From an uncultured virus (IMG/VR IMGVR_UViG_2687453182_000005) (Duplodnaviria; Heunggongvirae; Uroviricota; Caudoviricetes): DNA of 64,000 bases. This document shows positions 1 through 64,000 of this stretch, piece after piece. The notes under the pieces were generated by a model. That model had not been told where the DNA came from. It did no database searches and was given only the letters and a program-made list of their open reading frames with translations. Location of the stretch: the IMG/VR virus record IMGVR_UViG_2687453182_000005. One strand, given 5' to 3'. The translations under genes and the position numbers were made by a program. The stretch's first letter is position 1. Every line of letters begins with the position of its first letter.

Positions 1-180
1 ATGTCTGTTATCGCAACTATTGGAATAGGCTACCTAATTGGGGCTGTACTCTCTTTTATTATCACCTTCTTTTTAACTAAAGATCCCAGCTTAGCTATGC
101 GCCTGCTGAGTGCTTTTCTTATCGCAATAACATGGCCATTGAGTTTCCCAATGGCCATTATATTTTCTATTTTTGGTTAG
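1..180 (+). CDS. GhoT/OrtT-family small membrane toxin (59 aa; not in the ORF track)
   Basis: Own translation: MSVIATIGIGYLIGAVLSFIITFFLTKDPSLAMRLLSAFLIAITWPLSFPMAIIFSIFG*. Two hydrophobic helices and the R-x-LSAFL-x3-TWP-x-SFP motif of OrtT/GhoT. Confidence 0.75.
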   Translation: MSVIATIGIGYLIGAVLSFIITFFLTKDPSLAMRLLSAFLIAITWPLSFPMAIIFSIFG

Positions 181-283
181 TTATATATAGCTTTATATTT
201 CTCTATATAAATCTTTATATTATTATCTAATTAAGTTATTAAATAATTCTTTGATAATTATAACATTTACTTTATAAGTATAA

Positions 284-1489
284 TTATCTTAACTCCATCC
301 AAGTTCCCATTCTTCCATTTAAAAGTTGATAAGTTCCCCCTTTAGGAACAACAAAACTACAATTATCCAAACTGCTATACCCTTTAATTAAAATACCATC
401 TAATTTAAATTCAACTGCACGGCCATCAGACCATATAAGAACATAAATAGGTCCTTCTGAATTATTGGTGTAAACCTCTCCAATTTTACGTTCCTTAGTT
501 ACATCTATCCATTTTTGATTGTTTCCTAACAATCCTTTTCCTTTTGGCTGATACTTTCCATCTGACTCACCTTTAGAATAACTATAACCTGATGCTAAAT
601 AATTCCCCTTAGGCTGATATTTACCATCTGACTCTGATTTAGAATAACTATAACCTGTCGCTAAATAATTGCCTTTAGGTTGATATTTATTATCAGATTC
701 CGTTTTCGTATAGGATGCACCCACTAATGCATAATTGCCTTTGGGTTGATAATTCCCTTTTGGCTGAAAAGCATCAGTAGCGGCTTTTTGGCTAATAACA
801 TGAGCCGTTGAGGTTCCGGTCGCTTGAGCAATATTACCTTTATCAAATTTTTTATTAAGCTCATTTTTTAAATTGGTATTAGTGGCATAATCTCCTGAGG
901 CTTGATAATTGCCTTTAGGTTGATATTTCCCATCAGACTCTGCTTTGGTATAACTATCACCTTTATTCGCATAATTTCCCGCAGGAGCATAATTGCCTTT
1001 GGGTTGATATTTAGTATCAGATTCCGCTTTTGCATAGCTATAACCTTCCGCTTGATATTTACCCACCGGCTGAAAACGCTTATCAGCCTCGGCTTTGTTA
1101 TAAGCACCCACTTCATTCGCGGTGATATCAGCTTTTAGCTCAGCCCATGCATTACCGGCAATAGGCTCAACATTATTATTCTCAATTTTAGACTGCCATA
1201 CCTTATTGTTATGATAAACCACACTACGAATAGCATAGGGCTTGCCCGCTTCTGACCATTTAGCAAAACCTTGTAATTGCATTTCACCAATAGACTCGGT
1301 GATATCGTGAAATAGGCTATTCATTTTTTCACGTTCAATATCTTTTGCCGCCGGATCAGTGACTTGGTCACGCTCATAATCATAACCGTAACCTTGAGTA
1401 TAAGATACTGAGCCATCTGTTTGGATCTCAACAGGCACAACTGTTTTATCCCCTTGCGTGGCAAAGGGGATTTTAAATATTTTAGTCAT
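284..1489 (-). CDS. Tail fibre / receptor-binding protein
   Basis: Last gene after the baseplate; N-terminal FKIPFATQGD anchor, repetitive shaft, distinct C-terminal domain. Confidence 0.8.
   Translation of the reverse strand: MTKIFKIPFATQGDKTVVPVEIQTDGSVSYTQGYGYDYERDQVTDPAAKDIEREKMNSLFHDITESIGEMQLQGFAKWSEAGKPYAIRSVVYHNNKVWQSKIENNNVEPIAGNAWAELKADITANEVGAYNKAEADKRFQPVGKYQAEGYSYAKAESDTKYQPKGNYAPAGNYANKGDSYTKAESDGKYQPKGNYQASGDYATNTNLKNELNKKFDKGNIAQATGTSTAHVISQKAATDAFQPKGNYQPKGNYALVGASYTKTESDNKYQPKGNYLATGYSYSKSESDGKYQPKGNYLASGYSYSKGESDGKYQPKGKGLLGNNQKWIDVTKERKIGEVYTNNSEGPIYVLIWSDGRAVEFKLDGILIKGYSSLDNCSFVVPKGGTYQLLNGRMGTWMELR
538..1065 (-). repeat. Internal tandem repeats (~66 bp / 22 aa, Y(S/T)KxESDxKYQPKGNY) in the tail-fibre shaft
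   Basis: Motif repeats at least five times in the translation, plus shorter YQPKGNY sub-repeats. Confidence 0.85.
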
Positions 1490-1494
1490 AGGAT

Positions 1495-2151
1495 TTATTC
1501 TCCGAAATTACTCTTTAAGAAATTTTTACGATATGAACCATAACCAAATGCTTTTTTAGTTATGATGCGATATTTGACGCCTACGCCAGAAGGACGTGGC
1601 ATTAAATCGAAGTTTTCTAATAATAAACGTAAGCGTTCATCGGGATTAAAATTAAAAACGTAATACATATACGTCATATCAAAGGGATCAAGTACAAATA
1701 CTTTACTTTCACCCCGCCAGAAAAAACGTTTTAAAAATTGATTAATATTGGTGACCGTCGGACTTTGGGTGAGATTAAAATAACGCATTCTTATCAACAT
1801 TCTTTTTTGATCTAACGTCAGTGATAAGGTGTAATCGGTATTGCGTCGAAAATTTGCGTTAAAATTAGCTTTCTTTTTACCAAAGCCAAAACCTATTTTT
1901 GTTTTCTCACTTGGGGAAATATCAATGCCTAAAGGCACATCTAAAATACGCCCCCAAACCGCTAAACCAAAGTCGTTGGCGGTATCAATATTAAATATAT
2001 CGCGATACCAATTTTGCCAAAATAATACGGTGGATTGGTGAAAATAATCTGCCTTAAAATGAGCCAGTGATTTTAATTTATCGGCATTTTCATATTGCCA
2101 AAGTATCGCTTGTAAAAGATCTGAATGATAATCAAACTGTTGAATATTCAT
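1495..2151 (-). CDS. Baseplate wedge subunit (DUF2612-like)
   Basis: Follows baseplate J; LWQY and FNIDTA..GL..WGRIL motifs. Confidence 0.7.
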   Translation of the reverse strand: MNIQQFDYHSDLLQAILWQYENADKLKSLAHFKADYFHQSTVLFWQNWYRDIFNIDTANDFGLAVWGRILDVPLGIDISPSEKTKIGFGFGKKKANFNANFRRNTDYTLSLTLDQKRMLIRMRYFNLTQSPTVTNINQFLKRFFWRGESKVFVLDPFDMTYMYYVFNFNPDERLRLLLENFDLMPRPSGVGVKYRIITKKAFGYGSYRKNFLKSNFGE

Positions 2152-3335
2152 ACCATCACCACTTGTATCGCCCCTTTAGGTAAGCGGGCAATTTGATTAA
2201 TGGCAATGGGAATTAATGCTACATGCCAATTTTTTCCATCTGTTGATAACTCAACTTTTGTGACAAATAAATGTGGCTCCACAGCATTGACGGCAGCGGA
2301 GATCTCAAAAGGAGAGACATCTCTCCCTACCACCAGCCCATTATCCCCCTCTATCTCTCCATGACTCCATTTTTCTAGTGCATCAGGAATAATGGTTTGT
2401 GCATCAAAAGAGGATTTTTTAACGGTAACTTTGCAAAAAATCGTCACTTCTTTTGGTCGTGAAAATTTAATCGGATATTCTTGACCACTTGCTGGCTCTA
2501 AGAGATTTATTTCAATATCACCATTAAACGCCGCACCTATTGTTTTCGTTCTTAATAAAACATTGGCAATTTCATGGCTGTCTCCCCCTTCAACACAGAC
2601 ATAAATGCTATGTGGCAATAAGGAAATACCATCGATAGTTAATGTTTTATCAGTGAAATTTTCTCGAAAAGAGAGAGAGTTAACCCCAGCTAATTCATAG
2701 AGGGACGATGTAATAGCTTGGGCAACACTGATGGTATTTTTAGCGAGAGTCTGTTTACGCCGACGCCTGGCTTTAATATCAGATTCTGCATAACGGCCAA
2801 TAATAGCGTGCGTGGTATTATTGACTTTTTCCCAGCCTAATACCGAACTTGCCACTTTATTTAATTGCCCAATACCACAAGTGATAGGCCCGTACTCTTT
2901 AGCGCGCATATCCCCAGTTATTTTTCCAGTGTCTGCGATAATAAGAGAGGTTAATGTTTCAAATACTGCGCCATTTATCGTTAGAGCTTGTGAACCTTTA
3001 GGGATAATGGTGCCGGGCACTCCCATAAATTCCACATTACTTAAATAGGAGTGTGTGGCATTAATACGCTCTCCTCCCATTAACGCCCATATTGCATCAA
3101 GAAAAATACCCCCAGCAATATCGGGATTAATTTGATTAGCAAGTTCGGCATTATTACGCACAATGGCATCGCGATTTTCAATTTCCATTGTTGCCAAAAC
3201 CCCTTGGGGCGTTTCTGGCGATAAATTGATTGATTGCCCAAAGACAGTGCGAAATTCGTCTTCTACCTCCTTTCGTAGCGCTGCCGTATCAGGAACAATA
3301 ACGCCTTTATTATTAATATATCGATAATCAGCCAT
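2148..3335 (-). CDS. Baseplate J/gp47-like wedge protein
   Basis: LSPETPQG, A-G-FLD and ESD..RRRR motifs; size and position. Start taken at MADYRY. Confidence 0.8.
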   Translation of the reverse strand: MADYRYINNKGVIVPDTAALRKEVEDEFRTVFGQSINLSPETPQGVLATMEIENRDAIVRNNAELANQINPDIAGGIFLDAIWALMGGERINATHSYLSNVEFMGVPGTIIPKGSQALTINGAVFETLTSLIIADTGKITGDMRAKEYGPITCGIGQLNKVASSVLGWEKVNNTTHAIIGRYAESDIKARRRRKQTLAKNTISVAQAITSSLYELAGVNSLSFRENFTDKTLTIDGISLLPHSIYVCVEGGDSHEIANVLLRTKTIGAAFNGDIEINLLEPASGQEYPIKFSRPKEVTIFCKVTVKKSSFDAQTIIPDALEKWSHGEIEGDNGLVVGRDVSPFEISAAVNAVEPHLFVTKVELSTDGKNWHVALIPIAINQIARLPKGAIQVVMV

Positions 3336-3672
3336 GTAATGTAAATCCTCCATATATTGTGCGTATATCCGCCTGATATTTCAGTACGCCATTATCTAAA
3401 AAGGCATTAAAATGGCTGATAGCCACAACTTCCTCGATTTCAGCCAGACGTTGTCGAAAAGCCATTTCAAATAAAGGAATATCAACTTGACGGCTAAATG
3501 TTGCTGACCAATAAGGAATACCTTTATCTTTTTTATGCAACATCTCTCCACGAACCGCTTTAATAAAATGCTGACAAAGGTTTTTTACTGCTTCATCATT
3601 ATCACAAATTTGCAGATCACCTTTAGCATCAATCACCAGATCATTATGCTGGTTTATAGCAAATGTCCTCAT
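3328..3672 (-). CDS. Baseplate sheath initiator (gp25/gpW-like)
   Basis: 114 aa between spike and J; GE..GIPY and TIYG motifs. Confidence 0.65.
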   Translation of the reverse strand: MRTFAINQHNDLVIDAKGDLQICDNDEAVKNLCQHFIKAVRGEMLHKKDKGIPYWSATFSRQVDIPLFEMAFRQRLAEIEEVVAISHFNAFLDNGVLKYQADIRTIYGGFTLHG

Positions 3673-4361
3673 ATTGGACTCCCTGTGTTATCTTTGCCTG
3701 CTTGTACGCCACTATGGCGATGGGTTGAACCGATATCTTTCCCGTTGTGACGCATCACGCCCCCTTGAGAATCACTATTTCCATTTACCGCATAATTACC
3801 ATTTACTGTGACATTGCCGGTAAATATCGTTTCTCGGGCATTGATTTCATACTTGGGGGTTTCCAGTACAACTTTATCGTTATGAAGAGAAAAGCAGACA
3901 GAACCATCCATTGACTGAATAACCAAAGCATCAATATTTTTTCCGTCGATCACCCAACCTTTTAAGGTGTCAGGAAAAAACATCGCATCACTAAAGGTAT
4001 GTAATCGGGTGGTATTAGGTCTATCCTCTAGACCACCGCGTTGAAAAATAAGGCTAATATCACGATCATTAGCTTTTAACCAACCAAAATCTCCCGCTTT
4101 AATCGGGGCTCTAATAAAAAAACCTCCGCCACCAAAGCGAAATACGGGAATATTTGCAACGGGTGCTCGTGAAATAGTTTGATTATCCGTGGTTAACATC
4201 ATCACCAGTGGTTTGATCACGGCTCGATTGCTTTTTTCATCATAATCAATGACTGTTGCGGGCAACATATCATCCGTATTCATCATCAAATGGCGAAATG
4301 CGGACGAGAAAGCCCCTGCCAGTGAACCAACACTCGCAATATCGTTATTGGGTTTACTCAT
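3669..4361 (-). CDS. Central spike (Gp138-like)
   Basis: N-terminal OB-fold-like region, beta-rich C-terminus ending in the HxH metal motif (THRHSGV). Confidence 0.8.
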   Translation of the reverse strand: MSKPNNDIASVGSLAGAFSSAFRHLMMNTDDMLPATVIDYDEKSNRAVIKPLVMMLTTDNQTISRAPVANIPVFRFGGGGFFIRAPIKAGDFGWLKANDRDISLIFQRGGLEDRPNTTRLHTFSDAMFFPDTLKGWVIDGKNIDALVIQSMDGSVCFSLHNDKVVLETPKYEINARETIFTGNVTVNGNYAVNGNSDSQGGVMRHNGKDIGSTHRHSGVQAGKDNTGSPI

Positions 4362-4363
4362 AA

Positions 4364-5176
4364 TTAAGCTCGTTTACAAATTGCGGTATAGTTGAAATCA
4401 GCCTCATGTGAAGCAACACTAAACGCTAATTGCTCAATGATGTAATCACCATTTAATGAAGGGTTTAATTTACTCTCAAGGCGAAGCATTCCACCAAGCT
4501 CCGAGGTGCTATCAATTAAGTAACTCACGGTTAACCCACTTTCTGTCGCTTTGGGAATGCCAATCATGCCTGAATTCATATTTAAAATACGCAAACGGCT
4601 TTTTAGTGCTTTGTCGTCATCTTTTACAAATAACGTATCATCATCAATAAAGGCTTTAACGTCCCCAGCTTCCTGTAAACGTTCTATTTGATGCAATGCT
4701 GAGCCACAATAATACCAATTAGCAATATTCTTATCGGTAGCTTGAAAATCTAGTTTCACTCCACAGTCATCAGCAATAGCCAAGGCTATTTCACTCAGCC
4801 TGCGCATTGTGCCGCCACTGGAAGAAATAATTTTTCCCGCGCTTTGATGACTGGTTTTTGCCGATAAAGTTAACGTCACATCAGGAGGTGAATCTATTTC
4901 AGCACTGACAATATCGCCAATAAATAAAGAGAGTAATCCGGTATTAACTCGGCCGACCTCCAAATAGAGTCGTCGCGTTTGCTTATTGTTATTATAGGGA
5001 CTGGTTTCTGTCAGCAGATAATCTCTTGTTTGTGCATTTAGCCCTGAGATAGTGACATTACATTCATTTTGTAATGGATTGGCATACTTTGTTCCACTGG
5101 CTGAAATACGTAATCCTTCATACCATTGAAGCCGTTCTCCGACTTCAATTCCGAGCCTTATTCGTCGAAGATCCAT
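4364..5176 (-). CDS. Baseplate hub protein
   Basis: Position before the spike; GMIGIP motif. Confidence 0.7.
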   Translation of the reverse strand: MDLRRIRLGIEVGERLQWYEGLRISASGTKYANPLQNECNVTISGLNAQTRDYLLTETSPYNNNKQTRRLYLEVGRVNTGLLSLFIGDIVSAEIDSPPDVTLTLSAKTSHQSAGKIISSSGGTMRRLSEIALAIADDCGVKLDFQATDKNIANWYYCGSALHQIERLQEAGDVKAFIDDDTLFVKDDDKALKSRLRILNMNSGMIGIPKATESGLTVSYLIDSTSELGGMLRLESKLNPSLNGDYIIEQLAFSVASHEADFNYTAICKRA

Positions 5177-5465
5177 CTTCCTCACTCCAATACACTAATG
5201 ATTGCGTCTTGGTAAATTCCTCATACCAAGGTAATGCATCATGCTCTGTTAAAAACATTAAATTAATTCCCTGATTTAAATAGCGATAAGGAATTATCGG
5301 TGTATTAGCAACAAGGCGCATTCCTGTAATAAGTATTTCGCCTTCTCGCTCGATATCACAAAACATGGTTTGATTAGCCACTTTAAGCGTTAATTGCCAA
5401 TTCACACCGGCTATTGCTACAGAAAATCGTTGATTAGGAATGGCTTGTAATGGTATTTCTTGCAT
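5145..5465 (-). CDS. Small baseplate protein
   Basis: IPLQAIPNQ motif; position. Confidence 0.6.
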   Translation of the reverse strand: MQEIPLQAIPNQRFSVAIAGVNWQLTLKVANQTMFCDIEREGEILITGMRLVANTPIIPYRYLNQGINLMFLTEHDALPWYEEFTKTQSLVYWSEEDGSSTNKARN

Positions 5466-5477
5466 TTTTTCTACCTC

Positions 5478-5966
5478 CTAGCCCTGTTTTTTTCCTATTG
5501 GCATGGATTTTTTACTTTTCACATTTCCTCGATTAATCGTTGAGGATTGCTTAGGTTTTTTAGTCGATTTAGCTGATTTTTTATTGTATTCAGGCTCAAT
5601 GCTTTTCCATTCAATAAACTTGAGTTTTAACTCAATAGCGTCTACTTTTGACGGATCTTCATCATGGCTAAGACTTTCTAATAGCATTGGTTGATAGGTA
5701 CTAACACGTGTTTGAATACCCACTAACGTATTTTCGTCATATAACTGTTTTATAGTGGCATAAGCATTGGCAATATCGCCCGTTAACAATAAGCTGATAC
5801 TGATACTGATGGGGTTGATCACCACATGGTCACTGCGGCTTTCCCCATTTTCTACCGTAAATGTAATCGCTTGGTGGCTATCGTCTATGGTGACTTGAGT
5901 TGGGTTAACACTATCAAACAATGTGGTAAAAGAGGCTAAATCAAAAATTCTAACTTCCGTTATCAT
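5478..5966 (-). CDS. Tail tube initiator / Dit-like baseplate protein
   Basis: Follows the tape measure; VENG..SDH motif. Confidence 0.6.
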   Translation of the reverse strand: MITEVRIFDLASFTTLFDSVNPTQVTIDDSHQAITFTVENGESRSDHVVINPISISISLLLTGDIANAYATIKQLYDENTLVGIQTRVSTYQPMLLESLSHDEDPSKVDAIELKLKFIEWKSIEPEYNKKSAKSTKKPKQSSTINRGNVKSKKSMPIGKKQG

Positions 5967-5968
5967 AA

Positions 5969-8272
5969 TTACACCCTCCAGCCACTAGAGTGATTCTGCG
6001 ATATATTTTTAGCCTCTTGCTCTGTATAAGATTTCTTGATTTCTTTAACCACCTCCGCACCATTTGTGGCTTGAGTTTCAATTTTGATTTCACCAATTTG
6101 CACATTACTTTCGTTTTTAATGCTTGATTGATTACTGATCATTTGACTGGTCATCGGGTTTAAACTGTTATTTGACGATATTGCTAATCCGTTATTTAAC
6201 GATTTAACCTCCTGCATAGGACTATAATATCGTGTCGCTGTTTGAGATTGTGGCAAGATATAGTCAAGCTCCCCCTCATTTGTTAATCGCCGCTCTACCT
6301 TTTGCACCACACGAATTTCTTTTTCTTCGTCGTCCATACCGAAAAAGCTTTTGGCTGATTGCCATATATCTTGTATTAGGTTGATTTTTTCATCGACAAA
6401 ATCCAATATCTTTTCAACACAGCCCCACATCCATTCAAATAGGCTCACCACTGAATCAGAAACAAAAATAAAGATATCAATAATGGATTGCCCCCAAGCA
6501 ATAAGATTATTAATCCCTATTTCTAGAGTCTGTATAAATTGATTAAATGAGTTAGATATTAGATCCCATGCAGCAATAACAAAATCAGCAACAACAGTGA
6601 CAGCCTCTTTTAAATATTCAAAGAATGATTGCCATGCCTGCCATATCGTCATGATCACACTTTTTAATACTGGGTATTTTTCTAATATACGGCCGATCAT
6701 GGAATCGTTACCGTTAATAAAATTCATAATATCGTCATAGACGAGTTTAAAGGCGACACCTAATAAACCAATCACCGTTGCAATAGCAATAATAGGTAAT
6801 GCCATGGCAAGTGTCGATGCGGCAGCAGAGATCATGACGGGTAAATAATAAATAGCAACAGCGGCGCCGATGGCGGAGAAAAAGCTAATCACAATATCTT
6901 TATTTTTCACACAAAAATCGACTAATTTATCAAACCATTCCATACCTTTTGCCAGCGTAGGAATAATCATATCTAAAAAGTTATTTTTGAATTGTGCCGC
7001 TAATTGACTAAATTTATGTATTGTGGCATTGAGTTGGATCGCACTTTCAATACTGTCGTCGTTGATACCTGAGAATTGTTTTTGTACCCCCATCGTACGC
7101 TCTAGCTCTTGACGCCCTTTCATCATTAATTCGATGGTTTTATCATCAACAACACCTAATTTTTCCAGCTCTTTTTGGGCATCATCAAAACTCATATTTT
7201 TAACGTTATCAGCGACCTGTAAAAGCTGCTCTATGGGATCTTGCGTATCATCAAACGCAGTTGCCATAGCGGCTAAATCCGCTTGAGCAGCTTCTTTCGT
7301 GCCACCAATTGCAGCCATCGCCCCTGAAAAAGCGTCAATATCAATCGCCGCAATACCCATTTTTTTACTGAGTTTATCTAATGATTCGATTTCTTGAGAA
7401 CGTTCAAGTGACGCAGAAAATACCTTTTGTAACGTCCCCATAATATCCGTTGCACCTATGGCGTTTAGGATAAAATCTTTCATTTTATCGACGGTTTGCT
7501 GATAACTTTTCCCGGTTTCATCAACACTACTGCTTAATCGACGTTGAGCTTGAGCTTCTTCTATTGCCGCTTTAATACCTTGGGTTTGCATGGTGCTGAT
7601 AAATTGATCGTAATCGGCACCTAGATTTTTAATCACCTCATCAATAACTAATTTATTTTCTTTATTTTTCTTTTCTGCCTCAGTTAATAAAGTTAATTCA
7701 TTATTTAATGAAGCAAGCTGATCTTCCATTGCCTGATATTCAGCATTTAAATTCGCAAGATGACTTGCATCACTATCCACATCATTGCTAAGCAAATTTC
7801 TCGTGTAATTTAATACTGACATCGCATCTTTTAGAGCGTCAATGCTTGACGTAATTGAAAGGATCTTCTCTTGTGTTTCACCACTATTTATTTCAATATT
7901 TATGGGCTCATCAAGCGATAAACTCGTCAGCCCCGTTAAGATATTTTGTAAAAAAGTATCAAATTCTTGAGTACTACTAAGTGCCGTTTTAACGATTTTT
8001 TGTATCGAATTTTCAACAGTTTCAGAGGCTTGAATAACTTCTTGGTTGTCCACCGAAAGGTTTATTTCAGGCTCCAGTGATAATTCGTTAAAACTGGTGG
8101 CTATTTCTTGAACAAAGGCAAAAAAGCGATTAATACCTGCTGATGCGCCCTGCTCTATTTTCTTCATTTCCTCAAGAATTTCGTTGGTCGATTTCCTGAT
8201 ATTATTTAATGCGTTATCAGATACCTCCGCGTCTAACGTCAGTACCTGACTAAATACGGGTAATAGCGACAT
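5969..8272 (-). CDS. Tape measure protein
   Basis: 767 aa, coiled-coil and helical, with hydrophobic segments and periodic aromatics; follows the chaperone. Confidence 0.8.
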   Translation of the reverse strand: MSLLPVFSQVLTLDAEVSDNALNNIRKSTNEILEEMKKIEQGASAGINRFFAFVQEIATSFNELSLEPEINLSVDNQEVIQASETVENSIQKIVKTALSSTQEFDTFLQNILTGLTSLSLDEPINIEINSGETQEKILSITSSIDALKDAMSVLNYTRNLLSNDVDSDASHLANLNAEYQAMEDQLASLNNELTLLTEAEKKNKENKLVIDEVIKNLGADYDQFISTMQTQGIKAAIEEAQAQRRLSSSVDETGKSYQQTVDKMKDFILNAIGATDIMGTLQKVFSASLERSQEIESLDKLSKKMGIAAIDIDAFSGAMAAIGGTKEAAQADLAAMATAFDDTQDPIEQLLQVADNVKNMSFDDAQKELEKLGVVDDKTIELMMKGRQELERTMGVQKQFSGINDDSIESAIQLNATIHKFSQLAAQFKNNFLDMIIPTLAKGMEWFDKLVDFCVKNKDIVISFFSAIGAAVAIYYLPVMISAAASTLAMALPIIAIATVIGLLGVAFKLVYDDIMNFINGNDSMIGRILEKYPVLKSVIMTIWQAWQSFFEYLKEAVTVVADFVIAAWDLISNSFNQFIQTLEIGINNLIAWGQSIIDIFIFVSDSVVSLFEWMWGCVEKILDFVDEKINLIQDIWQSAKSFFGMDDEEKEIRVVQKVERRLTNEGELDYILPQSQTATRYYSPMQEVKSLNNGLAISSNNSLNPMTSQMISNQSSIKNESNVQIGEIKIETQATNGAEVVKEIKKSYTEQEAKNISQNHSSGWRV

Positions 8273-8354
8273 TATCTCTCCTTGGACGCCGCTAGCGCCT
8301 CGTTATAACGATTGGTAATCGCAATTTCCCACAGATCAAAAGCTTCCTCTAAAT

Positions 8355-8813
8355 CTATGGTTGTTTTGAGTTCTGTGAAAGAGGCGAAGCCGGCTGAGAT
8401 GATGACGGCAAAGAAGCCATCAGCGTTTTTATAATCGACGGGAGAGAACCGCTGAGCTTGCCTAATAGGTATTGAAGGAAATTTTGGCTCCCGCCGTTGC
8501 CGAAAAAACTGGTGTTGTACTTTAACATTTCTAATTCAAGACGAATTAACGCTTCCCCATCAGGGACGTGATTATCAATTAATGTACTGGTTTTTAAATA
8601 AATTTCTTGGCCTTCTTTTTCTACAGCAACATACGCCATCATCTTTAACATGGCCTCTTTACTGACTTCATAATCACCGATTTTAGGGGCATTTGATAAT
8701 GGGTATTTAGCCAAGATCTCTCGTCCAATTGTGGCGGGTAACCGGCTAATAATAAAGGTATGCTGTTGACGATCACTATCAATCACCGTGATCTCTTTTG
8801 GTTTAATCAACAT
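8355..8813 (-). CDS. Tail assembly chaperone (G-like); -1 frameshift product extends to 8272
   Basis: Between tube and tape measure; slippery T-TTT-TTC at 8502-8508 with an open -1 frame. Confidence 0.7.
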   Translation of the reverse strand: MLIKPKEITVIDSDRQQHTFIISRLPATIGREILAKYPLSNAPKIGDYEVSKEAMLKMMAYVAVEKEGQEIYLKTSTLIDNHVPDGEALIRLELEMLKYNTSFFGNGGSQNFLQYLLGKLSGSLPSIIKTLMASLPSSSQPASPLSQNSKQP

Positions 8814-8825
8814 ATAAAAACTCCA

Positions 8826-8849
8826 TAAAAAAAGGCGACCGAAGTCGCC
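8826..8849 (-). terminator. Intrinsic terminator after the tube gene
   Basis: GGCGAC-TTCG-GTCGCC followed by a U-run on the minus strand. Confidence 0.75.
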
Positions 8850-8872
8850 ATGATAAAAAGTAAGATTAATAA

Positions 8873-9325
8873 TTAACGCGCTCTAACACGGTCAAAATCT
8901 TGGAAAATAAAAGTGTACTGCTTAGATTTAAGGCGTCCTGCCCCTGCGACTGAATTACCTCGGCAACCGTCAGTAATACGTCCATTACGTGCCGTGGTAA
9001 TAGAGCCATCACCATAAGAAGCGACTAAAGTAATCACATCACTGGCAGGACGTCGTCCCCGTCTTGCCGTATTAGCATCAAACAAAATAGCTAGATTTTC
9101 GTCTTCTTCACTTCCCGCTAACACATTAATGGTGACCGTTTGAGGTGTTGGTGAAGACCAACTGACCAAATTACCATTAATATCTACCGCTGTTTGTGTA
9201 ATATTAACTGTCGGTAAATCTAAAGGATCACCTTCATCAGAAAAGGTGGTGATCGGAATACCCGCTGGAAATGTTTTACTTGCTTGAATAATAAGGCTTA
9301 AGCCTGTTGCTGAAATATCGTTCAT
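8873..9325 (-). CDS. Tail tube protein (DUF3277-like)
   Basis: 150 aa directly after the sheath gene. Confidence 0.75.
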   Translation of the reverse strand: MNDISATGLSLIIQASKTFPAGIPITTFSDEGDPLDLPTVNITQTAVDINGNLVSWSSPTPQTVTINVLAGSEEDENLAILFDANTARRGRRPASDVITLVASYGDGSITTARNGRITDGCRGNSVAGAGRLKSKQYTFIFQDFDRVRAR

Positions 9326-9335
9326 TGTTTGTTCC

Positions 9336-10823
9336 TTAAACTAAATTATGTGAGCCTTCAACTTTACGAACCCAATCGCCTTTACCGTAAATCAATACAT
9401 ATTTCATGGTGTATTCCGGTAAATTCCCTGGCCCTGTTTGTTCAACGATTTCAGCGTTGTACCAATAACCTTTGTTTTGTACATCGTGCCACGCTAAATC
9501 ATCACCTGCCGCATCTGTAATTGCGATTTTTTGTACTTCTGTTAATGCTTTACCCGTTTGAATAGTGCCGTTATTTAATGCCTTTGTTACTGCCCCAGCA
9601 ATGATCATCATCGCTCTTGCTTCACCATCTTTATTCGCAGGAATACCGCGCGTTGACAGTAGTAAACTAAGCCACTGCTGTGCAATATACGCTTTTAGCC
9701 ATTGCTCATTGGCATGTACGCTCATATCTACTGGATTAGCACCATTACCACATAAAAAGCCACGTTGATAGAAACTAATCTCAGAGCCAGATACCGCCGT
9801 TTCACCATAATAGTTCACGCGCAATTTATCTAAGCGATCGGCCGCCATATCTGTGGTAACTTGCGATGGGAATGTAATACCAAATTGTCGATACATGTAA
9901 TTTGTGGTGGCATTAGTACGCTCAAAATCTGTTGCTGCCATAATTGCCATAGGCAACGCTTGCACAAAAAAGTTTTCCTCGGTTTTTAAATTCAACCCTG
10001 TCGATGCGGTATTCATTAATGCCTTGCTGTACATTTCAGCTTGTTGATCTGGCACCGATAAATAAAGTTGGTATTTGACATTTTCACCTGCTACGTATTC
10101 AGCCAGTTCCACACTTTGCTCAATAGATAGTTCGGTTAAAAATGTTGCACTACCAAATGAGTCAGAGATAGCTTCTGCAGCCATAAAGGCTTCAAGGGCA
10201 GTCTGTGATGCATTACCCTCAGAAGTTTGTCCCTGACTTAACCCTAAGGCATCAGCAAGAGGTGAGTTGTTGACGCTAATCTGCGCTTTTTCTTGCACAC
10301 CGCCGCTGATTAAGAAAGCACTATCCATAGCATTAAAAGTCACATAACAACTGGCAAATTGTGGCTCACTTTCAGCATTGAGTTTTGCTTGAATTAAAGA
10401 TGCAATATCACTATAGGACGTCACGTCTTGAAGAGAGAGCTTGCTGATTTTTGTGGTCACATCGCCAATCACCAGCGTTAACTCACCCTCTTCAATCAGC
10501 TTTAATTTATCCAGTGTGGCAACCGGCCCACCAAAGAGTGTTGGCGCTCGTCCCATTGGCTCATAAGAGGCAATCTGTAGCTCTTTAGGCTTGCTGACGG
10601 GAGCCGGACTCACATAACTAAAATATTGGCGGGCAAATTGCGCTTCTGGAGAATCAGCTCCCAAAAACGCATCAACTTGACCAGAAGTAAATTCGAGTAC
10701 TTTCCCTGCTGGAATTTTAGGGTTTGTTGAAAAAATACGTGCGGTCAGTTTACGCATTGGTGCAGTAGAGGCACCAATCACCGCACTCGCAATATCAACA
10801 TAGCGTGTTTGTTTAATAGACAT
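9336..10823 (-). CDS. Contractile tail sheath (DUF3383-like)
   Basis: 495 aa; SPE..A..YF, NYMY.QF and LRVNYYG motifs. Confidence 0.8.
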   Translation of the reverse strand: MSIKQTRYVDIASAVIGASTAPMRKLTARIFSTNPKIPAGKVLEFTSGQVDAFLGADSPEAQFARQYFSYVSPAPVSKPKELQIASYEPMGRAPTLFGGPVATLDKLKLIEEGELTLVIGDVTTKISKLSLQDVTSYSDIASLIQAKLNAESEPQFASCYVTFNAMDSAFLISGGVQEKAQISVNNSPLADALGLSQGQTSEGNASQTALEAFMAAEAISDSFGSATFLTELSIEQSVELAEYVAGENVKYQLYLSVPDQQAEMYSKALMNTASTGLNLKTEENFFVQALPMAIMAATDFERTNATTNYMYRQFGITFPSQVTTDMAADRLDKLRVNYYGETAVSGSEISFYQRGFLCGNGANPVDMSVHANEQWLKAYIAQQWLSLLLSTRGIPANKDGEARAMMIIAGAVTKALNNGTIQTGKALTEVQKIAITDAAGDDLAWHDVQNKGYWYNAEIVEQTGPGNLPEYTMKYVLIYGKGDWVRKVEGSHNLV

Positions 10824-10831
10824 ATTTATCC

Positions 10832-11344
10832 TTAAATACGAGATAGATTAGATATAAGTAAATGTGTAGCTGCAGTGTTTAGAGATAACGAGCTGGGAAA
10901 AGTGACATTAAAATCAAATGAAGGATTATGTTCATAGCTATTTCCTTCATTAATTATTGGCGCACGCCTAATTTCTGTCGCACGTTGTATTCCTATTCCT
11001 TTTTTTCTCATTGATTCAATAAAAGGCAGCGAATGAATGATCATTCGCGTTGTTCTAATTAAATCACCTGCAGTAAAATCAGATTGTTTTTTAGTAAAGC
11101 TCTGAACTTGATAAGTTAACTCAACAAGTTGTTGTTCAGTGTGATTGGCATTATTACCTTGAACATCATAACTTCTTTTCTGCCAACCTTGGCTCACCTC
11201 CTTAATAGGAAAAAACATAATAATATTATTATCAGTGATTTCTTCCGGTTGATATCCTGTAATAACTTCAGCATTGATATCTGTTTTTATTAATTGTTTT
11301 ATTAATTGCTCTCGAATAGCTTTATTAATATCATTATCATTCAT
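10832..11344 (-). CDS. Tail terminator / completion protein
   Basis: Position before the sheath gene. Confidence 0.55.
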   Translation of the reverse strand: MNDNDINKAIREQLIKQLIKTDINAEVITGYQPEEITDNNIIMFFPIKEVSQGWQKRSYDVQGNNANHTEQQLVELTYQVQSFTKKQSDFTAGDLIRTTRMIIHSLPFIESMRKKGIGIQRATEIRRAPIINEGNSYEHNPSFDFNVTFPSSLSLNTAATHLLISNLSRI

Positions 11345-11380
11345 TTCATCTCCTTTATTTTACACTCCTTTTTAATCACT

Positions 11381-11830
11381 TTAATTAATACACTCTTGGC
11401 GAATATAACCTTGTAGACCTAAGATGATGGACTCTGACTGAGCAATTCTTTCTCTGAGTATCCAATAATTTCGGATAGCGGCGTCAGTAGGTCTGGCGCG
11501 GGTTGCATCATCCACGCGGGGGGTGGAATTGGCGTCGTTTGTTGCACAACTGGCTCTGATGTACACCCGCTCAGGATCACGCTCAGCATAACTACGCAAC
11601 CGGTTAATTTCGCTCTTGGCACTGGCTAACTCCTGTAAACGTTGAGTATCCATTTGATATAATTGCTTTATTCTTAATTGATAGTTTTTGTTTTCTACAA
11701 TCTGTTGCGTCAGTGTTTCATTAATTTTCACATATTTTTGTTTTAATATTTTATTTCTATCAATAACCCCAAAAAGTCCAGCAATTAAACATAACATAAT
11801 GATTATTATGATTTTTGTAAGATAGTTCAT
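11381..11830 (-). CDS. Rz-like i-spanin
   Basis: N-terminal TM segment, coiled coil, LQGYIRQEC C-terminus. Confidence 0.85.
   Translation of the reverse strand: MNYLTKIIIIIMLCLIAGLFGVIDRNKILKQKYVKINETLTQQIVENKNYQLRIKQLYQMDTQRLQELASAKSEINRLRSYAERDPERVYIRASCATNDANSTPRVDDATRARPTDAAIRNYWILRERIAQSESIILGLQGYIRQECIN
11419..11622 (-). CDS. Rz1-like o-spanin lipoprotein embedded in Rz
   Basis: Lipobox LSGC; Pro-rich PPPAWMMQPAPD. Confidence 0.8.
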   Translation of the reverse strand: MPRAKLTGCVVMLSVILSGCTSEPVVQQTTPIPPPAWMMQPAPDLLTPLSEIIGYSEKELLSQSPSS

Positions 11831-12231
11831 AATAACAACCAAGCATCTTCAAATACTTTTTTGGCATAGGGTTGATAACCCAGTTCAATATTAATAATGG
11901 CTATAGATAAAGATATACAAACTTTTTTTATTTGGGTATCAATAGGTTTATTACTTTCAATCCCTATTTCTTTTGATACGCGCTCAATATAACCTAATGT
12001 ATTATTCTCATTAGGTGGTGCATAGCGATAAATAATAGATTTAATTGTATTTAAACCATATTTATTTTGATAGGTTTGAATTAATTTATAAATTGCTCTG
12101 ATGCCATATTCTGGTGAAATAAATTGACAAAAATCTTTATCTGTTTGCGTGCTTGCTAATCCTTGCCATTTTGCACCATGGCGTATATTACCTGGGTTAT
12201 TATTACGTTCACCCCGCGCTATTTTAGCCAT
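11827..12231 (-). CDS. Endolysin (lysozyme-like)
   Basis: Between holin and spanin; RG.RNNNPGNIR and YAPPNEN motifs. Confidence 0.7.
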   Translation of the reverse strand: MAKIARGERNNNPGNIRHGAKWQGLASTQTDKDFCQFISPEYGIRAIYKLIQTYQNKYGLNTIKSIIYRYAPPNENNTLGYIERVSKEIGIESNKPIDTQIKKVCISLSIAIINIELGYQPYAKKVFEDAWLLL

Positions 12232-12233
12232 TT

Positions 12234-12533
12234 TTAACTCCTATTTTTCCTGATAAGAAGTTTGCTTACAGGTTCAATGCCTACATAACCAATAAAGACA
12301 CTGGCTAAGTAAGCAAATTGATGATTAATACTAAATAAAAGGAGAATATCTTTGATAAACCAAGCAAACATTGCACACATCAGTCCATCTAAAAAAGTTT
12401 TTTTCCATCCTCCTGCGTTATATAAACTTCGAAGAATAGCCATTCCCCCAGCGAGTAAGGCTGATATACCTTGCTCTTTCATTGAATAAAGAACAATGCA
12501 TATTTGTTCCCATAGATCTGGATTTTCTTTCAT
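12234..12533 (-). CDS. Holin, lambda S family
   Basis: 99 aa, three TM segments, FIGYVG motif. Confidence 0.85.
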   Translation of the reverse strand: MKENPDLWEQICIVLYSMKEQGISALLAGGMAILRSLYNAGGWKKTFLDGLMCAMFAWFIKDILLLFSINHQFAYLASVFIGYVGIEPVSKLLIRKNRS

Positions 12534-12766
12534 TATTTCTTATGGCTTACCTCCAATCAGAGGAAATGTCATTAATAATATATTCATTCTTCATATCTAA
12601 TTTTAATCACAACGCTAATATGAATATATTGACGGTTTTATTTATCTAATAAATTAGATAAAAGCGTAGTATAAAAAATGCCATAACATAAACCTATTGG
12701 CAGTGAGATCGATTAACTCGCCAAGCTTATATAATGGTCAGTGTGATAGTGATAAATATTGAAAAC

Positions 12767-12795
12767 AAAAAAGCCCCACTTCAAAAGTGAGGCTT
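12767..12795 (-). terminator. tR'-like terminator of the tailocin late leader
   Basis: GCCTCACT-TTTGA-AGTGGGGC-TTTTTT on the minus strand. Confidence 0.75.
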
Positions 12796-12845
12796 CTTAG
12801 ATTTTGCTGAGAGCTTGTTAGATACAAATCTCTCACTGTGGAGTT

Positions 12846-12874
12846 ATAGTATGCTTATTTTTCCTTTAAGTCAA
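12846..12874 (-). promoter_or_regulatory. pR'-like late promoter
   Basis: TTGACT-17 bp-TACTAT just downstream of Q and upstream of a terminator. Confidence 0.7.
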
Positions 12875-12913
12875 CAATATTTTTTCATAAAAATAAATAA
12901 AAATAGAAAATTA

Positions 12914-13729
12914 TTATTTTACAGTAACTTCTTGTAGAAATTTATCTGATAAAGACTCTTCTTTAAAGCATTCCGCCACTAAAAAATCAAATAGCGGTTT
13001 ATAATGACTATAAGCAGCCGTTTTTGAAATACTCACCACATGTTGCAATTGTTGTAAGACTTCGCTGAATTTAAGGCGAGGATAACCGCGTCCAGCACAT
13101 TGGCGACAAGGTTTAAATACGGCAACTCCTTGTAATTCAGTCTGTTTTTTATCAATAATTTTTCCACGTCCATGGCAACGGCATGCTAAACGAATTTCCG
13201 CTTTACCTTTGCATGTAGGGCAAATAACGCGTGTTACTTCCCTTACCTCTCGAAAAGAAGGTTTATTTGATGAGGTTGTTTTTAGATGAGGTTTGGCATT
13301 TTGAGTAACCTGCTGGGTTGTTTTTCGACCATGGCATTTGGTGGTAAAAACTTCAACTTCGATAAAGCCATCATCACAATCAGGACATGCTCTCTTGCTG
13401 GCTGCACTTCTGGCATAATCCTGAAAAGCATATTCAGCGATAATATGTAAAACTTTAGCTTTATCATGTTCAGCTAACTTATCAATCATCTTATATTGGT
13501 TAACTTGAGTTAATGCACATTGATACAGGCTTTCTATCGCTTCTTCGGGACGGTTAATGTGGTGTTTCGCTAAAAATAGCTCTATTCCCATTCGCCCTTT
13601 ACGTGTCGCTAAGCTTATTGAAGCCATTACATCCGTAATGGATAATGAATCAACAGCTTTAGGCGTTCTAACATCACTTAATACAACACTTTTTGGAGAA
13701 AAATACTTAGGTAAGTCAGCTAATCTCAT
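12914..13729 (-). CDS. Late antiterminator Q (Zn-finger type)
   Basis: KYFSPKS, LSITDVMA, YARSAAS and several CxxC motifs. Confidence 0.85.
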   Translation of the reverse strand: MRLADLPKYFSPKSVVLSDVRTPKAVDSLSITDVMASISLATRKGRMGIELFLAKHHINRPEEAIESLYQCALTQVNQYKMIDKLAEHDKAKVLHIIAEYAFQDYARSAASKRACPDCDDGFIEVEVFTTKCHGRKTTQQVTQNAKPHLKTTSSNKPSFREVREVTRVICPTCKGKAEIRLACRCHGRGKIIDKKQTELQGVAVFKPCRQCAGRGYPRLKFSEVLQQLQHVVSISKTAAYSHYKPLFDFLVAECFKEESLSDKFLQEVTVK

Positions 13730-13974
13730 ACAATATTCCCTTTGATTTACTGTCACGACTTATTTGCTTATCCATATCCCACAACAAGCTAGGGGCACTT
13801 ACATGCCTGCTTAAATCACCATTAGCGTATTGATGCACTCAATGCTATTTTATACTCAACCTATCCGTTATGGTTAATTTAGTTAACAAATCATGTTTAA
13901 CATACTTTTATTAACTGTTAATTAATGCTAGTATGTAACCAAAGTCACGTCAAGATAGAAAAGGAAATTAACTA

Positions 13975-14712
13975 GTGGTTAAAAATAACTATAAGTTAGC
14001 ATTCACAAAAAGACTACAAGAAGCCTGCCTAGACTCTGGGATTGCGGGTAGAGGGTTAGGTAAAAGAATTACAGAGGCATTGGCTAAACAAGGAATAAAA
14101 GTCAGTGCGCCTGCTGTCTGGAAATGGTTAAATGGTGAATCCGTTCCTGACTCAACGAATATTTTAGCCTTAAGTCAGTGGCTAGATGTTCGAGCTGAAT
14201 GGTTAGAATATGGCAGAGGCGCCAAGAAAAATGATGGCATTTCAGTTAATGAAATAATGCCTGTTAATGATTGGGATAATAGTACTCCTATAGAGCGAGA
14301 TGAAGTGGAGATCCCATTTTATTCAACAATTGAATTGGCCGCAGGTTTTGGCAGTTGTACCACTGATAATCAAAAGGTGGAATTATTGAGATTCTCTCGT
14401 TCTACATTTAATCAATATGGTGTACAGCCAAGTGATGCTGTTGCTTTTAAAGTGCATGGCGACAGTATGTCACCGGTTATTCCTGACAGCTCCATTGTAA
14501 CCATCAGTACAGGGCATACTAAGATTATTGATGGTGGTATTTACGCTATTCAGCAAGGTGACTTGTTAAGAGTTAAAATCTTGCACCGCTTACCCAATAA
14601 TAAAATCATTATTCGTAGCTATAATACGATTGATTATCCTGATGAAGAATCAACCTTAGAAGAAGTAAAAATCTTAGGGCGTGTTTTTAATTGGTCGGTG
14701 ATGGGCTGGTGA
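13975..14712 (+). CDS. CI/PrtR-like repressor with S24 autopeptidase
   Basis: N-terminal HTH, A-G cleavage site (LAAGFG), GDSM serine and LRVK lysine. Confidence 0.9.
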   Translation: MVKNNYKLAFTKRLQEACLDSGIAGRGLGKRITEALAKQGIKVSAPAVWKWLNGESVPDSTNILALSQWLDVRAEWLEYGRGAKKNDGISVNEIMPVNDWDNSTPIERDEVEIPFYSTIELAAGFGSCTTDNQKVELLRFSRSTFNQYGVQPSDAVAFKVHGDSMSPVIPDSSIVTISTGHTKIIDGGIYAIQQGDLLRVKILHRLPNNKIIIRSYNTIDYPDEESTLEEVKILGRVFNWSVMGW

Positions 14713-14745
14713 TCGCTTTAGGAAAAGTGAATGAAAAAGTGAATA

Positions 14746-14799
14746 GTGCTAACACTAGGCTTACTGGTATTCACTATTAAGCCTAATGTTAGCTTTTTT
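14746..14799 (+). terminator. Long hairpin terminator between the repressor and trpS
   Basis: GCTAACA.TAGGCTTA ... TAAGCCTA.TGTTAGC-TTTTTT. Confidence 0.7.
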
Positions 14800-14811
14800 A
14801 AATACAATAGC

Positions 14812-15831
14812 TCACAAGATCAATAATCCTAGACCACGTTTTACTTCATCAAGCTTTTGTTGAGTCACTTCTTTCGCTTTATCGCTCCCTTCTTTGATCA
14901 CTTGTAATAAATAAGCTTTATCATTAATAAGTTGCGCTCTTTTTTCACGTATTGGTTGCAGAAGCTCTTGTAAGATATCATTAAGCATAGCTTTGCATTT
15001 CATATCACCAAGTCCTCCTCTTTGGTAATGAGCCTTCATTGCTGTCACCGTGGCTTTGTCTTGGCAAAAAGCATCTAAATAGGTGAACACCACATTACCT
15101 TCAATATGACCTGGTGATGCAACATCAATATGTTGCGGATCGGTATACATCGAATAAACCGCTTTTTTAATTTCATCGGCTGTGGATGATAAATTAATCG
15201 TATTACCTAAGGATTTAGACATTTTCCCACTACCATCTGTACCGGGTAAACGACCGACTTGCCCTACTACGACCTTACAGCTTGTCAATACTGGTTGCCC
15301 TATTAAGCTATTTATTTTGGTGACGATTTCATTGGTTTGCTCAATCATAGGTAATTGATCTTCGCCAGCGGGCACAATATCTGCACTAAATGCAGTAATA
15401 TCCGCTGCTTGACTGACAGGATAGGTTAAAAATCCCGCCGGCAATGAACGAGAAAGATTTTTTTGCAAAATCTCATGTTTTACTGTTGGATTACGCTCTA
15501 AGCGAGATACTGTGACAATATTTAAATACAGCATAGTCAGTTCTGATAAAGCCGGTAGTGCGGATTGTAAGCATAATGTGGAAAGTTTCGGATCAATACC
15601 AACAGCTAAATAATCAGCCACCACATCAAAAAGAAATTTACTGACCTTTTCAGGTGTTGAGCCATTATCGGTTAACCCTTGCATATCAGCCATTAAGATA
15701 TATTGTGTCGCTTTATTCTGAAATTCGACACGTTGCTGAAGAGAGCCAATATAATGACCAAGATGTAAAGGTCCAGTGATCCGATCCCCTGTTAAAACTA
15801 TCGATTTATTTTCAGTGAGATATTTGTTCAT
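14812..15831 (-). CDS. trpS: Tryptophanyl-tRNA synthetase, TrpRS II-type (probably auxiliary)
   Basis: HLGH and KMSKS class I motifs, YPVSQAADIT, GEDQ; LTGDR and RNPTVK motifs of the TrpRS II group. Confidence 0.92.
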   Translation of the reverse strand: MNKYLTENKSIVLTGDRITGPLHLGHYIGSLQQRVEFQNKATQYILMADMQGLTDNGSTPEKVSKFLFDVVADYLAVGIDPKLSTLCLQSALPALSELTMLYLNIVTVSRLERNPTVKHEILQKNLSRSLPAGFLTYPVSQAADITAFSADIVPAGEDQLPMIEQTNEIVTKINSLIGQPVLTSCKVVVGQVGRLPGTDGSGKMSKSLGNTINLSSTADEIKKAVYSMYTDPQHIDVASPGHIEGNVVFTYLDAFCQDKATVTAMKAHYQRGGLGDMKCKAMLNDILQELLQPIREKRAQLINDKAYLLQVIKEGSDKAKEVTQQKLDEVKRGLGLLIL

Positions 15832-15855
15832 TGCATTTCCTTAGTTGGGATAAAT

Positions 15856-15966
15856 ACCGCCAGAGAAATGCCATAAACAACATCACCGCGCTCTGGCGGC
15901 AATAGTGTTATTTATATAAATAAAAGATAAATAGGACTAGGTGCCGCTTAAATAAAGCGCCACCAA
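15856..15966 (-). promoter_or_regulatory. Attenuator-like alternative hairpins
   Basis: GGUGGCGCUU/AAGCGGCACC stem over the Trp codons; CCGCCAGAG/CUCUGGCGG stem near the RBS; UGGUGGC can instead pair with GCCGCCA. Confidence 0.65.
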
Positions 15967-16004
15967 TTTTGAATTGATCTTAATGAGCGAGGTCTTGTAT
16001 TCAC
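15948..16004 (-). CDS. Trp leader peptide MNTRPRSLRSIQNWWRFI
   Basis: AAGGA SD, GTG start, tandem TGG TGG codons, TAA stop; upstream of trpS. Confidence 0.8.
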   Translation of the reverse strand: MNTRPRSLRSIQNWWRFI

Positions 16005-16147
16005 AATCTTTCCTTATTAACTTATTTAGTTGTATAGCAGTTTTATCTATAAGTCAATCAAGGAAAATTATCCTAAGATCATCATTATCCCAACAAGTGG
16101 AGATAAGAAAAAACCCGTTACCTCTTTCGAGATAACGGGTTCTTATA

Positions 16148-16223
<76 letters not shown>

Positions 16224-16229
16224 GAATTC

Positions 16230-16317
16230 TGGCGGAAGGATAGAGATTCGAACTCTAGGATGGTTTCCCATCGGCGGTTTTCAAGACCGCTGCCTTCAGC
16301 CACTCGGCCATCCTTCC
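16230..16317 (-). tRNA. tRNA-Ser(UGA)
   Basis: 88 nt with long variable arm, anticodon loop CTTGAAA, GCCA end; upstream TAGACA-17-CATAAT promoter with GC-rich discriminator. Confidence 0.95.
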
Positions 16318-16566
16318 ATGGCGCGCAATTATGCCTATCTCTGAGCTTGCTGTCTAGTCCTGATGATAAAAAAAATATTTTTTTTATTTGTTTGCTTAAA
16401 CTTCGGTCGAATTTTGCCTAAAAAACGATAACTTATTAATTTAGTGGTTAAATTTTGTGAGTTTTTGCTTTGTGATAATGGTGCTTTACAGATAAAAGCG
16501 ATGAATAAAGGCGAGAAAAAGATAAGAAAAAACCCGCTATCTCTTACGAGATAACGGGCTCTTATA

Positions 16567-16611
16567 TGGTGCCGGCTACCGGAGTCGAACTGGTGACCTA
16601 CTGATTACAAG
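16567..16611 (-). other. Prophage att site (3' 45 bp of tRNA-Thr, ending at the anticodon loop)
   Basis: tRNA identity stops abruptly at the anticodon loop; three GTCCCA repeats (16667, 16721, 16732) nearby could be integrase arm sites. Confidence 0.85.
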
Positions 16612-16785
16612 AGCGTAGAATTATGCTTTAATATCAACCAAATACAGTCTCACCAAGCGTTCACACGTCCCACCTTACCTAAAGTCACTTGAAGTTGCCT
16701 TATGCTACTTCATGTTGCTTGTCCCAAATTCGTCCCATCAATTCTCCCACCCTGCTATACTCTCCAAAAACTAACCGGATCCGTT

Positions 16786-17016
16786 ATGAACCTCGCAAAC
16801 CTAACTCAAGAAGAAAAAGACAAGATTAATGTCGATTTAGCGGCAAGTGGTGTCGCATATAAAGAACGACTCAATATGCCAGTTGTCGCCTCAGAAGTTG
16901 AACGACAGCAACCAGCACATTTGAGAGCGTATTTTAATGAACGATTAGCGTTTTATCGTGAGAGAAGTAAGAAGTTGCCGGATGGAAAATCGGTGCAGTA
17001 TTTGAAGGCTGAGTAG
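16786..17016 (+). CDS. holE: DNA polymerase III theta subunit homologue (phage-borne)
   Basis: [39 protein letters not shown] closely matches HolE/P1 Hot. Confidence 0.9.
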
Positions 17017-17055
17017 TGCTGATGCTCGATGGAACCGACCGAGTTATATAATCAA

Positions 17056-18498
17056 TCAGTTATCAATTTCTGGTGTCTTATTGGTGTCCTGATTTTCTTC
17101 CTCTTCCTTTTGTCTGCGTTCCTCTTCCGCTTTCTGCGCCTCTTCCATCTCACGCATTCTCACGTTATAGATGGATTGCTCTGGCATCTGTACACGAACG
17201 GAAATAAAACGACCATCAGGGATATCAATTGGGTCACCATCTTTGTAACCGTCAATTTTATTATTGGCAAACTCAGGTGCGTTAGGGTGAGTTCGATGAT
17301 ACGTTCTCACGAGGATAGAACCGTCCTCCATAACTTTAGAGTCTACCCATATCAACGGCTGTTTATTAACATCGAGTGGAATTTCAATACCACCATCAAC
17401 ACCGCCCCAACCTGCATCTGAGTTAAAGCCGAGTACACCTTCGATAAGATATTCACCCTGAGCTACTCGAGTAACTGTAGCACCTTCTGATTCATCGTTA
17501 GTGGTGAATGTGCCGTCGGGGTTGATGTTAACTATCGGGGAAGCTTTTTTTATGAATCCTTGGGGATCAACTGTCGTATTTTGTTCTCCATATGTTTTAT
17601 ACCACCGACTCCACTTATCATCATATGAGTAATAGGTGCGAGATAGTGCCTCAGCAGTGTAGTAATCCATCCAATGTTGTATGCATGATGATTGACCAGC
17701 GCCACGCCAAACAGTTAAATTACCCGCCCGTTTCGTTGGGTGATTTAAACTCTTACCAGCGTCCACTGTCGCAGGCTGATTATGCCAACCAAACCCTTTT
17801 AAATTATTGAAGTCTACTACCTCTATGTTTCCTGAAGTATTCATACCATAATCATTAACCAGCATCATCATACCGGGTCTTTGTGGGTGTAATACTTCAC
17901 CAGTCCACTGTTTACCATCCCAGTAATCTAGAAATGCCTGCCCTCCCCGTACTCCCAACATATATTTATAATCATTTTGTTGAGCACAAACTCTAGACGC
18001 ATTAATAATTCCCCTAAACGTTTGCTCTGCTGTTACTGATAAATCGGCTTTATTACCAATATCCCCCTGCATCTTCTTAATGCTATCTAACGTTACTTTT
18101 TGCCCATTAGATAGCTCCACTGTCACCACATCGTTATTCATCATCCATTGATCCATTGCTCGCAGAAAATACGTCGTATCTGATGCAATAGCAGTCATAC
18201 GATTATTAGCGTCGCTGTATGAGTTCGGCTCAGTGAGATTAATACTGTAACTGGTGTTTTTTACGGTAAATGTAGCCGGTTGTGAAATGACTAATTCTGT
18301 ATCGCTATTAACTCTATCCACCATATAAATAAAATTAGAATTACCATTTTTAATTAAAATAATGGTGCCTGAGCGAATAGCGGGATTATTAACTGTCCAT
18401 TTAGTACCTGTGCCAGAGACAATAGCAGACCCTGACACTGTGCTAACAGTGCCTGTTGTGTATATCATGAGAATAATTTTCCTAAAATTTAGATACAA
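17056..18498 (-). CDS. Tail fibre protein
   Basis: IYTTGTV..VSGTGTKW N-terminus; NTTVDPQGFIKKASP C-terminal domain. Confidence 0.8.
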   Translation of the reverse strand: MYLNFRKIILMIYTTGTVSTVSGSAIVSGTGTKWTVNNPAIRSGTIILIKNGNSNFIYMVDRVNSDTELVISQPATFTVKNTSYSINLTEPNSYSDANNRMTAIASDTTYFLRAMDQWMMNNDVVTVELSNGQKVTLDSIKKMQGDIGNKADLSVTAEQTFRGIINASRVCAQQNDYKYMLGVRGGQAFLDYWDGKQWTGEVLHPQRPGMMMLVNDYGMNTSGNIEVVDFNNLKGFGWHNQPATVDAGKSLNHPTKRAGNLTVWRGAGQSSCIQHWMDYYTAEALSRTYYSYDDKWSRWYKTYGEQNTTVDPQGFIKKASPIVNINPDGTFTTNDESEGATVTRVAQGEYLIEGVLGFNSDAGWGGVDGGIEIPLDVNKQPLIWVDSKVMEDGSILVRTYHRTHPNAPEFANNKIDGYKDGDPIDIPDGRFISVRVQMPEQSIYNVRMREMEEAQKAEEERRQKEEEENQDTNKTPEIDN

Positions 18499-18520
18499 AA
18501 AAACCGCATTAGCGCGGTAT

Positions 18521-19135
18521 TTAATCTTCTAACATTGAAACGTCTATCATAAGCCCTTGTTCCATTAATCCAGAACCTTCTCGACTCGGAGGCATACTTA
18601 TCCAACCATCCTCTTCTCCTAAGAACTCGTATCGATACTCAAATGTTAACCCTCCCACATCATCAACCAAGACATAACGCTCGCTATATCTTTTGAATGT
18701 CCAAACTTCATCCCACGTGTCAGGGTCTATGTAGCTTCGTATGTTTGTATTATGAAAATACCCCATAGAGCGAGTCTTAATCATGCCATACCGATGACCA
18801 CTTTTTCCTGCGATTCTTAATGAGCCTTTGCCAGCGCTCCCCGCATTGACATCATAATATTTCTCAAAGCAGACCAACTTGGCAAGAGATGAAAATTTAA
18901 TTTTCCCTTGCTCATCATAAACTTCAAGACCAACTCCGTGCTGAGGGATGTTCACCTTGGAAATCGGAGCAACTGCCCATTGATTATTTAATGCATAGAT
19001 TCTCGGATAGCTATCATAAGGACCTGAGGCTGTCGTTAGTTCATCAGGAGTTAGTTTTTTTAAGACACAAATTGTTTCGAGCTTATCGGTTAATTGTATT
19101 AGTCTATTATTTGTGTAAATTTCTACACCAACCAT
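18521..19135 (-). CDS. Tail-tip associated protein
   Basis: Follows J; GLEVYDEQG motif. Confidence 0.55.
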   Translation of the reverse strand: MVGVEIYTNNRLIQLTDKLETICVLKKLTPDELTTASGPYDSYPRIYALNNQWAVAPISKVNIPQHGVGLEVYDEQGKIKFSSLAKLVCFEKYYDVNAGSAGKGSLRIAGKSGHRYGMIKTRSMGYFHNTNIRSYIDPDTWDEVWTFKRYSERYVLVDDVGGLTFEYRYEFLGEEDGWISMPPSREGSGLMEQGLMIDVSMLED

Positions 19136-19136
19136 T

Positions 19137-19499
19137 TCACACCACCCATACGACAACATGACTTGAGAATGAGTCATGCGTTTGTGTCTGCCCGCCACCA
19201 GAACCATTATTCTCCCAGCGATAGATATTGTAATCAACGCGGTAGTTTAACGTGTTCCCAGATATGGAGTATTCCGTTCTCTCATTAGGTTTATCTACAT
19301 GAAACTCACCACTAAATCGAGAGCGATACCGTAGCCAGAAATGGCAAACAACCTCACCTCCTAAGGAAATCTCAGGAATAGTAAGAGATCCATATTGGGA
19401 CAAAGGAAGATCAAATTGCCCCAGGTGGCGCGGTATAATAGTGTCTTCTCCAATAATGAGTCGCCCTTTCTCATCATAAATTTCTAAACCCATGCCCAT
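19137..19499 (-). CDS. Tail-tip associated protein
   Basis: Directly after J; GLEIYDEKG motif. Confidence 0.55.
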   Translation of the reverse strand: MGMGLEIYDEKGRLIIGEDTIIPRHLGQFDLPLSQYGSLTIPEISLGGEVVCHFWLRYRSRFSGEFHVDKPNERTEYSISGNTLNYRVDYNIYRWENNGSGGGQTQTHDSFSSHVVVWVV

Positions 19500-22400
19500 T
19501 ACCATATCCCCATTCTGATACGCATCGTGCCGTTTTTATCAAACAAACGTTTTAATATGTTTGTTTCAATCCAGTACCCCTGAGCGTTATTTCCATATTT
19601 AATTTCTTCACCAGTACGCATATTAAGTTGATAGCCCACCTTGTTTGCATGGCTGAAATTGGCTGATTGCAATACATCAGCTATTTTTGCACTGGTAATA
19701 GTTGCATCACCAATAAACGCTTCTCTAATGAAGAACTGCCCATTTTTGGCAGCCATAAACAATTCCATCTTGCCATTTACAGGGTTATACCAAGCAAAGT
19801 TATTCGCGTTATAGCCTATGTATGACTCTAATTTCCCGTTCTTAACTTGGGCGCTAATCACTTGCCCTGCTGCGTTGTATTTCACGTTGTTATGAACAAT
19901 CGTAATGTTGATGGAATGGGTAACTACACCGTCACCGGTTTGACTAAATTCAGCCTGCATTTTTTGGTTAATCATGCCCTGCTGTTTGCCGAATTGCGCT
20001 TGTACCTGCTCTTCGGATTTAGCCATGGCTTTATTCGTTTCAGATATCGCCTCTTTATTCGTTAAAACATCAGCACGAACGCGACCGACTTCTTTATCTA
20101 TATTGTCTAACTTCTGGTTGGTATCAGCTAAATTTTGGTTAGTTGTTTTTAATTCTGTGCGGATCTCCGTAGTTGTTTGTCCGAACGCCTTGTTTAACTC
20201 GGTTATTGATGTTTGAGTTTCTTTAATTTCTGCACGTAAGGCTTTATCGTTATCCTCTATTGATGCATATACACGCTTAATATCCTGCGCCCATGCTTCA
20301 TTATCAGAAACTCGGAGTTGTTGTAGTTGAGTAATACCGGCTTGAGCATTAGCGGAATATCGCAATACATCCGTAGATAGCGAATAGGTGGCATTAACAA
20401 GTTCAGCAATAGACTCCGTATTCCATTTCAGTTCTTCGCTGAGTTGTTTGCCTGCCTCAGTTGTCATGAAATGATTGCCGAGTTCTGGCAATATGGTGCT
20501 AGTGTCAAATTCTGACTCCCCGCGAATAAAATCAGTCCACTCAGATTGATTGCCTGTTTTATCCACCAACCTAGCCCTGAAATAAAACACCACTCCAGCA
20601 GCTAAGCCTGCCATCTCATAGGTTTTTGAGGGATAAGGAACATCAGACAACAGCATCAGGCCTTCACCATCATTCGTTTTGCTGTACTGAATTTCAGTTT
20701 TTAAAGTATCCCCTGTATTTTCACCAAACCCCCAATCTAACTTAATGCCAAAGACTAATGGTGACGTTCTGAAGTTAACCGGTTTTGGAGGGTTACCCAT
20801 TTTTCCTGTTAACATTGTTTCTTGTGCGTTAGCCCAAATACTGGATATTTCAGACGCATTTATCGCACGAACTCTCACCTGATAACGACCAGCATAAATG
20901 CCATCAACCTCAAACCCGCATGTTGATGATCTTGGCATTGATACCCAGTTATTATTATCTCTCCGCCATTGAGCCTCATAGGTAATGGCATTATCAACTG
21001 CATCCCAATCAACGCGCAGAGTAGTGAATGAAATGCCTTGATTAACGTGAGAATAGGATGATATACGAATGTTTTTAGGTGGTGCTTGCACACCCGGTGG
21101 AACAATGGTGATTGGACGCTCATCTATTCTGGCACCAGAGTCAATGTGATCGTAATTGCTTGGGTTATGGATTGCGCCAGTAATAGTGTATGTATTATCG
21201 CCATTATCAGTAATGTTAACGACCCGATAAAGTTGTAATGCTAAATCATCAGCATCAACTGTCCAAACTGCATTTTTCTCTGGCTCCTGTGAGTACTCCG
21301 TTGAAACTGTAATGATATTATCAGCAACCAGTGATACGGTTCTTCCCTCTGAGCGCCCGTTTGGCAAATTAACAATCAACCTATCACCAGCTTTAATATT
21401 GCCTCTGCGATCAAGTGTTATTTTTCTGCCTTCTACACGCGATATACGTCCACCATTATCTCTTCCAGCTAACGTTGAGTCGGCAACAGCAATGATATGA
21501 CCAGGAGAAGGTATTGCCCCCTCTAATCCTGTCGCAAAACTAATAACTCTGTCGTTAGCATTGGTGAGTAACGCCCAGCGACCTCTACGGTTAGCCTCCG
21601 TCTGTCGAGTGCAACCTATCGCTGATATTTCAGTTTTGCGTACTCCGTAACGACGCTGTAGTTTAATATCGGCCACAGCCTCAATCGCATCATTACTGTG
21701 GTTATTGGTGTCTGTGTAGGAAACTAATGCTTGCGTATATCGATTTTGCTGACTACCTCCTGAATATGCAGGCTTACCTCCAACAATATTGGCATTGGTA
21801 AACGTTCTAAAAATACTATCTGGCATATCAGCGACAACATTAACCTTGTTATCAGCCCAAAATGTCATACCACGAAAAATAGCCGCTATATCTCTCAGTA
21901 CTTGGTATGCTGATTCTTGCGATTGAACATAAACATCGCACAGGAATCGAGGCTCCTTACCATCACCACCATGACCATCTGGCACTAACTCATCACAATA
22001 TTGTGCTATTTTGTATAAATCCCACTTTTCAATCTGCGAAGCTTTAATACGATCACCGCACCCATAGCGGTTATTTAAAACCAAGTCATAAAATACCCAC
22101 GCTGGATTATTGGTTGCTGCAAGCTTAAAAGTACCATCCCACACACCCGAATAGGTCCGGTTAATTGGATCATAATTAGTTGGCACTTTAATCAGTAACC
22201 CACCTTTTGGACGAACACTAATTTTAGGGATGCGATTATTAAATTGACGCGCATTGAAGGTGATAAATAATAGGGCCGTATTTGGATAACGCAATTTAGC
22301 ATCGATAACATCTGTTACCGCAGAAATAGTAACTTTATCAGCAATTCTGGCTGTATTCTGATTCTTAGTTAATCGTCGGACGCGGATCTGCCAACCTGTA

Positions 22401-22942
22401 TTTGCCTTGGGCAAATCAACGCGGTGCGTACGCTGATACTCGCTAGTTGTTTTACCATCAAAAGCAGACCTCAACACCTCATTATATCCAACACCATCTG
22501 TAGATAAATCAATAGCATATTCAATTCTATAGCCTGTAGTATCCCCATTATCGTGTTGTTGAAACAATTGAGGAACAGATAGTCTAATGCGCACAGCAGA
22601 TAGCTGAGTGTTATTAATGCTCCGCACATAGGGCTGATCGTCTTTTAATTCCAATCCTACCGATGTTTCGCTATCTACTGATGGGATACCCTGAATGTAT
22701 TCTTGGTGTTCACTACCCGGTCTAAATTCCCAAGTGACACCCTCAAAATTCTTAGTACCGTCCGCATTGCCAATCGGTGTATCATCAAGAAAAATACGAG
22801 TATCGTCTAAGCCACCAGCAATTTCACCTTCTGAGATAGCCAATAAAATCTTAGCTGTTGATTCAGAAAGTAAGCTATCTGGTGATTCCGTGGGCGTATG
22901 TCCGCCACCGCCACCACCTTTTGCACCATGAATTAATTCCAT
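19499..22942 (-). CDS. Central tail tip protein J
   Basis: GAKGGGG N-terminus, SEGEI, NNPAW, FN3 domains, coiled coil, RIRMGIW end. Confidence 0.92.
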   Translation of the reverse strand: MELIHGAKGGGGGGHTPTESPDSLLSESTAKILLAISEGEIAGGLDDTRIFLDDTPIGNADGTKNFEGVTWEFRPGSEHQEYIQGIPSVDSETSVGLELKDDQPYVRSINNTQLSAVRIRLSVPQLFQQHDNGDTTGYRIEYAIDLSTDGVGYNEVLRSAFDGKTTSEYQRTHRVDLPKANTGWQIRVRRLTKNQNTARIADKVTISAVTDVIDAKLRYPNTALLFITFNARQFNNRIPKISVRPKGGLLIKVPTNYDPINRTYSGVWDGTFKLAATNNPAWVFYDLVLNNRYGCGDRIKASQIEKWDLYKIAQYCDELVPDGHGGDGKEPRFLCDVYVQSQESAYQVLRDIAAIFRGMTFWADNKVNVVADMPDSIFRTFTNANIVGGKPAYSGGSQQNRYTQALVSYTDTNNHSNDAIEAVADIKLQRRYGVRKTEISAIGCTRQTEANRRGRWALLTNANDRVISFATGLEGAIPSPGHIIAVADSTLAGRDNGGRISRVEGRKITLDRRGNIKAGDRLIVNLPNGRSEGRTVSLVADNIITVSTEYSQEPEKNAVWTVDADDLALQLYRVVNITDNGDNTYTITGAIHNPSNYDHIDSGARIDERPITIVPPGVQAPPKNIRISSYSHVNQGISFTTLRVDWDAVDNAITYEAQWRRDNNNWVSMPRSSTCGFEVDGIYAGRYQVRVRAINASEISSIWANAQETMLTGKMGNPPKPVNFRTSPLVFGIKLDWGFGENTGDTLKTEIQYSKTNDGEGLMLLSDVPYPSKTYEMAGLAAGVVFYFRARLVDKTGNQSEWTDFIRGESEFDTSTILPELGNHFMTTEAGKQLSEELKWNTESIAELVNATYSLSTDVLRYSANAQAGITQLQQLRVSDNEAWAQDIKRVYASIEDNDKALRAEIKETQTSITELNKAFGQTTTEIRTELKTTNQNLADTNQKLDNIDKEVGRVRADVLTNKEAISETNKAMAKSEEQVQAQFGKQQGMINQKMQAEFSQTGDGVVTHSINITIVHNNVKYNAAGQVISAQVKNGKLESYIGYNANNFAWYNPVNGKMELFMAAKNGQFFIREAFIGDATITSAKIADVLQSANFSHANKVGYQLNMRTGEEIKYGNNAQGYWIETNILKRLFDKNGTMRIRMGIW

Positions 22943-22993
22943 ATTTCACCCATAAAAAAAGCCACATAGTGGCTATTCTGAAATTTGTTTATG

Positions 22994-23581
22994 TTATTGC
23001 TGATCTTCTGTATAAATACCTGCGGAAATGATTGCCCCTCCCACCTCTCGCCTGTCCAATCCATAAAGTAAAGGAACTGGATTTCCTTGCGCAGTAGAGT
23101 TTACAGCTCCGCCAAAGGCATAAGATGGTTTGTTATCTGAATCTTGCCTCATTGATAGACCTCGCGGTTGAGGTGAAAGCATCTGGTAAACACCACCAAG
23201 TGCTACACCTAAACCTATGGTTCCGATTAAATCGCTCGCCCACAAAGCAGCCCCCCAAGGGGCAAATGTCGCGACACCGATCATGGCAATACCCAGCATA
23301 GTTTGAAAGAATCCGCCTCGTTTACTTCCTTTAATGATTGGTGCTATGCGGATCTCTTCTTTGGTATCAAGATGTAATTCATCTTCAGCAATGTTTCGTT
23401 TCCCCTTAAATACAGCAAACTCCAGCCCTTTCAGATGTGCATTAGCAAGAAACTGCTCAAACCCATCATAAAGCACAGAGAGTGCCTTAATTGCTTCGCG
23501 AGGTGAATCTATATCTAATTTGTGTTCACGCCCAAATTTTGCGCCAAGAACACCATATAGACGTATTGTTTTTAGGCTCAT
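22994..23581 (-). CDS. Tail assembly protein I
   Basis: IRLYG.LG..FGR and QGNPVPLLYG motifs. Confidence 0.9.
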   Translation of the reverse strand: MSLKTIRLYGVLGAKFGREHKLDIDSPREAIKALSVLYDGFEQFLANAHLKGLEFAVFKGKRNIAEDELHLDTKEEIRIAPIIKGSKRGGFFQTMLGIAMIGVATFAPWGAALWASDLIGTIGLGVALGGVYQMLSPQPRGLSMRQDSDNKPSYAFGGAVNSTAQGNPVPLLYGLDRREVGGAIISAGIYTEDQQ

Positions 23582-24288
23582 ACAAACTCTTTCCTCCGAA
23601 CAATTTTTACAGTCCTATCTCGCCAGTAATCGCTGTAAGGAACCAGTCTGCTCAGTTGTCCATATAAGTGATGAAGTAGCATACCATTCATAATCACACC
23701 AGCGTGATTAGGCACATCGGCTTGCACTTGCATAATCACCATATCGCCCTCTTTCGGCTCGCCAGTGACGTCAACAAAACCCGCTTTCTCGTAGTTATCC
23801 ATATACAGGTTTTCGCCTTCTTCCCACCAATGCCGATCAACGCTGTAGTTATGTAACTCAATACCGTGTTTTTGGTGGTAGTAATCCATAATTAACGACC
23901 AGCAATCAGCATAACCCAGCACAAAAGGACGTCCTTCTAATTCACGCTCACCTCGAGGGTAAATAATTCGAATATCACCCTCTGGACATGATGCGATCAC
24001 CCAAGGCAATCCAGTTGCATCACACTGTAATTTATCTATTTCGCTAGGTTGAGTCGTTACACCATCACCACAATGGCTGTGCACAATTGCTATTGGCTCA
24101 CCCCAGTCCTCAGCAAGAGCGTAATCTTCTGGAGAAAGCTCAAAATGCTCTGTTGGGTTATCTGAAAGATTGCTACAAGGAAAGTATTTTTTAACTCGAC
24201 TTTTCTGACAGATAACTCCGCAAGCTTCTTTGGGATATTCGGCTTTTACATGTTCAAATATCGATTCTCTTAATTTTTTTGTGATCAT
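23578..24288 (-). CDS. Tail assembly protein K (JAB + NlpC/P60)
   Basis: YPKEACG, VHSH, DCW and NHAG motifs. Confidence 0.9.
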   Translation of the reverse strand: MITKKLRESIFEHVKAEYPKEACGVICQKSRVKKYFPCSNLSDNPTEHFELSPEDYALAEDWGEPIAIVHSHCGDGVTTQPSEIDKLQCDATGLPWVIASCPEGDIRIIYPRGERELEGRPFVLGYADCWSLIMDYYHQKHGIELHNYSVDRHWWEEGENLYMDNYEKAGFVDVTGEPKEGDMVIMQVQADVPNHAGVIMNGMLLHHLYGQLSRLVPYSDYWRDRTVKIVRRKEFV

Positions 24289-25028
24289 CTCGTTAACCCC
24301 GCAGCGGGAAACCCTCCAAAATCTAATGGCTCATTCTCACCAAAGCGTTTTTTGCAATCACTAATAAGCCCACCACAACTATCTAGCGCTGGATCATCAA
24401 CAGGGTTTCCTCTCTCATCAAAATATTTATTCCCTGAATATGAGCACCCATTACCACTACGATAATCGCCTTTCATGCACCAGTAACAAAGATTATGAAT
24501 TTGTCGAACGGGTATCATTACTCCCTGCAAATCAAACGGGCTAGACAGCTCGAACTCTACGGATTCGCCAGCCGCCTCATTAGTTTTACGATCGATGTAA
24601 TAAACTTGTTTAAAGCATTCGTCTGGATTAGCTGTTGAATTTCCCTCAGGAAAGTTTTTAGCATCAAGATAGTGAGCAAATGTCTCATAAATAGTCACTT
24701 TGGCTTGCACCATGTCGTCAAACTGAAGACATAGAGATGAAATTAAGCCATCTATATTGGCAACCTTTAGAGATGGTCTCGCTGGACTACCATCACTATT
24801 TTTTGCCATTCCTTCAACTTCATAAGGCCATGCCCCGTATTCATTGCCTTGCCACCAAATTGGTTTTGGCTTGATATCACCATTAGATTGCTCTATCTCT
24901 TCTGGTGTATGAGGTAGATTGTAAGCATGGAAGCGAAGAATGGGCCCATCAAACTCACTGCCATCCACCTCAATTAATTGAACCTTATTACCCGGCTCTA
25001 ATTTTTGTACATCTGCTGTGATATTCAT
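24285..25028 (-). CDS. Minor tail protein L
   Basis: Cys cluster and FGGFP end. Confidence 0.9.
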   Translation of the reverse strand: MNITADVQKLEPGNKVQLIEVDGSEFDGPILRFHAYNLPHTPEEIEQSNGDIKPKPIWWQGNEYGAWPYEVEGMAKNSDGSPARPSLKVANIDGLISSLCLQFDDMVQAKVTIYETFAHYLDAKNFPEGNSTANPDECFKQVYYIDRKTNEAAGESVEFELSSPFDLQGVMIPVRQIHNLCYWCMKGDYRSGNGCSYSGNKYFDERGNPVDDPALDSCGGLISDCKKRFGENEPLDFGGFPAAGLTR

Positions 25029-25366
25029 GCGCTAAATGCCTGTTCAAACGTAGCTGTCAATTTCATTACTCCATCAGAGATGGGGAGCATCGTTATTGAA
25101 TCAGCTTTAACACGATAAAGCCCTTTTTCACCAAATGGAGGCGTCCAAATAAATGATTTTGCTGTGTGTCGCCGAATGAATTTAAAAATAGGCATCACCT
25201 CATCTTTTAGTCCCATATAAGCAAATGGCCACGTTTGAGATTCTGGATTAATACCATCACCAGCAACTTGTTTGTAACCATCTCCAAATTCAACTTCTTT
25301 AATGCGATGCTTGAACTCACCGCTTGGCGAATCTTGTATTTGTGTTCGCCATTTAAACTCTTCCAT
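25025..25366 (-). CDS. Minor tail protein M
   Basis: FGDGY.Q...DGIN and F.WTPP motifs. Confidence 0.9.
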   Translation of the reverse strand: MEEFKWRTQIQDSPSGEFKHRIKEVEFGDGYKQVAGDGINPESQTWPFAYMGLKDEVMPIFKFIRRHTAKSFIWTPPFGEKGLYRVKADSITMLPISDGVMKLTATFEQAFSA

Positions 25367-25451
25367 TGGTTACTCCAATAAAAAAGGCGATACAAAGCCG
25401 CCTGATCAAATATCAGGATATTAATAAATATCCATTAGGTTATTTTATATA

Positions 25452-25504
25452 TTCAGCCCAGAGAAACTTACCGAAGGAATGGCTGACTTACTTCGATGGA
25501 GAAT
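25452..25504 (+). promoter_or_regulatory. Conserved structured leader, copy 1 (pseudoknot candidate)
   Basis: 35-nt core (25470-25504) matches 47587-47621 at 34/35; TCAGCC/GGCTGA and CGAAG/CTTCG stems; GGAG SD follows. Confidence 0.65.
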
Positions 25505-25509
25505 TGAAT

Positions 25510-25710
25510 ATGTTAGTTAGTGAAATGGCAAAAGACATAGAGGCCCTTCAAACACGTACTCTTGCTTTAGAGTATATAATTCAAGTAATGATTAGGAATA
25601 TGTCTGATATTGAAAAAGAAAAACTTATTAGTGAATTAAATAGAGTATCGCATGATAGTCCTGTAACTATCGAGGCGTTTGGTATCATTCAGTCACATTT
25701 ACATAATTAG
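25510..25710 (+). CDS. Small helical moron protein, IraP-like (66 aa)
   Basis: ALEYIIQVMIRNMSDIEKEKLISEL resembles recalled IraP [29 protein letters not shown] SD supports the 25510 start. Confidence 0.55.
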   Translation: MLVSEMAKDIEALQTRTLALEYIIQVMIRNMSDIEKEKLISELNRVSHDSPVTIEAFGIIQSHLHN

Positions 25711-25729
25711 TACCATATTATAAAGGCGG

Positions 25730-26020
25730 TTACTGTGCCGCCTTTATGCGATCTATCATGGTTCTTGCATATTTTTCCGCTCTCCCCATAAATGAAGCAA
25801 ATGTTTCATTTGGGTTATAATCCTCTGTGTACTTAAATTGTAACTTTGGTTCTTCATCTGGGGTATTATTTCCCACTATCTCCGTTACTGTAATTTCTGA
25901 CGTTAATATAGGTTTTTCACTTATTTTTATAGCCCCAATGCCATATCTTTTCACATCCCCTGTAATTTCCACTCCTGAAAATTTGTTTGATAACAATGGG
26001 AACTCTACTTTGATTTTCAT
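25730..26020 (-). CDS. Hypothetical protein
   Basis: GAGGT SD; C-terminus similar to the neighbouring gene. Confidence 0.6.
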   Translation of the reverse strand: MKIKVEFPLLSNKFSGVEITGDVKRYGIGAIKISEKPILTSEITVTEIVGNNTPDEEPKLQFKYTEDYNPNETFASFMGRAEKYARTMIDRIKAAQ

Positions 26021-26059
26021 AACTACCTCTCATTAAAAAGCCACAGAATTTGGTGGCTG

Positions 26060-26272
26060 TTATTGGTTTAATTCTTTAATTGTTTTTCTTGCATATTCTT
26101 CGGATTCTTTAAAATATTCCGAAAGAGGCTTATTAGCATCAAAGCTAGTTTGATAAACCAGATATGCTTTTGGTGGTTCAAAATCAGCTTCATTTCCCAT
26201 GTATACATCTACTGGAATGCTAATTTCTTTATCTTCTGGACGAATACAAATATTTCCTAATTTTAATTTCAT
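26060..26272 (-). CDS. Hypothetical protein (70 aa)
   Basis: GAGGT SD before MKLKLG. Confidence 0.6.
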   Translation of the reverse strand: MKLKLGNICIRPEDKEISIPVDVYMGNEADFEPPKAYLVYQTSFDANKPLSEYFKESEEYARKTIKELNQ

Positions 26273-26294
26273 AAATACCTCTCTTATTAAATGA

Positions 26295-29234
26295 TTATCT
26301 ATTTCCTGATACTGCTTTAATGATCTTGTACAAATCACCACCTTCTCGCCCTTCACTAATAAAAAGGCTTTTAACTTTATTCTTTAACGATTGCTCAGCA
26401 GCTCTCACATCTATATTTGGCATTGCACTTTGTTGCTGTTCGGTTTCAATCTTGACGCCGCTCATATCAATTGTCACATTCACCCCACCACCAGCAATTT
26501 GAGGATTGCGAGCGATAAATGCTGTTGGCTGTGTAACCGACATGGGCGCAGAACCACCGACATGACCACCTGAAGCATAACCTCTCTTTCCTGCATCCAT
26601 TAGTCGATAGAGATTATCTACACCTAATCGTTGCGTTGCTTCCTTGGTAAAGACGAACTCGCCTTTATGTACTACACCCGCTGGATCATGTTTTCCACCA
26701 TCGCCTGTATAACCACCACTTGCAAACCCAAAGAAATTACCTACCGCACTACCACCAAATGCCGCTTTCATAGCATTTAGCATAGCCATCTGCATTAACA
26801 TCTTGGTGGTCATTTCTAAGAATGAGCGAGTGAAGTCAGCAAAATTAGCTTTGCCCGTCAATACAAAATCAGAGAGACTGTTACTCATGCCTTGGAATGC
26901 TGATTGACTAATTTGAGCTACGTTACCGTAAACGTTTGTGGCCTGATCTTGGAATTCAGCAAAGCCTTTCTTAACGCCTAACTCCCAGTTAGCACGAATA
27001 GAGTCTTCCTTAGCATAATACTCCTCTAAAGCTTTTCTCTCGTCTGGTGATTTAGCTTTCTCTAGTGCGATGTCTCGTTGATACATGCGGCCAGACTTAC
27101 CAGCTCCCAACTCTAAGGCGCGACTTCTGGCATTAATTTCTTCAACACGTTTAAGTTGTTTATCTAACTCACGATTATGTAACTCCTGAAGCTTAACCTC
27201 ATCACCAGCTATGGCCAGTGCTTCTTGAGAAGCAAGAATGTAGTCCTTTTTAGCAAGCAACGCCTTTTCGTCCTTGGTTAACTGTCTTGTTTTCTGAGCC
27301 TCCTCAAGGATTGATATTTTCGCTTCCATATCCCAAAGTTTTTTACGCTCAGAGCTAATCACATCACTGACTGTTTTATGCTCTTTTAGCACCTTCAATT
27401 GTGCTTGCAGGGATAGTAGGGCTTGATTTGCTGATTCATCTACTCTAGTACCATAATCTGGTCGGTAGGTTGGGGTTTTACCTTTACCTTTGGCTTTTTC
27501 TTTCTCGTAACGCTCTTTCTCTCGGCGGATGGCTTCATCTTTTGCAGCTTGAGATGCATACGCGTTATTTTTTATCTCATTGAGTGTTCTCTGGTGCTTT
27601 TCCTCTGCGGTTTCGTATTGTCGCTTTAATTCTTGATCGGCTCTAAATTGCGCCTTTTTACGCTCTTCCTCATCTCTTGCGGCTTTTTCACTTGCATTTT
27701 TTATAGCGATTTGAGTCTGTTTTTCTTTTAATAGAGCGAGTTTACTTTTAACTTCATCTACGGTTAACCCTGTTTTGTATCGTAGTATATCTTTTCCAGC
27801 AGGTTTTATTTGAGCTTCAATTAAAGCTTCTTCATACTCTTGAATTTGCTGCTCAAGAGTCTTCTCCCTGCCGATATTTAACATTTTATCCCATGCTTTT
27901 TCAGCTTCATTGCCAACCCATTGCCAAGCTTTTTCAAGCGTACCTAGATTTTCCTTTATCTGTTTGGTTCGCTCATCCATAGCATTGGCATATGATTCCA
28001 TAGCCATTTTAGCCGCTTCTTGCTCTTTTCCTTGCGTCTGAAGTGTGGTTATTTGTTCTAATTGGGTAGCAGTTAAAAAATGTAATGATTTATCTAATTC
28101 AGTGACTGCTTTAACTGGATCTTCTTGCAATCTCTGAAATTGCTTTATTGTCTCATCAACCGATTGACCAACGGCTTTTTCCATAGCAGCAGCGGTTTTA
28201 GATACCATGTCAACATCTCGGCCCGAGAAAGCACCAGAGCCAACTACTTTTGAAATAGTATCAGCCATTCCATACTGAGTTATCCCATTCCCCGATAAGC
28301 TTCTAGCCAAAGCATCCAGCTGTGCAGCTGTTCTTCCTGCATAACCACCAGTAAGAATTAACTGCTTATTATACTCGCCAAATTCTTGCGACCCTTTATA
28401 CGCGGCTAACGCCACAGCTGCCGCAGCACCAGCAAAACCAAACATAGCAACTCTTGCAGGGGTAATAATTGATGCTAACGCTTTTAGTGAGTTACCGACA
28501 CCACCAAATGAGTCCTTTATTTGCCCCCCTTGTTGTATCATCACCATCCAAACAGGCATTCCTGATGCTAATGACGTAACAATATCTGTCATTTGGGCTG
28601 GTAGTTGTCGCATAGCGTTTCGATATTGACCAATAGTGATTGAGCCATTTAAGAATGCTTTTTCTTGCTCTTTTAGCTTGTTGATCATCGGCGCGGCTTG
28701 TTGCGACACGCCAAGTTGAGCCGCTTTTAGCTCTAAAATCTCTGTCCTCGTTTTGCCTATAATTTCAGTTTGATTTTTCAGTGAATTTAAAAAATCATCA
28801 GCAGCTTGCTTGGCTCTATTTGTTGCTGCCTCTTGAGCTAACAACGCCCGCCCTTCAGCAGTAAGGGACATATTAACTCGTGTTAATTTATCTCTAGTCT
28901 GTTCAAGTATGGCGTTATAGTCTGCAAACTGATCCTTTGGTAATATCCCTTTTTTATTTGCCTCTATTAATTTTTGAGTGGCTTTATCAAGCGCATCAAA
29001 TGCTTTATTGGTTGGATTTATTGAATTTAATAAGTCATCAAGTTCTTTCTTTTGCCTCTTTATCGCGTCGGCTGCTCTCTTTTGATGATCAACCCCTCTA
29101 TTAAACTGGTCATTTAAATTTCGCGAAGAACCGCTTACCTTCTCTGCTGTATCGCCGAACTCCTTTAACTTTTGTGTGCCACGCTCCAGATCTGACGTAT
29201 CAGCCTTTAATGATATTGTTGCTATATCTGCCAT
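26295..29234 (-). CDS. Tape measure protein, lambda H family
   Basis: QLPAQMTDIVTSLASG, QQGGQIKD and FASGGYTG..PAGVVHKGE motifs. Confidence 0.95.
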   Translation of the reverse strand: MADIATISLKADTSDLERGTQKLKEFGDTAEKVSGSSRNLNDQFNRGVDHQKRAADAIKRQKKELDDLLNSINPTNKAFDALDKATQKLIEANKKGILPKDQFADYNAILEQTRDKLTRVNMSLTAEGRALLAQEAATNRAKQAADDFLNSLKNQTEIIGKTRTEILELKAAQLGVSQQAAPMINKLKEQEKAFLNGSITIGQYRNAMRQLPAQMTDIVTSLASGMPVWMVMIQQGGQIKDSFGGVGNSLKALASIITPARVAMFGFAGAAAAVALAAYKGSQEFGEYNKQLILTGGYAGRTAAQLDALARSLSGNGITQYGMADTISKVVGSGAFSGRDVDMVSKTAAAMEKAVGQSVDETIKQFQRLQEDPVKAVTELDKSLHFLTATQLEQITTLQTQGKEQEAAKMAMESYANAMDERTKQIKENLGTLEKAWQWVGNEAEKAWDKMLNIGREKTLEQQIQEYEEALIEAQIKPAGKDILRYKTGLTVDEVKSKLALLKEKQTQIAIKNASEKAARDEEERKKAQFRADQELKRQYETAEEKHQRTLNEIKNNAYASQAAKDEAIRREKERYEKEKAKGKGKTPTYRPDYGTRVDESANQALLSLQAQLKVLKEHKTVSDVISSERKKLWDMEAKISILEEAQKTRQLTKDEKALLAKKDYILASQEALAIAGDEVKLQELHNRELDKQLKRVEEINARSRALELGAGKSGRMYQRDIALEKAKSPDERKALEEYYAKEDSIRANWELGVKKGFAEFQDQATNVYGNVAQISQSAFQGMSNSLSDFVLTGKANFADFTRSFLEMTTKMLMQMAMLNAMKAAFGGSAVGNFFGFASGGYTGDGGKHDPAGVVHKGEFVFTKEATQRLGVDNLYRLMDAGKRGYASGGHVGGSAPMSVTQPTAFIARNPQIAGGGVNVTIDMSGVKIETEQQQSAMPNIDVRAAEQSLKNKVKSLFISEGREGGDLYKIIKAVSGNR

Positions 29235-29293
29235 TTAATTTCCTCCAGATATAAAAAAACCACCCGAAGGTGGTTGTATTTTAGAATATGGTA

Positions 29294-29947
29294 TTATAGA
29301 GAGTTTGCCAAAGCGTCTGATTTTTCCTTAATCATTATTTCATTCTGTTTTTTTTCTTCTTGTTTTATTTTTTCAATAAATTCAGATTTGTAAAACAAAG
29401 ATATAATAACTGACCTATTATCGCCAGTGGCATTCAACATAATCATAACACTACTGGAGTCATTACCTTGAAACAAAGATACATATTTACCACAACCCTC
29501 ATTATTTAGGCATTCTGGTAGAGTAAGCATTCCTCTTGTTCTATTCTTCCATAAGTATTCTTCAGAATATTGTTCACTGTACTTTGAAGATAATGCTTGT
29601 TTTAATATGTTATATTTCTCAATAACTTTACTATCATCATCGTCATACACATAAATCAATGCATCTACATTAATTAATCCATACTTATCGTCAATACTTA
29701 CACTGTACATATCCAGACCATCAATTAATGAGGAATCATTTTTGATGAGATACTCTTTCACTCTATTTTTTTCATTACCAATTAACTTTATATTTCCAGT
29801 TTTGCTGAGCACATCACTGTATGTCATCCCCCATTTTAATCCAAATGGGGCTGATATTTTTTTCTCTACTGCTAACGTTGTTGTGCTAAAAAACAAGCAG
29901 CTAACCAGCAAAGCAATCACCCCACTAATATTCAATAACTTCTTCAT
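29294..29947 (-). CDS. Exported moron protein (superinfection-exclusion candidate)
   Basis: Signal peptide, PFGLKWGM motif, AT-rich, own terminator. Confidence 0.6.
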   Translation of the reverse strand: MKKLLNISGVIALLVSCLFFSTTTLAVEKKISAPFGLKWGMTYSDVLSKTGNIKLIGNEKNRVKEYLIKNDSSLIDGLDMYSVSIDDKYGLINVDALIYVYDDDDSKVIEKYNILKQALSSKYSEQYSEEYLWKNRTRGMLTLPECLNNEGCGKYVSLFQGNDSSSVMIMLNATGDNRSVIISLFYKSEFIEKIKQEEKKQNEIMIKEKSDALANSL

Positions 29948-30017
29948 CCCGTCCTCTCAGTTCTTTATTTAGTTTTCTTAATGGTAGCCGAGTGTAGTCG
30001 CAAATGGGAGCAAATTG

Positions 30018-30326
30018 TTATAACCAACCAAATCCTTTAGCCATTAATCCAGCCAAACCTAATGCAACAGCGATGATCGCACCAAATAACATACGGAAAT
30101 CGGATTTAGCATCCTTTTTAATATCTTTTATATCGTCTTTAATTTCGCTGATGTCGCGCTTAATGTATTCAACATCAGACTCTAATTTAGCTACTCGTAA
30201 TTCCATATCTCCACCTCCACCATCGCCACCATAGGTAGTAGTATAAAAATCCTCAGCCCTTTCATTAGGCTTTACTATTCTTAATCTATTTCTACTTAAT
30301 TTAGAGTCAATGGCTTGATTATTCAT
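30018..30326 (-). CDS. Coiled-coil protein with C-terminal TM helix
   Basis: RVAKLESDVEYIKRDISEIK heptads followed by a hydrophobic tail. Confidence 0.6.
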   Translation of the reverse strand: MNNQAIDSKLSRNRLRIVKPNERAEDFYTTTYGGDGGGGDMELRVAKLESDVEYIKRDISEIKDDIKDIKKDAKSDFRMLFGAIIAVALGLAGLMAKGFGWL

Positions 30327-30720
30327 TTATTTTACTCACTTTGAAATAAGCTCTATTGCTGTTTATCATCTCTGCATTTTTTATAAATGATGACTCAATA
30401 AAGTAGGTTCCTTCTTCTATAAATTTACATTTTTCAAAGGTGAGTTTTATGGATGCCATTACTTCATTAGGCTTCCCTTGTGTATCCTTTACCTTAATTA
30501 ATATCGATTTCGGATCACAAATTGGAGTTATTTTTTCACCATCAATCCTAAACAACCTATTTTGAAGAGATATTGGCTCATCATCCTTAAGGTCTAACAT
30601 GAACACCTTGAAATGGAAATCAAGCACAACAGGTATTTCGTCACAATCAAAAGACAGTAACGGAGACTCATCATCACTAGGATTATATGGGTGTAAAAAA
30701 GCTATTCTTTCTGTATTCAT
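30319..30720 (-). CDS. Hypothetical beta-rich protein
   Basis: Overlaps the downstream gene by 8 bp. Confidence 0.55.
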   Translation of the reverse strand: MNTERIAFLHPYNPSDDESPLLSFDCDEIPVVLDFHFKVFMLDLKDDEPISLQNRLFRIDGEKITPICDPKSILIKVKDTQGKPNEVMASIKLTFEKCKFIEEGTYFIESSFIKNAEMINSNRAYFKVSKINE

Positions 30721-30872
30721 GAGCAACACTTATTAGTAAAATGTGAATACATTTAACCATTTGTTTTAAGCAAGGTGTTACTGATCTTATTTACAGCAAA
30801 GATGGAAATTTCCACTATCTTTTTTATTACCCACTAAACCACCCTATTGTTTTAATTTATCAAGAATGTTCG

Positions 30873-31262
30873 TTATTTAGGGCCTGTTATCCCATACACT
30901 AGAAGCCACTTCAAATAATCTTCTAATGATATTCCTCTGATTTCTGCCGATTTTTTAGCAATCTCTAGGGTCTCATTATCCAGTTCAAGTGATATTGTTG
31001 CAGTATTGTCTTTATTCATGGACATTTGCGTTAAAAGATTCTCACCATCCATAGAAAATCCGTTCTCTAGAAATGAATACTGAACACCAAGAGCTTTCGC
31101 TAATTTGGCAATAATGTGGGCTCTTGGCACATTAATACCTGATTCATATCTAGATATTTGAGCCGGTGCCACACCTGACAATTCGGCAAGCTCACTTTGT
31201 GACAAGCCTTTTTGCGCCCTTAGTTCAGTTAGTCTTTTTGCAATAGAGTTATTTTTAATCAT
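30873..31262 (-). CDS. XRE-family HTH regulator, possible C-terminal RHH
   Basis: LSQSELAELSGV..AQISRYESG; divergent from the antirepressor. Confidence 0.85.
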   Translation of the reverse strand: MIKNNSIAKRLTELRAQKGLSQSELAELSGVAPAQISRYESGINVPRAHIIAKLAKALGVQYSFLENGFSMDGENLLTQMSMNKDNTATISLELDNETLEIAKKSAEIRGISLEDYLKWLLVYGITGPK

Positions 31263-31426
31263 AATTAGTCATCAATAGTATTGACAAGTGTTGTTTTGAG
31301 TATAAGATATATTTTACATGATTAATGATGACTGTCTATGACTTTTAAGCATGTAAAATAGCGAAGCCCTAACTACTTGCAATAGTCAGGGCTTCTAGTT
31401 TGATTCGAAAAATTAGGAAACGAACC

Positions 31427-32263
31427 ATGAATACTATATCAACTATCAATGTACCTTTCCACGGTAACAATTTATATGTTGTGAATTATAAAGGTCAGCC
31501 ATATGTACCGATGAAACCTATCGTCGAAGGTATGGGATTAACTTGGCAATCTCAATTTGAGAAGATAAAACAACGATTTAAATCAACCATCACGGAAATC
31601 GTGATAGTTGCCGCAGACGGCAAGGAGCGCAATATGATTTGCCTAGCTCTCCGTAAACTTGCAGGCTGGCTTCACACTATCAGCCCTAACAAGGTAAAAC
31701 CAGAGATCCGCGATAAAGTAATCAAGTATCAAGAAGAGTGTGACGATGTACTTTACGAATATTGGACTACTGGTGAGGTTAAGAAAAAACACAAATCAAC
31801 TGTTCAGGAACGCAACCCATTAAAGAATGCTGTTAATCTACTGGTTAGCAAGAAAGGCATCATGTACCCAGAAGCCTATTCTCTTGTTCACCAGAAATTC
31901 AATGTTAGTAGCATTGAAGAATTAACAGTAGATCAGATACCAGATGCGGTTGAGTATATTCACAAGTTTGTACTTGAAGGTGAATACATTCCTAAACAGG
32001 AAGAAAATATACTTTTTGAACCAAATCAAAACTCAATCACCGTAACCATACCAAAAGAAGGAAGATGGTTAGTTTCTTATAAAAATGGAAAGCAACAAGT
32101 AGTTAGCGTTGATGGTCATAACGTTGTCAGTGTTGAATACATTCAAAAATTACAACGTGACTCTAATGCGCTTATTGAGTTACTGCAAAACTTCCGTCTA
32201 CGCACCCAAGTTATGCAAGGTGAGAAAAGCGGAGATATTTTAAACACTCCGTTAATTGCATAA
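31427..32263 (+). CDS. Antirepressor (P22 Ant N-terminal domain)
   Basis: VPFHG, PYVPMKPIVEGMGL.W..Q and YQEECDDVLY.YW motifs. Confidence 0.85.
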   Translation: MNTISTINVPFHGNNLYVVNYKGQPYVPMKPIVEGMGLTWQSQFEKIKQRFKSTITEIVIVAADGKERNMICLALRKLAGWLHTISPNKVKPEIRDKVIKYQEECDDVLYEYWTTGEVKKKHKSTVQERNPLKNAVNLLVSKKGIMYPEAYSLVHQKFNVSSIEELTVDQIPDAVEYIHKFVLEGEYIPKQEENILFEPNQNSITVTIPKEGRWLVSYKNGKQQVVSVDGHNVVSVEYIQKLQRDSNALIELLQNFRLRTQVMQGEKSGDILNTPLIA

Positions 32264-32346
32264 CAATAGTAGTAACGCCCAAGGATGGGCTATCAATTCT
32301 CGCGATTCGCTATAATCAAACTATATCAATAAATTACACAAGATAA

Positions 32347-32435
32347 GTTTTACAACTTTTTTGTAAAACCCTTTAGGAGTCGCTCAATATTTGAACTACA
32401 AAACTTTTGTAGTTACCTACAATTATTTTGTAGGT
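32347..32435. repeat. Three palindromes with consensus TACAA-N5-TTGTA
   Basis: 32347-32369, 32394-32414 and 32415-32435, perfect 8-10 bp arms. Confidence 0.8.
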
Positions 32436-32522
32436 CGGTCATTTCAATTTAGAACAATCAAACAATATCAATAATTTGAGATATTCAGGCAACAAAAAAC
32501 CCACCGGAGTGGGTTGGTTTGG

Positions 32523-33029
32523 TTATTCATCATCAGGGGTGGGTTGTTTTGCTTTTCTTCCAAAAACAAAAACGCCAGCAAGTCCAATAACATTCATAGT
32601 TATTAGCCCCGCACCTGCACCATACTCACCTTTCCACATAAGGTACCCACCAAGCAAAAAAATAAGCAATGACAAGGAGTAAGCCATCCATTGCCCCCTT
32701 TTGTCTTTTTTGATAGCGCCATTCAGTGCAGTTTTTTGTGTTTCATGCCTGAAGCGTTGCTCAGCCTCTGTGAAAGAAAGTATTCTCTCAGCCATGCCAG
32801 GAACAATTTCTTCGTATTGCCTAAGGTGATCTGGGTGTGGGAGAGGTCCGTGGAATATTTCACGTTTTTGGATAACTGACATTATTTTAGGGCGGTCCAA
32901 CAGTCTCTCGAGAACAGCTGGATTCTCTTCAACTGCGCTTTCTATTTTAGCGACCGCCCCTGTTAATTCCTCTTCCGACATTATCGTGTGATGCTTATCT
33001 TGTTCTTGCTCTGAACTCATCACTTTCAC
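32523..33029 (-). CDS. DUF2335-like membrane protein
   Basis: FHGPLPHP..L..YE.I.PG.AERI...E.EQ..RH motif and two TM segments. Confidence 0.8.
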   Translation of the reverse strand: MKVMSSEQEQDKHHTIMSEEELTGAVAKIESAVEENPAVLERLLDRPKIMSVIQKREIFHGPLPHPDHLRQYEEIVPGMAERILSFTEAEQRFRHETQKTALNGAIKKDKRGQWMAYSLSLLIFLLGGYLMWKGEYGAGAGLITMNVIGLAGVFVFGRKAKQPTPDDE

Positions 33030-33198
33030 TCACAAGTTGAGAAATAGCCTTGCTCATATCTTTCCCTACGGCTTCGATATCTTTTTTTAGGCGGTCTTGG
33101 TCTCGCCCTTGAGCTGCCATTCTTCTGTAATTTGTAGCAGGAGCTAAGTCCATTACGCTACCCATAGCTATGAGATATCTGCGCATTGTTGCTGTCAT
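32995..33198 (-). CDS. Small partner of the DUF2335 gene
   Basis: GGAGGT SD; GSV.DL.P and D..AVG.DM motifs. Confidence 0.65.
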   Translation of the reverse strand: MTATMRRYLIAMGSVMDLAPATNYRRMAAQGRDQDRLKKDIEAVGKDMSKAISQLVSESDEFRARTR

Positions 33199-33369
33199 AT
33201 GACACCTCCGCTTAGTTGAAGACTATAGTTCATGGTTACATCAAATTGCTAAATATAACTGGAGCTATCGTAAAACAACATTTAGTTAACTTCAATAAAA
33301 GTTTGTGCCTCCGAGAGGAGTATCACTATCTATCACAAGAGATAAATCTCTATTTAGAGGAAATTTAAA

Positions 33370-33410
33370 CTGTATCTAAACACAGTACCACTACCTACAA
33401 AACGGCTCAA
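33370..33410 (-). promoter_or_regulatory. LexA box overlapping a sigma70 promoter
   Basis: CTGTATCTAAACACAG (33370-33385); minus-strand TTGAGC-17-TACTGT. Confidence 0.75.
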
Positions 33411-33588
33411 ATCCACCGTTCGGCTATCTTCGGACAAGGCTGGGATTAGCACTTTCAAAAAACAATAAAGGACCAAACGTCATCAGGTTAGTAGCAGCCC
33501 CATTTACTTTGTACGGATATTTGACTTAATTAAATTCACGTCTAATATTTGTTCTGCTCAATAACGAGCATTACAAGGAGTTTTTATT

Positions 33589-33771
33589 ATGGGTAAAAAA
33601 CCCGGTGAAAACACAGGTAAAGATGGCGGTATCTATCGAGAAGTTGGACCTCGTGGCGGTTTAAAAAACAATTATGCCACAGTGAGAGACAACGAAAAGC
33701 TACCACCAACAACGCAATCAGGCAACACATGGGTTCTTGAAAAAAGAACACCAAACAGTAAGCGTCCTTAA
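33589..33771 (+). CDS. YjzC-like small protein
   Basis: KPGE....G.Y.EVGPRGG...LPPT..G..W motif; AAGGAG SD. Confidence 0.75.
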   Translation: MGKKPGENTGKDGGIYREVGPRGGLKNNYATVRDNEKLPPTTQSGNTWVLEKRTPNSKRP

Positions 33772-33784
33772 CCTGTTGTAATAA

Positions 33785-34156
33785 TTAAAGCCGGCCTACG
33801 TCGGCTTTTTTGGGTTTAACACAGAAATCCACCATCCTACTAATAAGATGGCAAAATGTTTCATTCGCGGCTCCTGTTTCAACGCTCACACCGACGCGGT
33901 GACAAATGTCGAACGCTATATGTGCGCATTCGTGAACTAGAGTAGATAATTTACCGTTAAACACACCAATAATATGGAGTACACACTGAGTGTTAGTAAC
34001 TGTATGACTTGCACCGTTAACAAAACTATCCCCACCATCAATGCCTAGTTTTTCATGTAGAGATCGCCAATCATCCCAAGAGCCACAATAGATAATATAT
34101 CCAGATTCAAATAAAGGCACCTTCATATGTCGATACTGCTTTAGGATTTTGTTCAT
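33785..34156 (-). CDS. Hypothetical protein with HExxH motif
   Basis: LVHECAH; convergent with yjzC-like. Confidence 0.6.
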   Translation of the reverse strand: MNKILKQYRHMKVPLFESGYIIYCGSWDDWRSLHEKLGIDGGDSFVNGASHTVTNTQCVLHIIGVFNGKLSTLVHECAHIAFDICHRVGVSVETGAANETFCHLISRMVDFCVKPKKADVGRL

Positions 34157-34247
34157 ATTCCTACCTTTACTATAAAATATCTCAAGCCTGATAATTGGCT
34201 ACTTTCTCTTCCTACTCACTAATCGACGTTTGCCACTGATCAGCTCA

Positions 34248-34538
34248 TCATTGCGACCTCTTATGCATCACCTCTAACGCCTTAGCTTCCATAATGCGGA
34301 TATCGCTAAAAACGGTCGCTCTATCTTTGATGTTGAGTAAGTCCATTATTTGGTTTAATGGGTTGTAATCCAAGCCTGTGATACCATTCATGCCTACACG
34401 CCACTGTGTATTCATGGCTGAAAATACTTGATACGAATCCCAAACATCAGGCCAGATTTCAACATCTTCAATATCTGGCGGAAAGCCAAAAGCGCGCTCG
34501 AACTCAGCCGATTCTTTTGAACTCATTCCGCCATACAT
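34248..34538 (-). CDS. Tail chaperone T-like segment (DUF1799-like)
   Basis: TQWR.G..G.TGLDY motif; lies in the -1 frame of the upstream chaperone. Confidence 0.8.
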   Translation of the reverse strand: MYGGMSSKESAEFERAFGFPPDIEDVEIWPDVWDSYQVFSAMNTQWRVGMNGITGLDYNPLNQIMDLLNIKDRATVFSDIRIMEAKALEVMHKRSQ

Positions 34539-34552
34539 CGCCTCGGCGACCG

Positions 34553-34858
34553 TTAAGAGTTTTTTTCACGATTACCCATCAGTTCGTTGTAATACGTTGA
34601 TGAAATAGCACGAGAGGCTGAAGGGTAGTTATCTAACAATATGTTTAAATTTTCTTTGTTATATGGCTCTTCGATCGCCCAGTCAGCAATAATCTGCTCA
34701 AAGAACTCAGAAATCGGTTTTTCTCGCATTCCATCAAGCTCACTTACTGAGTGATGTTTAAATGTGAATGTAACTACTTCTGGCTTTTCTTTGCCGGCAA
34801 CAGGAATTTTAACGTTAGCTTTGAAGGTTGGATTTGGGACGAGTGTAAATTTAGGCAT
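34553..34858 (-). CDS. Tail assembly chaperone G
   Basis: PNPTFKA.V.IP motif; ends REKNS with slippery A-AAA-AAC. Confidence 0.85.
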   Translation of the reverse strand: MPKFTLVPNPTFKANVKIPVAGKEKPEVVTFTFKHHSVSELDGMREKPISEFFEQIIADWAIEEPYNKENLNILLDNYPSASRAISSTYYNELMGNREKNS

Positions 34859-34909
34859 TATCAGTCCTTAAAAAGCCCCTGTTTCGGGGCTGTTGTGAGT
34901 ATTTATTGA

Positions 34910-35566
34910 TTAAGATGCGTTGGTATAAATCTGCATTTCAGATTTAAGTGAGAATCGCGCTGTTACGTTTTCAACTTCGTTGATAGCAGTGTTTGGCACA
35001 CGCTGGAATGAAATTGAAGCTGTGTAATAGCGATCTTCTTCTGCGCGTTTATTGAAGAATCGGATTGCAGTAACTTGCTTACTGTCGTCCAATTTTGTTA
35101 GCAATTTACGGATAGGCAGCTTAGCATCGTGAGCAAAGGTATAAACCTGTACAACACCATTTTTATAGGTATCGATAGTTTCTGCCTGCTCATCTTCAAG
35201 AAATTGAACCTCTTGAGTTTGCTGTTCCCCACCTTCTGTAGAAAGTGTCATTACCTGTGGCATGACTTCCCATGACAATACTTTCTTTAATGTTCCTGTA
35301 CCGCCACCAGCAGGAAACACATTTTTATCACTTGTATCGACACCTTCTAAGGTGATTTTAGATTCAGCGACACTTGCAACACGGAAAGCACCCGAAGCTT
35401 TTTTCCAGCCAGATGTAACATGAACAATATCGCCTTTAGCAATGTCACCCACATCATCAACTGTTAGTACGGCTTCTTCGGCATTAGTTGCCTCGGTAAT
35501 TTTAATTTCGTCATCGTATTTACTTGCGACGTAAACACGCGACCCATTAGGAATGTTATAGGCCAT
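34910..35566 (-). CDS. Major tail tube protein
   Basis: IPNGS, TNA and GGEQQ motifs; position. Confidence 0.85.
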   Translation of the reverse strand: MAYNIPNGSRVYVASKYDDEIKITEATNAEEAVLTVDDVGDIAKGDIVHVTSGWKKASGAFRVASVAESKITLEGVDTSDKNVFPAGGGTGTLKKVLSWEVMPQVMTLSTEGGEQQTQEVQFLEDEQAETIDTYKNGVVQVYTFAHDAKLPIRKLLTKLDDSKQVTAIRFFNKRAEEDRYYTASISFQRVPNTAINEVENVTARFSLKSEMQIYTNAS

Positions 35567-35611
35567 TGTTAACCTCTATTTTAGGTATAAAAAAACCGCA
35601 ATTAAGCGGTG

Positions 35612-36013
35612 TTATCGGATTGCATTACATCGATAGGATGCACGAATAGGAATGGTATAATTTGTTTCATCTGAAATTGGAGGGAACTGGCTAGGCTCTC
35701 CGTTAATGTAGATACCCTCCCCTAATGTTAATCCATTTTCTAATCTGTTTTTAACGTCATCAGCAATAGTTGATATCTTAGCGTCCCCACCCCCTACTTT
35801 CCCAACTACGTTAATTTGGATAACACCACGATAAACAGGCATATCCAGAGATAACCCGATGTTATCCGTTTCTGCTGGCATGACATGGAGTTGAAGATAG
35901 GGAGCGTTAATATCATTAAAAGGAAGATTGGGCCATGCGATTTTTAGGTTTAAATCCTTGCCAATACTCGCCACCAGCTTTCGTATTTCAGTATTAATCG
36001 TTGACTGATTCAT
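35612..36013 (-). CDS. Tail terminator
   Basis: IAWPN..F..PYL motif; position. Confidence 0.75.
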   Translation of the reverse strand: MNQSTINTEIRKLVASIGKDLNLKIAWPNLPFNDINAPYLQLHVMPAETDNIGLSLDMPVYRGVIQINVVGKVGGGDAKISTIADDVKNRLENGLTLGEGIYINGEPSQFPPISDETNYTIPIRASYRCNAIR

Positions 36014-36591
36014 GATTTAGTTTCCGATACGGCAGAGTTGAAAAACTGACTAAATTCCTCAGCAGTCACAGCAACCATACCGTTAGGTGCTTGTTTCGAA
36101 TGCCCCATTTCAAGGCGGTAAGCATAAGGCACATTGTTTGTGAAATAGATAGCTTTCATTCCTACCTTAAATTGTTCAATAACAACGTTGCCTAACGCCT
36201 TTGTCATATTGCCTGACTTATCTATGCGTCCCGTTTCGCCTTCCGCTGGAGCATCAAATGACACCTGCCAATTACCTCTAAACCGCCCCCCTGTATAACC
36301 AGGAGGAACATAAATATCCATAGAGCCATTAACACGAACACGCTTTTTTAATTGACGTCGCTTTGGTGTTAAATTATTAGGATCTTGTTTTAGATACTCA
36401 TTATGTTCAAAAACTGCTTTATTGTAGTTTGAGGCAACCCTATTAACTTCCCATAGTTCAGGATTCCCAACGGGTGACATATCAACGAGCCTAGCAAGTA
36501 TTTGAATACTGGTTTTTCTTACAACCGTTTCAATATCTGCATTGGATTTATCGATAAATAAGTTAATTGACCTCATAAACTGATCTGACAT
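36010..36591 (-). CDS. HK97 gp10-like tail completion protein
   Basis: SPVG, GGRFRGNW and NNVPYA.RLE.GHS.QAP.GMV motifs. Confidence 0.8.
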   Translation of the reverse strand: MSDQFMRSINLFIDKSNADIETVVRKTSIQILARLVDMSPVGNPELWEVNRVASNYNKAVFEHNEYLKQDPNNLTPKRRQLKKRVRVNGSMDIYVPPGYTGGRFRGNWQVSFDAPAEGETGRIDKSGNMTKALGNVVIEQFKVGMKAIYFTNNVPYAYRLEMGHSKQAPNGMVAVTAEEFSQFFNSAVSETKS

Positions 36592-36592
36592 G

Positions 36593-36943
36593 TCACGCCC
36601 TCAGTTGAGACTGATAGCAGATAATAATATCAGCGGGTTTAACAGGATTCGGCTCATGAACGCGCAACCAAACGCCATCGATAAGCAGCTTATCCCCTTT
36701 CTGAATATCAATGTCTGGAGGAAGTATCATTTTAATATCCGTGGAGAGAATAAGTGTTCCGTCGATTTCGTGAGGTTTATATTGCGTTTTTACCCCGACA
36801 ACAGAAAATAACGTTTCTGGCTCAAAGTGTTCCTGCCCCTCATCATCAACCCAATGCTTACCATCACGCTTAGCCTGATAGGAAACGCCATATTTTTTCA
36901 ACATCCTTAATGCTGTGCTCTGCCCACGTTGATAAATGTTCAT
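36593..36943 (-). CDS. Head-tail adaptor / stopper
   Basis: Position and size. Confidence 0.65.
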   Translation of the reverse strand: MNIYQRGQSTALRMLKKYGVSYQAKRDGKHWVDDEGQEHFEPETLFSVVGVKTQYKPHEIDGTLILSTDIKMILPPDIDIQKGDKLLIDGVWLRVHEPNPVKPADIIICYQSQLRA

Positions 36944-37416
36944 GGCTACCTCATTGCAAATGTATTAATGGCAAATCCATCCGAGACATCAATCAAGCCA
37001 GACAATAAACCTTTTAACCAAGGAAAGTTTGGTGCGCCAGTATTAGTGCCTTCGGCATATTGCACAGTAATAGCGCCCTCAATTCGCTCTGAGGTGATTT
37101 CAGCGCCTAACGTGGGCTGTAGGTCATTTTCTACTGATTCAATCGCTAAACGGCATTGAGCTTGGATTAATTGCTTTGGTATCTGATCGCTTGGGATGGC
37201 AACACCGTCGCGAGATAGCCCTGAGCGAGGGAAAGATAAGGTTGATTTGGGTTCGTTTACCTAACCATTTTTGCGATTCAAGATAATCCATCGCCGTAAT
37301 TAGTAATGCCTCTAATCCACTATCTGCCAAAGTGATATTCTATCCTCAGCGTATTTCTTCAAATCATCCACACTTGCGTAGCTATTAAATATTGGAGAGT
37401 TCTTATCATCAATCAT
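36940..37416 (-). pseudogene. Head-tail connector, frameshifted in this assembly
   Basis: NSYASVDD, AMDYLESQKWLG, FPR and VQYA pieces fall in different frames. Confidence 0.6.
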
Positions 37417-37452
37417 GCTCACCTCAAAAAAAAGGGGGGGCACAAAGCCCCT

Positions 37453-37740
37453 TAAATTACTCGTCTGAGAAGTTTTTTCTGTAATGTAATTGCATCAGTA
37501 TTTGTGCAACACCATCAACAGTGGCTGTGACAATAAATTCACCCTGTGAATCAGAAGTTAATTTCACTGTCGCACCACCAGCTTTGCCCGTCTTAGATGA
37601 AGTAACGCTTAATTTACCACCTGTTGTAGACCAATTAACGGTAGCTCCTTCCTGGAGCTGCCCTTGGTGTAATTAAGAGTGATCGTTACTGTATCTGTAC
37701 TGTCAGCGATAGCGGACGTTTTATCCGCTGACAGGGTTAC
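37453..37740 (-). CDS. Ig-like (Big-1) capsid extension reached by -1 frameshift; contains indels
   Basis: VTLSADKTSAIADSTDTVTIT..GATVNWSTTGG..GATVKLTS..VTATV after slippery G-GGA-AAG. Confidence 0.65.
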
Positions 37741-38685
37741 TTTCCCTCTTCGGCAGTCAGTTTAATCATGACGCCAGCGGTTAATTTGTTGCTAGTGAAA
37801 TGCTTCTTCCAGTTACCTGCGGTGCCTAACTGTGTTAAATCAGGGTTTTTTCCTTTTGATTCATCCCAGCTATAGCCCAGAACGCCAACGTTAACCACGC
37901 CTTCACCACGATAACCAACTTCCAAGTTCTCCTTGTCATTGATTCATAAGATCGGAAAGTCGGCTCTTGGGATTCAGTGATAGTCACAGCACCCCGCACT
38001 AAACCAAAGATGGCATCTACTGGCGCTGTATCCGTTACCAGCACAGGCTTACCTAATGTGCCTGGCTGTCCACCGTAGATAACCACACCCGCTTCTTCAT
38101 ACACTTTGTTGTCAATGGCCTGATCAACAATATCGAAGGTGGTTGAGTGCATAACAAACAGATTACACGGTTAAATTTATCGCCGTATTTGCGTAAACCT
38201 TTGGTCAGCGTTTTCTTGCCATCGGTCGCAATATCAGCCGTCACCACCATTTCTTTGTTATTGCCGATTGCTGCACCCAGCGCAGCTAAAGAGTATTTAA
38301 TGTAACCCTCTAGTGAAGCATCTGCCGCATCCGTACCCACCAACTCAGAAAACTCCGATACATCACGCCCACGGCGTTTAAATGCTTCTTCTGTCGTTGC
38401 ATAAGGACCATATTTCCAAGGTGCTTTTACATCAACAGATTCGCCCGCGCCGATTTTTTTGTTCTCTACGGATGCTGTAGAGTTTACATCACGATGCTCA
38501 ATCGAACCGCCGATATGATAAAAGGCACGCTTACGGAAGTCCCCCTCGATAAACAAGTTATCCAGCACAATTGCGCCGTTTGATGCCTGATTAAATACTG
38601 CTAAATTATCTTGACGGCGTTCTAAAAACGCAGTTTGTGCTAAATCGTTATAAATTACTAAATCATTATTAGTCGTCGTAGCCAT
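37737..38685 (-). CDS. Major capsid protein, split by two frameshifts (probable assembly errors)
   Basis: ORFs 38053-38685, 37835-38152 and 37737-37925 join into one capsid (FN.ASNGAI.L, TLGKPVLVTD, GYSWD). Confidence 0.8.
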
Positions 38686-38699
38686 TGCTTATATTTCCT

Positions 38700-39456
38700 T
38701 ACTCTTTTGGAAGTTTTAAATATGCGTCACGCCCGTATCGGCGAATATAATCAGCCTTGTCACTAGCGGACATTTGAGAGCGTTTAAAATGCGCACCACC
38801 TTGTTATGTTTCCCTGCATCTGTACCAGAGGCTGCGGAATAAGTGAGGAGCACTTTCTTTAGGGATTCAATCCATTTCAATAGGTGATAATGGCGTACGA
38901 CCATCTTACCCATAATTGGATTGCCATCTTCATCAACGGCTACGGCCTGACCTTCATCGTTGATCTGAAAAATGCCTTTGGAACGTAAAATTAAATCTTC
39001 TTGAGCGCTGGTTAATGCGCCCGCTTTCCCTGCTGCGGAACGAATTTCATCGCCTAACACACGAGCACGGAATTTATTTGCAAACGCCTCTGCCTTTTCA
39101 GCTTTAGAGCTTGCTTCTTTTAACTTCTTGTCGAAATCACCACGCAAACGCTCAGTACGCTTATTGAGAACCTCGTCAATTTTGCCATCTGCAATGAGTT
39201 TAGCTTCTTCGTCATTCTCAAAGCGTTTGAGCATTCCCTTCACAGTGTCGGGATCAATACCTTCAAAGCGTTTCAAGTTATCGCCTTGCTCCTTGAGCTT
39301 GCCGAGTAACTCACTGTTTTTAGCCTTTAGCCCTGAGACCTGCTTATCGATGATGGCTTGAATCTCTGGGGTGATTTCTGGTACTCCACCCCCTCCACCT
39401 TGCGAACTATCATCAGCCTGTGAATAGTATTTGCGTTCGATATTCATAAATAACAT
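38700..39456 (-). CDS. Head scaffolding protein (C-terminal indels)
   Basis: GLKAKNSELL coiled coil; precedes the capsid gene. Confidence 0.7.
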
Positions 39457-39552
39457 GTTATTCCCCTTGGGATTGAATGCGCCTAGCGCGTTGAATTAAC
39501 TCAGCCCTAAGCTGAATTTAGGTAATAAAAAAGGCCGCATAAGCGACCAGTG

Positions 39553-39798
39553 TTAGTTTGATTTTAATCCGCGACTGATAACCCGAACCGTGTCACCGAC
39601 TATCGTTGTAATGTAAGCATGATCTGTTCGTTTAATATCAAATAATGGGATGGCGTCTTTCTTTGTGTGTTCAACCCGCGCCACGATATCTTTATTTTCT
39701 GATTCAGGATAAAACTCTAAGCGGTACATATCTCCTAAGCAGTGGACTTCTTCCACTTTACGTCCTTCACGTTCAGTAATTAATTTAAGTGCGTACAT
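39553..39798 (-). CDS. Hypothetical moron protein
   Basis: Flanked by terminators; AAGGA SD. Confidence 0.55.
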   Translation of the reverse strand: MYALKLITEREGRKVEEVHCLGDMYRLEFYPESENKDIVARVEHTKKDAIPLFDIKRTDHAYITTIVGDTVRVISRGLKSN

Positions 39799-39867
39799 AG
39801 TTATATTCCTTAGTTTTTTAAGCAACAAAAAAGGCCACCGAGGTGACCTTGTTAAATGGTTTATTGA

Positions 39868-40989
39868 TTAGCTATATCCAGCCTCTCTAAATGCTTGCTT
39901 GTCTATCTCCCTGAGCTGTTCGAGAGAAATAAACTCACCTTTGTCCGTGTAAAATTCGGATGGATGCATACCGCCCTCTTTCATCAACCTGAACCTTGTC
40001 TCTCCAAATACCTGTCGCTGTCGCCACTCAGGTTGTCGCTGTATCCAATCAAGAAAATTAGTATCCGCTGGCACTTGCCCGTCCATTGATGCTCTCGTTC
40101 CTGCATCCATCTCGTCTAAATCAATGCCTAATTCACGCCATGATTTGGTAACCAATGTTTCTGTTGAACGGCAATTGAAGTGGATTTTTCCTGGGCCTTG
40201 TAGGTAAGGAACTTTATGACCAATAGGCTTACCTTCCAGCGTGTATTTCAGTCTGTCACGAATAATACAATCGTGAGATGTTTTATTATCGAGGGTAGAT
40301 AACCACTGTTTACAATCAAGAATGTCTTTATTGGCACCAGCAAACTGATCTCGCGCTGTTGCTTGTAAATGGCTAATGGCAGTTTTAGCTATTGTCGTCG
40401 CATTAGCTCGGCTTAGTTGCAATATGCCATCTTTATAACCTTGGTTTGCATGTCCTCTGATTTTACGTCCGATTTCTACCGCGCTATCACCATTTAAATA
40501 ACCATTACGAACAGCGTTATTTATGCGTGTCATGCGATCTGACTCTAACCCATCAGCCCATTCAGAAAGTAATTTCCCTTGAAATGGGCGAGACATGACT
40601 GAGGAAAATAGCATTTCCTCTGTAATGCTCATTAGTGGATATTTGCGTAGAACAACATCAGGTAGTAGAGAATCAAAAAGGGATGGGTAATAACCAGCCT
40701 CATATAATGCATGCGCTCTCATTTCTTCCGTTAGTAGCGAAAAAGCGCTATCAACAGCTCGCTTATTAATACTTCTAACGCTGGACAGCAACGACTCCAA
40801 TCGCCTTGCAGTGAAACTATTAACATCGATGGAGGTATCATCTAAAGACACTATAAGTGAAGCAGTTAATTCAGCATCAAACTCATTAAGTGCCTTTATC
40901 ATGCGTCTAGCCACCCCTGTAGAATAGCGACCAGAAAACAGGGAGTGAGCAATCAATTCATCCATTAACCGCTCATTCACTGATCTCAT
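39868..40989 (-). CDS. Minor head protein (SPP1 gp7 / Mu F-like)
   Basis: W.STLD..TS..C and HFNCRS motifs. Confidence 0.85.
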   Translation of the reverse strand: MRSVNERLMDELIAHSLFSGRYSTGVARRMIKALNEFDAELTASLIVSLDDTSIDVNSFTARRLESLLSSVRSINKRAVDSAFSLLTEEMRAHALYEAGYYPSLFDSLLPDVVLRKYPLMSITEEMLFSSVMSRPFQGKLLSEWADGLESDRMTRINNAVRNGYLNGDSAVEIGRKIRGHANQGYKDGILQLSRANATTIAKTAISHLQATARDQFAGANKDILDCKQWLSTLDNKTSHDCIIRDRLKYTLEGKPIGHKVPYLQGPGKIHFNCRSTETLVTKSWRELGIDLDEMDAGTRASMDGQVPADTNFLDWIQRQPEWRQRQVFGETRFRLMKEGGMHPSEFYTDKGEFISLEQLREIDKQAFREAGYS

Positions 40990-42356
40990 GTCTCACCTAC
41001 CATTGTCGGCTCTTGATTATTAAGCTCATCCACCACCACATCAACATCATCAGCGGGGTCGATAACATCATATTTCTGCAAACTTCTCACTAAGTCAGAT
41101 TTACGCGTTGCGCCAGATTGCCATGCTGCGACGATTTCACGGATCATCGAACTATCGGCAATGTGATTAACGAGGTCTTTGTTAATCTCAAACGAAATGC
41201 CTGCAGTATCTAAACCTAAGTATTCAGCACACCATATTAGCGATTTACTGCATGCATCGGAAACATTAGAGCAACAGATGCTCAGGATAGAGGTTTGTGC
41301 GTTCTGTTCACCGACAGACTGAATAACCGTTTTAACTTTGCTATCAGCAGAAACCAATTGAGCACCGAGCGCAACCATATAATCGCGTTTACTGTCCATT
41401 GCTTCTTTTGCCAGCATGTTAGGTTGAGCCTGAGCGTAACCAAAGAAACCTTCTTTTGGCAACATAATTGGCGAGCGAGAACCAACCATAACGCCTTTCT
41501 TTTCTAGATAGTCACGCCATTCTGTTCCTAGCCCACCTAGATAAGGTTGTATTTGCCCACAGAAGAAAACAGAATCTTCATAATCAGCAGAGTTTCGATA
41601 ATGCCCTAGGTTGATTTTTGCCAATCCTAGAAGTGGGGCTTCATCAATAGTGTGATCATTATTCTGTGCACCAATAAATGTAAATGGAATTTCATTCCAC
41701 ACACCGTTACCAGCACGCGCAGGTATATACTCAGAAGAAATTTCAAAAACGCTACTTCCACTGGGCTTGCGATACACGCGGCAGATAAACTTACCTTCTT
41801 CTATCGCTAATACTCGGTATTGAATTGCATCTTTAAATCCAAATCCGTCCTCTTCTTCAATTGTCTCTCGCAATACCACCAGCGTTAACATCGTGCGCCC
41901 ATTAATCCGCGCTGTACGCCAATTAATGATATCTTCAGCTCGATATTGAAATATGTACGGAAGTTTAGAATCACTATTGTAATCAACATATAGCCCGTGT
42001 CGCCCTACCTCTAATACCGACTCAAGCGAGGACTGAGCGAGTTGATAAATACTTGAGCCCGCACCATCAGCATCATCTTTTAAACACGAAAGCTTTTCGA
42101 CAACAGCAACTAAGGGATCTTTTTTAAATGCCATGCCTATCATACCGTTACGGGTGTTACCTGTTATTGGGTAAAACACAGCACGGTCCTGATAGTCTTT
42201 ATTGCGTTTCCTTTTGCGTTTGCCATCTTGTTCTTCAAGCTCAGGAAGATAGCTTTTTATGTCCTCACCACCTCGACAAACAGAGCGCACTAACTCCCAC
42301 TGAGGAGCAGCCGTTTTATACTCCGGTCGAGTGAAATCTACATTTGTTGTACTCAT
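40986..42356 (-). CDS. Portal protein (DUF4055-like)
   Basis: Follows terL; IINW, IPF.FIG and NLGHY..SAD motifs. Confidence 0.85.
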   Translation of the reverse strand: MSTTNVDFTRPEYKTAAPQWELVRSVCRGGEDIKSYLPELEEQDGKRKRKRNKDYQDRAVFYPITGNTRNGMIGMAFKKDPLVAVVEKLSCLKDDADGAGSSIYQLAQSSLESVLEVGRHGLYVDYNSDSKLPYIFQYRAEDIINWRTARINGRTMLTLVVLRETIEEEDGFGFKDAIQYRVLAIEEGKFICRVYRKPSGSSVFEISSEYIPARAGNGVWNEIPFTFIGAQNNDHTIDEAPLLGLAKINLGHYRNSADYEDSVFFCGQIQPYLGGLGTEWRDYLEKKGVMVGSRSPIMLPKEGFFGYAQAQPNMLAKEAMDSKRDYMVALGAQLVSADSKVKTVIQSVGEQNAQTSILSICCSNVSDACSKSLIWCAEYLGLDTAGISFEINKDLVNHIADSSMIREIVAAWQSGATRKSDLVRSLQKYDVIDPADDVDVVVDELNNQEPTMVGET

Positions 42357-43843
42357 CAGAAGGTTGTTCCTAGGTTAATTTCGAATGCTGGACGCTTGGT
42401 ATTTCTGCGACTCACCGCAAAATACCTAAATCCGTCAGCATCATGCGACGTGTAATCGTGAAGCGGTTTATCTTTCCAACAGCCTCGCTTGTCATCCCAC
42501 TCTTTACGATAAGCTTCTAGATGAGCAATGCCTTCACTACATTTATGCTCATCAAACACGCAAAGTGGCAGAATTTCACGTACTGCCTCGATACCTTCAT
42601 CAACTGAAAGCTTCGGCACTACTTCAAATCGGATTGAGTAAATTTGTCCGTCGATTTCGTACCCCTCACGCGCTAATTCACGCCGAGATTTCGCATCCGA
42701 GCCAAACTCACGGTTATCGATATCATGAGGGCCATTGTGACTTGCATATGTGTAGCCTTTGTCTTTCAGTACTTTCATGTAGTGCCGTAGACCTTCACCA
42801 CTGTTTGAGTAGTGGTCTATAATGTGGAACTCCTCGCCCACTTCACGAATAAACCAAATTGACGTTGAGTCACCCACACCAATATCCCAGTACGTGTGAA
42901 CCGGTAAGTGCGAGTTATCAGGAAGTGTGCCAATGCGTTTATTTTCGTACAGGAAGCGGAACTGCTTGGCGTAGTAAGCGCCTTCAACCGATTGTTGGAA
43001 TGCCTCAGACGGTATTGACGGATATTCCCGTTTCATATCGTCGCCAAGCGTTTTCTCTTTGGCGTAATACCATGCTTTCTGGCGCTCATTTAATTGAACA
43101 CCATGTTTGCTGGCTATCTCATCAAAGTAATCAACTAACCGCTGGGGTAATGGCTCAACAGGATTAATGGCATACTCTGGATTCTTCCACCATGAGAAGA
43201 AAAAGAACTTCCAGTCTAGGTTAGAGAGAGTCTTATTCTGAATTTGCGCTTTCTCAGCAGACTGGCAATAATCGAAGAAATAACCTGCTCGACCCTCCGC
43301 TGTGCTTTCAATCGTCGTAAAACAATCGCTTGATACCGCCTCAAATGCGCCAGTGACAATCTCACGGGCTTTCTCTGGATACTTAGCACATATCTTACCG
43401 AACTCAGAAACGTGCAAATAACGGAGCGTACCGCCACGAAATGACGTGCTGATATAGAGCGAGCCGCCTTTGCTAAACACCAACTCACCAGCCGCATCAT
43501 TACTCGCTGGGTTAGCCGCTTTGATTTCATCAGGTAGCTTGTCATAGGCATACTTTATCTTTTCCCTGAATAGTCGCTTAGCATCGTTAAGTGTGTGGGC
43601 TATCAATGCACATTTAGCCGCCTCAAATAACGCTGCGTCCAATTGGATAATGCAGACCTCAGTAGTGAAGCCAAGCTGACGGGCTTTAAGGATAATGTTT
43701 CGCGTGTGCATCCCTTCAAAATATTCGAGTTGCTCAGGCGTCATTTTAAATCGAACTGGCTTACCTTCTTTATTGGTTATCCAGTAGAGGTGATTTAATC
43801 GCCAGAGCTTATCTCTTAATAATGCAAGATGTTCTGGCTTCAT
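42356..43843 (-). CDS. Terminase large subunit
   Basis: LKARQLGFTT Walker A, LHVSE, ESTAEG and HDADGFRY motifs. Confidence 0.92.
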   Translation of the reverse strand: MKPEHLALLRDKLWRLNHLYWITNKEGKPVRFKMTPEQLEYFEGMHTRNIILKARQLGFTTEVCIIQLDAALFEAAKCALIAHTLNDAKRLFREKIKYAYDKLPDEIKAANPASNDAAGELVFSKGGSLYISTSFRGGTLRYLHVSEFGKICAKYPEKAREIVTGAFEAVSSDCFTTIESTAEGRAGYFFDYCQSAEKAQIQNKTLSNLDWKFFFFSWWKNPEYAINPVEPLPQRLVDYFDEIASKHGVQLNERQKAWYYAKEKTLGDDMKREYPSIPSEAFQQSVEGAYYAKQFRFLYENKRIGTLPDNSHLPVHTYWDIGVGDSTSIWFIREVGEEFHIIDHYSNSGEGLRHYMKVLKDKGYTYASHNGPHDIDNREFGSDAKSRRELAREGYEIDGQIYSIRFEVVPKLSVDEGIEAVREILPLCVFDEHKCSEGIAHLEAYRKEWDDKRGCWKDKPLHDYTSHDADGFRYFAVSRRNTKRPAFEINLGTTF

Positions 43844-43845
43844 GA

Positions 43846-44447
43846 TTATTCCTTAGATAAGTCGTCCATTAGTTCTGATAGCTGACTAGCTGTCTTATTC
43901 GGCTGAGCATCATCAAGGCCGTATGCTTGACGCTCAAGTCCAACTAAATTTTTAAGTGTTTCGCTTAATGCCTTGGCTGACTTAACGCGCTCAGGCAGGG
44001 AGATGATTGAGTGATAAATTTCATTGAGTTTGTCGCGTCCGTTATCATCAGGACTAAACATTAACTCGCCAAGTTTTCTTAAGGCTGGCACATCAGCACA
44101 TTCAGCAGATAGTTCATCAAATAAGTTATTGTTAACTCTCTAGCCCTTCGAATATCGCCTCTATGCTCCATGCGGACATTAGCAATAACCTCGGCATTAG
44201 CCTCAATAAGTTGCCGTTCTGAAATAGCCTTTTCGGTGGCAACCAGACTGGCAACCTCCCTTTTGGCAACCAAGTTTTCAGCCCTAGCTTTAACCTTCGC
44301 CTTTAGATCTCGCTCCCACCCTTCTTTCTTGGCGCGCTTACTTATCGCCTGATGGGTTATCTCGTATTGAGAGGCTATTTCCCTTATGGACATCACGCCA
44401 GCTCGGTAAGCCGACTCGATGGCCTCCCAATCTGGTCTTTTAGCCAT
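43846..44447 (-). CDS. Terminase small subunit, split by one frameshift
   Basis: PDWEAIESAYRAG HTH part plus LERQAYGL C-terminal part; three GGTTGCCA repeats (44237-44271) may be the pac site. Confidence 0.8.
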
Positions 44448-44625
44448 ATCCATTCCTTTAAATTTCTTTAAACACAATTTCTTTCTTAAAACAGAGCTTC
44501 ATTAACCAAGTGCTGTTAATTAAAGCTCCGATAATAAACAATGGATACATGTAACGGCGCAGTGTCATTTTGTAATGCAGTGTTCCTGTTTTCATATTCC
44601 ACCCAATAAAAAAGGCCACTAGGGC

Positions 44626-44784
44626 CTATTTGGTTTTCTGTTTGTTGACTAATTTGCCTAACTCGCGCTCGACGATTTCAGCAACTATCCGCCCCTCATC
44701 AACTCTGCCACAGTGTAAGCATTCAAGTGATTGCTGTAATTGACGATGGAGAGTATCTAGCCAGTCTTTTTCTTGTTTGGTCAC
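44626..44784 (-). CDS. Hypothetical protein (52 aa)
   Basis: GTG start overlapping the upstream stop; MTKQEKDWLDTLHRQL... Confidence 0.5.
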   Translation of the reverse strand: MTKQEKDWLDTLHRQLQQSLECLHCGRVDEGRIVAEIVERELGKLVNKQKTK

Positions 44785-44987
44785 GCCTTCTCCTTAGCGA
44801 ACTTACTCGCCCACACTTTGGCAATATGTAAGCAGTCGTCAAACATTCGCCCTTTTCTACTTGCTTGAGAGCTTCGGCGATAATGATCTACCGCCATGTA
44901 ACTTGCTCTACGACAAACAGGCAAAGAAAAGCCGAGCTTTTTTAACTCGGCTAGTACGTTCTGCTCTATGAATTGTTCGTGGTTCAT
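44781..44987 (-). CDS. Hypothetical phage protein
   Basis: ATGA coupling to the upstream gene. Confidence 0.6.
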   Translation of the reverse strand: MNHEQFIEQNVLAELKKLGFSLPVCRRASYMAVDHYRRSSQASRKGRMFDDCLHIAKVWASKFAKEKA

Positions 44988-45568
44988 GCCGGCTCTTCTC
45001 CATCTGGAAATTCGCCCATATCAGGTAAGGTTAATTGTGATAGTTCTTTAATTGCCTTCTTCGCTTTGCGTATTTTCTTTAAGTGACGCTTGCGTAAATT
45101 CATTAAGTCACTACCTTTCCTGCCAAAGTTCTCGAACGACCAGTTATCGGCTGCTACTAATCTATTTTGCATCTCATTGATAGTCAGGGTTTTAAGCTCA
45201 TTCATGTCAAGGTTTGCTAACCCCGTTTGTGGTTTTGACTCTTTTTCAGCTAGATCAAGCAACCATCGACGCAAGGCTTTCGCTACATCTGTATTAGCTA
45301 ACATTCCGATTAGATGCGCACCTCTAACAGAGAAGATCCTGACCTTTTTCTTACGTAAGTTGTTGTTTATTCCATTGGTCATTGTTTCAGTGACCATTGT
45401 CATATCATCAGAAAACTCATCTTTATTGGCGTTATATAGATTGGTTACTGACTTCTCATTTTTGTATTCGAGAAGCTTAGCCATCTAAGAGCTGGTAAAC
45501 CAAATCTTATTATCACCATTATCAAATGGAGTAATTTCATTACCTTTGAAAACTAATGATTTGCTCAT
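44984..45568 (-). pseudogene. Bro-N-like DNA-binding protein with in-frame TAG at 45485-45487
   Basis: MSKSLVFKG..IWFTSS*MAKLL.Y..LY..N.DEF..RIFS.RGAHLI.M.A.T..AK..R.W.LD. Confidence 0.75.
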
Positions 45569-45852
45569 GGTGTAAATCCTTATAGAAAAGCGAACCTGTT
45601 CACCAGAAATAACCGCCCCACAGAAAACACCATTAACGGTTTTTCTCAGGTTCGACTTTCTGTAAGGTTCTGTGAGTGTTTTTAATTGCGCGGTGAATGC
45701 GCCGATGAAATGTGTAGAGTTCGCGTTCCTAGCAGTCAAGATATGATCACTCTCCTTAATGGATAAACGACTTATCTAATTGCTGATATATATATTTACT
45801 TAAGCTATACTAAGTAGCTATCGCTACACTTTGATTGATATCTTGTTAGTTT

Positions 45853-45879
45853 GCCCAGCCCCCATGCTGGGCTTTTTTT
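45853..45879 (+). terminator. Plus-strand intrinsic terminator inside the late region
   Basis: GCCCAGC-CCCCAT-GCTGGGC-TTTTTTT. Confidence 0.8.
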
Positions 45880-45949
45880 ATTCTTTTGGAATGCTTTTAT
45901 CCAATTCTTCACGGAATTGAGTTGGGTTATCGAAACCTTGTGCTGCCAT
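45878..45949 (-). CDS. 23-aa peptide MAAQGFDNPTQFREELDKSIPKE
   Basis: GGAG SD; lies after the spanins. Confidence 0.5.
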   Translation of the reverse strand: MAAQGFDNPTQFREELDKSIPKE

Positions 45950-45976
45950 GATATTTCTCCATTAAAAAGCCCCTAA

Positions 45977-46231
45977 TTACTTAGAGGCTCGTTGTTGTTC
46001 AATTTCCCGTATTGCTTTCTTGTCTGAATTACATTGCTCAATAACCGATAACAGGGAGATGTTTAACATTAACGATTCTCCCCATGTCATTTGTTCGGGT
46101 ATATAGGGCAATAGACAATCAGCGGTTAGGTGTGCCGGTATCGCTATGTGTTCCACTGGCACGTATTCTTTCTGAATAGTCGTGCATCCTGATAAGAGCG
46201 TCACTAGGAATAGTAGTATTGGCGCAATCAT
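45977..46231 (-). CDS. o-spanin lipoprotein
   Basis: Lipobox LSGC; IEQCNSDKKAIR. Confidence 0.8.
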   Translation of the reverse strand: MIAPILLFLVTLLSGCTTIQKEYVPVEHIAIPAHLTADCLLPYIPEQMTWGESLMLNISLLSVIEQCNSDKKAIREIEQQRASK

Positions 46232-46496
46232 TATTGACAAGAACAGTTTTGATAACCGTTTTAACTTTTTCAGAATCCACGGCTGACCTATTCCGCTCTT
46301 CGCTATTAAGTGATGAGACATTATTGATAATCCTGAATGTGCGGTTGGCGTTTTCTGTAATGGATTGCTGGCGAGATAGCTGATTGGTTGCTGTGTTGTA
46401 ATCTTTGCTCAGCTTGTCGTAGTCATCTATTACCCACCATAGCCAGAATGCAGATATTGCCAGTAGTCCAGCTAATACCTTAGTTAGCGTGTTCAT
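46119..46496 (-). CDS. i-spanin
   Basis: N-terminal TM and coiled coil; overlaps the o-spanin. Confidence 0.8.
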   Translation of the reverse strand: MNTLTKVLAGLLAISAFWLWWVIDDYDKLSKDYNTATNQLSRQQSITENANRTFRIINNVSSLNSEERNRSAVDSEKVKTVIKTVLVNNDCANTTIPSDALIRMHDYSERIRASGTHSDTGTPNR

Positions 46497-46497
46497 A

Positions 46498-46830
46498 TCA
46501 CTTAACGCCATTGTGCTCTAACGAGTAGTGATTACCGTCATTGAAACGACCGCCCCATGTACCGCCGATAGATTCCCAATATTCACCAAGCAATTTATGG
46601 TCACTTGATGCTGTTAGATATTTACCGTCTTTAAATAGGTTGAAATCCACAGCTAGCCGCTGGGTATGCAAGCTATTTTTAATACCAGCACCTGATTTAG
46701 CATTTAATTGTGCTTGCTCAGGCGTTCTGTATGCTTCTGAAAACGTCAGCTCATAGCCGTTGTCATAAGCAAAGATAATTAAGTCCGCAATCATGCGAGT
46801 GAATTTTCGTTGTTTCTCACCGAGTGTCAT
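46498..46830 (-). CDS. Endolysin, M15 peptidase
   Basis: SLH..RLAVD and WGGRF.D.NH motifs. Confidence 0.9.
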   Translation of the reverse strand: MTLGEKQRKFTRMIADLIIFAYDNGYELTFSEAYRTPEQAQLNAKSGAGIKNSLHTQRLAVDFNLFKDGKYLTASSDHKLLGEYWESIGGTWGGRFNDGNHYSLEHNGVK

Positions 46831-47110
46831 TTTTACTAACCCCTCTAAATATTTGCATTACATTCCCACGGCTAAGAATTATTAGTGCGCATAGCGTGAT
46901 ATTGATTCCGACTTCAAATGGATCTGCATGGGCGTAGTCATTCGTTAATATGCGTAGTGGGATAGAACCCAGCATAACAATGAGAACCCATGCTATAAGT
47001 GACGGAAAGAATTTGTATTTAGCGCCGTTACGCTCATAGTTAACAAGACGAATAACAGCGAATAAGCATGAGAAAAAATTGACGTAAATCCAAAACATTG
47101 AGATGGTCAT
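46817..47110 (-). CDS. Holin-like membrane protein
   Basis: Three TM segments; RGNV motif. Confidence 0.7.
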   Translation of the reverse strand: MTISMFWIYVNFFSCLFAVIRLVNYERNGAKYKFFPSLIAWVLIVMLGSIPLRILTNDYAHADPFEVGINITLCALIILSRGNVMQIFRGVSKNDTR

Positions 47111-47496
47111 CTTCCACCTCCTCTGAATTTATCTATCAGGTTGTTAATAACGTTGTTGATACTGTCTGTGAGCGCACCGGGTTTAGATATTGTTACCAGT
47201 ACACCAACTAAACCAGCCGATGAGAACATAGCACCAACAGAGCGATCAACCTCTCTATCTCCGACAATACCACTCAGTAGTGACGACATGAAATCAGCGC
47301 CTAATATCCCAATCGCAAATGCAACCGTGAAATACGCCCATCGTTTTAATAGCCGGATATCATGAGCAGACAATACAAATATCACCGCCCCTGCGAACGC
47401 ACCAATAACAACGCCTGCGTCCATACCTGAATAGAGACCTACAATAGAGACACCCGCTAACGAGGCGGTTGCTGTGCCTGTTAACGGCTCTTGCAT
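47107..47496 (-). CDS. Putative holin
   Basis: EPLT and GAFAGAV.FV motifs; multiple TM segments. Confidence 0.75.
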   Translation of the reverse strand: MQEPLTGTATASLAGVSIVGLYSGMDAGVVIGAFAGAVIFVLSAHDIRLLKRWAYFTVAFAIGILGADFMSSLLSGIVGDREVDRSVGAMFSSAGLVGVLVTISKPGALTDSINNVINNLIDKFRGGGR

Positions 47497-47568
47497 ATAT
47501 GTAGTCCTGAGTTTTATTAATGTGAGTAAGTTAAACGTGCGAATATTAGACTTAAGATAAACTAATGG

Positions 47569-47621
47569 GTCAGCCCAGTGTAATTGACCGAAGGAATGGC
47601 TGACTTACTTCGGTGGAGAAT
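47569..47621 (+). promoter_or_regulatory. Conserved structured leader, copy 2 (pseudoknot candidate)
   Basis: GTCAGCC/GGCTGAC and ACCGAAG/CTTCGGT 7-bp stems; GGAG SD follows. Confidence 0.65.
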
Positions 47622-47625
47622 ATTG

Positions 47626-47868
47626 ATGCCGATTGTTGAAAAAGATAAAACACTCAGAGAAATACAAGATGAAGTTGCAGCACTTCGAATCGCATTCGGA
47701 TATCTCGGATGTGTAATTCCGCGTGATAATGCACTTGCTCTCGCAGGTGTGATTACGGCAACAGTTGATCACCAAGGGTTTGATGATAGTGTAAAAGAAA
47801 AACTAAAACATCTTGCTGAACAATTAAAAGAAAACGCCCTGGAGCAAGGTAAGTTTACTCAATTGTAG
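47626..47868 (+). CDS. Small helical moron protein, YecF/IraP-like (80 aa)
   Basis: TLREIQDEVAALRIAF resembles recalled YecF QELANEVSCLKAML; SD supports the start. Confidence 0.5.
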   Translation: MPIVEKDKTLREIQDEVAALRIAFGYLGCVIPRDNALALAGVITATVDHQGFDDSVKEKLKHLAEQLKENALEQGKFTQL

Positions 47869-47871
47869 TCA

Positions 47872-48087
47872 TTAAGAACGGAGCTTTGTTGGGGGTGCTG
47901 TTAATTTATCTACAAAAATAACATCATCTCCACACTCTGCTGACTTACCTATTCTATTGCTTAAGGTGAGGATAGCTTCACTTTGCTGGAGTAATGCAAG
48001 CTCTAATGCTTCTACTTGCTCCTCTAGGTTCAAATTACCATCCGTGCCAATAACCCCTGAAAATCCACCTTCATTTTGATTACTCAT
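47872..48087 (-). CDS. Hypothetical protein (71 aa)
   Basis: GAGGT SD; LEEQVEALELAL coiled coil. Confidence 0.55.
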   Translation of the reverse strand: MSNQNEGGFSGVIGTDGNLNLEEQVEALELALLQQSEAILTLSNRIGKSAECGDDVIFVDKLTAPPTKLRS

Positions 48088-48174
48088 AACTACCTCTCTT
48101 AAATAGAACGCCGACTCACAGCTCTTGTGTGAATGTGAGGTGTTGTGATTTATTCTGTGGTCGGCATATACGAA

Positions 48175-48360
48175 ACCATTTCGGTGATATCAACAAAATG
48201 GTAGAAATAAAAAAAGACCGCCTAAGCGATCTTCTGAATGAGTTGTTCGGAATAACCGAACATGTGAACTATCCGGAAATTCCGGAGAGTTGGATTACCA
48301 CAATGCAAATAAGCACTCTGGATAAATATCAAAAACTTATTCCCTCGAATTCGGGGGGAT
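48175..48360. repeat. Four different short palindromes in the late leader
   Basis: 48175-48202, 48244-48262, 48267-48291 and 48339-48360. Confidence 0.7.
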
Positions 48361-48447
48361 TAAAATAGAAAGCCCCAAGTGTATCGCAAACCAGATTTCT
48401 CCGCTCTGCGTAGGGACTATGAGGGGCACTGTTCGGATTTCAGATAC

Positions 48448-48540
48448 AAAAAAGCCCGATATCTCTATCAGGCTTTCAGTGCTCTTTGTTTTACTGCCCG
48501 AGCATATCACAAACTATACACATAAAATTCGCATTTGCAA
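48448..48540 (-). promoter_or_regulatory. Prophage pR' late promoter and tR' terminator
   Basis: TTGCAA-16-TATAGT, then GCCTGATA..TATCGGGC-TTTTTT. Confidence 0.65.
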
Positions 48541-48556
48541 TATATATTTTAAATAT

Positions 48557-49171
48557 TTATGAAATCAGACATAACTCCCTTTCTAATTCATGTTTCATTG
48601 CGTAAAACATCTCCTCTTCAAGAATGCTTTCCGCCCAGCCGATCCTCCTCACCGCTTGCTGTATGCTGATTTTAGTTTGATAACTCAATTCACGCGCCAT
48701 CTTTTGCGGGTATTTGCGCTCACAATATCGTTTAATAGCTACATGACGAATCGGATTGTTTTTAGCAAATGTTTTCGTTATTACATTTTCCACAAAAGCG
48801 GCATCATCTGATTCTTTGGCGAGAGCAATGAGGTCGCTTATTTTATTTTTAGGATTTAATATCTCATGTGACTTTTTGAATAATTCCTCTCCTTGATAAC
48901 CCATTTTATGTAAATCATTAACCACCTTGATTATTCTTTCACCCTCAGTTTCGCTCCATTCCGTCCTAATCATTAATCGTCCAATGACGCTACCTGATCC
49001 TGATTCTGGATAATCATTGCCACCATATTCCTTTCCCCACGTCATTAACATGTAGCGAATCCAGACTCGCTTACTGTCTAATGCGTTTTTTCGATTAGAA
49101 CCCCAAACTCGTCTTAGCTCATTTTTGCTTGAGTAAAGAGACAGTAGATTGAACGGATCACATTCCCTCAT
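48557..49171 (-). CDS. Late antiterminator Q
   Basis: Between the nin region and lysis cassette; W.R..L..WG motif. Confidence 0.7.
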   Translation of the reverse strand: MRECDPFNLLSLYSSKNELRRVWGSNRKNALDSKRVWIRYMLMTWGKEYGGNDYPESGSGSVIGRLMIRTEWSETEGERIIKVVNDLHKMGYQGEELFKKSHEILNPKNKISDLIALAKESDDAAFVENVITKTFAKNNPIRHVAIKRYCERKYPQKMARELSYQTKISIQQAVRRIGWAESILEEEMFYAMKHELERELCLIS

Positions 49172-49371
49172 CTCGCCTCCGGTAATACTGTGTGATTATG
49201 GCAGTCGTAGCGTGTGCTAAATGACTTTCTGAGTAATGCCTCTCTCGACATGCCGACCTCCTGCCTAACCGATAAGAAGCCGTTTCTTTTTTGAGTGACG
49301 ACATGATGATGCTTTGTTTGTTGCCTAAGCCACCTAGCCTCTTCAATGGCTGCGCGGATATCAGTAAACAT
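49168..49371 (-). CDS. Hypothetical nin-region protein
   Basis: Coupled between ninG and Q. Confidence 0.5.
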   Translation of the reverse strand: MFTDIRAAIEEARWLRQQTKHHHVVTQKRNGFLSVRQEVGMSREALLRKSFSTRYDCHNHTVLPEAR

Positions 49372-49991
49372 TAAGCCACCTCCGAATATTTATCCTTTCG
49401 CCTTTTCTCATACCAACGGGCCCTACGAGTGAATATTGATTTCATTCGCTTGAGATATTCGATGTCGAATTTACGGACCGTGTTATCGTGCTCTAAACGA
49501 GTTACTCGCTCTTCGCCGATTTTATTGATGAGATTAATGCGATACGGGATGAGATTTCCTGACAGGTCCCTATTGCAGTGAACACAGCCAGCGTGAATAT
49601 TGAGTAAATTAAATCTTAAATGACTTGCCGAACCCCTTGATCTGTAATGACTAGCATCTACGGACCCACCTCTTACTCCATAATTTAAGGGCCGACCGCA
49701 AGCGATGCATGGCTGACCATAGTCTCGCCAAAATATGTATTTATTTACTGCCGCTTGGGCCTCTTTGTTCCAGTCTGATTTTGTCTTTAACTTTTCCTTT
49801 CTGGCCCGCAATATTTTTCTTTCCTCAGATAAACGTTTCTTACGGCCCTTTTCTTCGGTCCGTTTAATTTCATTTGAGGCGAATTTTATTGCGCAGGATG
49901 TGGAACAAACTTTTTGGGTGGATAGGTAGGGAATGAATTCTTTGTTGCAGACTTTACAGGTTTTGAGCTTCGGCTTTTTAGCCTTCGCCAC
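49371..49991 (-). CDS. ninG: NinG/Rap endonuclease
   Basis: CKVC..F.P..S.QKVC, PCI.CG, DA.HYRSRG..HLRF...N motifs. Confidence 0.9.
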   Translation of the reverse strand: MAKAKKPKLKTCKVCNKEFIPYLSTQKVCSTSCAIKFASNEIKRTEEKGRKKRLSEERKILRARKEKLKTKSDWNKEAQAAVNKYIFWRDYGQPCIACGRPLNYGVRGGSVDASHYRSRGSASHLRFNLLNIHAGCVHCNRDLSGNLIPYRINLINKIGEERVTRLEHDNTVRKFDIEYLKRMKSIFTRRARWYEKRRKDKYSEVA

Positions 49992-50106
49992 TCTTTTCCT
50001 CCTTGATTTTATCCATCACTTCCAAATGAGCGTATTCATCAGCACACTGAGCACACACGTAAATTTCATCATCTGTTAGCGGTCTATTGCATGATTGGCA
50101 GTTCAT
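49978..50106 (-). CDS. NinF-like Zn-finger protein (42 aa)
   Basis: [24 protein letters not shown]. Confidence 0.6.
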
Positions 50107-50765
50107 TTGATTTGCCTCATGGTTAGCCCATAACCAAACACCGCCCCAGTATCGATGTATTCCTGATTAGCGCGCTTTTCGATACCTTTAATCATTGGTG
50201 TGTGACCAAATAGAAATAGGTCCGCACCTTTAATCTCACGCACATTCTCGTCGCCAATACGCTCACGACTCCAAATTACATACCGTTCATCAACTGGTTT
50301 ACCGAAATCATATTCATCGGATGGATAATCAGCGTGTGCAATGACTGTCTTTTTGCCATCAGCGTTTACTTCGATAATCAGTGGCAGTTGCTCCGCTTTA
50401 GCTAAACAGGCTCTAGATAAAACTTCGTTATCGTAGTCCTGCATGAAAAACCAAAGGCCACCATTCATCATCCAGCAATCTCTATTGCCTTTGTGCATAA
50501 CAACATCAATCGCCATTTGCTCATGATTGCCACGTACAGCCCTAAACCATTTTTCATTAATCAGGTCTAGGCATTCTACGTTTCGATCCCCCCTATCGAT
50601 TAGGTCACCGACTGAAATTAATAAATCTTTTTCTTTATCAAAATCAATTTGTTGTAATTTTTCATTCAGCAAATCAAAGCATCCATGAATATCACCAACC
50701 ACCCAAATATGCCGATATTGATCACCATTAATTCGGAGGTAAATCCCATTGCGTTCTTCTGTCAT
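50103..50765 (-). CDS. Ser/Thr protein phosphatase (lambda NinI-like)
   Basis: GDIHG, GDLIDRG, RGNHE and GHTP motifs. Confidence 0.9.
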
Positions 50766-50980
50766 TTCTCTAGCTCCCACTCCGCAAGTGTAATAACAAG
50801 CATCGGATTACTGCTGCTTTCAATTGTTAGCATTGCCTCATACGCTAAATTCTCTTTAAATTTGCGCTTTAATAGCCCTGCACACTTCCTGACGGCTTCA
50901 TTAGACTTATGGATAGCCCAACATAGCTTTAACGTTGTTAATGCGCTCATAAACGCTTCTGCTTCGTTTTTCATCTCCAC
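50762..50980 (-). CDS. Hypothetical nin-region protein
   Basis: Coupled ORF. Confidence 0.5.
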
Positions 50981-51168
50981 ATCCTATTAATCATTGCTCG
51001 TGGTGTTGGCTTGAGCCATTTTTGGGTGGGTAGGTTGACTGATACATCGAAATACTGAGGGTTAATATTGAGTATCTTTACTGGTGAATAACCTTGTCGC
51101 CTGTAGTGCTCACAAAGTCTTTCTGCTTCTTCGTAAGTGAGAAGCCTGTATATGTGGGGTTCTTTCAT
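50971..51168 (-). CDS. Hypothetical nin-region protein
   Basis: Coupled ORF. Confidence 0.5.
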   Translation of the reverse strand: MKEPHIYRLLTYEEAERLCEHYRRQGYSPVKILNINPQYFDVSVNLPTQKWLKPTPRAMINRMWR

Positions 51169-51308
51169 TTTCTCGCCCTCCGCTTCTGGGCTGCTGGCTT
51201 CTCTTTGGGTTCTTCGTTGTCAATTTGCTTACCTTGTGGCTACAAACACTGTGGGATTACTTCCATCCATTTTTTCATTTGCTCAAGTGCGTTAGTTCGC
51301 TTTGCCAT
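51165..51308 (-). pseudogene. Small nin-region ORF with internal TAG (51240-51242)
   Basis: MAKRTNALEQMKKWMEVIPQCL*PQGKQ...RRARK; coupled to neighbours at both ends. Confidence 0.5.
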
Positions 51309-51502
51309 TATTTTTTATTCCTCCGCTTCTTGGCTGCTCGGTTTATCTTTGCGTGACCTGTGATGCGCTTAGTTGATGTGGGGTAGCTGTATACTTGGCG
51401 TTCATCCTCCATAACCCACGGGCTGAGTTGCTTTGAATTTTGGGCTATCGAAAAACCTATTCGACCGCATAAATTTGCCACCGCTATTTGTAATCTATTC
51501 AT
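51308..51502 (-). CDS. Hypothetical basic protein
   Basis: TG.AKINRAAKKRRN C-terminus. Confidence 0.5.
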   Translation of the reverse strand: MNRLQIAVANLCGRIGFSIAQNSKQLSPWVMEDERQVYSYPTSTKRITGHAKINRAAKKRRNKK

Positions 51503-51522
51503 CTCTCTTGCTGCTCCTTGAG

Positions 51523-51966
51523 TTATTCCCTGTGCCCGTAGTAGTTATATTCATAACGAGTTGTACGCAGCTTCACGCCGCTTTCTACCGCCCAAGCTGT
51601 CGAGTATTCAATTAAGCTACTCATGCGCTTCTTGCCCATCTGAGACGTGCTCTCGCGAATGTTTAATAGCTCGCCTTCGATGCCGCGAATTAACGGTGAC
51701 TCTTTCGCCCCTGTCGTAACCATCCAGTGACCAGACACAAAGACATTCTTCCACTGCCATAATTTCAGTGGTTCATTGTTGAGGGTCATTTGCTTTGATA
51801 CATCACCACATAGCGCATGAAACATGTCGTTCTGCGGTAGTGTTCGGCTGGATTCTGAGATTTTTACTTCTAGGGGGAATTCTTCGTTGAGGGGTAAATT
51901 ATCTAGTACGGATTTAAGGTTTTTTAGTATCTGGGTATTCCTGAGTAGGAATGTTTGCTTCTGCAT
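51523..51966 (-). CDS. ninB: NinB/Orf recombination protein
   Basis: RTL.QN...HA...D.S.Q, WK..F and STS.M....MS.LIE motifs. Confidence 0.85.
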   Translation of the reverse strand: MQKQTFLLRNTQILKNLKSVLDNLPLNEEFPLEVKISESSRTLPQNDMFHALCGDVSKQMTLNNEPLKLWQWKNVFVSGHWMVTTGAKESPLIRGIEGELLNIRESTSQMGKKRMSSLIEYSTAWAVESGVKLRTTRYEYNYYGHRE

Positions 51967-52127
51967 TATCCCTCCTGTATTTAATGTTATATCTCCACAG
52001 TGTCATGCCACATCGAGAGCAAAAGAAATATGATCCGCTATTACAGCAGTTTTCTTGCTTTTCGAATTTATGACCAGTGAAAAAACACCTAATCGTCGTG
52101 ATTGCTGAAATGCTCATGGTTTATCAC

Positions 52128-52271
52128 TCACTGTTAGCTCTCCAATATGATAAAACCCTGACACCAACACTTAGGGCACATTGAGTTTTTGAATTCAGGC
52201 GGATGCAGTCTTTCACTTTTGAGATGGATATGACCACACCCTACACATTTAATTTTCACTGTTAGCTCTCC
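52128..52271 (-). repeat. 16-bp direct repeats flanking a 41-aa CxxC mini-gene
   Basis: TCACTGTTAGCTCTCC at 52128-52143 and 52256-52271; enclosed ORF MKIKCVGCGH...MCPKCWCQG. Confidence 0.7.
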
Positions 52272-52375
52272 TGTTCCATGCTGCTACAGCTCCCACCATT
52301 GGTATTTTTGCTTAGCTTGTAAAATTAGTTCTTGCCAAATTGCTATAGCTTCTAGTCTTAATTTGCGTTCGTTCA

Positions 52376-52633
52376 TCATTCACCCTCTGGCATTGGTGGG
52401 CTAAGCATTGGTCGCCAATGAGTTATCATTGAGTAGTCATCATCCTCTATGAAATCCTCACCACAGCTTATGTAATTATCGAATGAGATTGACCATGTCC
52501 AACCTTCTCCGCATGTATCAGAACGCATAAAAACATGGTATACAAACTCTTCACCTCTGAACCATCCAGCAAATACTGGTGTTTCCATGTCTGGTAGTGA
52601 ATCACTACACTTAACCCAATTAGCTCTCTGCAT
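52376..52633 (-). CDS. DUF551-like protein
   Basis: WVKCSD.LP ... ITHW.PM..PP. Confidence 0.7.
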   Translation of the reverse strand: MQRANWVKCSDSLPDMETPVFAGWFRGEEFVYHVFMRSDTCGEGWTWSISFDNYISCGEDFIEDDDYSMITHWRPMLSPPMPEGE

Positions 52634-52696
52634 TAGATGCTCCCCACGGTCTGTTTGATTCTTGAAATCTAAGCATTTCATCACTCAACACCTCTC

Positions 52697-52930
52697 TTAA
52701 TTGCCAGCCATAAACTCACACTTGCTAACTCGCATGTATGCCTTGCCCCGTGGAAAACATCTATCCAATTTTCTTCTCAGTGGAGTAACTTTAATTTTAA
52801 GAGGGGTTTCTGACATATTTATGAGTGGGTTATTTATCCACTGCTGGTTATCAATTAATCTATCGTAATTTTTGTAGCAGTAGTCTATATCTGGATATGG
52901 ATAATCCTTGTGAAACAATATTCCTTTCAT
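52697..52930 (-). CDS. Hypothetical protein
   Basis: GAGG SD after the helicase gene. Confidence 0.45.
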   Translation of the reverse strand: MKGILFHKDYPYPDIDYCYKNYDRLIDNQQWINNPLINMSETPLKIKVTPLRRKLDRCFPRGKAYMRVSKCEFMAGN

Positions 52931-52949
52931 CTAAAAATCCTCTTGCGTG

Positions 52950-54320
52950 TTAAACGTTGGCACCTTGGAATCGGCGTTGCTGTGGTCTGCTACTTTGTTG
53001 ACAGATGCTTGATGCCTGCGCCTGATCAGTATCAAGAAAGTGACCGTTTTTAAATAATTGATAAACCGTACCCAGTTTCCCGAATCGGTTTTTTGTCACA
53101 ATTATTTCTGCGTAATCTGCTGCAGGGGAGTTCTCGTTATAAACTGCATCACGGTAAAGCATGATGATGCTATCTGCATCTTGCTCTACACTTCCTGAGT
53201 CTCTTAAATCCGCATTGGTAGGTCGTTTGTTAGGTCTCTTTTCAACATCACGAGATAGCTGGCTTAGTGAAATAACAGGAGTTCTGATATTTTTAGCCAA
53301 CCCTTTCAACGTTGCTGAAATATGAGCAATAGCCAAATCGTTACGCTCTGCACGAGGCTTCTCAATCAACCCTAAGTAATCAACCATGATTAACGATAAT
53401 TCAGGGTGACGTTTCTTGTGTCGTGTTGAAATTGCAGTGATTTGTTCAACGGTTAACTTACTGGCATCGACAACCCAAACATTCAGTCCAAGTAAATTAC
53501 CTGCCCCCATTGATACCCTGCCCCAATCTTCGTCACTCATACGAGATGGGTTTCTCAATGCGCTAACAGATAGGTTTGCTGATCCTGCAATCTGACGCTC
53601 TACGATTTGCTGAGAGTCCATTTCCATCGAGAAAATTAAAACACCTTTCTTGGTGTCAGTGCCGATAACATTTTGAGACGCAACGCCTTCTGTAATTTTC
53701 AGTGCGATTTCTGTTTTACCCATTCCTGGTCGAGCGGCGATAATGACCAAATCAACAGGGTTGATGCCTCCCATAATTTCATCTAATTCGCGGATCCCCG
53801 TTTTTAGTGTGTCCGACTCCTCGCCTTTGTTAACACGTTCTTGTAAAACTTCCGTGTAATCTTCGATTAACGATGAAACATGAACGGGAGCAATATCACC
53901 TTTCGAGGAATGCATATCAGATGCCTGAGCAAGAAAACTTTCCATTGCCTCACTGGCTTGCTCAATGGTTCCGTTTTCAATCACACCACGCACAGAATCC
54001 ATTAACTGGATCATTGCTCTACGGTTATGATTATCGGTCACCATCTTGGCATAGCCTTTTAGGTTGGCTGCGCTAGGGCAATCCTTGGCTGTTTGAATGA
54101 TGTTTGCTAGGTGTTCACTTCCCATTCCTTCAGCAACCATCATCATATCGATGACACCGCGAGACTTGGCTTGTTTTTGAATAACTTGATAGGCTTCTCG
54201 ATAGAACCTAACTGAAAATGATTCAGGCTCTAAAGTGGCCAAAACATCCGAGGCATCAGGTGTTAACCCTGAAATTAACAAACCTCCAATAACACTTGCT
54301 TCAAATTCCGTATTGATCAC
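52950..54320 (-). CDS. Phage replicative DnaB-family helicase
   Basis: [24 protein letters not shown] and [13 protein letters not shown] motifs. Confidence 0.95.
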
Positions 54321-55154
54321 TTAAAACCCCCTGTCAGCAAATTTACCTTCTCGAACACCTGTCAGCGTTGTTTCTCTTAGCAGATAATCAATATCAGCCG
54401 TCCAGCCTGTATCGTTTTCACCAAAATAAAATGGCTTAGCCATCCGCACAAAGGCTCTAACGTAGGCTCTCCAACCATCAACGTTTGCCGTTGCAAGGTT
54501 TTTGATTATCTTCCTGATCCGTGTTTTACGTTTCTCGTTAGCTTCCACAGCATGAGGCAGTCTGTCACCAACTTCCTCGTTGTAGGCATTGAGATATTCA
54601 TCGTAGTTAATTGGAGTTGATTTTCTCTTGGTAGGTTTTGCCGATTCTCCCCCTTTCACCTCGTGAGGGGTAAGGGGTGTATTACTTTCTTTCTTTTCTT
54701 TTGTAATAGTTTCTTTTGTGTTTAGCTGACTTGGCTTATGTGAATTAGCCGTTTTAGCTAATGTTTTATTAGCTGACTTAGCTAATGTTTCGCTAACTTG
54801 GCTAATATTGAAATTCCACTCAGTAAAATCTTTGTTAATTCCAATTTTATTACCTGATGAAATAACAATATTCATAGCAATCATTTCATTCTTCGCTTTG
54901 CAAACATGAGTATGATGAATGCCCGTCATTTCAGCTATTTGAGTATTTGTAATACGGTCTAACTTTTTGCCGAAGCCGTATGTCTTTCTGATGATCGCCA
55001 TAACGACTTTTAGTTGTCTTGCTGTTAAATCTGCACACATAACAGCTTCAAATAGGTCGTTGGCTATTCTTGTGTAACCATCTTCAAGATTTGCCACTGT
55101 TGACCTCTCTTGCCGTCGTTGATTACCAAAATCTGCATATGCAACATTACTCAT
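54321..55154 (-). CDS. Replication initiator O-like
   Basis: LEDGYTRIAN.L and RKTYG..KK.DRI motifs. Confidence 0.9.
   Translation of the reverse strand: MSNVAYADFGNQRRQERSTVANLEDGYTRIANDLFEAVMCADLTARQLKVVMAIIRKTYGFGKKLDRITNTQIAEMTGIHHTHVCKAKNEMIAMNIVISSGNKIGINKDFTEWNFNISQVSETLAKSANKTLAKTANSHKPSQLNTKETITKEKKESNTPLTPHEVKGGESAKPTKRKSTPINYDEYLNAYNEEVGDRLPHAVEANEKRKTRIRKIIKNLATANVDGWRAYVRAFVRMAKPFYFGENDTGWTADIDYLLRETTLTGVREGKFADRGF
54722..54805. repeat. Origin iterons within O
   Basis: Four TTAGC-N7-GCTAA-like units next to an A-rich tract. Confidence 0.8.
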
Positions 55155-55323
55155 GCGATCCTCCTAGTAATTTCTCACGATGCTCATTTCTCAATTTTGC
55201 ATCTTCAAATGCTTCCTTTAGACGCTTACTTCCTAACGGTGTCACTTCTCGTAACGTCTTATCTCGCATGATGTTTTTATGCACTTCGTGACGATTAAAC
55301 CAATGATTAACTTTCTTCTTCAT
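55147..55323 (-). CDS. Hypothetical protein between cII and O (58 aa)
   Basis: MKKKVNHWFNRHEVHK...; overlaps the O start. Confidence 0.55.
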   Translation of the reverse strand: MKKKVNHWFNRHEVHKNIMRDKTLREVTPLGSKRLKEAFEDAKLRNEHREKLLGGSHE

Positions 55324-55390
55324 GGTATAATTCCCTTATTCCTAAGCTGTATCAGCAAAAGGAAAGCTAAAAATCAGCTTCCCTTTAATA

Positions 55391-55406
55391 CTGGTTATTG
55401 ATACAG
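55391..55406. promoter_or_regulatory. Candidate LexA box in the oop-equivalent region
   Basis: CTGTATCAATAACCAG on the minus strand. Confidence 0.55.
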
Positions 55407-55414
55407 TGTATTTG

Positions 55415-55795
55415 TTAGTTGAACAGACCTAATTGTTCTTCTCTAAAGGCCTCAGTTGTTCCAGCAATTGAGGCTTTTTCATATGCATGAACTTGAAGTT
55501 TTAATCTCGATAGTTCAGCCATATTTTCTAAATAGAGTTTGTAGTCTGATTCTCTGATAACCTTCTCTCCTTCCCTCACAAAACCAATTACACGACGTGT
55601 AGCAAGCATTTCGCATACACCATCAATAGATTGGATTCTTCTTGAGATAGTCGAGTCTGAGCGCGATGTGGCTTGTGCAATTTCTCGCTGATCCCCATCA
55701 CGTAATATTTGAAGTGCGCTACTTACTAAGTGGCGTGTTCTAAATTCAATAGCTCGTTTGTCACGAACTGTTTTGCATGTGTTTCCGTATTCCAT
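55415..55795 (-). CDS. CII-like activator
   Basis: Position after cro; QREIA...SDSTISR HTH. Confidence 0.7.
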   Translation of the reverse strand: MEYGNTCKTVRDKRAIEFRTRHLVSSALQILRDGDQREIAQATSRSDSTISRRIQSIDGVCEMLATRRVIGFVREGEKVIRESDYKLYLENMAELSRLKLQVHAYEKASIAGTTEAFREEQLGLFN

Positions 55796-55921
55796 TTGTT
55801 AAATTCCTTCTTAGATTACTTCCCATATTGGGAACAGCAGTAATGATCCGTGGCTCACTCCATATGAGCGGATTGTTGATAATAATTTGCCGATTGAGGT
55901 CAAAAGGCACTGCACGAATTT

Positions 55922-55930
55922 TTAAAGAGC
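55922..55930 (-). promoter_or_regulatory. nutR boxA
   Basis: GCTCTTTAA immediately after cro. Confidence 0.7.
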
Positions 55931-55938
55931 GGGTGAAG

Positions 55939-56166
55939 CTAAGCGGCCAGTTCAGGCCAATTTTTTATCCAATCAGTTGGGTATAGGTCTTTTCTAGTTA
56001 CTTTTGAATTGCTGTTTTTTTCGATTAATACGCAAAGCTCTGTTCCTAGTTTTGAACCTTTAGAAATTGCCTTTCTTAGGTACCCGATAGTTGTTCCGCA
56101 TTTATTGGCGAACTTTTCCTGTTCGGATACGGAAAGGGAATTTAAAAACATCCGTAACTTTTCCAT
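55939..56166 (-). CDS. Cro-like repressor
   Basis: FA..CGTT.GYLR..I, VTR.DL.P.DW..NWPELA motifs; divergent from cI. Confidence 0.85.
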   Translation of the reverse strand: MEKLRMFLNSLSVSEQEKFANKCGTTIGYLRKAISKGSKLGTELCVLIEKNSNSKVTRKDLYPTDWIKNWPELAA

Positions 56167-56200
56167 TTTTTTTCCTTTTTTACCTAAGCACTGATAAATA

Positions 56201-56252
56201 TACCCATAGGTAAACAAAATATCAATACCTACAGGCAATTTACCAGAAGGTA
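56201..56252. promoter_or_regulatory. OR operators (TACC-N4-GGTA, three sites)
   Basis: 56201-56212, 56226-56237 (one mismatch), 56241-56252; same motif at OL. Confidence 0.8.
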
Positions 56253-56273
56253 TTTTTGATAGATGATTTAGTT

Positions 56274-56972
56274 ATGAAAGATGAAAATGATTTGTATGAA
56301 AAAAGACGTCAAAAGCTAGCTGAACTTGTTTCCCGATATGAGACGCAAGAAGAGTTTTCTCGTGTCATAGGCAAAGATAAATCATATGTATCTAGGATGC
56401 TGTATCCACCGACAAAGGCTGGTTACAAGAGAATTGGGGATAAGATGGTTTTAGCTATTCAGAAAGCATTAGGGCTCCCTTCTGGATGGATGGATGGTAT
56501 AACAGAATCAGAATTCACCCCACCGCAACATAATGATAAGTTCAAGGTTGAAATACTAGACGTAGAGGCAAGTGCAGGCGCTGGCGTGATGGTTATCGAT
56601 GATTTTATCGAGACTATCACGGCTATTGAGTATTCAGCGGATGAAGCAAAAAGATTATTCGGTGGAAGACCTTCAAATACGATAAAGATGATCACTGTAA
56701 AAGGTGATTCGATGGCTGAAACGTTCGAACCTAGGGATCAGATATTCGTAGATATAACCACAAACTTTTTTGATGGTGATGGGATTTATGTGTTCGTATT
56801 GGATAACCAGCTCTACATAAAGCGATTGCAGAAACAGTATAAGCGCCTAGCAGTTATATCTGACAACCCTAGATATGAAACTTGGTATCTGGACGAAGAT
56901 GCTATTAATGGGCTTTATATATGCGCTAAGGTGCTAGTTAGCCAGTCTATTACCTATAAGTTCCACGGCTAA
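56274..56972 (+). CDS. CI repressor (HTH + S24)
   Basis: ASAG cleavage site, GDSM and YIKRL motifs. Confidence 0.9.
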   Translation: MKDENDLYEKRRQKLAELVSRYETQEEFSRVIGKDKSYVSRMLYPPTKAGYKRIGDKMVLAIQKALGLPSGWMDGITESEFTPPQHNDKFKVEILDVEASAGAGVMVIDDFIETITAIEYSADEAKRLFGGRPSNTIKMITVKGDSMAETFEPRDQIFVDITTNFFDGDGIYVFVLDNQLYIKRLQKQYKRLAVISDNPRYETWYLDEDAINGLYICAKVLVSQSITYKFHG

Positions 56973-57253
56973 CCCAATGGCCTGACGACACGTTTTAGGG
57001 TGTGGACATTAAGGTAAAAATATTTTCTTCGCCTTATCAACAGGTTTTGATAAATCGATCATAAATAAGGGAAATACATCTTAATTTTTATATTCACATA
57101 GTGTAAATTATCGCACCACTAAGAAAAGTTATTCACAGTTTTTCCAGTGAATCACTTGTAAAAGTGAGCTAGAACCATTATATATAGTGTATGAACAATT
57201 TTTAAGCTTAGTTCTATTTCACCTTTGCTTGTGGTTTAAATGTAAATTTACAA

Positions 57254-57646
57254 ATGCAAGAATTTAATATGACTGAAATTGAACAGGCTCGATTTGAAAA
57301 AATAGTTAATATTGTTAGAAATACACTAAACGATTTAACTGAATTATTTGTAGAATTTGGTATTGATGGAATGCATGAGTTAACAGATCCATCAATTGAG
57401 CAACTGAAAAAATTAGTTTCTCAAATGAATGGATATGCGAATGCATACGAAAAACATCTTTTATCTTCCGATGATGAAAATGCAATTTCAGCTAGAATGC
57501 TCCTACAAAATGTAAAACAAGGTTTGTTATACGCTGAATCCTTGCTGATTGGTGTTGAGAAATTCAATATCGATGCTTGCAATAAAGCGCATGATGATAT
57601 CAGAAAAAATACATTGATAACCCCAATGTGGAACAATCCTGAATAA
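57254..57646 (+). CDS. Hypothetical helical moron protein (rex position)
   Basis: AT-rich ORF between cI and pL. Confidence 0.65.
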   Translation: MQEFNMTEIEQARFEKIVNIVRNTLNDLTELFVEFGIDGMHELTDPSIEQLKKLVSQMNGYANAYEKHLLSSDDENAISARMLLQNVKQGLLYAESLLIGVEKFNIDACNKAHDDIRKNTLITPMWNNPE

Positions 57647-57705
57647 CTTAAATGAGGTAAGCCACTGCATCAATCAAGATGTGATGGAATGATGAGGAAC
57701 ATACT

Positions 57706-57810
57706 ATGACACAATTAAACAAATTATATGCCAGTGCATTAAAGCTTGAAAAAATTATGAGCGAAATCAAAGAACGTGCAGCTACTAAACGTAGTAAAAA
57801 AGTTGCGTAA
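57706..57810 (+). CDS. 34-aa basic peptide
   Basis: GAGGA SD; MTQLNKLYASALKLEKIMSEIKERAATKRSKKVA; followed by a terminator at about 57835-57862. Confidence 0.5.
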   Translation: MTQLNKLYASALKLEKIMSEIKERAATKRSKKVA

Positions 57811-57968
57811 TAACTGGTAGACCCATAGATTTATAAAAAGCCCTCCTCGCGAGGGCTTTTTTGTACCCTCTCCCCTCCAAAGAAGTGATCTCCATTCCAA
57901 TCTGAGATTTATTTGAAAATAAATTACCTGAAAAATCATATAGGTAAACATTAATCACCAACATTGTT

Positions 57969-58061
57969 TACCTATGGGTATTTACTTTTAAATTACCTGT
58001 AGGTATATTTAATCACATCAAAGGCAAGCAACATGAAATACAGCCTAATGTTCTTTAACAA
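57969..58061 (+). promoter_or_regulatory. OL operators, pL and nutL boxA
   Basis: TACC-N4-GGTA at 57969-57980 and 57994-58005; GTTCTTTAACA at 58050. Confidence 0.75.
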
Positions 58062-58284
58062 TTTGGAAAGTCGAAACAGCATACCTGCCCTGTTTAGACC
58101 CTTACGCAAAAATGCGACGTATCACTAGGCACGATCTGGCTAGTGAGAATGTTACTACTGCACGAGAGTGATAACAGATAGGAATAGGCAACACTGGCAG
58201 ATGTTAGGTATGTAAGCGCAAGAATACTAATTATAGGTCATTCAATGAGTGACCTATGGTAAGTAAAAGAATAACGGAGGTTAT

Positions 58285-58596
58285 GTGGAAATTTACTATC
58301 AACCACCAAAGAAATTTAAAGGCAATCCAACACCAGTTAGCGTTAAGAAAGTTAACAGTAACTCATTCAAGGCTAGGCAATATGCTAGATATGCCTCTTT
58401 CAGAGCTAACAAACTGAAAGAAGAAGAAATTACTAAAGCTAACTCAGTGAAAGAGAAGAAAGAACGCCCTGTTCTCTCTCTCAAACCAACAAAGCATTAT
58501 CCAAGTGGAGATAACTGTTGCTTACCTAATGTAGCAGTATTTTCAGGAGTTAAAACAAAACAGCCGAGCAGTGAGTTCGGGGTTACGGCGAGATAA
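58285..58596 (+). CDS. N-like antiterminator
   Basis: First pL gene; basic ARM-like KARQYARYASFRA and CLPNVAVF. Confidence 0.65.
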   Translation: MEIYYQPPKKFKGNPTPVSVKKVNSNSFKARQYARYASFRANKLKEEEITKANSVKEKKERPVLSLKPTKHYPSGDNCCLPNVAVFSGVKTKQPSSEFGVTAR

Positions 58597-58611
58597 AATA
58601 GGAGAAGTAAG

Positions 58612-58764
58612 ATGAAATTTGAAGATTTACCAGTAAAAATTCAAGAGATTGCAAGCCAAACATTGGCATGTTTAATAACCAATAACAATCCAGATAAAGA
58701 GCAAGCAGAAGAACTTGCTCGCTCTGTGGCAGTGGCTTTTATAAAGCTATATCAAGACAATTAA
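58612..58764 (+). CDS. 50-aa helical-hairpin protein
   Basis: AGGAG SD; MKFEDLPVKIQEIASQTLACLI...AFIKLYQDN. Confidence 0.6.
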   Translation: MKFEDLPVKIQEIASQTLACLITNNNPDKEQAEELARSVAVAFIKLYQDN

Positions 58765-58946
58765 TTATCTTTAAGTTTTTTAAAGTAATTAGTAAAACTT
58801 TGGTGAGCAAATATGATCGACTCAACTGTTGATCTTGACGCCGCTCCATTAATCATGGCTGTTTTTTCAGCCTTAATCAATTCTATAACTAATTGCTGAG
58901 CCGCTAATTCAGGGTTTTCTTTTGGATCAATTACTACATCTGACAT
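58761..58946 (-). CDS. 61-aa counter-oriented moron protein
   Basis: AGGA SD, structured leader; shares a TTAA stop overlap with the convergent gene. Confidence 0.6.
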   Translation of the reverse strand: MSDVVIDPKENPELAAQQLVIELIKAEKTAMINGAASRSTVESIIFAHQSFTNYFKKLKDN

Positions 58947-59321
58947 AAAACATTCCTATATTGACTGTGGAATAACCAATATATCAATTTTCCTTGACTG
59001 TGGAAAGTAAGGAACCACCTCGCCTGACGTGGCTAAAAGCAGGCACAGTTAACTAATTACAGTCCATTCTGTGGGCTGTGGTGAGATAGCTTTTTTAGAC
59101 CAACAAACCAAAGGCGATAAATCGGTCTCGCCTAATAAAAAGCACCGTTTTGAAGCGGAGGATTTATGTAAGTGTTCAAATCTAAACTGAGAGAAAAATA
59201 AATATTATGCCGACCCTATTCATGGCTTGAATAGCGTTAGCCCATGACGATACATGGGCAACTAGCCAGAGTTCATTAATTAGCGGGCCATGGTGAGTTG
59301 ATTAATAGATAGGAGATAGAG

Positions 59322-59912
59322 ATGGAACCAAGGGATTATCGATTTTATAAAATTAGCAAAGAAGCTACCGAGCAAATCAAAAAAGAAACCGACGAAATCC
59401 AAGCTAAACGGCAGAAACTACTCAACGAAGCCATTGAAAGCGTTGGAGCTGAAGGCGTTAGTTTTAGCAATTCATGGGGTGAAAATGGTACGACAATTCG
59501 CGCATTTGCTTTTGCTGTAGATAAAGAATTTGATTTTGCAGTTAAAGAGATTCATCGAACCAGCGAATTAAGGGTTATTCGAGCCAAAGCCAATTCGAAG
59601 AAAGGTAAAGAGTTTAACGCCACATTAGACGCGGCGAAAGATGAACTCAATAAGAAACTAAAAGACTTACCATGCTTTAAAGATTACATCATCAATAAGT
59701 TTGATATTCAATGCTGCTCTATTAGCCAGCACGGTAGCGGTGCTGGAATGCGAATGCTAGAGACGATTGTCGGATACCCACAAACTGATAAAAGCTTTCT
59801 TATTTGCGCCATACCAAATCATGAGAGAGGTATGGATAAGCAACCAATCATTCCAGATTGCTTTGAAGAGATAACTTACGGCGTGTTTTACGATCTATCA
59901 AACAGCAAGTAG
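59322..59912 (+). CDS. Hypothetical pL-operon protein
   Basis: AGGAG SD; 196 aa. Confidence 0.6.
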   Translation: MEPRDYRFYKISKEATEQIKKETDEIQAKRQKLLNEAIESVGAEGVSFSNSWGENGTTIRAFAFAVDKEFDFAVKEIHRTSELRVIRAKANSKKGKEFNATLDAAKDELNKKLKDLPCFKDYIINKFDIQCCSISQHGSGAGMRMLETIVGYPQTDKSFLICAIPNHERGMDKQPIIPDCFEEITYGVFYDLSNSK

Positions 59913-60175
59913 CACCGTATTTAGTTAATAACGGAGGGAGTATGACATGCCAATGTTCAAAGTAACTTGCAAATGGAATGGTAAGCCTTGGGAAAAAGAT
60001 ATTGAAGCAGAAAATGAAAGTGATTGTGCCGAGCATGTTTATTTATGGGCAGTAATTGGAGCTAAAGCCAATATCACGGAATTAGACATCAAAGAAATAC
60101 CTCTGCAGTAACCCATCACTTAATCATTCATATCGCTATTAATAGTGAGGAATACGCACATAAGGAACATAGGAA

Positions 60176-60367
60176 ATGGCAAATGATAATAACGGCTGGA
60201 TTCGCTGTGATGATGAACTTCCGTTAGCAAGTAAACGAGTTCTTATCACAACAATATACGGAAATGTTGTTGAAGCGAGCCGAGTGAAGGGTAATAGATT
60301 TAATCGACTTGGACAAGAAGTGATAGCAACTCACTGGCAGGAATTACCAGAACCAGCAAAGCAGTAA
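60176..60367 (+). CDS. DUF551-like protein
   Basis: GWIRC.D.LP ... THWQ.LPEP. Confidence 0.7.
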   Translation: MANDNNGWIRCDDELPLASKRVLITTIYGNVVEASRVKGNRFNRLGQEVIATHWQELPEPAKQ

Positions 60368-60420
60368 CCCACCGCACCAACACCAGATAACCACCCTATC
60401 GCTCACCTAGCGAGGTAACA

Positions 60421-60597
60421 ATGAAAACTAACTATTACAGCGCTATGCGTGATTGCATGGCGGTGCGTATCACTACGCCTTTTCTACAACTAGCTCGTCA
60501 GGCGGCAAGGATAGCTGTATCGACTAATAACAAGGATGTTTGGCGGTTGGCGAGTCAACTACAGAAGATGGCTTACGGGAGGAAAGTATGTCACTGA
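60421..60597 (+). CDS. Kil-like cell-division inhibitor (58 aa)
   Basis: LQLARQAARIAVSTNNKDVWRLA resembles the lambda Kil pattern; position before the recombination genes. Confidence 0.5.
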   Translation: MKTNYYSAMRDCMAVRITTPFLQLARQAARIAVSTNNKDVWRLASQLQKMAYGRKVCH

Positions 60598-60863
60598 CTA
60601 TACGTTACACCTATGCAGATATGACCAGTAGAAACCGAAATAATGGCACGGAAATAGCCTTTCAGAATCTTAACGATGTCCGCATTGAAACAGAATCATT
60701 CAGGGAACTTACTCAGTATTACCAACCTGAGCCGTCAGAAGTCGTTGATTACATAATTAATCAGTATGACGCAAAGTCACTCGCAGCAGCTATTCATCTC
60801 TCAGGACGAGGGGAAGTAGTCGCAAAGATACTCAATGAGTTGTATTTCAGGAGGGTTGCGTGA
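60588..60863 (+). CDS. Hypothetical protein
   Basis: GGAGG SD; coupled ORF. Confidence 0.55.
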   Translation: MSLTIRYTYADMTSRNRNNGTEIAFQNLNDVRIETESFRELTQYYQPEPSEVVDYIINQYDAKSLAAAIHLSGRGEVVAKILNELYFRRVA

Positions 60864-61114
60864 TTACCAACACCTACGGACTCAGAAACGACTGGTACGA
60901 ACGCCAAATGGAACGAGAAGCGTTTGTTAATTCTCAGGAAGAGAAAATATCAGTTGATGAGGTTATGGATAGCCTACCAGAAGAACTACTGTGCATGGAT
61001 TTAGCAAGGAAGTTAAACCCAGTATTTGAAATTAGTCCCCAAGCACTGGATGCAGTTTTAGATGGAATTAGAACGGCTATTCAGATAGGGATAGATAAAG
61101 AGGTTTTAGGATGA
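60860..61114 (+). CDS. Hypothetical protein
   Basis: Coupled to recE. Confidence 0.55.
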
Positions 61115-61929
61115 AACCCGGTATCTATTACGATATTTCAAATGAGGACTATCACCATGGATTAGGGATCAGTAAATCTCAGTTGGATTTAATAAGCGAA
61201 ATGCCAGCCGAATATATTTGGAGCAAGAAAGCCCCTGTTGATGAAGAAAAAATAAAGGCATTGGATTTCGGGACTGCTATCCATTGTCTTTTGTTAGAAC
61301 CAGATGAATACAGTAAGCGATACAAGATAGGCCCTGATGTAAATCGTAGAACAAACGCAGGGAAGCAAGAGGAAAAGGAATTTCTCGAAATGTGTGAAAA
61401 GGAAGGTATCACACCTATTACTTATGAAGATAACAGGAAGTTGATGCTCATGAGAGATAGTGCAATGGCGCACCCTATCGCAAGATGGTGCTTAGAAGCT
61501 AACGGAGTAGCTGAGAGTAGCATTTATTGGAATGATGAAGATACGGATATTCTTTGTCGTTGCAGACCAGATAAACTCATTCAAGATCACCATTGGATTG
61601 TTGATGTAAAAAGTTCCGCTGACATTCAACGATTTGACCGCTCCATGTACGAATATCGATATCACGTACAGGACTCTTTTTATTCTGATGGATATAAATC
61701 ATTAACAGGTGAACCTCCTGTATTTGTCTTTCTCGTTGTCAGCACGACTATCGACTGCGGTAGATACCCCGTTAGAGTTTTCAATTTAGACCAACAAGCA
61801 AAAGATATTGGTCGAACAACCTACAAACAAAATTTAAGAACGTATGCGGAATGCCTAAAAACGGATGAATGGGCAGGTATACGCACATTATCACTGCCCT
61901 ACTGGGCTAAGGAATTAAGGAATGAGTAA
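61111..61929 (+). CDS. recE: RecE-like exonuclease VIII (nuclease domain only)
   Basis: [30 protein letters not shown] and YRYHVQ..FY motifs. Confidence 0.9.
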
Positions 61930-62728
61930 CCCACCATTAGCTCAAGCTGACTTACAAAAAACACAAGGTACAGAGGTAAAGACCAAAACAAAGGATCAGC
62001 AACTAATTCACTTCATTAACCAGCCAAGCATGAAGGCGCAGTTAGCGGCCGCCCTTCCTCGCCACATGACACCAGATCGCATGATACGGATTGTGACAAC
62101 GGAGATTCGCAAAACTCCAGCACTTGCAAATTGCGACATGCAGAGTTTTATCGGTGCTGTTGTGCAGTGTTCACAGCTAGGATTAGAGCCCGGTAATGCC
62201 TTAGGTCATGCTTACCTACTCCCATTCGGCAATGGTAAAGCAAAGTCAGGTCAATCGAATGTGCAACTAATCATTGGCTACCGTGGAATGATTGATCTGG
62301 CTCGTCGCTCAAATCAAATAATCAGCATATCAGCCAGAACGGTAAGGCAAGGCGATAGCTTTCACTTTGAGTATGGACTGAATGAAAATTTAACGCACGT
62401 ACCGGGTGAAAATGAGGACTCACCAATTACACACGTTTACGCTGTCGCAAGGTTGAAAGATGGCGGTGTCCAGTTTGAAGTTATGACGCATAACCAAATT
62501 GAGAAAGTCAGAGCATCAAGTAAAGCAGGGCAAAATGGCCCTTGGGTTTCTCACTGGGAAGAAATGGCGAAGAAAACCGTTATCCGTCGCTTGTTTAAAT
62601 ATCTACCCGTCTCTATAGAAATGCAAAAAGCAGTCATTCTTGATGAAAAAGCAGAGGCTAATGTCGATCAGGAAAACGCCTCAGTATTTGAAGGCGAGTT
62701 TGAGGAGGTGGGTAGTAATGGCAATTAA
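61922..62728 (+). CDS. recT: RecT single-strand annealing protein
   Basis: [32 protein letters not shown] and [16 protein letters not shown] motifs. Confidence 0.95.
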
Positions 62729-63176
62729 CACAATAACAGTAAGCGGGAATTTAGGTAAAGATTGCGAACAGCGATGGACGCCAAATGGCAAGGCGATTGC
62801 ATCTTTTAGTTTGCCAGTGAAACAAGGTTACGGAGAACACGAAAAAGTATCTTGGGTTATCTGCAAGATGTTTGGTTCTAAAGCTGAAAAGCTACCTCCG
62901 CATCTAACCAAAGGAATAAAGGTTACAGTTACTGGTGAGTTCGTCATGGAAGAATGGACAAGCCAGAGTGGCGAGAAGAAATCAGCTCCAGTAATTGTCG
63001 TTAACCAATTGGATTTTGGCGGTAACGGTGGTAATCAGGCAGGAAGCCAGAAGCCACAGCAGAATCAAGGATGGGGCCAACCACAGCAACCGCAAGCACC
63101 AAAACAAGCATCGAGTAATCAAACACCACAAAGTGAGCCACCTCAAGATTGGGATGACCAAGAAATACCCTTCTAA
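62718..63176 (+). CDS. ssb: Single-stranded DNA-binding protein
   Basis: GNLG.D OB-fold, Q/P-rich linker, acidic DDQEIPF tail. Confidence 0.9.
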   Translation: MAINTITVSGNLGKDCEQRWTPNGKAIASFSLPVKQGYGEHEKVSWVICKMFGSKAEKLPPHLTKGIKVTVTGEFVMEEWTSQSGEKKSAPVIVVNQLDFGGNGGNQAGSQKPQQNQGWGQPQQPQAPKQASSNQTPQSEPPQDWDDQEIPF

Positions 63177-63208
63177 CCACCCTACCCGTTTAACCAAAGG
63201 ATATAACC

Positions 63209-63370
63209 ATGAACACACCTGAGAAATTGCAGGATTTTATTTATTATTTAACTAAAGACGCCGCCCGAAATTCATTTGAAGAATGGCGGGAAGATATTGG
63301 AATTAGTTATGAACAATACGCCGAAATAAAAGAATGGTTCAAGCAATTTGATATTAAGCCATACGTTTAA
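63209..63370 (+). CDS. Hypothetical protein (53 aa)
   Basis: AAGGA SD; MNTPEKLQDFIYYL... Confidence 0.5.
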   Translation: MNTPEKLQDFIYYLTKDAARNSFEEWREDIGISYEQYAEIKEWFKQFDIKPYV

Positions 63371-63409
63371 TTATAGGGCTCAGTGCAAGGATGCAAACAG
63401 GAGATAGAT

Positions 63410-63736
63410 ATGACAGATAAACTCAAAGAAGAGATTAACGCACTTCAACAAGAAGTAGCTAGAGGTCACGTATATGAGTGGGAGTTACACAGACTAAATT
63501 TATTACTTTTAGTGATTGAGCATTACCTTTCAGAAAATAATTCCAAAGAGGCTCACTTGTGGGCGCAAAGCATATTCCAGTGGATTGACTCAGAGTTTTA
63601 CGAAGAGATGAAAAGCAATACTGGAGATATTAACGCTTGGTTTAATAAACAAATGGAAGGCGCAGTAAGCACCGAGCGGGCGTTAAAAATAACTCGTGAG
63701 TTATATCCAGAAATTGAAAAGCTACGGACAGCTTAA
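63410..63736 (+). CDS. Hypothetical protein
   Basis: AGGAG SD. Confidence 0.55.
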   Translation: MTDKLKEEINALQQEVARGHVYEWELHRLNLLLLVIEHYLSENNSKEAHLWAQSIFQWIDSEFYEEMKSNTGDINAWFNKQMEGAVSTERALKITRELYPEIEKLRTA

Positions 63737-63771
63737 TTTAACTCGCAGGGATGCAATGAAGAGGAATGAAT

Positions 63772-63945
63772 ATGAGTAAGCAGATGGTTTTAGTTGCAAG
63801 AACAAACAAGGTTGGATCTGACTCTGAATGTGGTCTGGGTATTACTGAGGACGAATGGGATAAATTAACCGAAGAAGAACAATCAGGATATATCAATACT
63901 GCAATTGATAATCTTGTTGATTGGTATGTGAAGACAGAGGGATAA
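63772..63945 (+). CDS. Hypothetical protein (57 aa)
   Basis: GAGGA SD; RTNKVGS.SE..LGI.ED.W motif. Confidence 0.5.
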   Translation: MSKQMVLVARTNKVGSDSECGLGITEDEWDKLTEEEQSGYINTAIDNLVDWYVKTEG

Positions 63946-64000
63946 GGTGGAGTAATGGATAAATCAATACCAGATTTAGCAGCTGAGTTTCATTGTCTGC

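Follow-up and report, generated by a model that had tools for sequence, protein, structure and literature searches.

In the lambdoid prophage on this 64,000-nt stretch of DNA (the window), two short genes face backwards in the late operon and are preceded by the same short sequence, raising the question of what such a shared leader does in front of different genes. The preliminary description had reported a near-identical repeat, and it is real: the 35-mer at 25470-25504 recurs at 47587-47621 with 34 of 35 positions identical (the sole difference is A25496/G47613), exactly these two copies are returned with up to 3 mismatches, and any match appears in 0 of 100 shuffles. A repeat finder extended the pair to 52 nt at 90% identity, beginning at 25453 and 47570, with a spacing of 22,117 nt. 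In both copies TCAGCC is complementary to GGCTGA (P1) and CCGAAG to CTTCG(G/A) (P2), the arms being interleaved as the proposed pseudoknot demands. The knot had been described as ending right at the GGAG Shine-Dalgarno sequence (SD); it ends 1-2 nt before GGAG, and the SD is therefore unpaired in the knot. Both reading frames lie on the plus strand and the late operon on the minus strand, in agreement with the claimed opposition to lytic transcription (Table 1). Comparison with other prophages identifies the repeat as the short (Morganellaceae) form of a module, made of promoter and leader, that belongs to lambdoid 'reverse morons'.

Table 1. Coordinates of the two cassettes in the window
Feature	Position	Strand	Evidence or remark
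Intrinsic terminator-like hairpin	25385..25403	- (late strand)	Closes the cassette towards the minor tail gene
Site 1 promoter	25410..25446	+	ATATCAGG..TT upstream block, common to the long-form module; -10 TATTTT 25441-25446
Probable transcription start (plus-strand RNA 5' end)	25451..25453	+	RNA-seq reads
Leader copy 1	25453..25496	+	Sequence, repeat search
Copy 1 arms	P1 25453-25458 with 25481-25486; P2 25471-25476 with 25491-25496	+	Outer P2 pair C-A
SD and cargo gene A1	SD 25498-25501; A1 25510-25710	+	66 aa, three helices, weakly IraP-like; expressed (RNA-seq)
Hairpin ending the A1 transcript	25722..25745	+	Sequence and RNA-seq; overlaps the B1 stop
B1, convergent late-strand gene	25730..26020	-	96 aa, HK97 Gp22 homologue
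Right-hand homology block (B gene translation start)	26017..26030	+	Repeated at 26269-26282 and 48084-48097
B2, second convergent gene	26060..26272	-	70 aa from ATG with RBS; weak paralogue of B1
Site 2 -10 hexamer TAAACT (predicted)	47558..47563	+	Promoter type differs from site 1
Leader copy 2	47570..47613	+	P1 47570-47575 with 47598-47603; P2 47588-47593 with 47608-47613
SD and cargo gene A2	SD 47615-47618; A2 47626-47868	+	80 aa
Site 2 convergent late-strand gene B	47872..48087	-	71 aa, between Q and holins

Transcription was followed at site 1 in stranded RNA-seq of X23 and X24, two samples of one study from a related but different strain. Plus-strand reads with untemplated G-rich ends, 21 in X23 and 29 in X24, mark an RNA 5' end at the first bases of the leader, the plus-strand depth in the preceding bin is 0-0.1, and the 3' ends of the A1 RNA pile up at 25718-25719, where the depth falls. 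Site 1 thus yields a separate plus-strand mRNA, independent of the late operon and with its probable start at the leader's first bases, and not the start downstream of the element that the preliminary description had named as contrary to its reading. Since the RNA 5' end falls within a 114-aa reading frame that runs from 25366, this frame was rejected as the start of the gene. Late-strand RNA was present as well in X23 and X24, at a depth of 4-80, with minus-strand RNA covering the leader too, and these samples therefore do not show the lysogen-specific expression first proposed. At site 2 the -10 hexamer is predicted, and a plus-strand terminator was looked for and not found.

Morons were defined in HK97 and HK022. 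The window cassettes are inserted between conserved late genes, in the slots between tape measure and minor tail gene (site 1) and between Q and holin (site 2), whose gene content differs among relatives, and their G+C of 0.33 and 0.39 is low against 0.42-0.43 in the flanks; an independent transcript with its own promoter and terminator is documented for site 1. One small convergent late-strand gene had been described for each site; both sites have one, but site 1 has two. The nearest minus-strand stop lies 19 nt from A1 and 3 nt from A2. B1 shares 29% identity with HK97 Gp22 (E 3e-9; Foldseek E 5.8e-6), and a further fold search with B1 gave an uninformative best Z of 5.7. The right-hand homology block has three matches in the window, a number that 0 of 100 shuffles reach. 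A2 is present also in Providencia phage PSTCR7lys. That the downstream genes differ holds in so far as BLASTP does not align the two cargo proteins with each other, but both are helical and both yield IraP/DUF2594-like leads.

Beyond the window, a long form of the module precedes HK97 gp23, HK022 srb and ES18 gp25, and 129 distinct leader copies were gathered in enterobacterial prophages, 3 of them chance rows that stay inside all counts out of 129. Behind these copies lie 132 small cargo proteins in 32 clusters. TAnnnT occurs 5-8 nt before the leader in 126/129 rows, compared with 10/129 at control offsets, and in 94/129 the start of the SD follows the P2 3' arm by 2-4 nt. Most short forms have an unpaired linker of 13 nt and most long forms one of 9-11 nt, the P1 arms are spaced by 28-50 nt, and P2 is reduced to 4-5 pairs in most long forms, while the short form of the window has a longer P2 and lacks P1a, an optional hairpin of the long forms. 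An inverted repeat in the promoter spacer was seen in only some promoters. An N-terminal extension of the cargo from an ATG inside the leader was considered and rejected (frame to cargo 43/44/28).

BLASTN with the short form against 5,426 E. coli genomes gave no match; the long-form query matched 221 of them, so the short-form negative reflected sensitivity. In a loose pattern scan for the leader the matches were mostly chance, and 5 of 20 genome matches (Streptomyces and others) were dropped as chance since they lay inside long reading frames. Scanning the window and 17 loci against Rfam 15 gave no match over the leader, the best nearby being a sub-threshold isrK (22 of 50 bits), so that the leader is absent from Rfam, as its earlier non-recognition as a named family implied. 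The literature search did not find the leader either (0 papers with the motif strings, 0 occurrences of 'reverse moron'); supplements such as bulk RNA-motif catalogues lay outside it and could hold the element. Of the mobile cis-regulatory RNA first proposed, a mobile 5' UTR element defining a family of counter-oriented cassettes stands, and regulation as a switch or sensor is hypothetical.

The fold was assessed by covariation in 50 sequences and by row counts over the 129 copies. Both sides change in 6/7 pairs of P1a, in 2/6 of P2 and in 0/6 of P1, and the covariation in both stems that had been proposed as a test of the pseudoknot is therefore seen in these sequences for P2 (as also for P1a) and not for P1. 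Fully swapped P2 arms include CCGAAG/CTTCGG, GCAGAG/CTCTGC, TCTAAG/CTTAGA, CCGGAG/CTCCGG and TCAGAG/CTCTGA. The whole structure is 94% paired, as against 25-48% when it is slid, and G-U cells on the plus strand outnumber A-C cells 68 to 13, with 38 of the 68 stemming from one inherited position. In an alignment of short forms only, covariation was no greater than in shuffles, and nested folding alone gave z -0.6 for copy 1 (no signal) and z -2.7 for copy 2 (modest). Comparison thus shows a leader folding on the plus strand into the P2 hairpin, plus P1a in the long forms.

P1 is 96-100% paired at each position, yet almost invariant. A scan with its 3' arm left free found one both-side change, in two near-identical loci, a C-A mismatch left in 5/7 AGCTGA variants, and four further members that break a pair (2 GGCTGT, 2 GACTGA); with such mismatched variants, simultaneous formation of P1 and P2 is not proven, and the pseudoknot is rated as likely. 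Between Proteus and E. coli phages P1a and P2 drift but P1 and the loops RAT/TTA hardly change, and the near-invariance of P1 and its loops suggests a sequence-specific partner, for which a purely passive structure would have no need.

Two pairs of loci illustrate how cassettes move. L033 and L059 are 91% identical over 701 nt beginning at the leader core, and between L027 and L054 (the latter with an assembly gap) identity is 95-98% over the stretch that runs from the leader to the B start, with promoters and flanks that are unrelated. Judged from these alignments, exchange of cassettes between the two sites of the prophage has one of its borders at the leader.

With somewhat better than even confidence, we regard the repeat as the conserved front part of an expression cassette that is portable and serves the reverse morons of lambdoid prophages. 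As seen at site 1, a -10 hexamer starts a separate plus-strand mRNA with one small cargo gene, which ends at a hairpin in or beside a convergent late-strand gene. The 5' hexamer would pair into the P2 loop and so lock the extreme 5' terminus of the RNA in a pseudoknot, with 25-32 nt left before the start codon. Such a knot may serve as a constitutive expression aid, keeping the ribosome site of any cargo free of pairing with what lies upstream, offering an S1/30S loading site analogous to the tisB and timP pseudoknots, and protecting the 5' end from decay. The left homology block would be the leader and the right one the B-gene start, with the cargo swapped between phages and sites, and after induction the late transcript crossing the cargo in antisense could damp it; in phi80, Q lowers TaiEcA (excerpts of PMC11364771). 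The leader is thus most likely a 5'-end module that can be carried from gene to gene and promotes ribosome loading and stability.

A regulated switch, worked by a host or phage protein, a ligand, a small RNA or the antisense late transcript that binds the invariant P1/loop sequence and toggles the knot against an RBS-hiding fold, placing all cargo under one signal, appears possible but doubtful. It would account for the constancy of P1 and the loops RAT/TTA, and nested minimum-free-energy folds of both window mRNAs do pair the ribosome site with leader bases; minus-strand RNA also covers the leader, and timP works in this way (in the part of PMC11228461 that treats it). The SD, however, lies outside the knot, the hiding folds differ by cargo, a conserved anti-SD was looked for among the copies and not found, and the RNA-seq of site 1 (X23, X24) shows no discrete antisense sRNA peak over the leader. 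The GGA in loop 2, which we take to be a possible CsrA site, is no longer present in the copies of Xenorhabdus, Morganella, Moellerella and HK97, and a CsrA site was rejected as not conserved; for a riboswitch, the unrelated cargo yields no clue to a ligand. It is improbable that conservation of the sequence chiefly reflects a recombination boundary and promoter-proximal DNA, with incidental pairing: cargo exchange does map to the leader, no structure is obvious in the other shared block, at the B start, and P1 barely covaries, but the both-side changes in P1a and P2 and the G-U strand bias are unexpected for a homology block, the element is transcribed from its first base, and the variable spacing of the P1 arms is unlike an operator. 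Far less probable still is a function in the minus (late) transcript, such as antitermination or processing. The reverse complement can form a mirror knot with classical loop lengths, and the A/G difference in the window makes a G-U pair only on the minus strand; the element is nonetheless fixed to a plus-strand promoter, SD and start codon, and the minus-strand model was rejected on the plus-strand RNA 5' end and the G-U bias.

At the level of the cassette, and compatible with the expression module favoured here, A may by analogy be an anti-phage effector in the lysogen and B its late-operon antidote, a reading held only tentatively. The gene layout matches that of Tab/anti-Tab and phi80 Tai/Ati (excerpts of PMC10884400 and PMC11364771). 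Of 97 distinct cargo contexts, 82 have a convergent reading frame within -130..+110 nt (a figure that includes some spurious calls and has no chance control), and the A1/B1 combination persists from Proteus to Xenorhabdus. In HK022, srb mutations with loss of function were reportedly isolated (Atkinson and Gottesman in 1992) as suppressors of a host mutation weakening Q antitermination. Against the reading, 15 of the 97 contexts have no B, phi80 tai itself has no leader, and PADLOC 2.0 of 2023, older than both the Tab and the Tai papers, gave no match for 12 of 13 proteins and a weak, partial one for the 13th (E 0.004). Gp22-like B genes face 7 cargo clusters and one linked B cluster faces 14, so the antidote role first assigned to the convergent genes finds no family-to-family pairing with cargo; allele-level pairing of A and B through variable C-termini is possible. 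A broader proposal is unlikely in our estimate: the leader would be an undescribed regulatory RNA family, placing 32 or more protein clusters under a common post-transcriptional signal read by way of the invariant knot, and also a recombination handle that makes an integrase-free, integron-like system of lambdoid phages, many cargo being anti-phage or host-control factors silenced on induction.

Two backwards-facing accessory genes of a Proteus prophage thus share a leader that no RNA database searched lists and that heads dozens of unrelated cargo genes in other prophages. With a common leader to search for, hypothetical genes that lay scattered become a single, defined set, which can be screened for anti-phage or host-modulating activity. 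The leader also suggests how fixed prophage slots express and exchange small genes that are unrelated to one another. S1 loading and protection of the 5' end could be tested on it as a compact, natural 5'-terminal knot of 45 nt; for structural studies the short Proteus form, being the minimal version, is the construct of choice.

Among known proteins, the leads are IraP (PF10796) and DUF2594 (PF10769), with weak scores of E 0.011 for A1 (PF10796) and E 0.00019 for its Xenorhabdus homologue; others are E 0.00033 in NCBIfam and E 0.0026 for PDB IraP 8gkv, and all of them stay below curated cut-offs (22.5 vs 23.2 bits; 21 vs 78 bits). Only the N-terminal half matches, A1 is shorter and falls short of the family model, and a fold search with A1 in BFVD returned none at E<=0.001. 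The closest known cassettes are HK97 gp22/gp23 ('reverse moron product'), HK022 gp22/srb and ES18 gp24/gp25, which share the layout of the window cassettes and all carry the long-form leader, and Srb resembles one cargo family; the GenBank annotations of these pairs name no RNA element or function. Unlike them, the window form lacks P1a, has a longer P2 and occurs in two copies per prophage.

The 5' UTR pseudoknots of tisB and timP, from type I toxin-antitoxin systems, provide an S1/30S loading site (excerpts of PMC7708055 and PMC11228461). In the present family the SD is not in a conserved stem, the knot lies 25-32 nt from the start codon, no antitoxin sRNA was seen at site 1, and the two window cargo proteins look soluble and helical; a link to tisB or timP was sought through the Rfam scans, which were negative. 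Tab/anti-Tab of JBD26 and TaiEcA/AtiEcA of phi80 also comprise a counter-oriented gene with its own promoter in the late operon, next to a late-strand gene (excerpts of PMC10884400 and PMC11364771). The partner of phi80 tai is divergent, whereas the window partners are convergent, and the PADLOC search, which is not a direct comparison with Tab or Tai, found no protein homology. The anti-sRNAs AsxR and AgvB at the prophage pR' moron site are stand-alone sRNAs of 51-60 nt (excerpts of PMC4104026). They occupy the same genomic slot as site 2 and, like the leader, combine conserved and variable parts in a modular way; the leader, in contrast, heads a protein-coding mRNA of about 270-300 nt.

The near-identical leader repeat claimed in the preliminary description was borne out, as the two 35-mers differ at a single position (25496/47613) and were the only matches in the window when up to three mismatches were allowed, with none in 100 shuffles. 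The full repeat extends over 52 nt at 90%. The lambdoid prophage in the window carries a minus-strand late operon comprising Q, holins, terminase, tape measure, minor tail and J genes, and DNA near-identical to the window was found in Proteus mirabilis records. Elsewhere in the window, an anti-repressor (Ant) gene is counter-oriented within the tail region, the 92-nt repeat (96%) overlapping a tRNA gene probably reflects a duplicated attachment site where the prophage ends, and short direct repeats upstream of a helicase gene are probably replication-origin iterons.

Coordinates of the leader copies, cargo cassettes and neighbouring features in the window
Feature	Position	Strand	Remark
35-mer, copy 1	25470-25504		site 1, between tape measure gene and minor tail gene
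35-mer, copy 2	47587-47621		site 2, between Q and holins
A1	25510-25710	+	cargo gene of site 1
A2	47626-47868	+	cargo gene of site 2
B1	25730-26020	-	convergent gene of site 1
114-aa version of A1	25366-25710	+	P0001 in protein collections
Inverted repeat	25410-25440		CAGG...CCTG type, across -35 region and spacer
RNA 5' end	25451-25453	+	untemplated G-rich read ends
RNA 3' ends	25718-25719	+	accumulated
Hairpin	25722-25745		
Ant gene	31400-32263	+	
92-nt repeat	16101-16192, 16520-16611		
Second phage-like region	284-14712		tail-fibre repeats, tape-measure-like gene, Q-like gene, CI-like repressor
Short direct repeats	54722-54808		in gene upstream of DnaB-like helicase

The promoter spacing is established by a TAnnnT hexamer ending 5-8 nt upstream of the leader in 126 of 129 distinct copies, versus 10 of 129 at control offsets; the three copies lacking it were rejected as chance, two of them being located within tail genes. 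The P1 3' arm (P1 being the proposed pairing of a 5' hexamer into the loop of hairpin P2) precedes the start codon by 25-32 nt in 124 of the 129. Four of 24 listed RNA-seq runs were mapped to 24300-27300 at site 1, two of which were raw stranded runs from one study of a related strain. In these two, plus-strand depth was 0-0.1 just upstream, 21-65 across 25411-25713 and then 6-12, the 5' end was marked by 21 and 29 reads with untemplated letters, and 3' ends accumulated ahead of the hairpin, establishing the strand of the RNA and a terminator at site 1. We read this RNA as monocistronic and beginning at the first bases of the leader, not downstream of the element, in keeping with the leader RNA proposed earlier. 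The 5' end is probably a primary start because of the -10 spacing. The 114-aa version of A1 was set aside as a probable mis-called start, since the RNA begins inside its N-terminal extension. Minus-strand RNA was also present in the same two runs (depth 4-80), so that lysogen-specific expression of the cassette is at most a candidate reading. The inverted repeat occurs in many, not all, of these promoters, including long-form ones (e.g. locus L366:2365-2395), and could be an operator or a late-strand hairpin.

The exact 25-nt leader core is contained in 61 viral loci with diverse downstream ORFs, each having one of two promoter types. A pattern fixing the stems gave 20 matches in GTDB genomes, 15 in Proteus, Providencia, Xenorhabdus, Morganella and Moellerella, and the remaining five were discarded as chance. 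A sequence-only model matched strongly in 4 of 151 genomes (14 at E<=0.05), one of which (G075, a collected genome of another genus) carries two copies 21 kb apart, at G075:C26:105574 and 126757, in the same arrangement as the window. Another of the four contained a longer leader, whose cargo protein resembles HK022 srb, and this led to the DNA upstream of srb, which carries the long form, distinguished by an additional hairpin, P1a. The long form was found in 27 of 50,697 phage records, among them ES18 gp25, mEp043 and Evi, also precedes HK97 gp23, and gave matches, most of them partial, in 221 of 5,426 E. coli genomes. A covariance model trained on 50 long forms matched 9 of 151 same-family genomes (seven strong, one short form, one chance) and none of 143 genomes from other families of the order; built without the window sequence, it gave both leader copies as its top two window matches (E 2e-4 and 5e-4).

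Over these 50 long forms, a three-helix model was 94% paired versus 25-48% when slid, and both sides had changed in 6/7 pairs of P1a, 2/6 of P2 and 0/6 of P1. The P2 arms were swapped wholesale across short and long forms yet still paired, and covariation in the 32 short forms alone was no better than shuffles. Since the P1 3' arm had for the most part been preset in the search patterns, a scan with that arm free was run, giving 122 matches: 93 with GGCTGA, 11 family variants and 18 unrelated. Compensatory changes occurred in just two of the 11 variants, themselves near-identical, and the other nine break one pair. On these counts, swaps and scan, the pairing of P2 and of P1a is supported, and in P1 complementarity is conserved but no statistical covariation is seen; of the two stems put forward for a covariation test, P2 covaried and P1 did not. 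G-U pairs, in cells that are not independent, favour the plus strand, with 68 versus 13. Apart from lacking P1a, the short form corresponds to the long form, and the unpaired linkers of the two are much alike in length; this fits, without proving, a knot between the 5' hexamer and the loop of P2.

The Shine-Dalgarno sequence (SD) begins 2-4 nt past P2 in 94 of the 129 copies, and with the knot left out, leader bases fold onto the ribosome site in both window mRNAs. For these reasons, and by analogy with tisB and timP, we lean towards a constitutive module, in which the knot would keep leader bases off the ribosome-binding site and guard the RNA 5' end, and the leader would load S1/30S. The main rival, a regulated switch, draws on the sequence-level conservation of P1 and its loops and is considered rather unlikely. 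As for the purpose of the cassette, a fair analogy suggests, as a tentative possibility, that it serves in defence and that its antidote is made late; HK022 srb genetics would reportedly fit it, but family-level support was not obtained.

B1 is homologous to HK97 Gp22, and in 82 of 97 contexts the cargo has a convergent ORF opposite it (automatic calls, some spurious), with no one-to-one pairing between cargo and convergent-gene families. Cassette bodies are common to both prophage sites, and their junctions, the leader and the B-gene start, establish the borders of cargo exchange; the B-gene-start block recurs within the window. The variable B C-terminus often overlaps the cargo. A conserved hairpin and T run in the N-terminal coiled-coil part common to many B genes (loci L001, L002, L004, L006, L013, L048, L052 and L055) could terminate cargo mRNA.

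The 132 distinct cargo proteins (at least 50 aa, median 78 aa) formed 32 BLASTP clusters. None of 27 scanned passed Pfam cut-offs, many of them matching PHROGs of unknown function, and 1 of 14 matched the ECs1072 family. A1 consists of three helices and is weakly IraP-like, and the leads for A2 were all under 0.9. Proteus genomes (loci L363, L365) have two genes close together that lack the leader but belong to the same helical cargo family (weak phrog_6806 matches), apparently not within a phage late operon. In 9 of the 61 exact-core loci (L011, L015 and their relatives), A1 has a frameshift at a poly-A run about 36 codons into the gene, and other broken cargo genes occur at L007, L059, L316 and L334.

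The leader RNA element is absent from Rfam 15, agreeing with the preliminary description's failure to place it in a named family, and no description of it was found in the literature searched, supplements being outside the search. The leader is a real structured element, apparently undescribed, and the window newly provides its minimal form, its occurrence twice in one prophage, the borders of exchange and the mapped position of the RNA 5' end. The cassette is of a known kind, namely the morons covered in PMC3594210, and the HK97 annotation already shows this kind.
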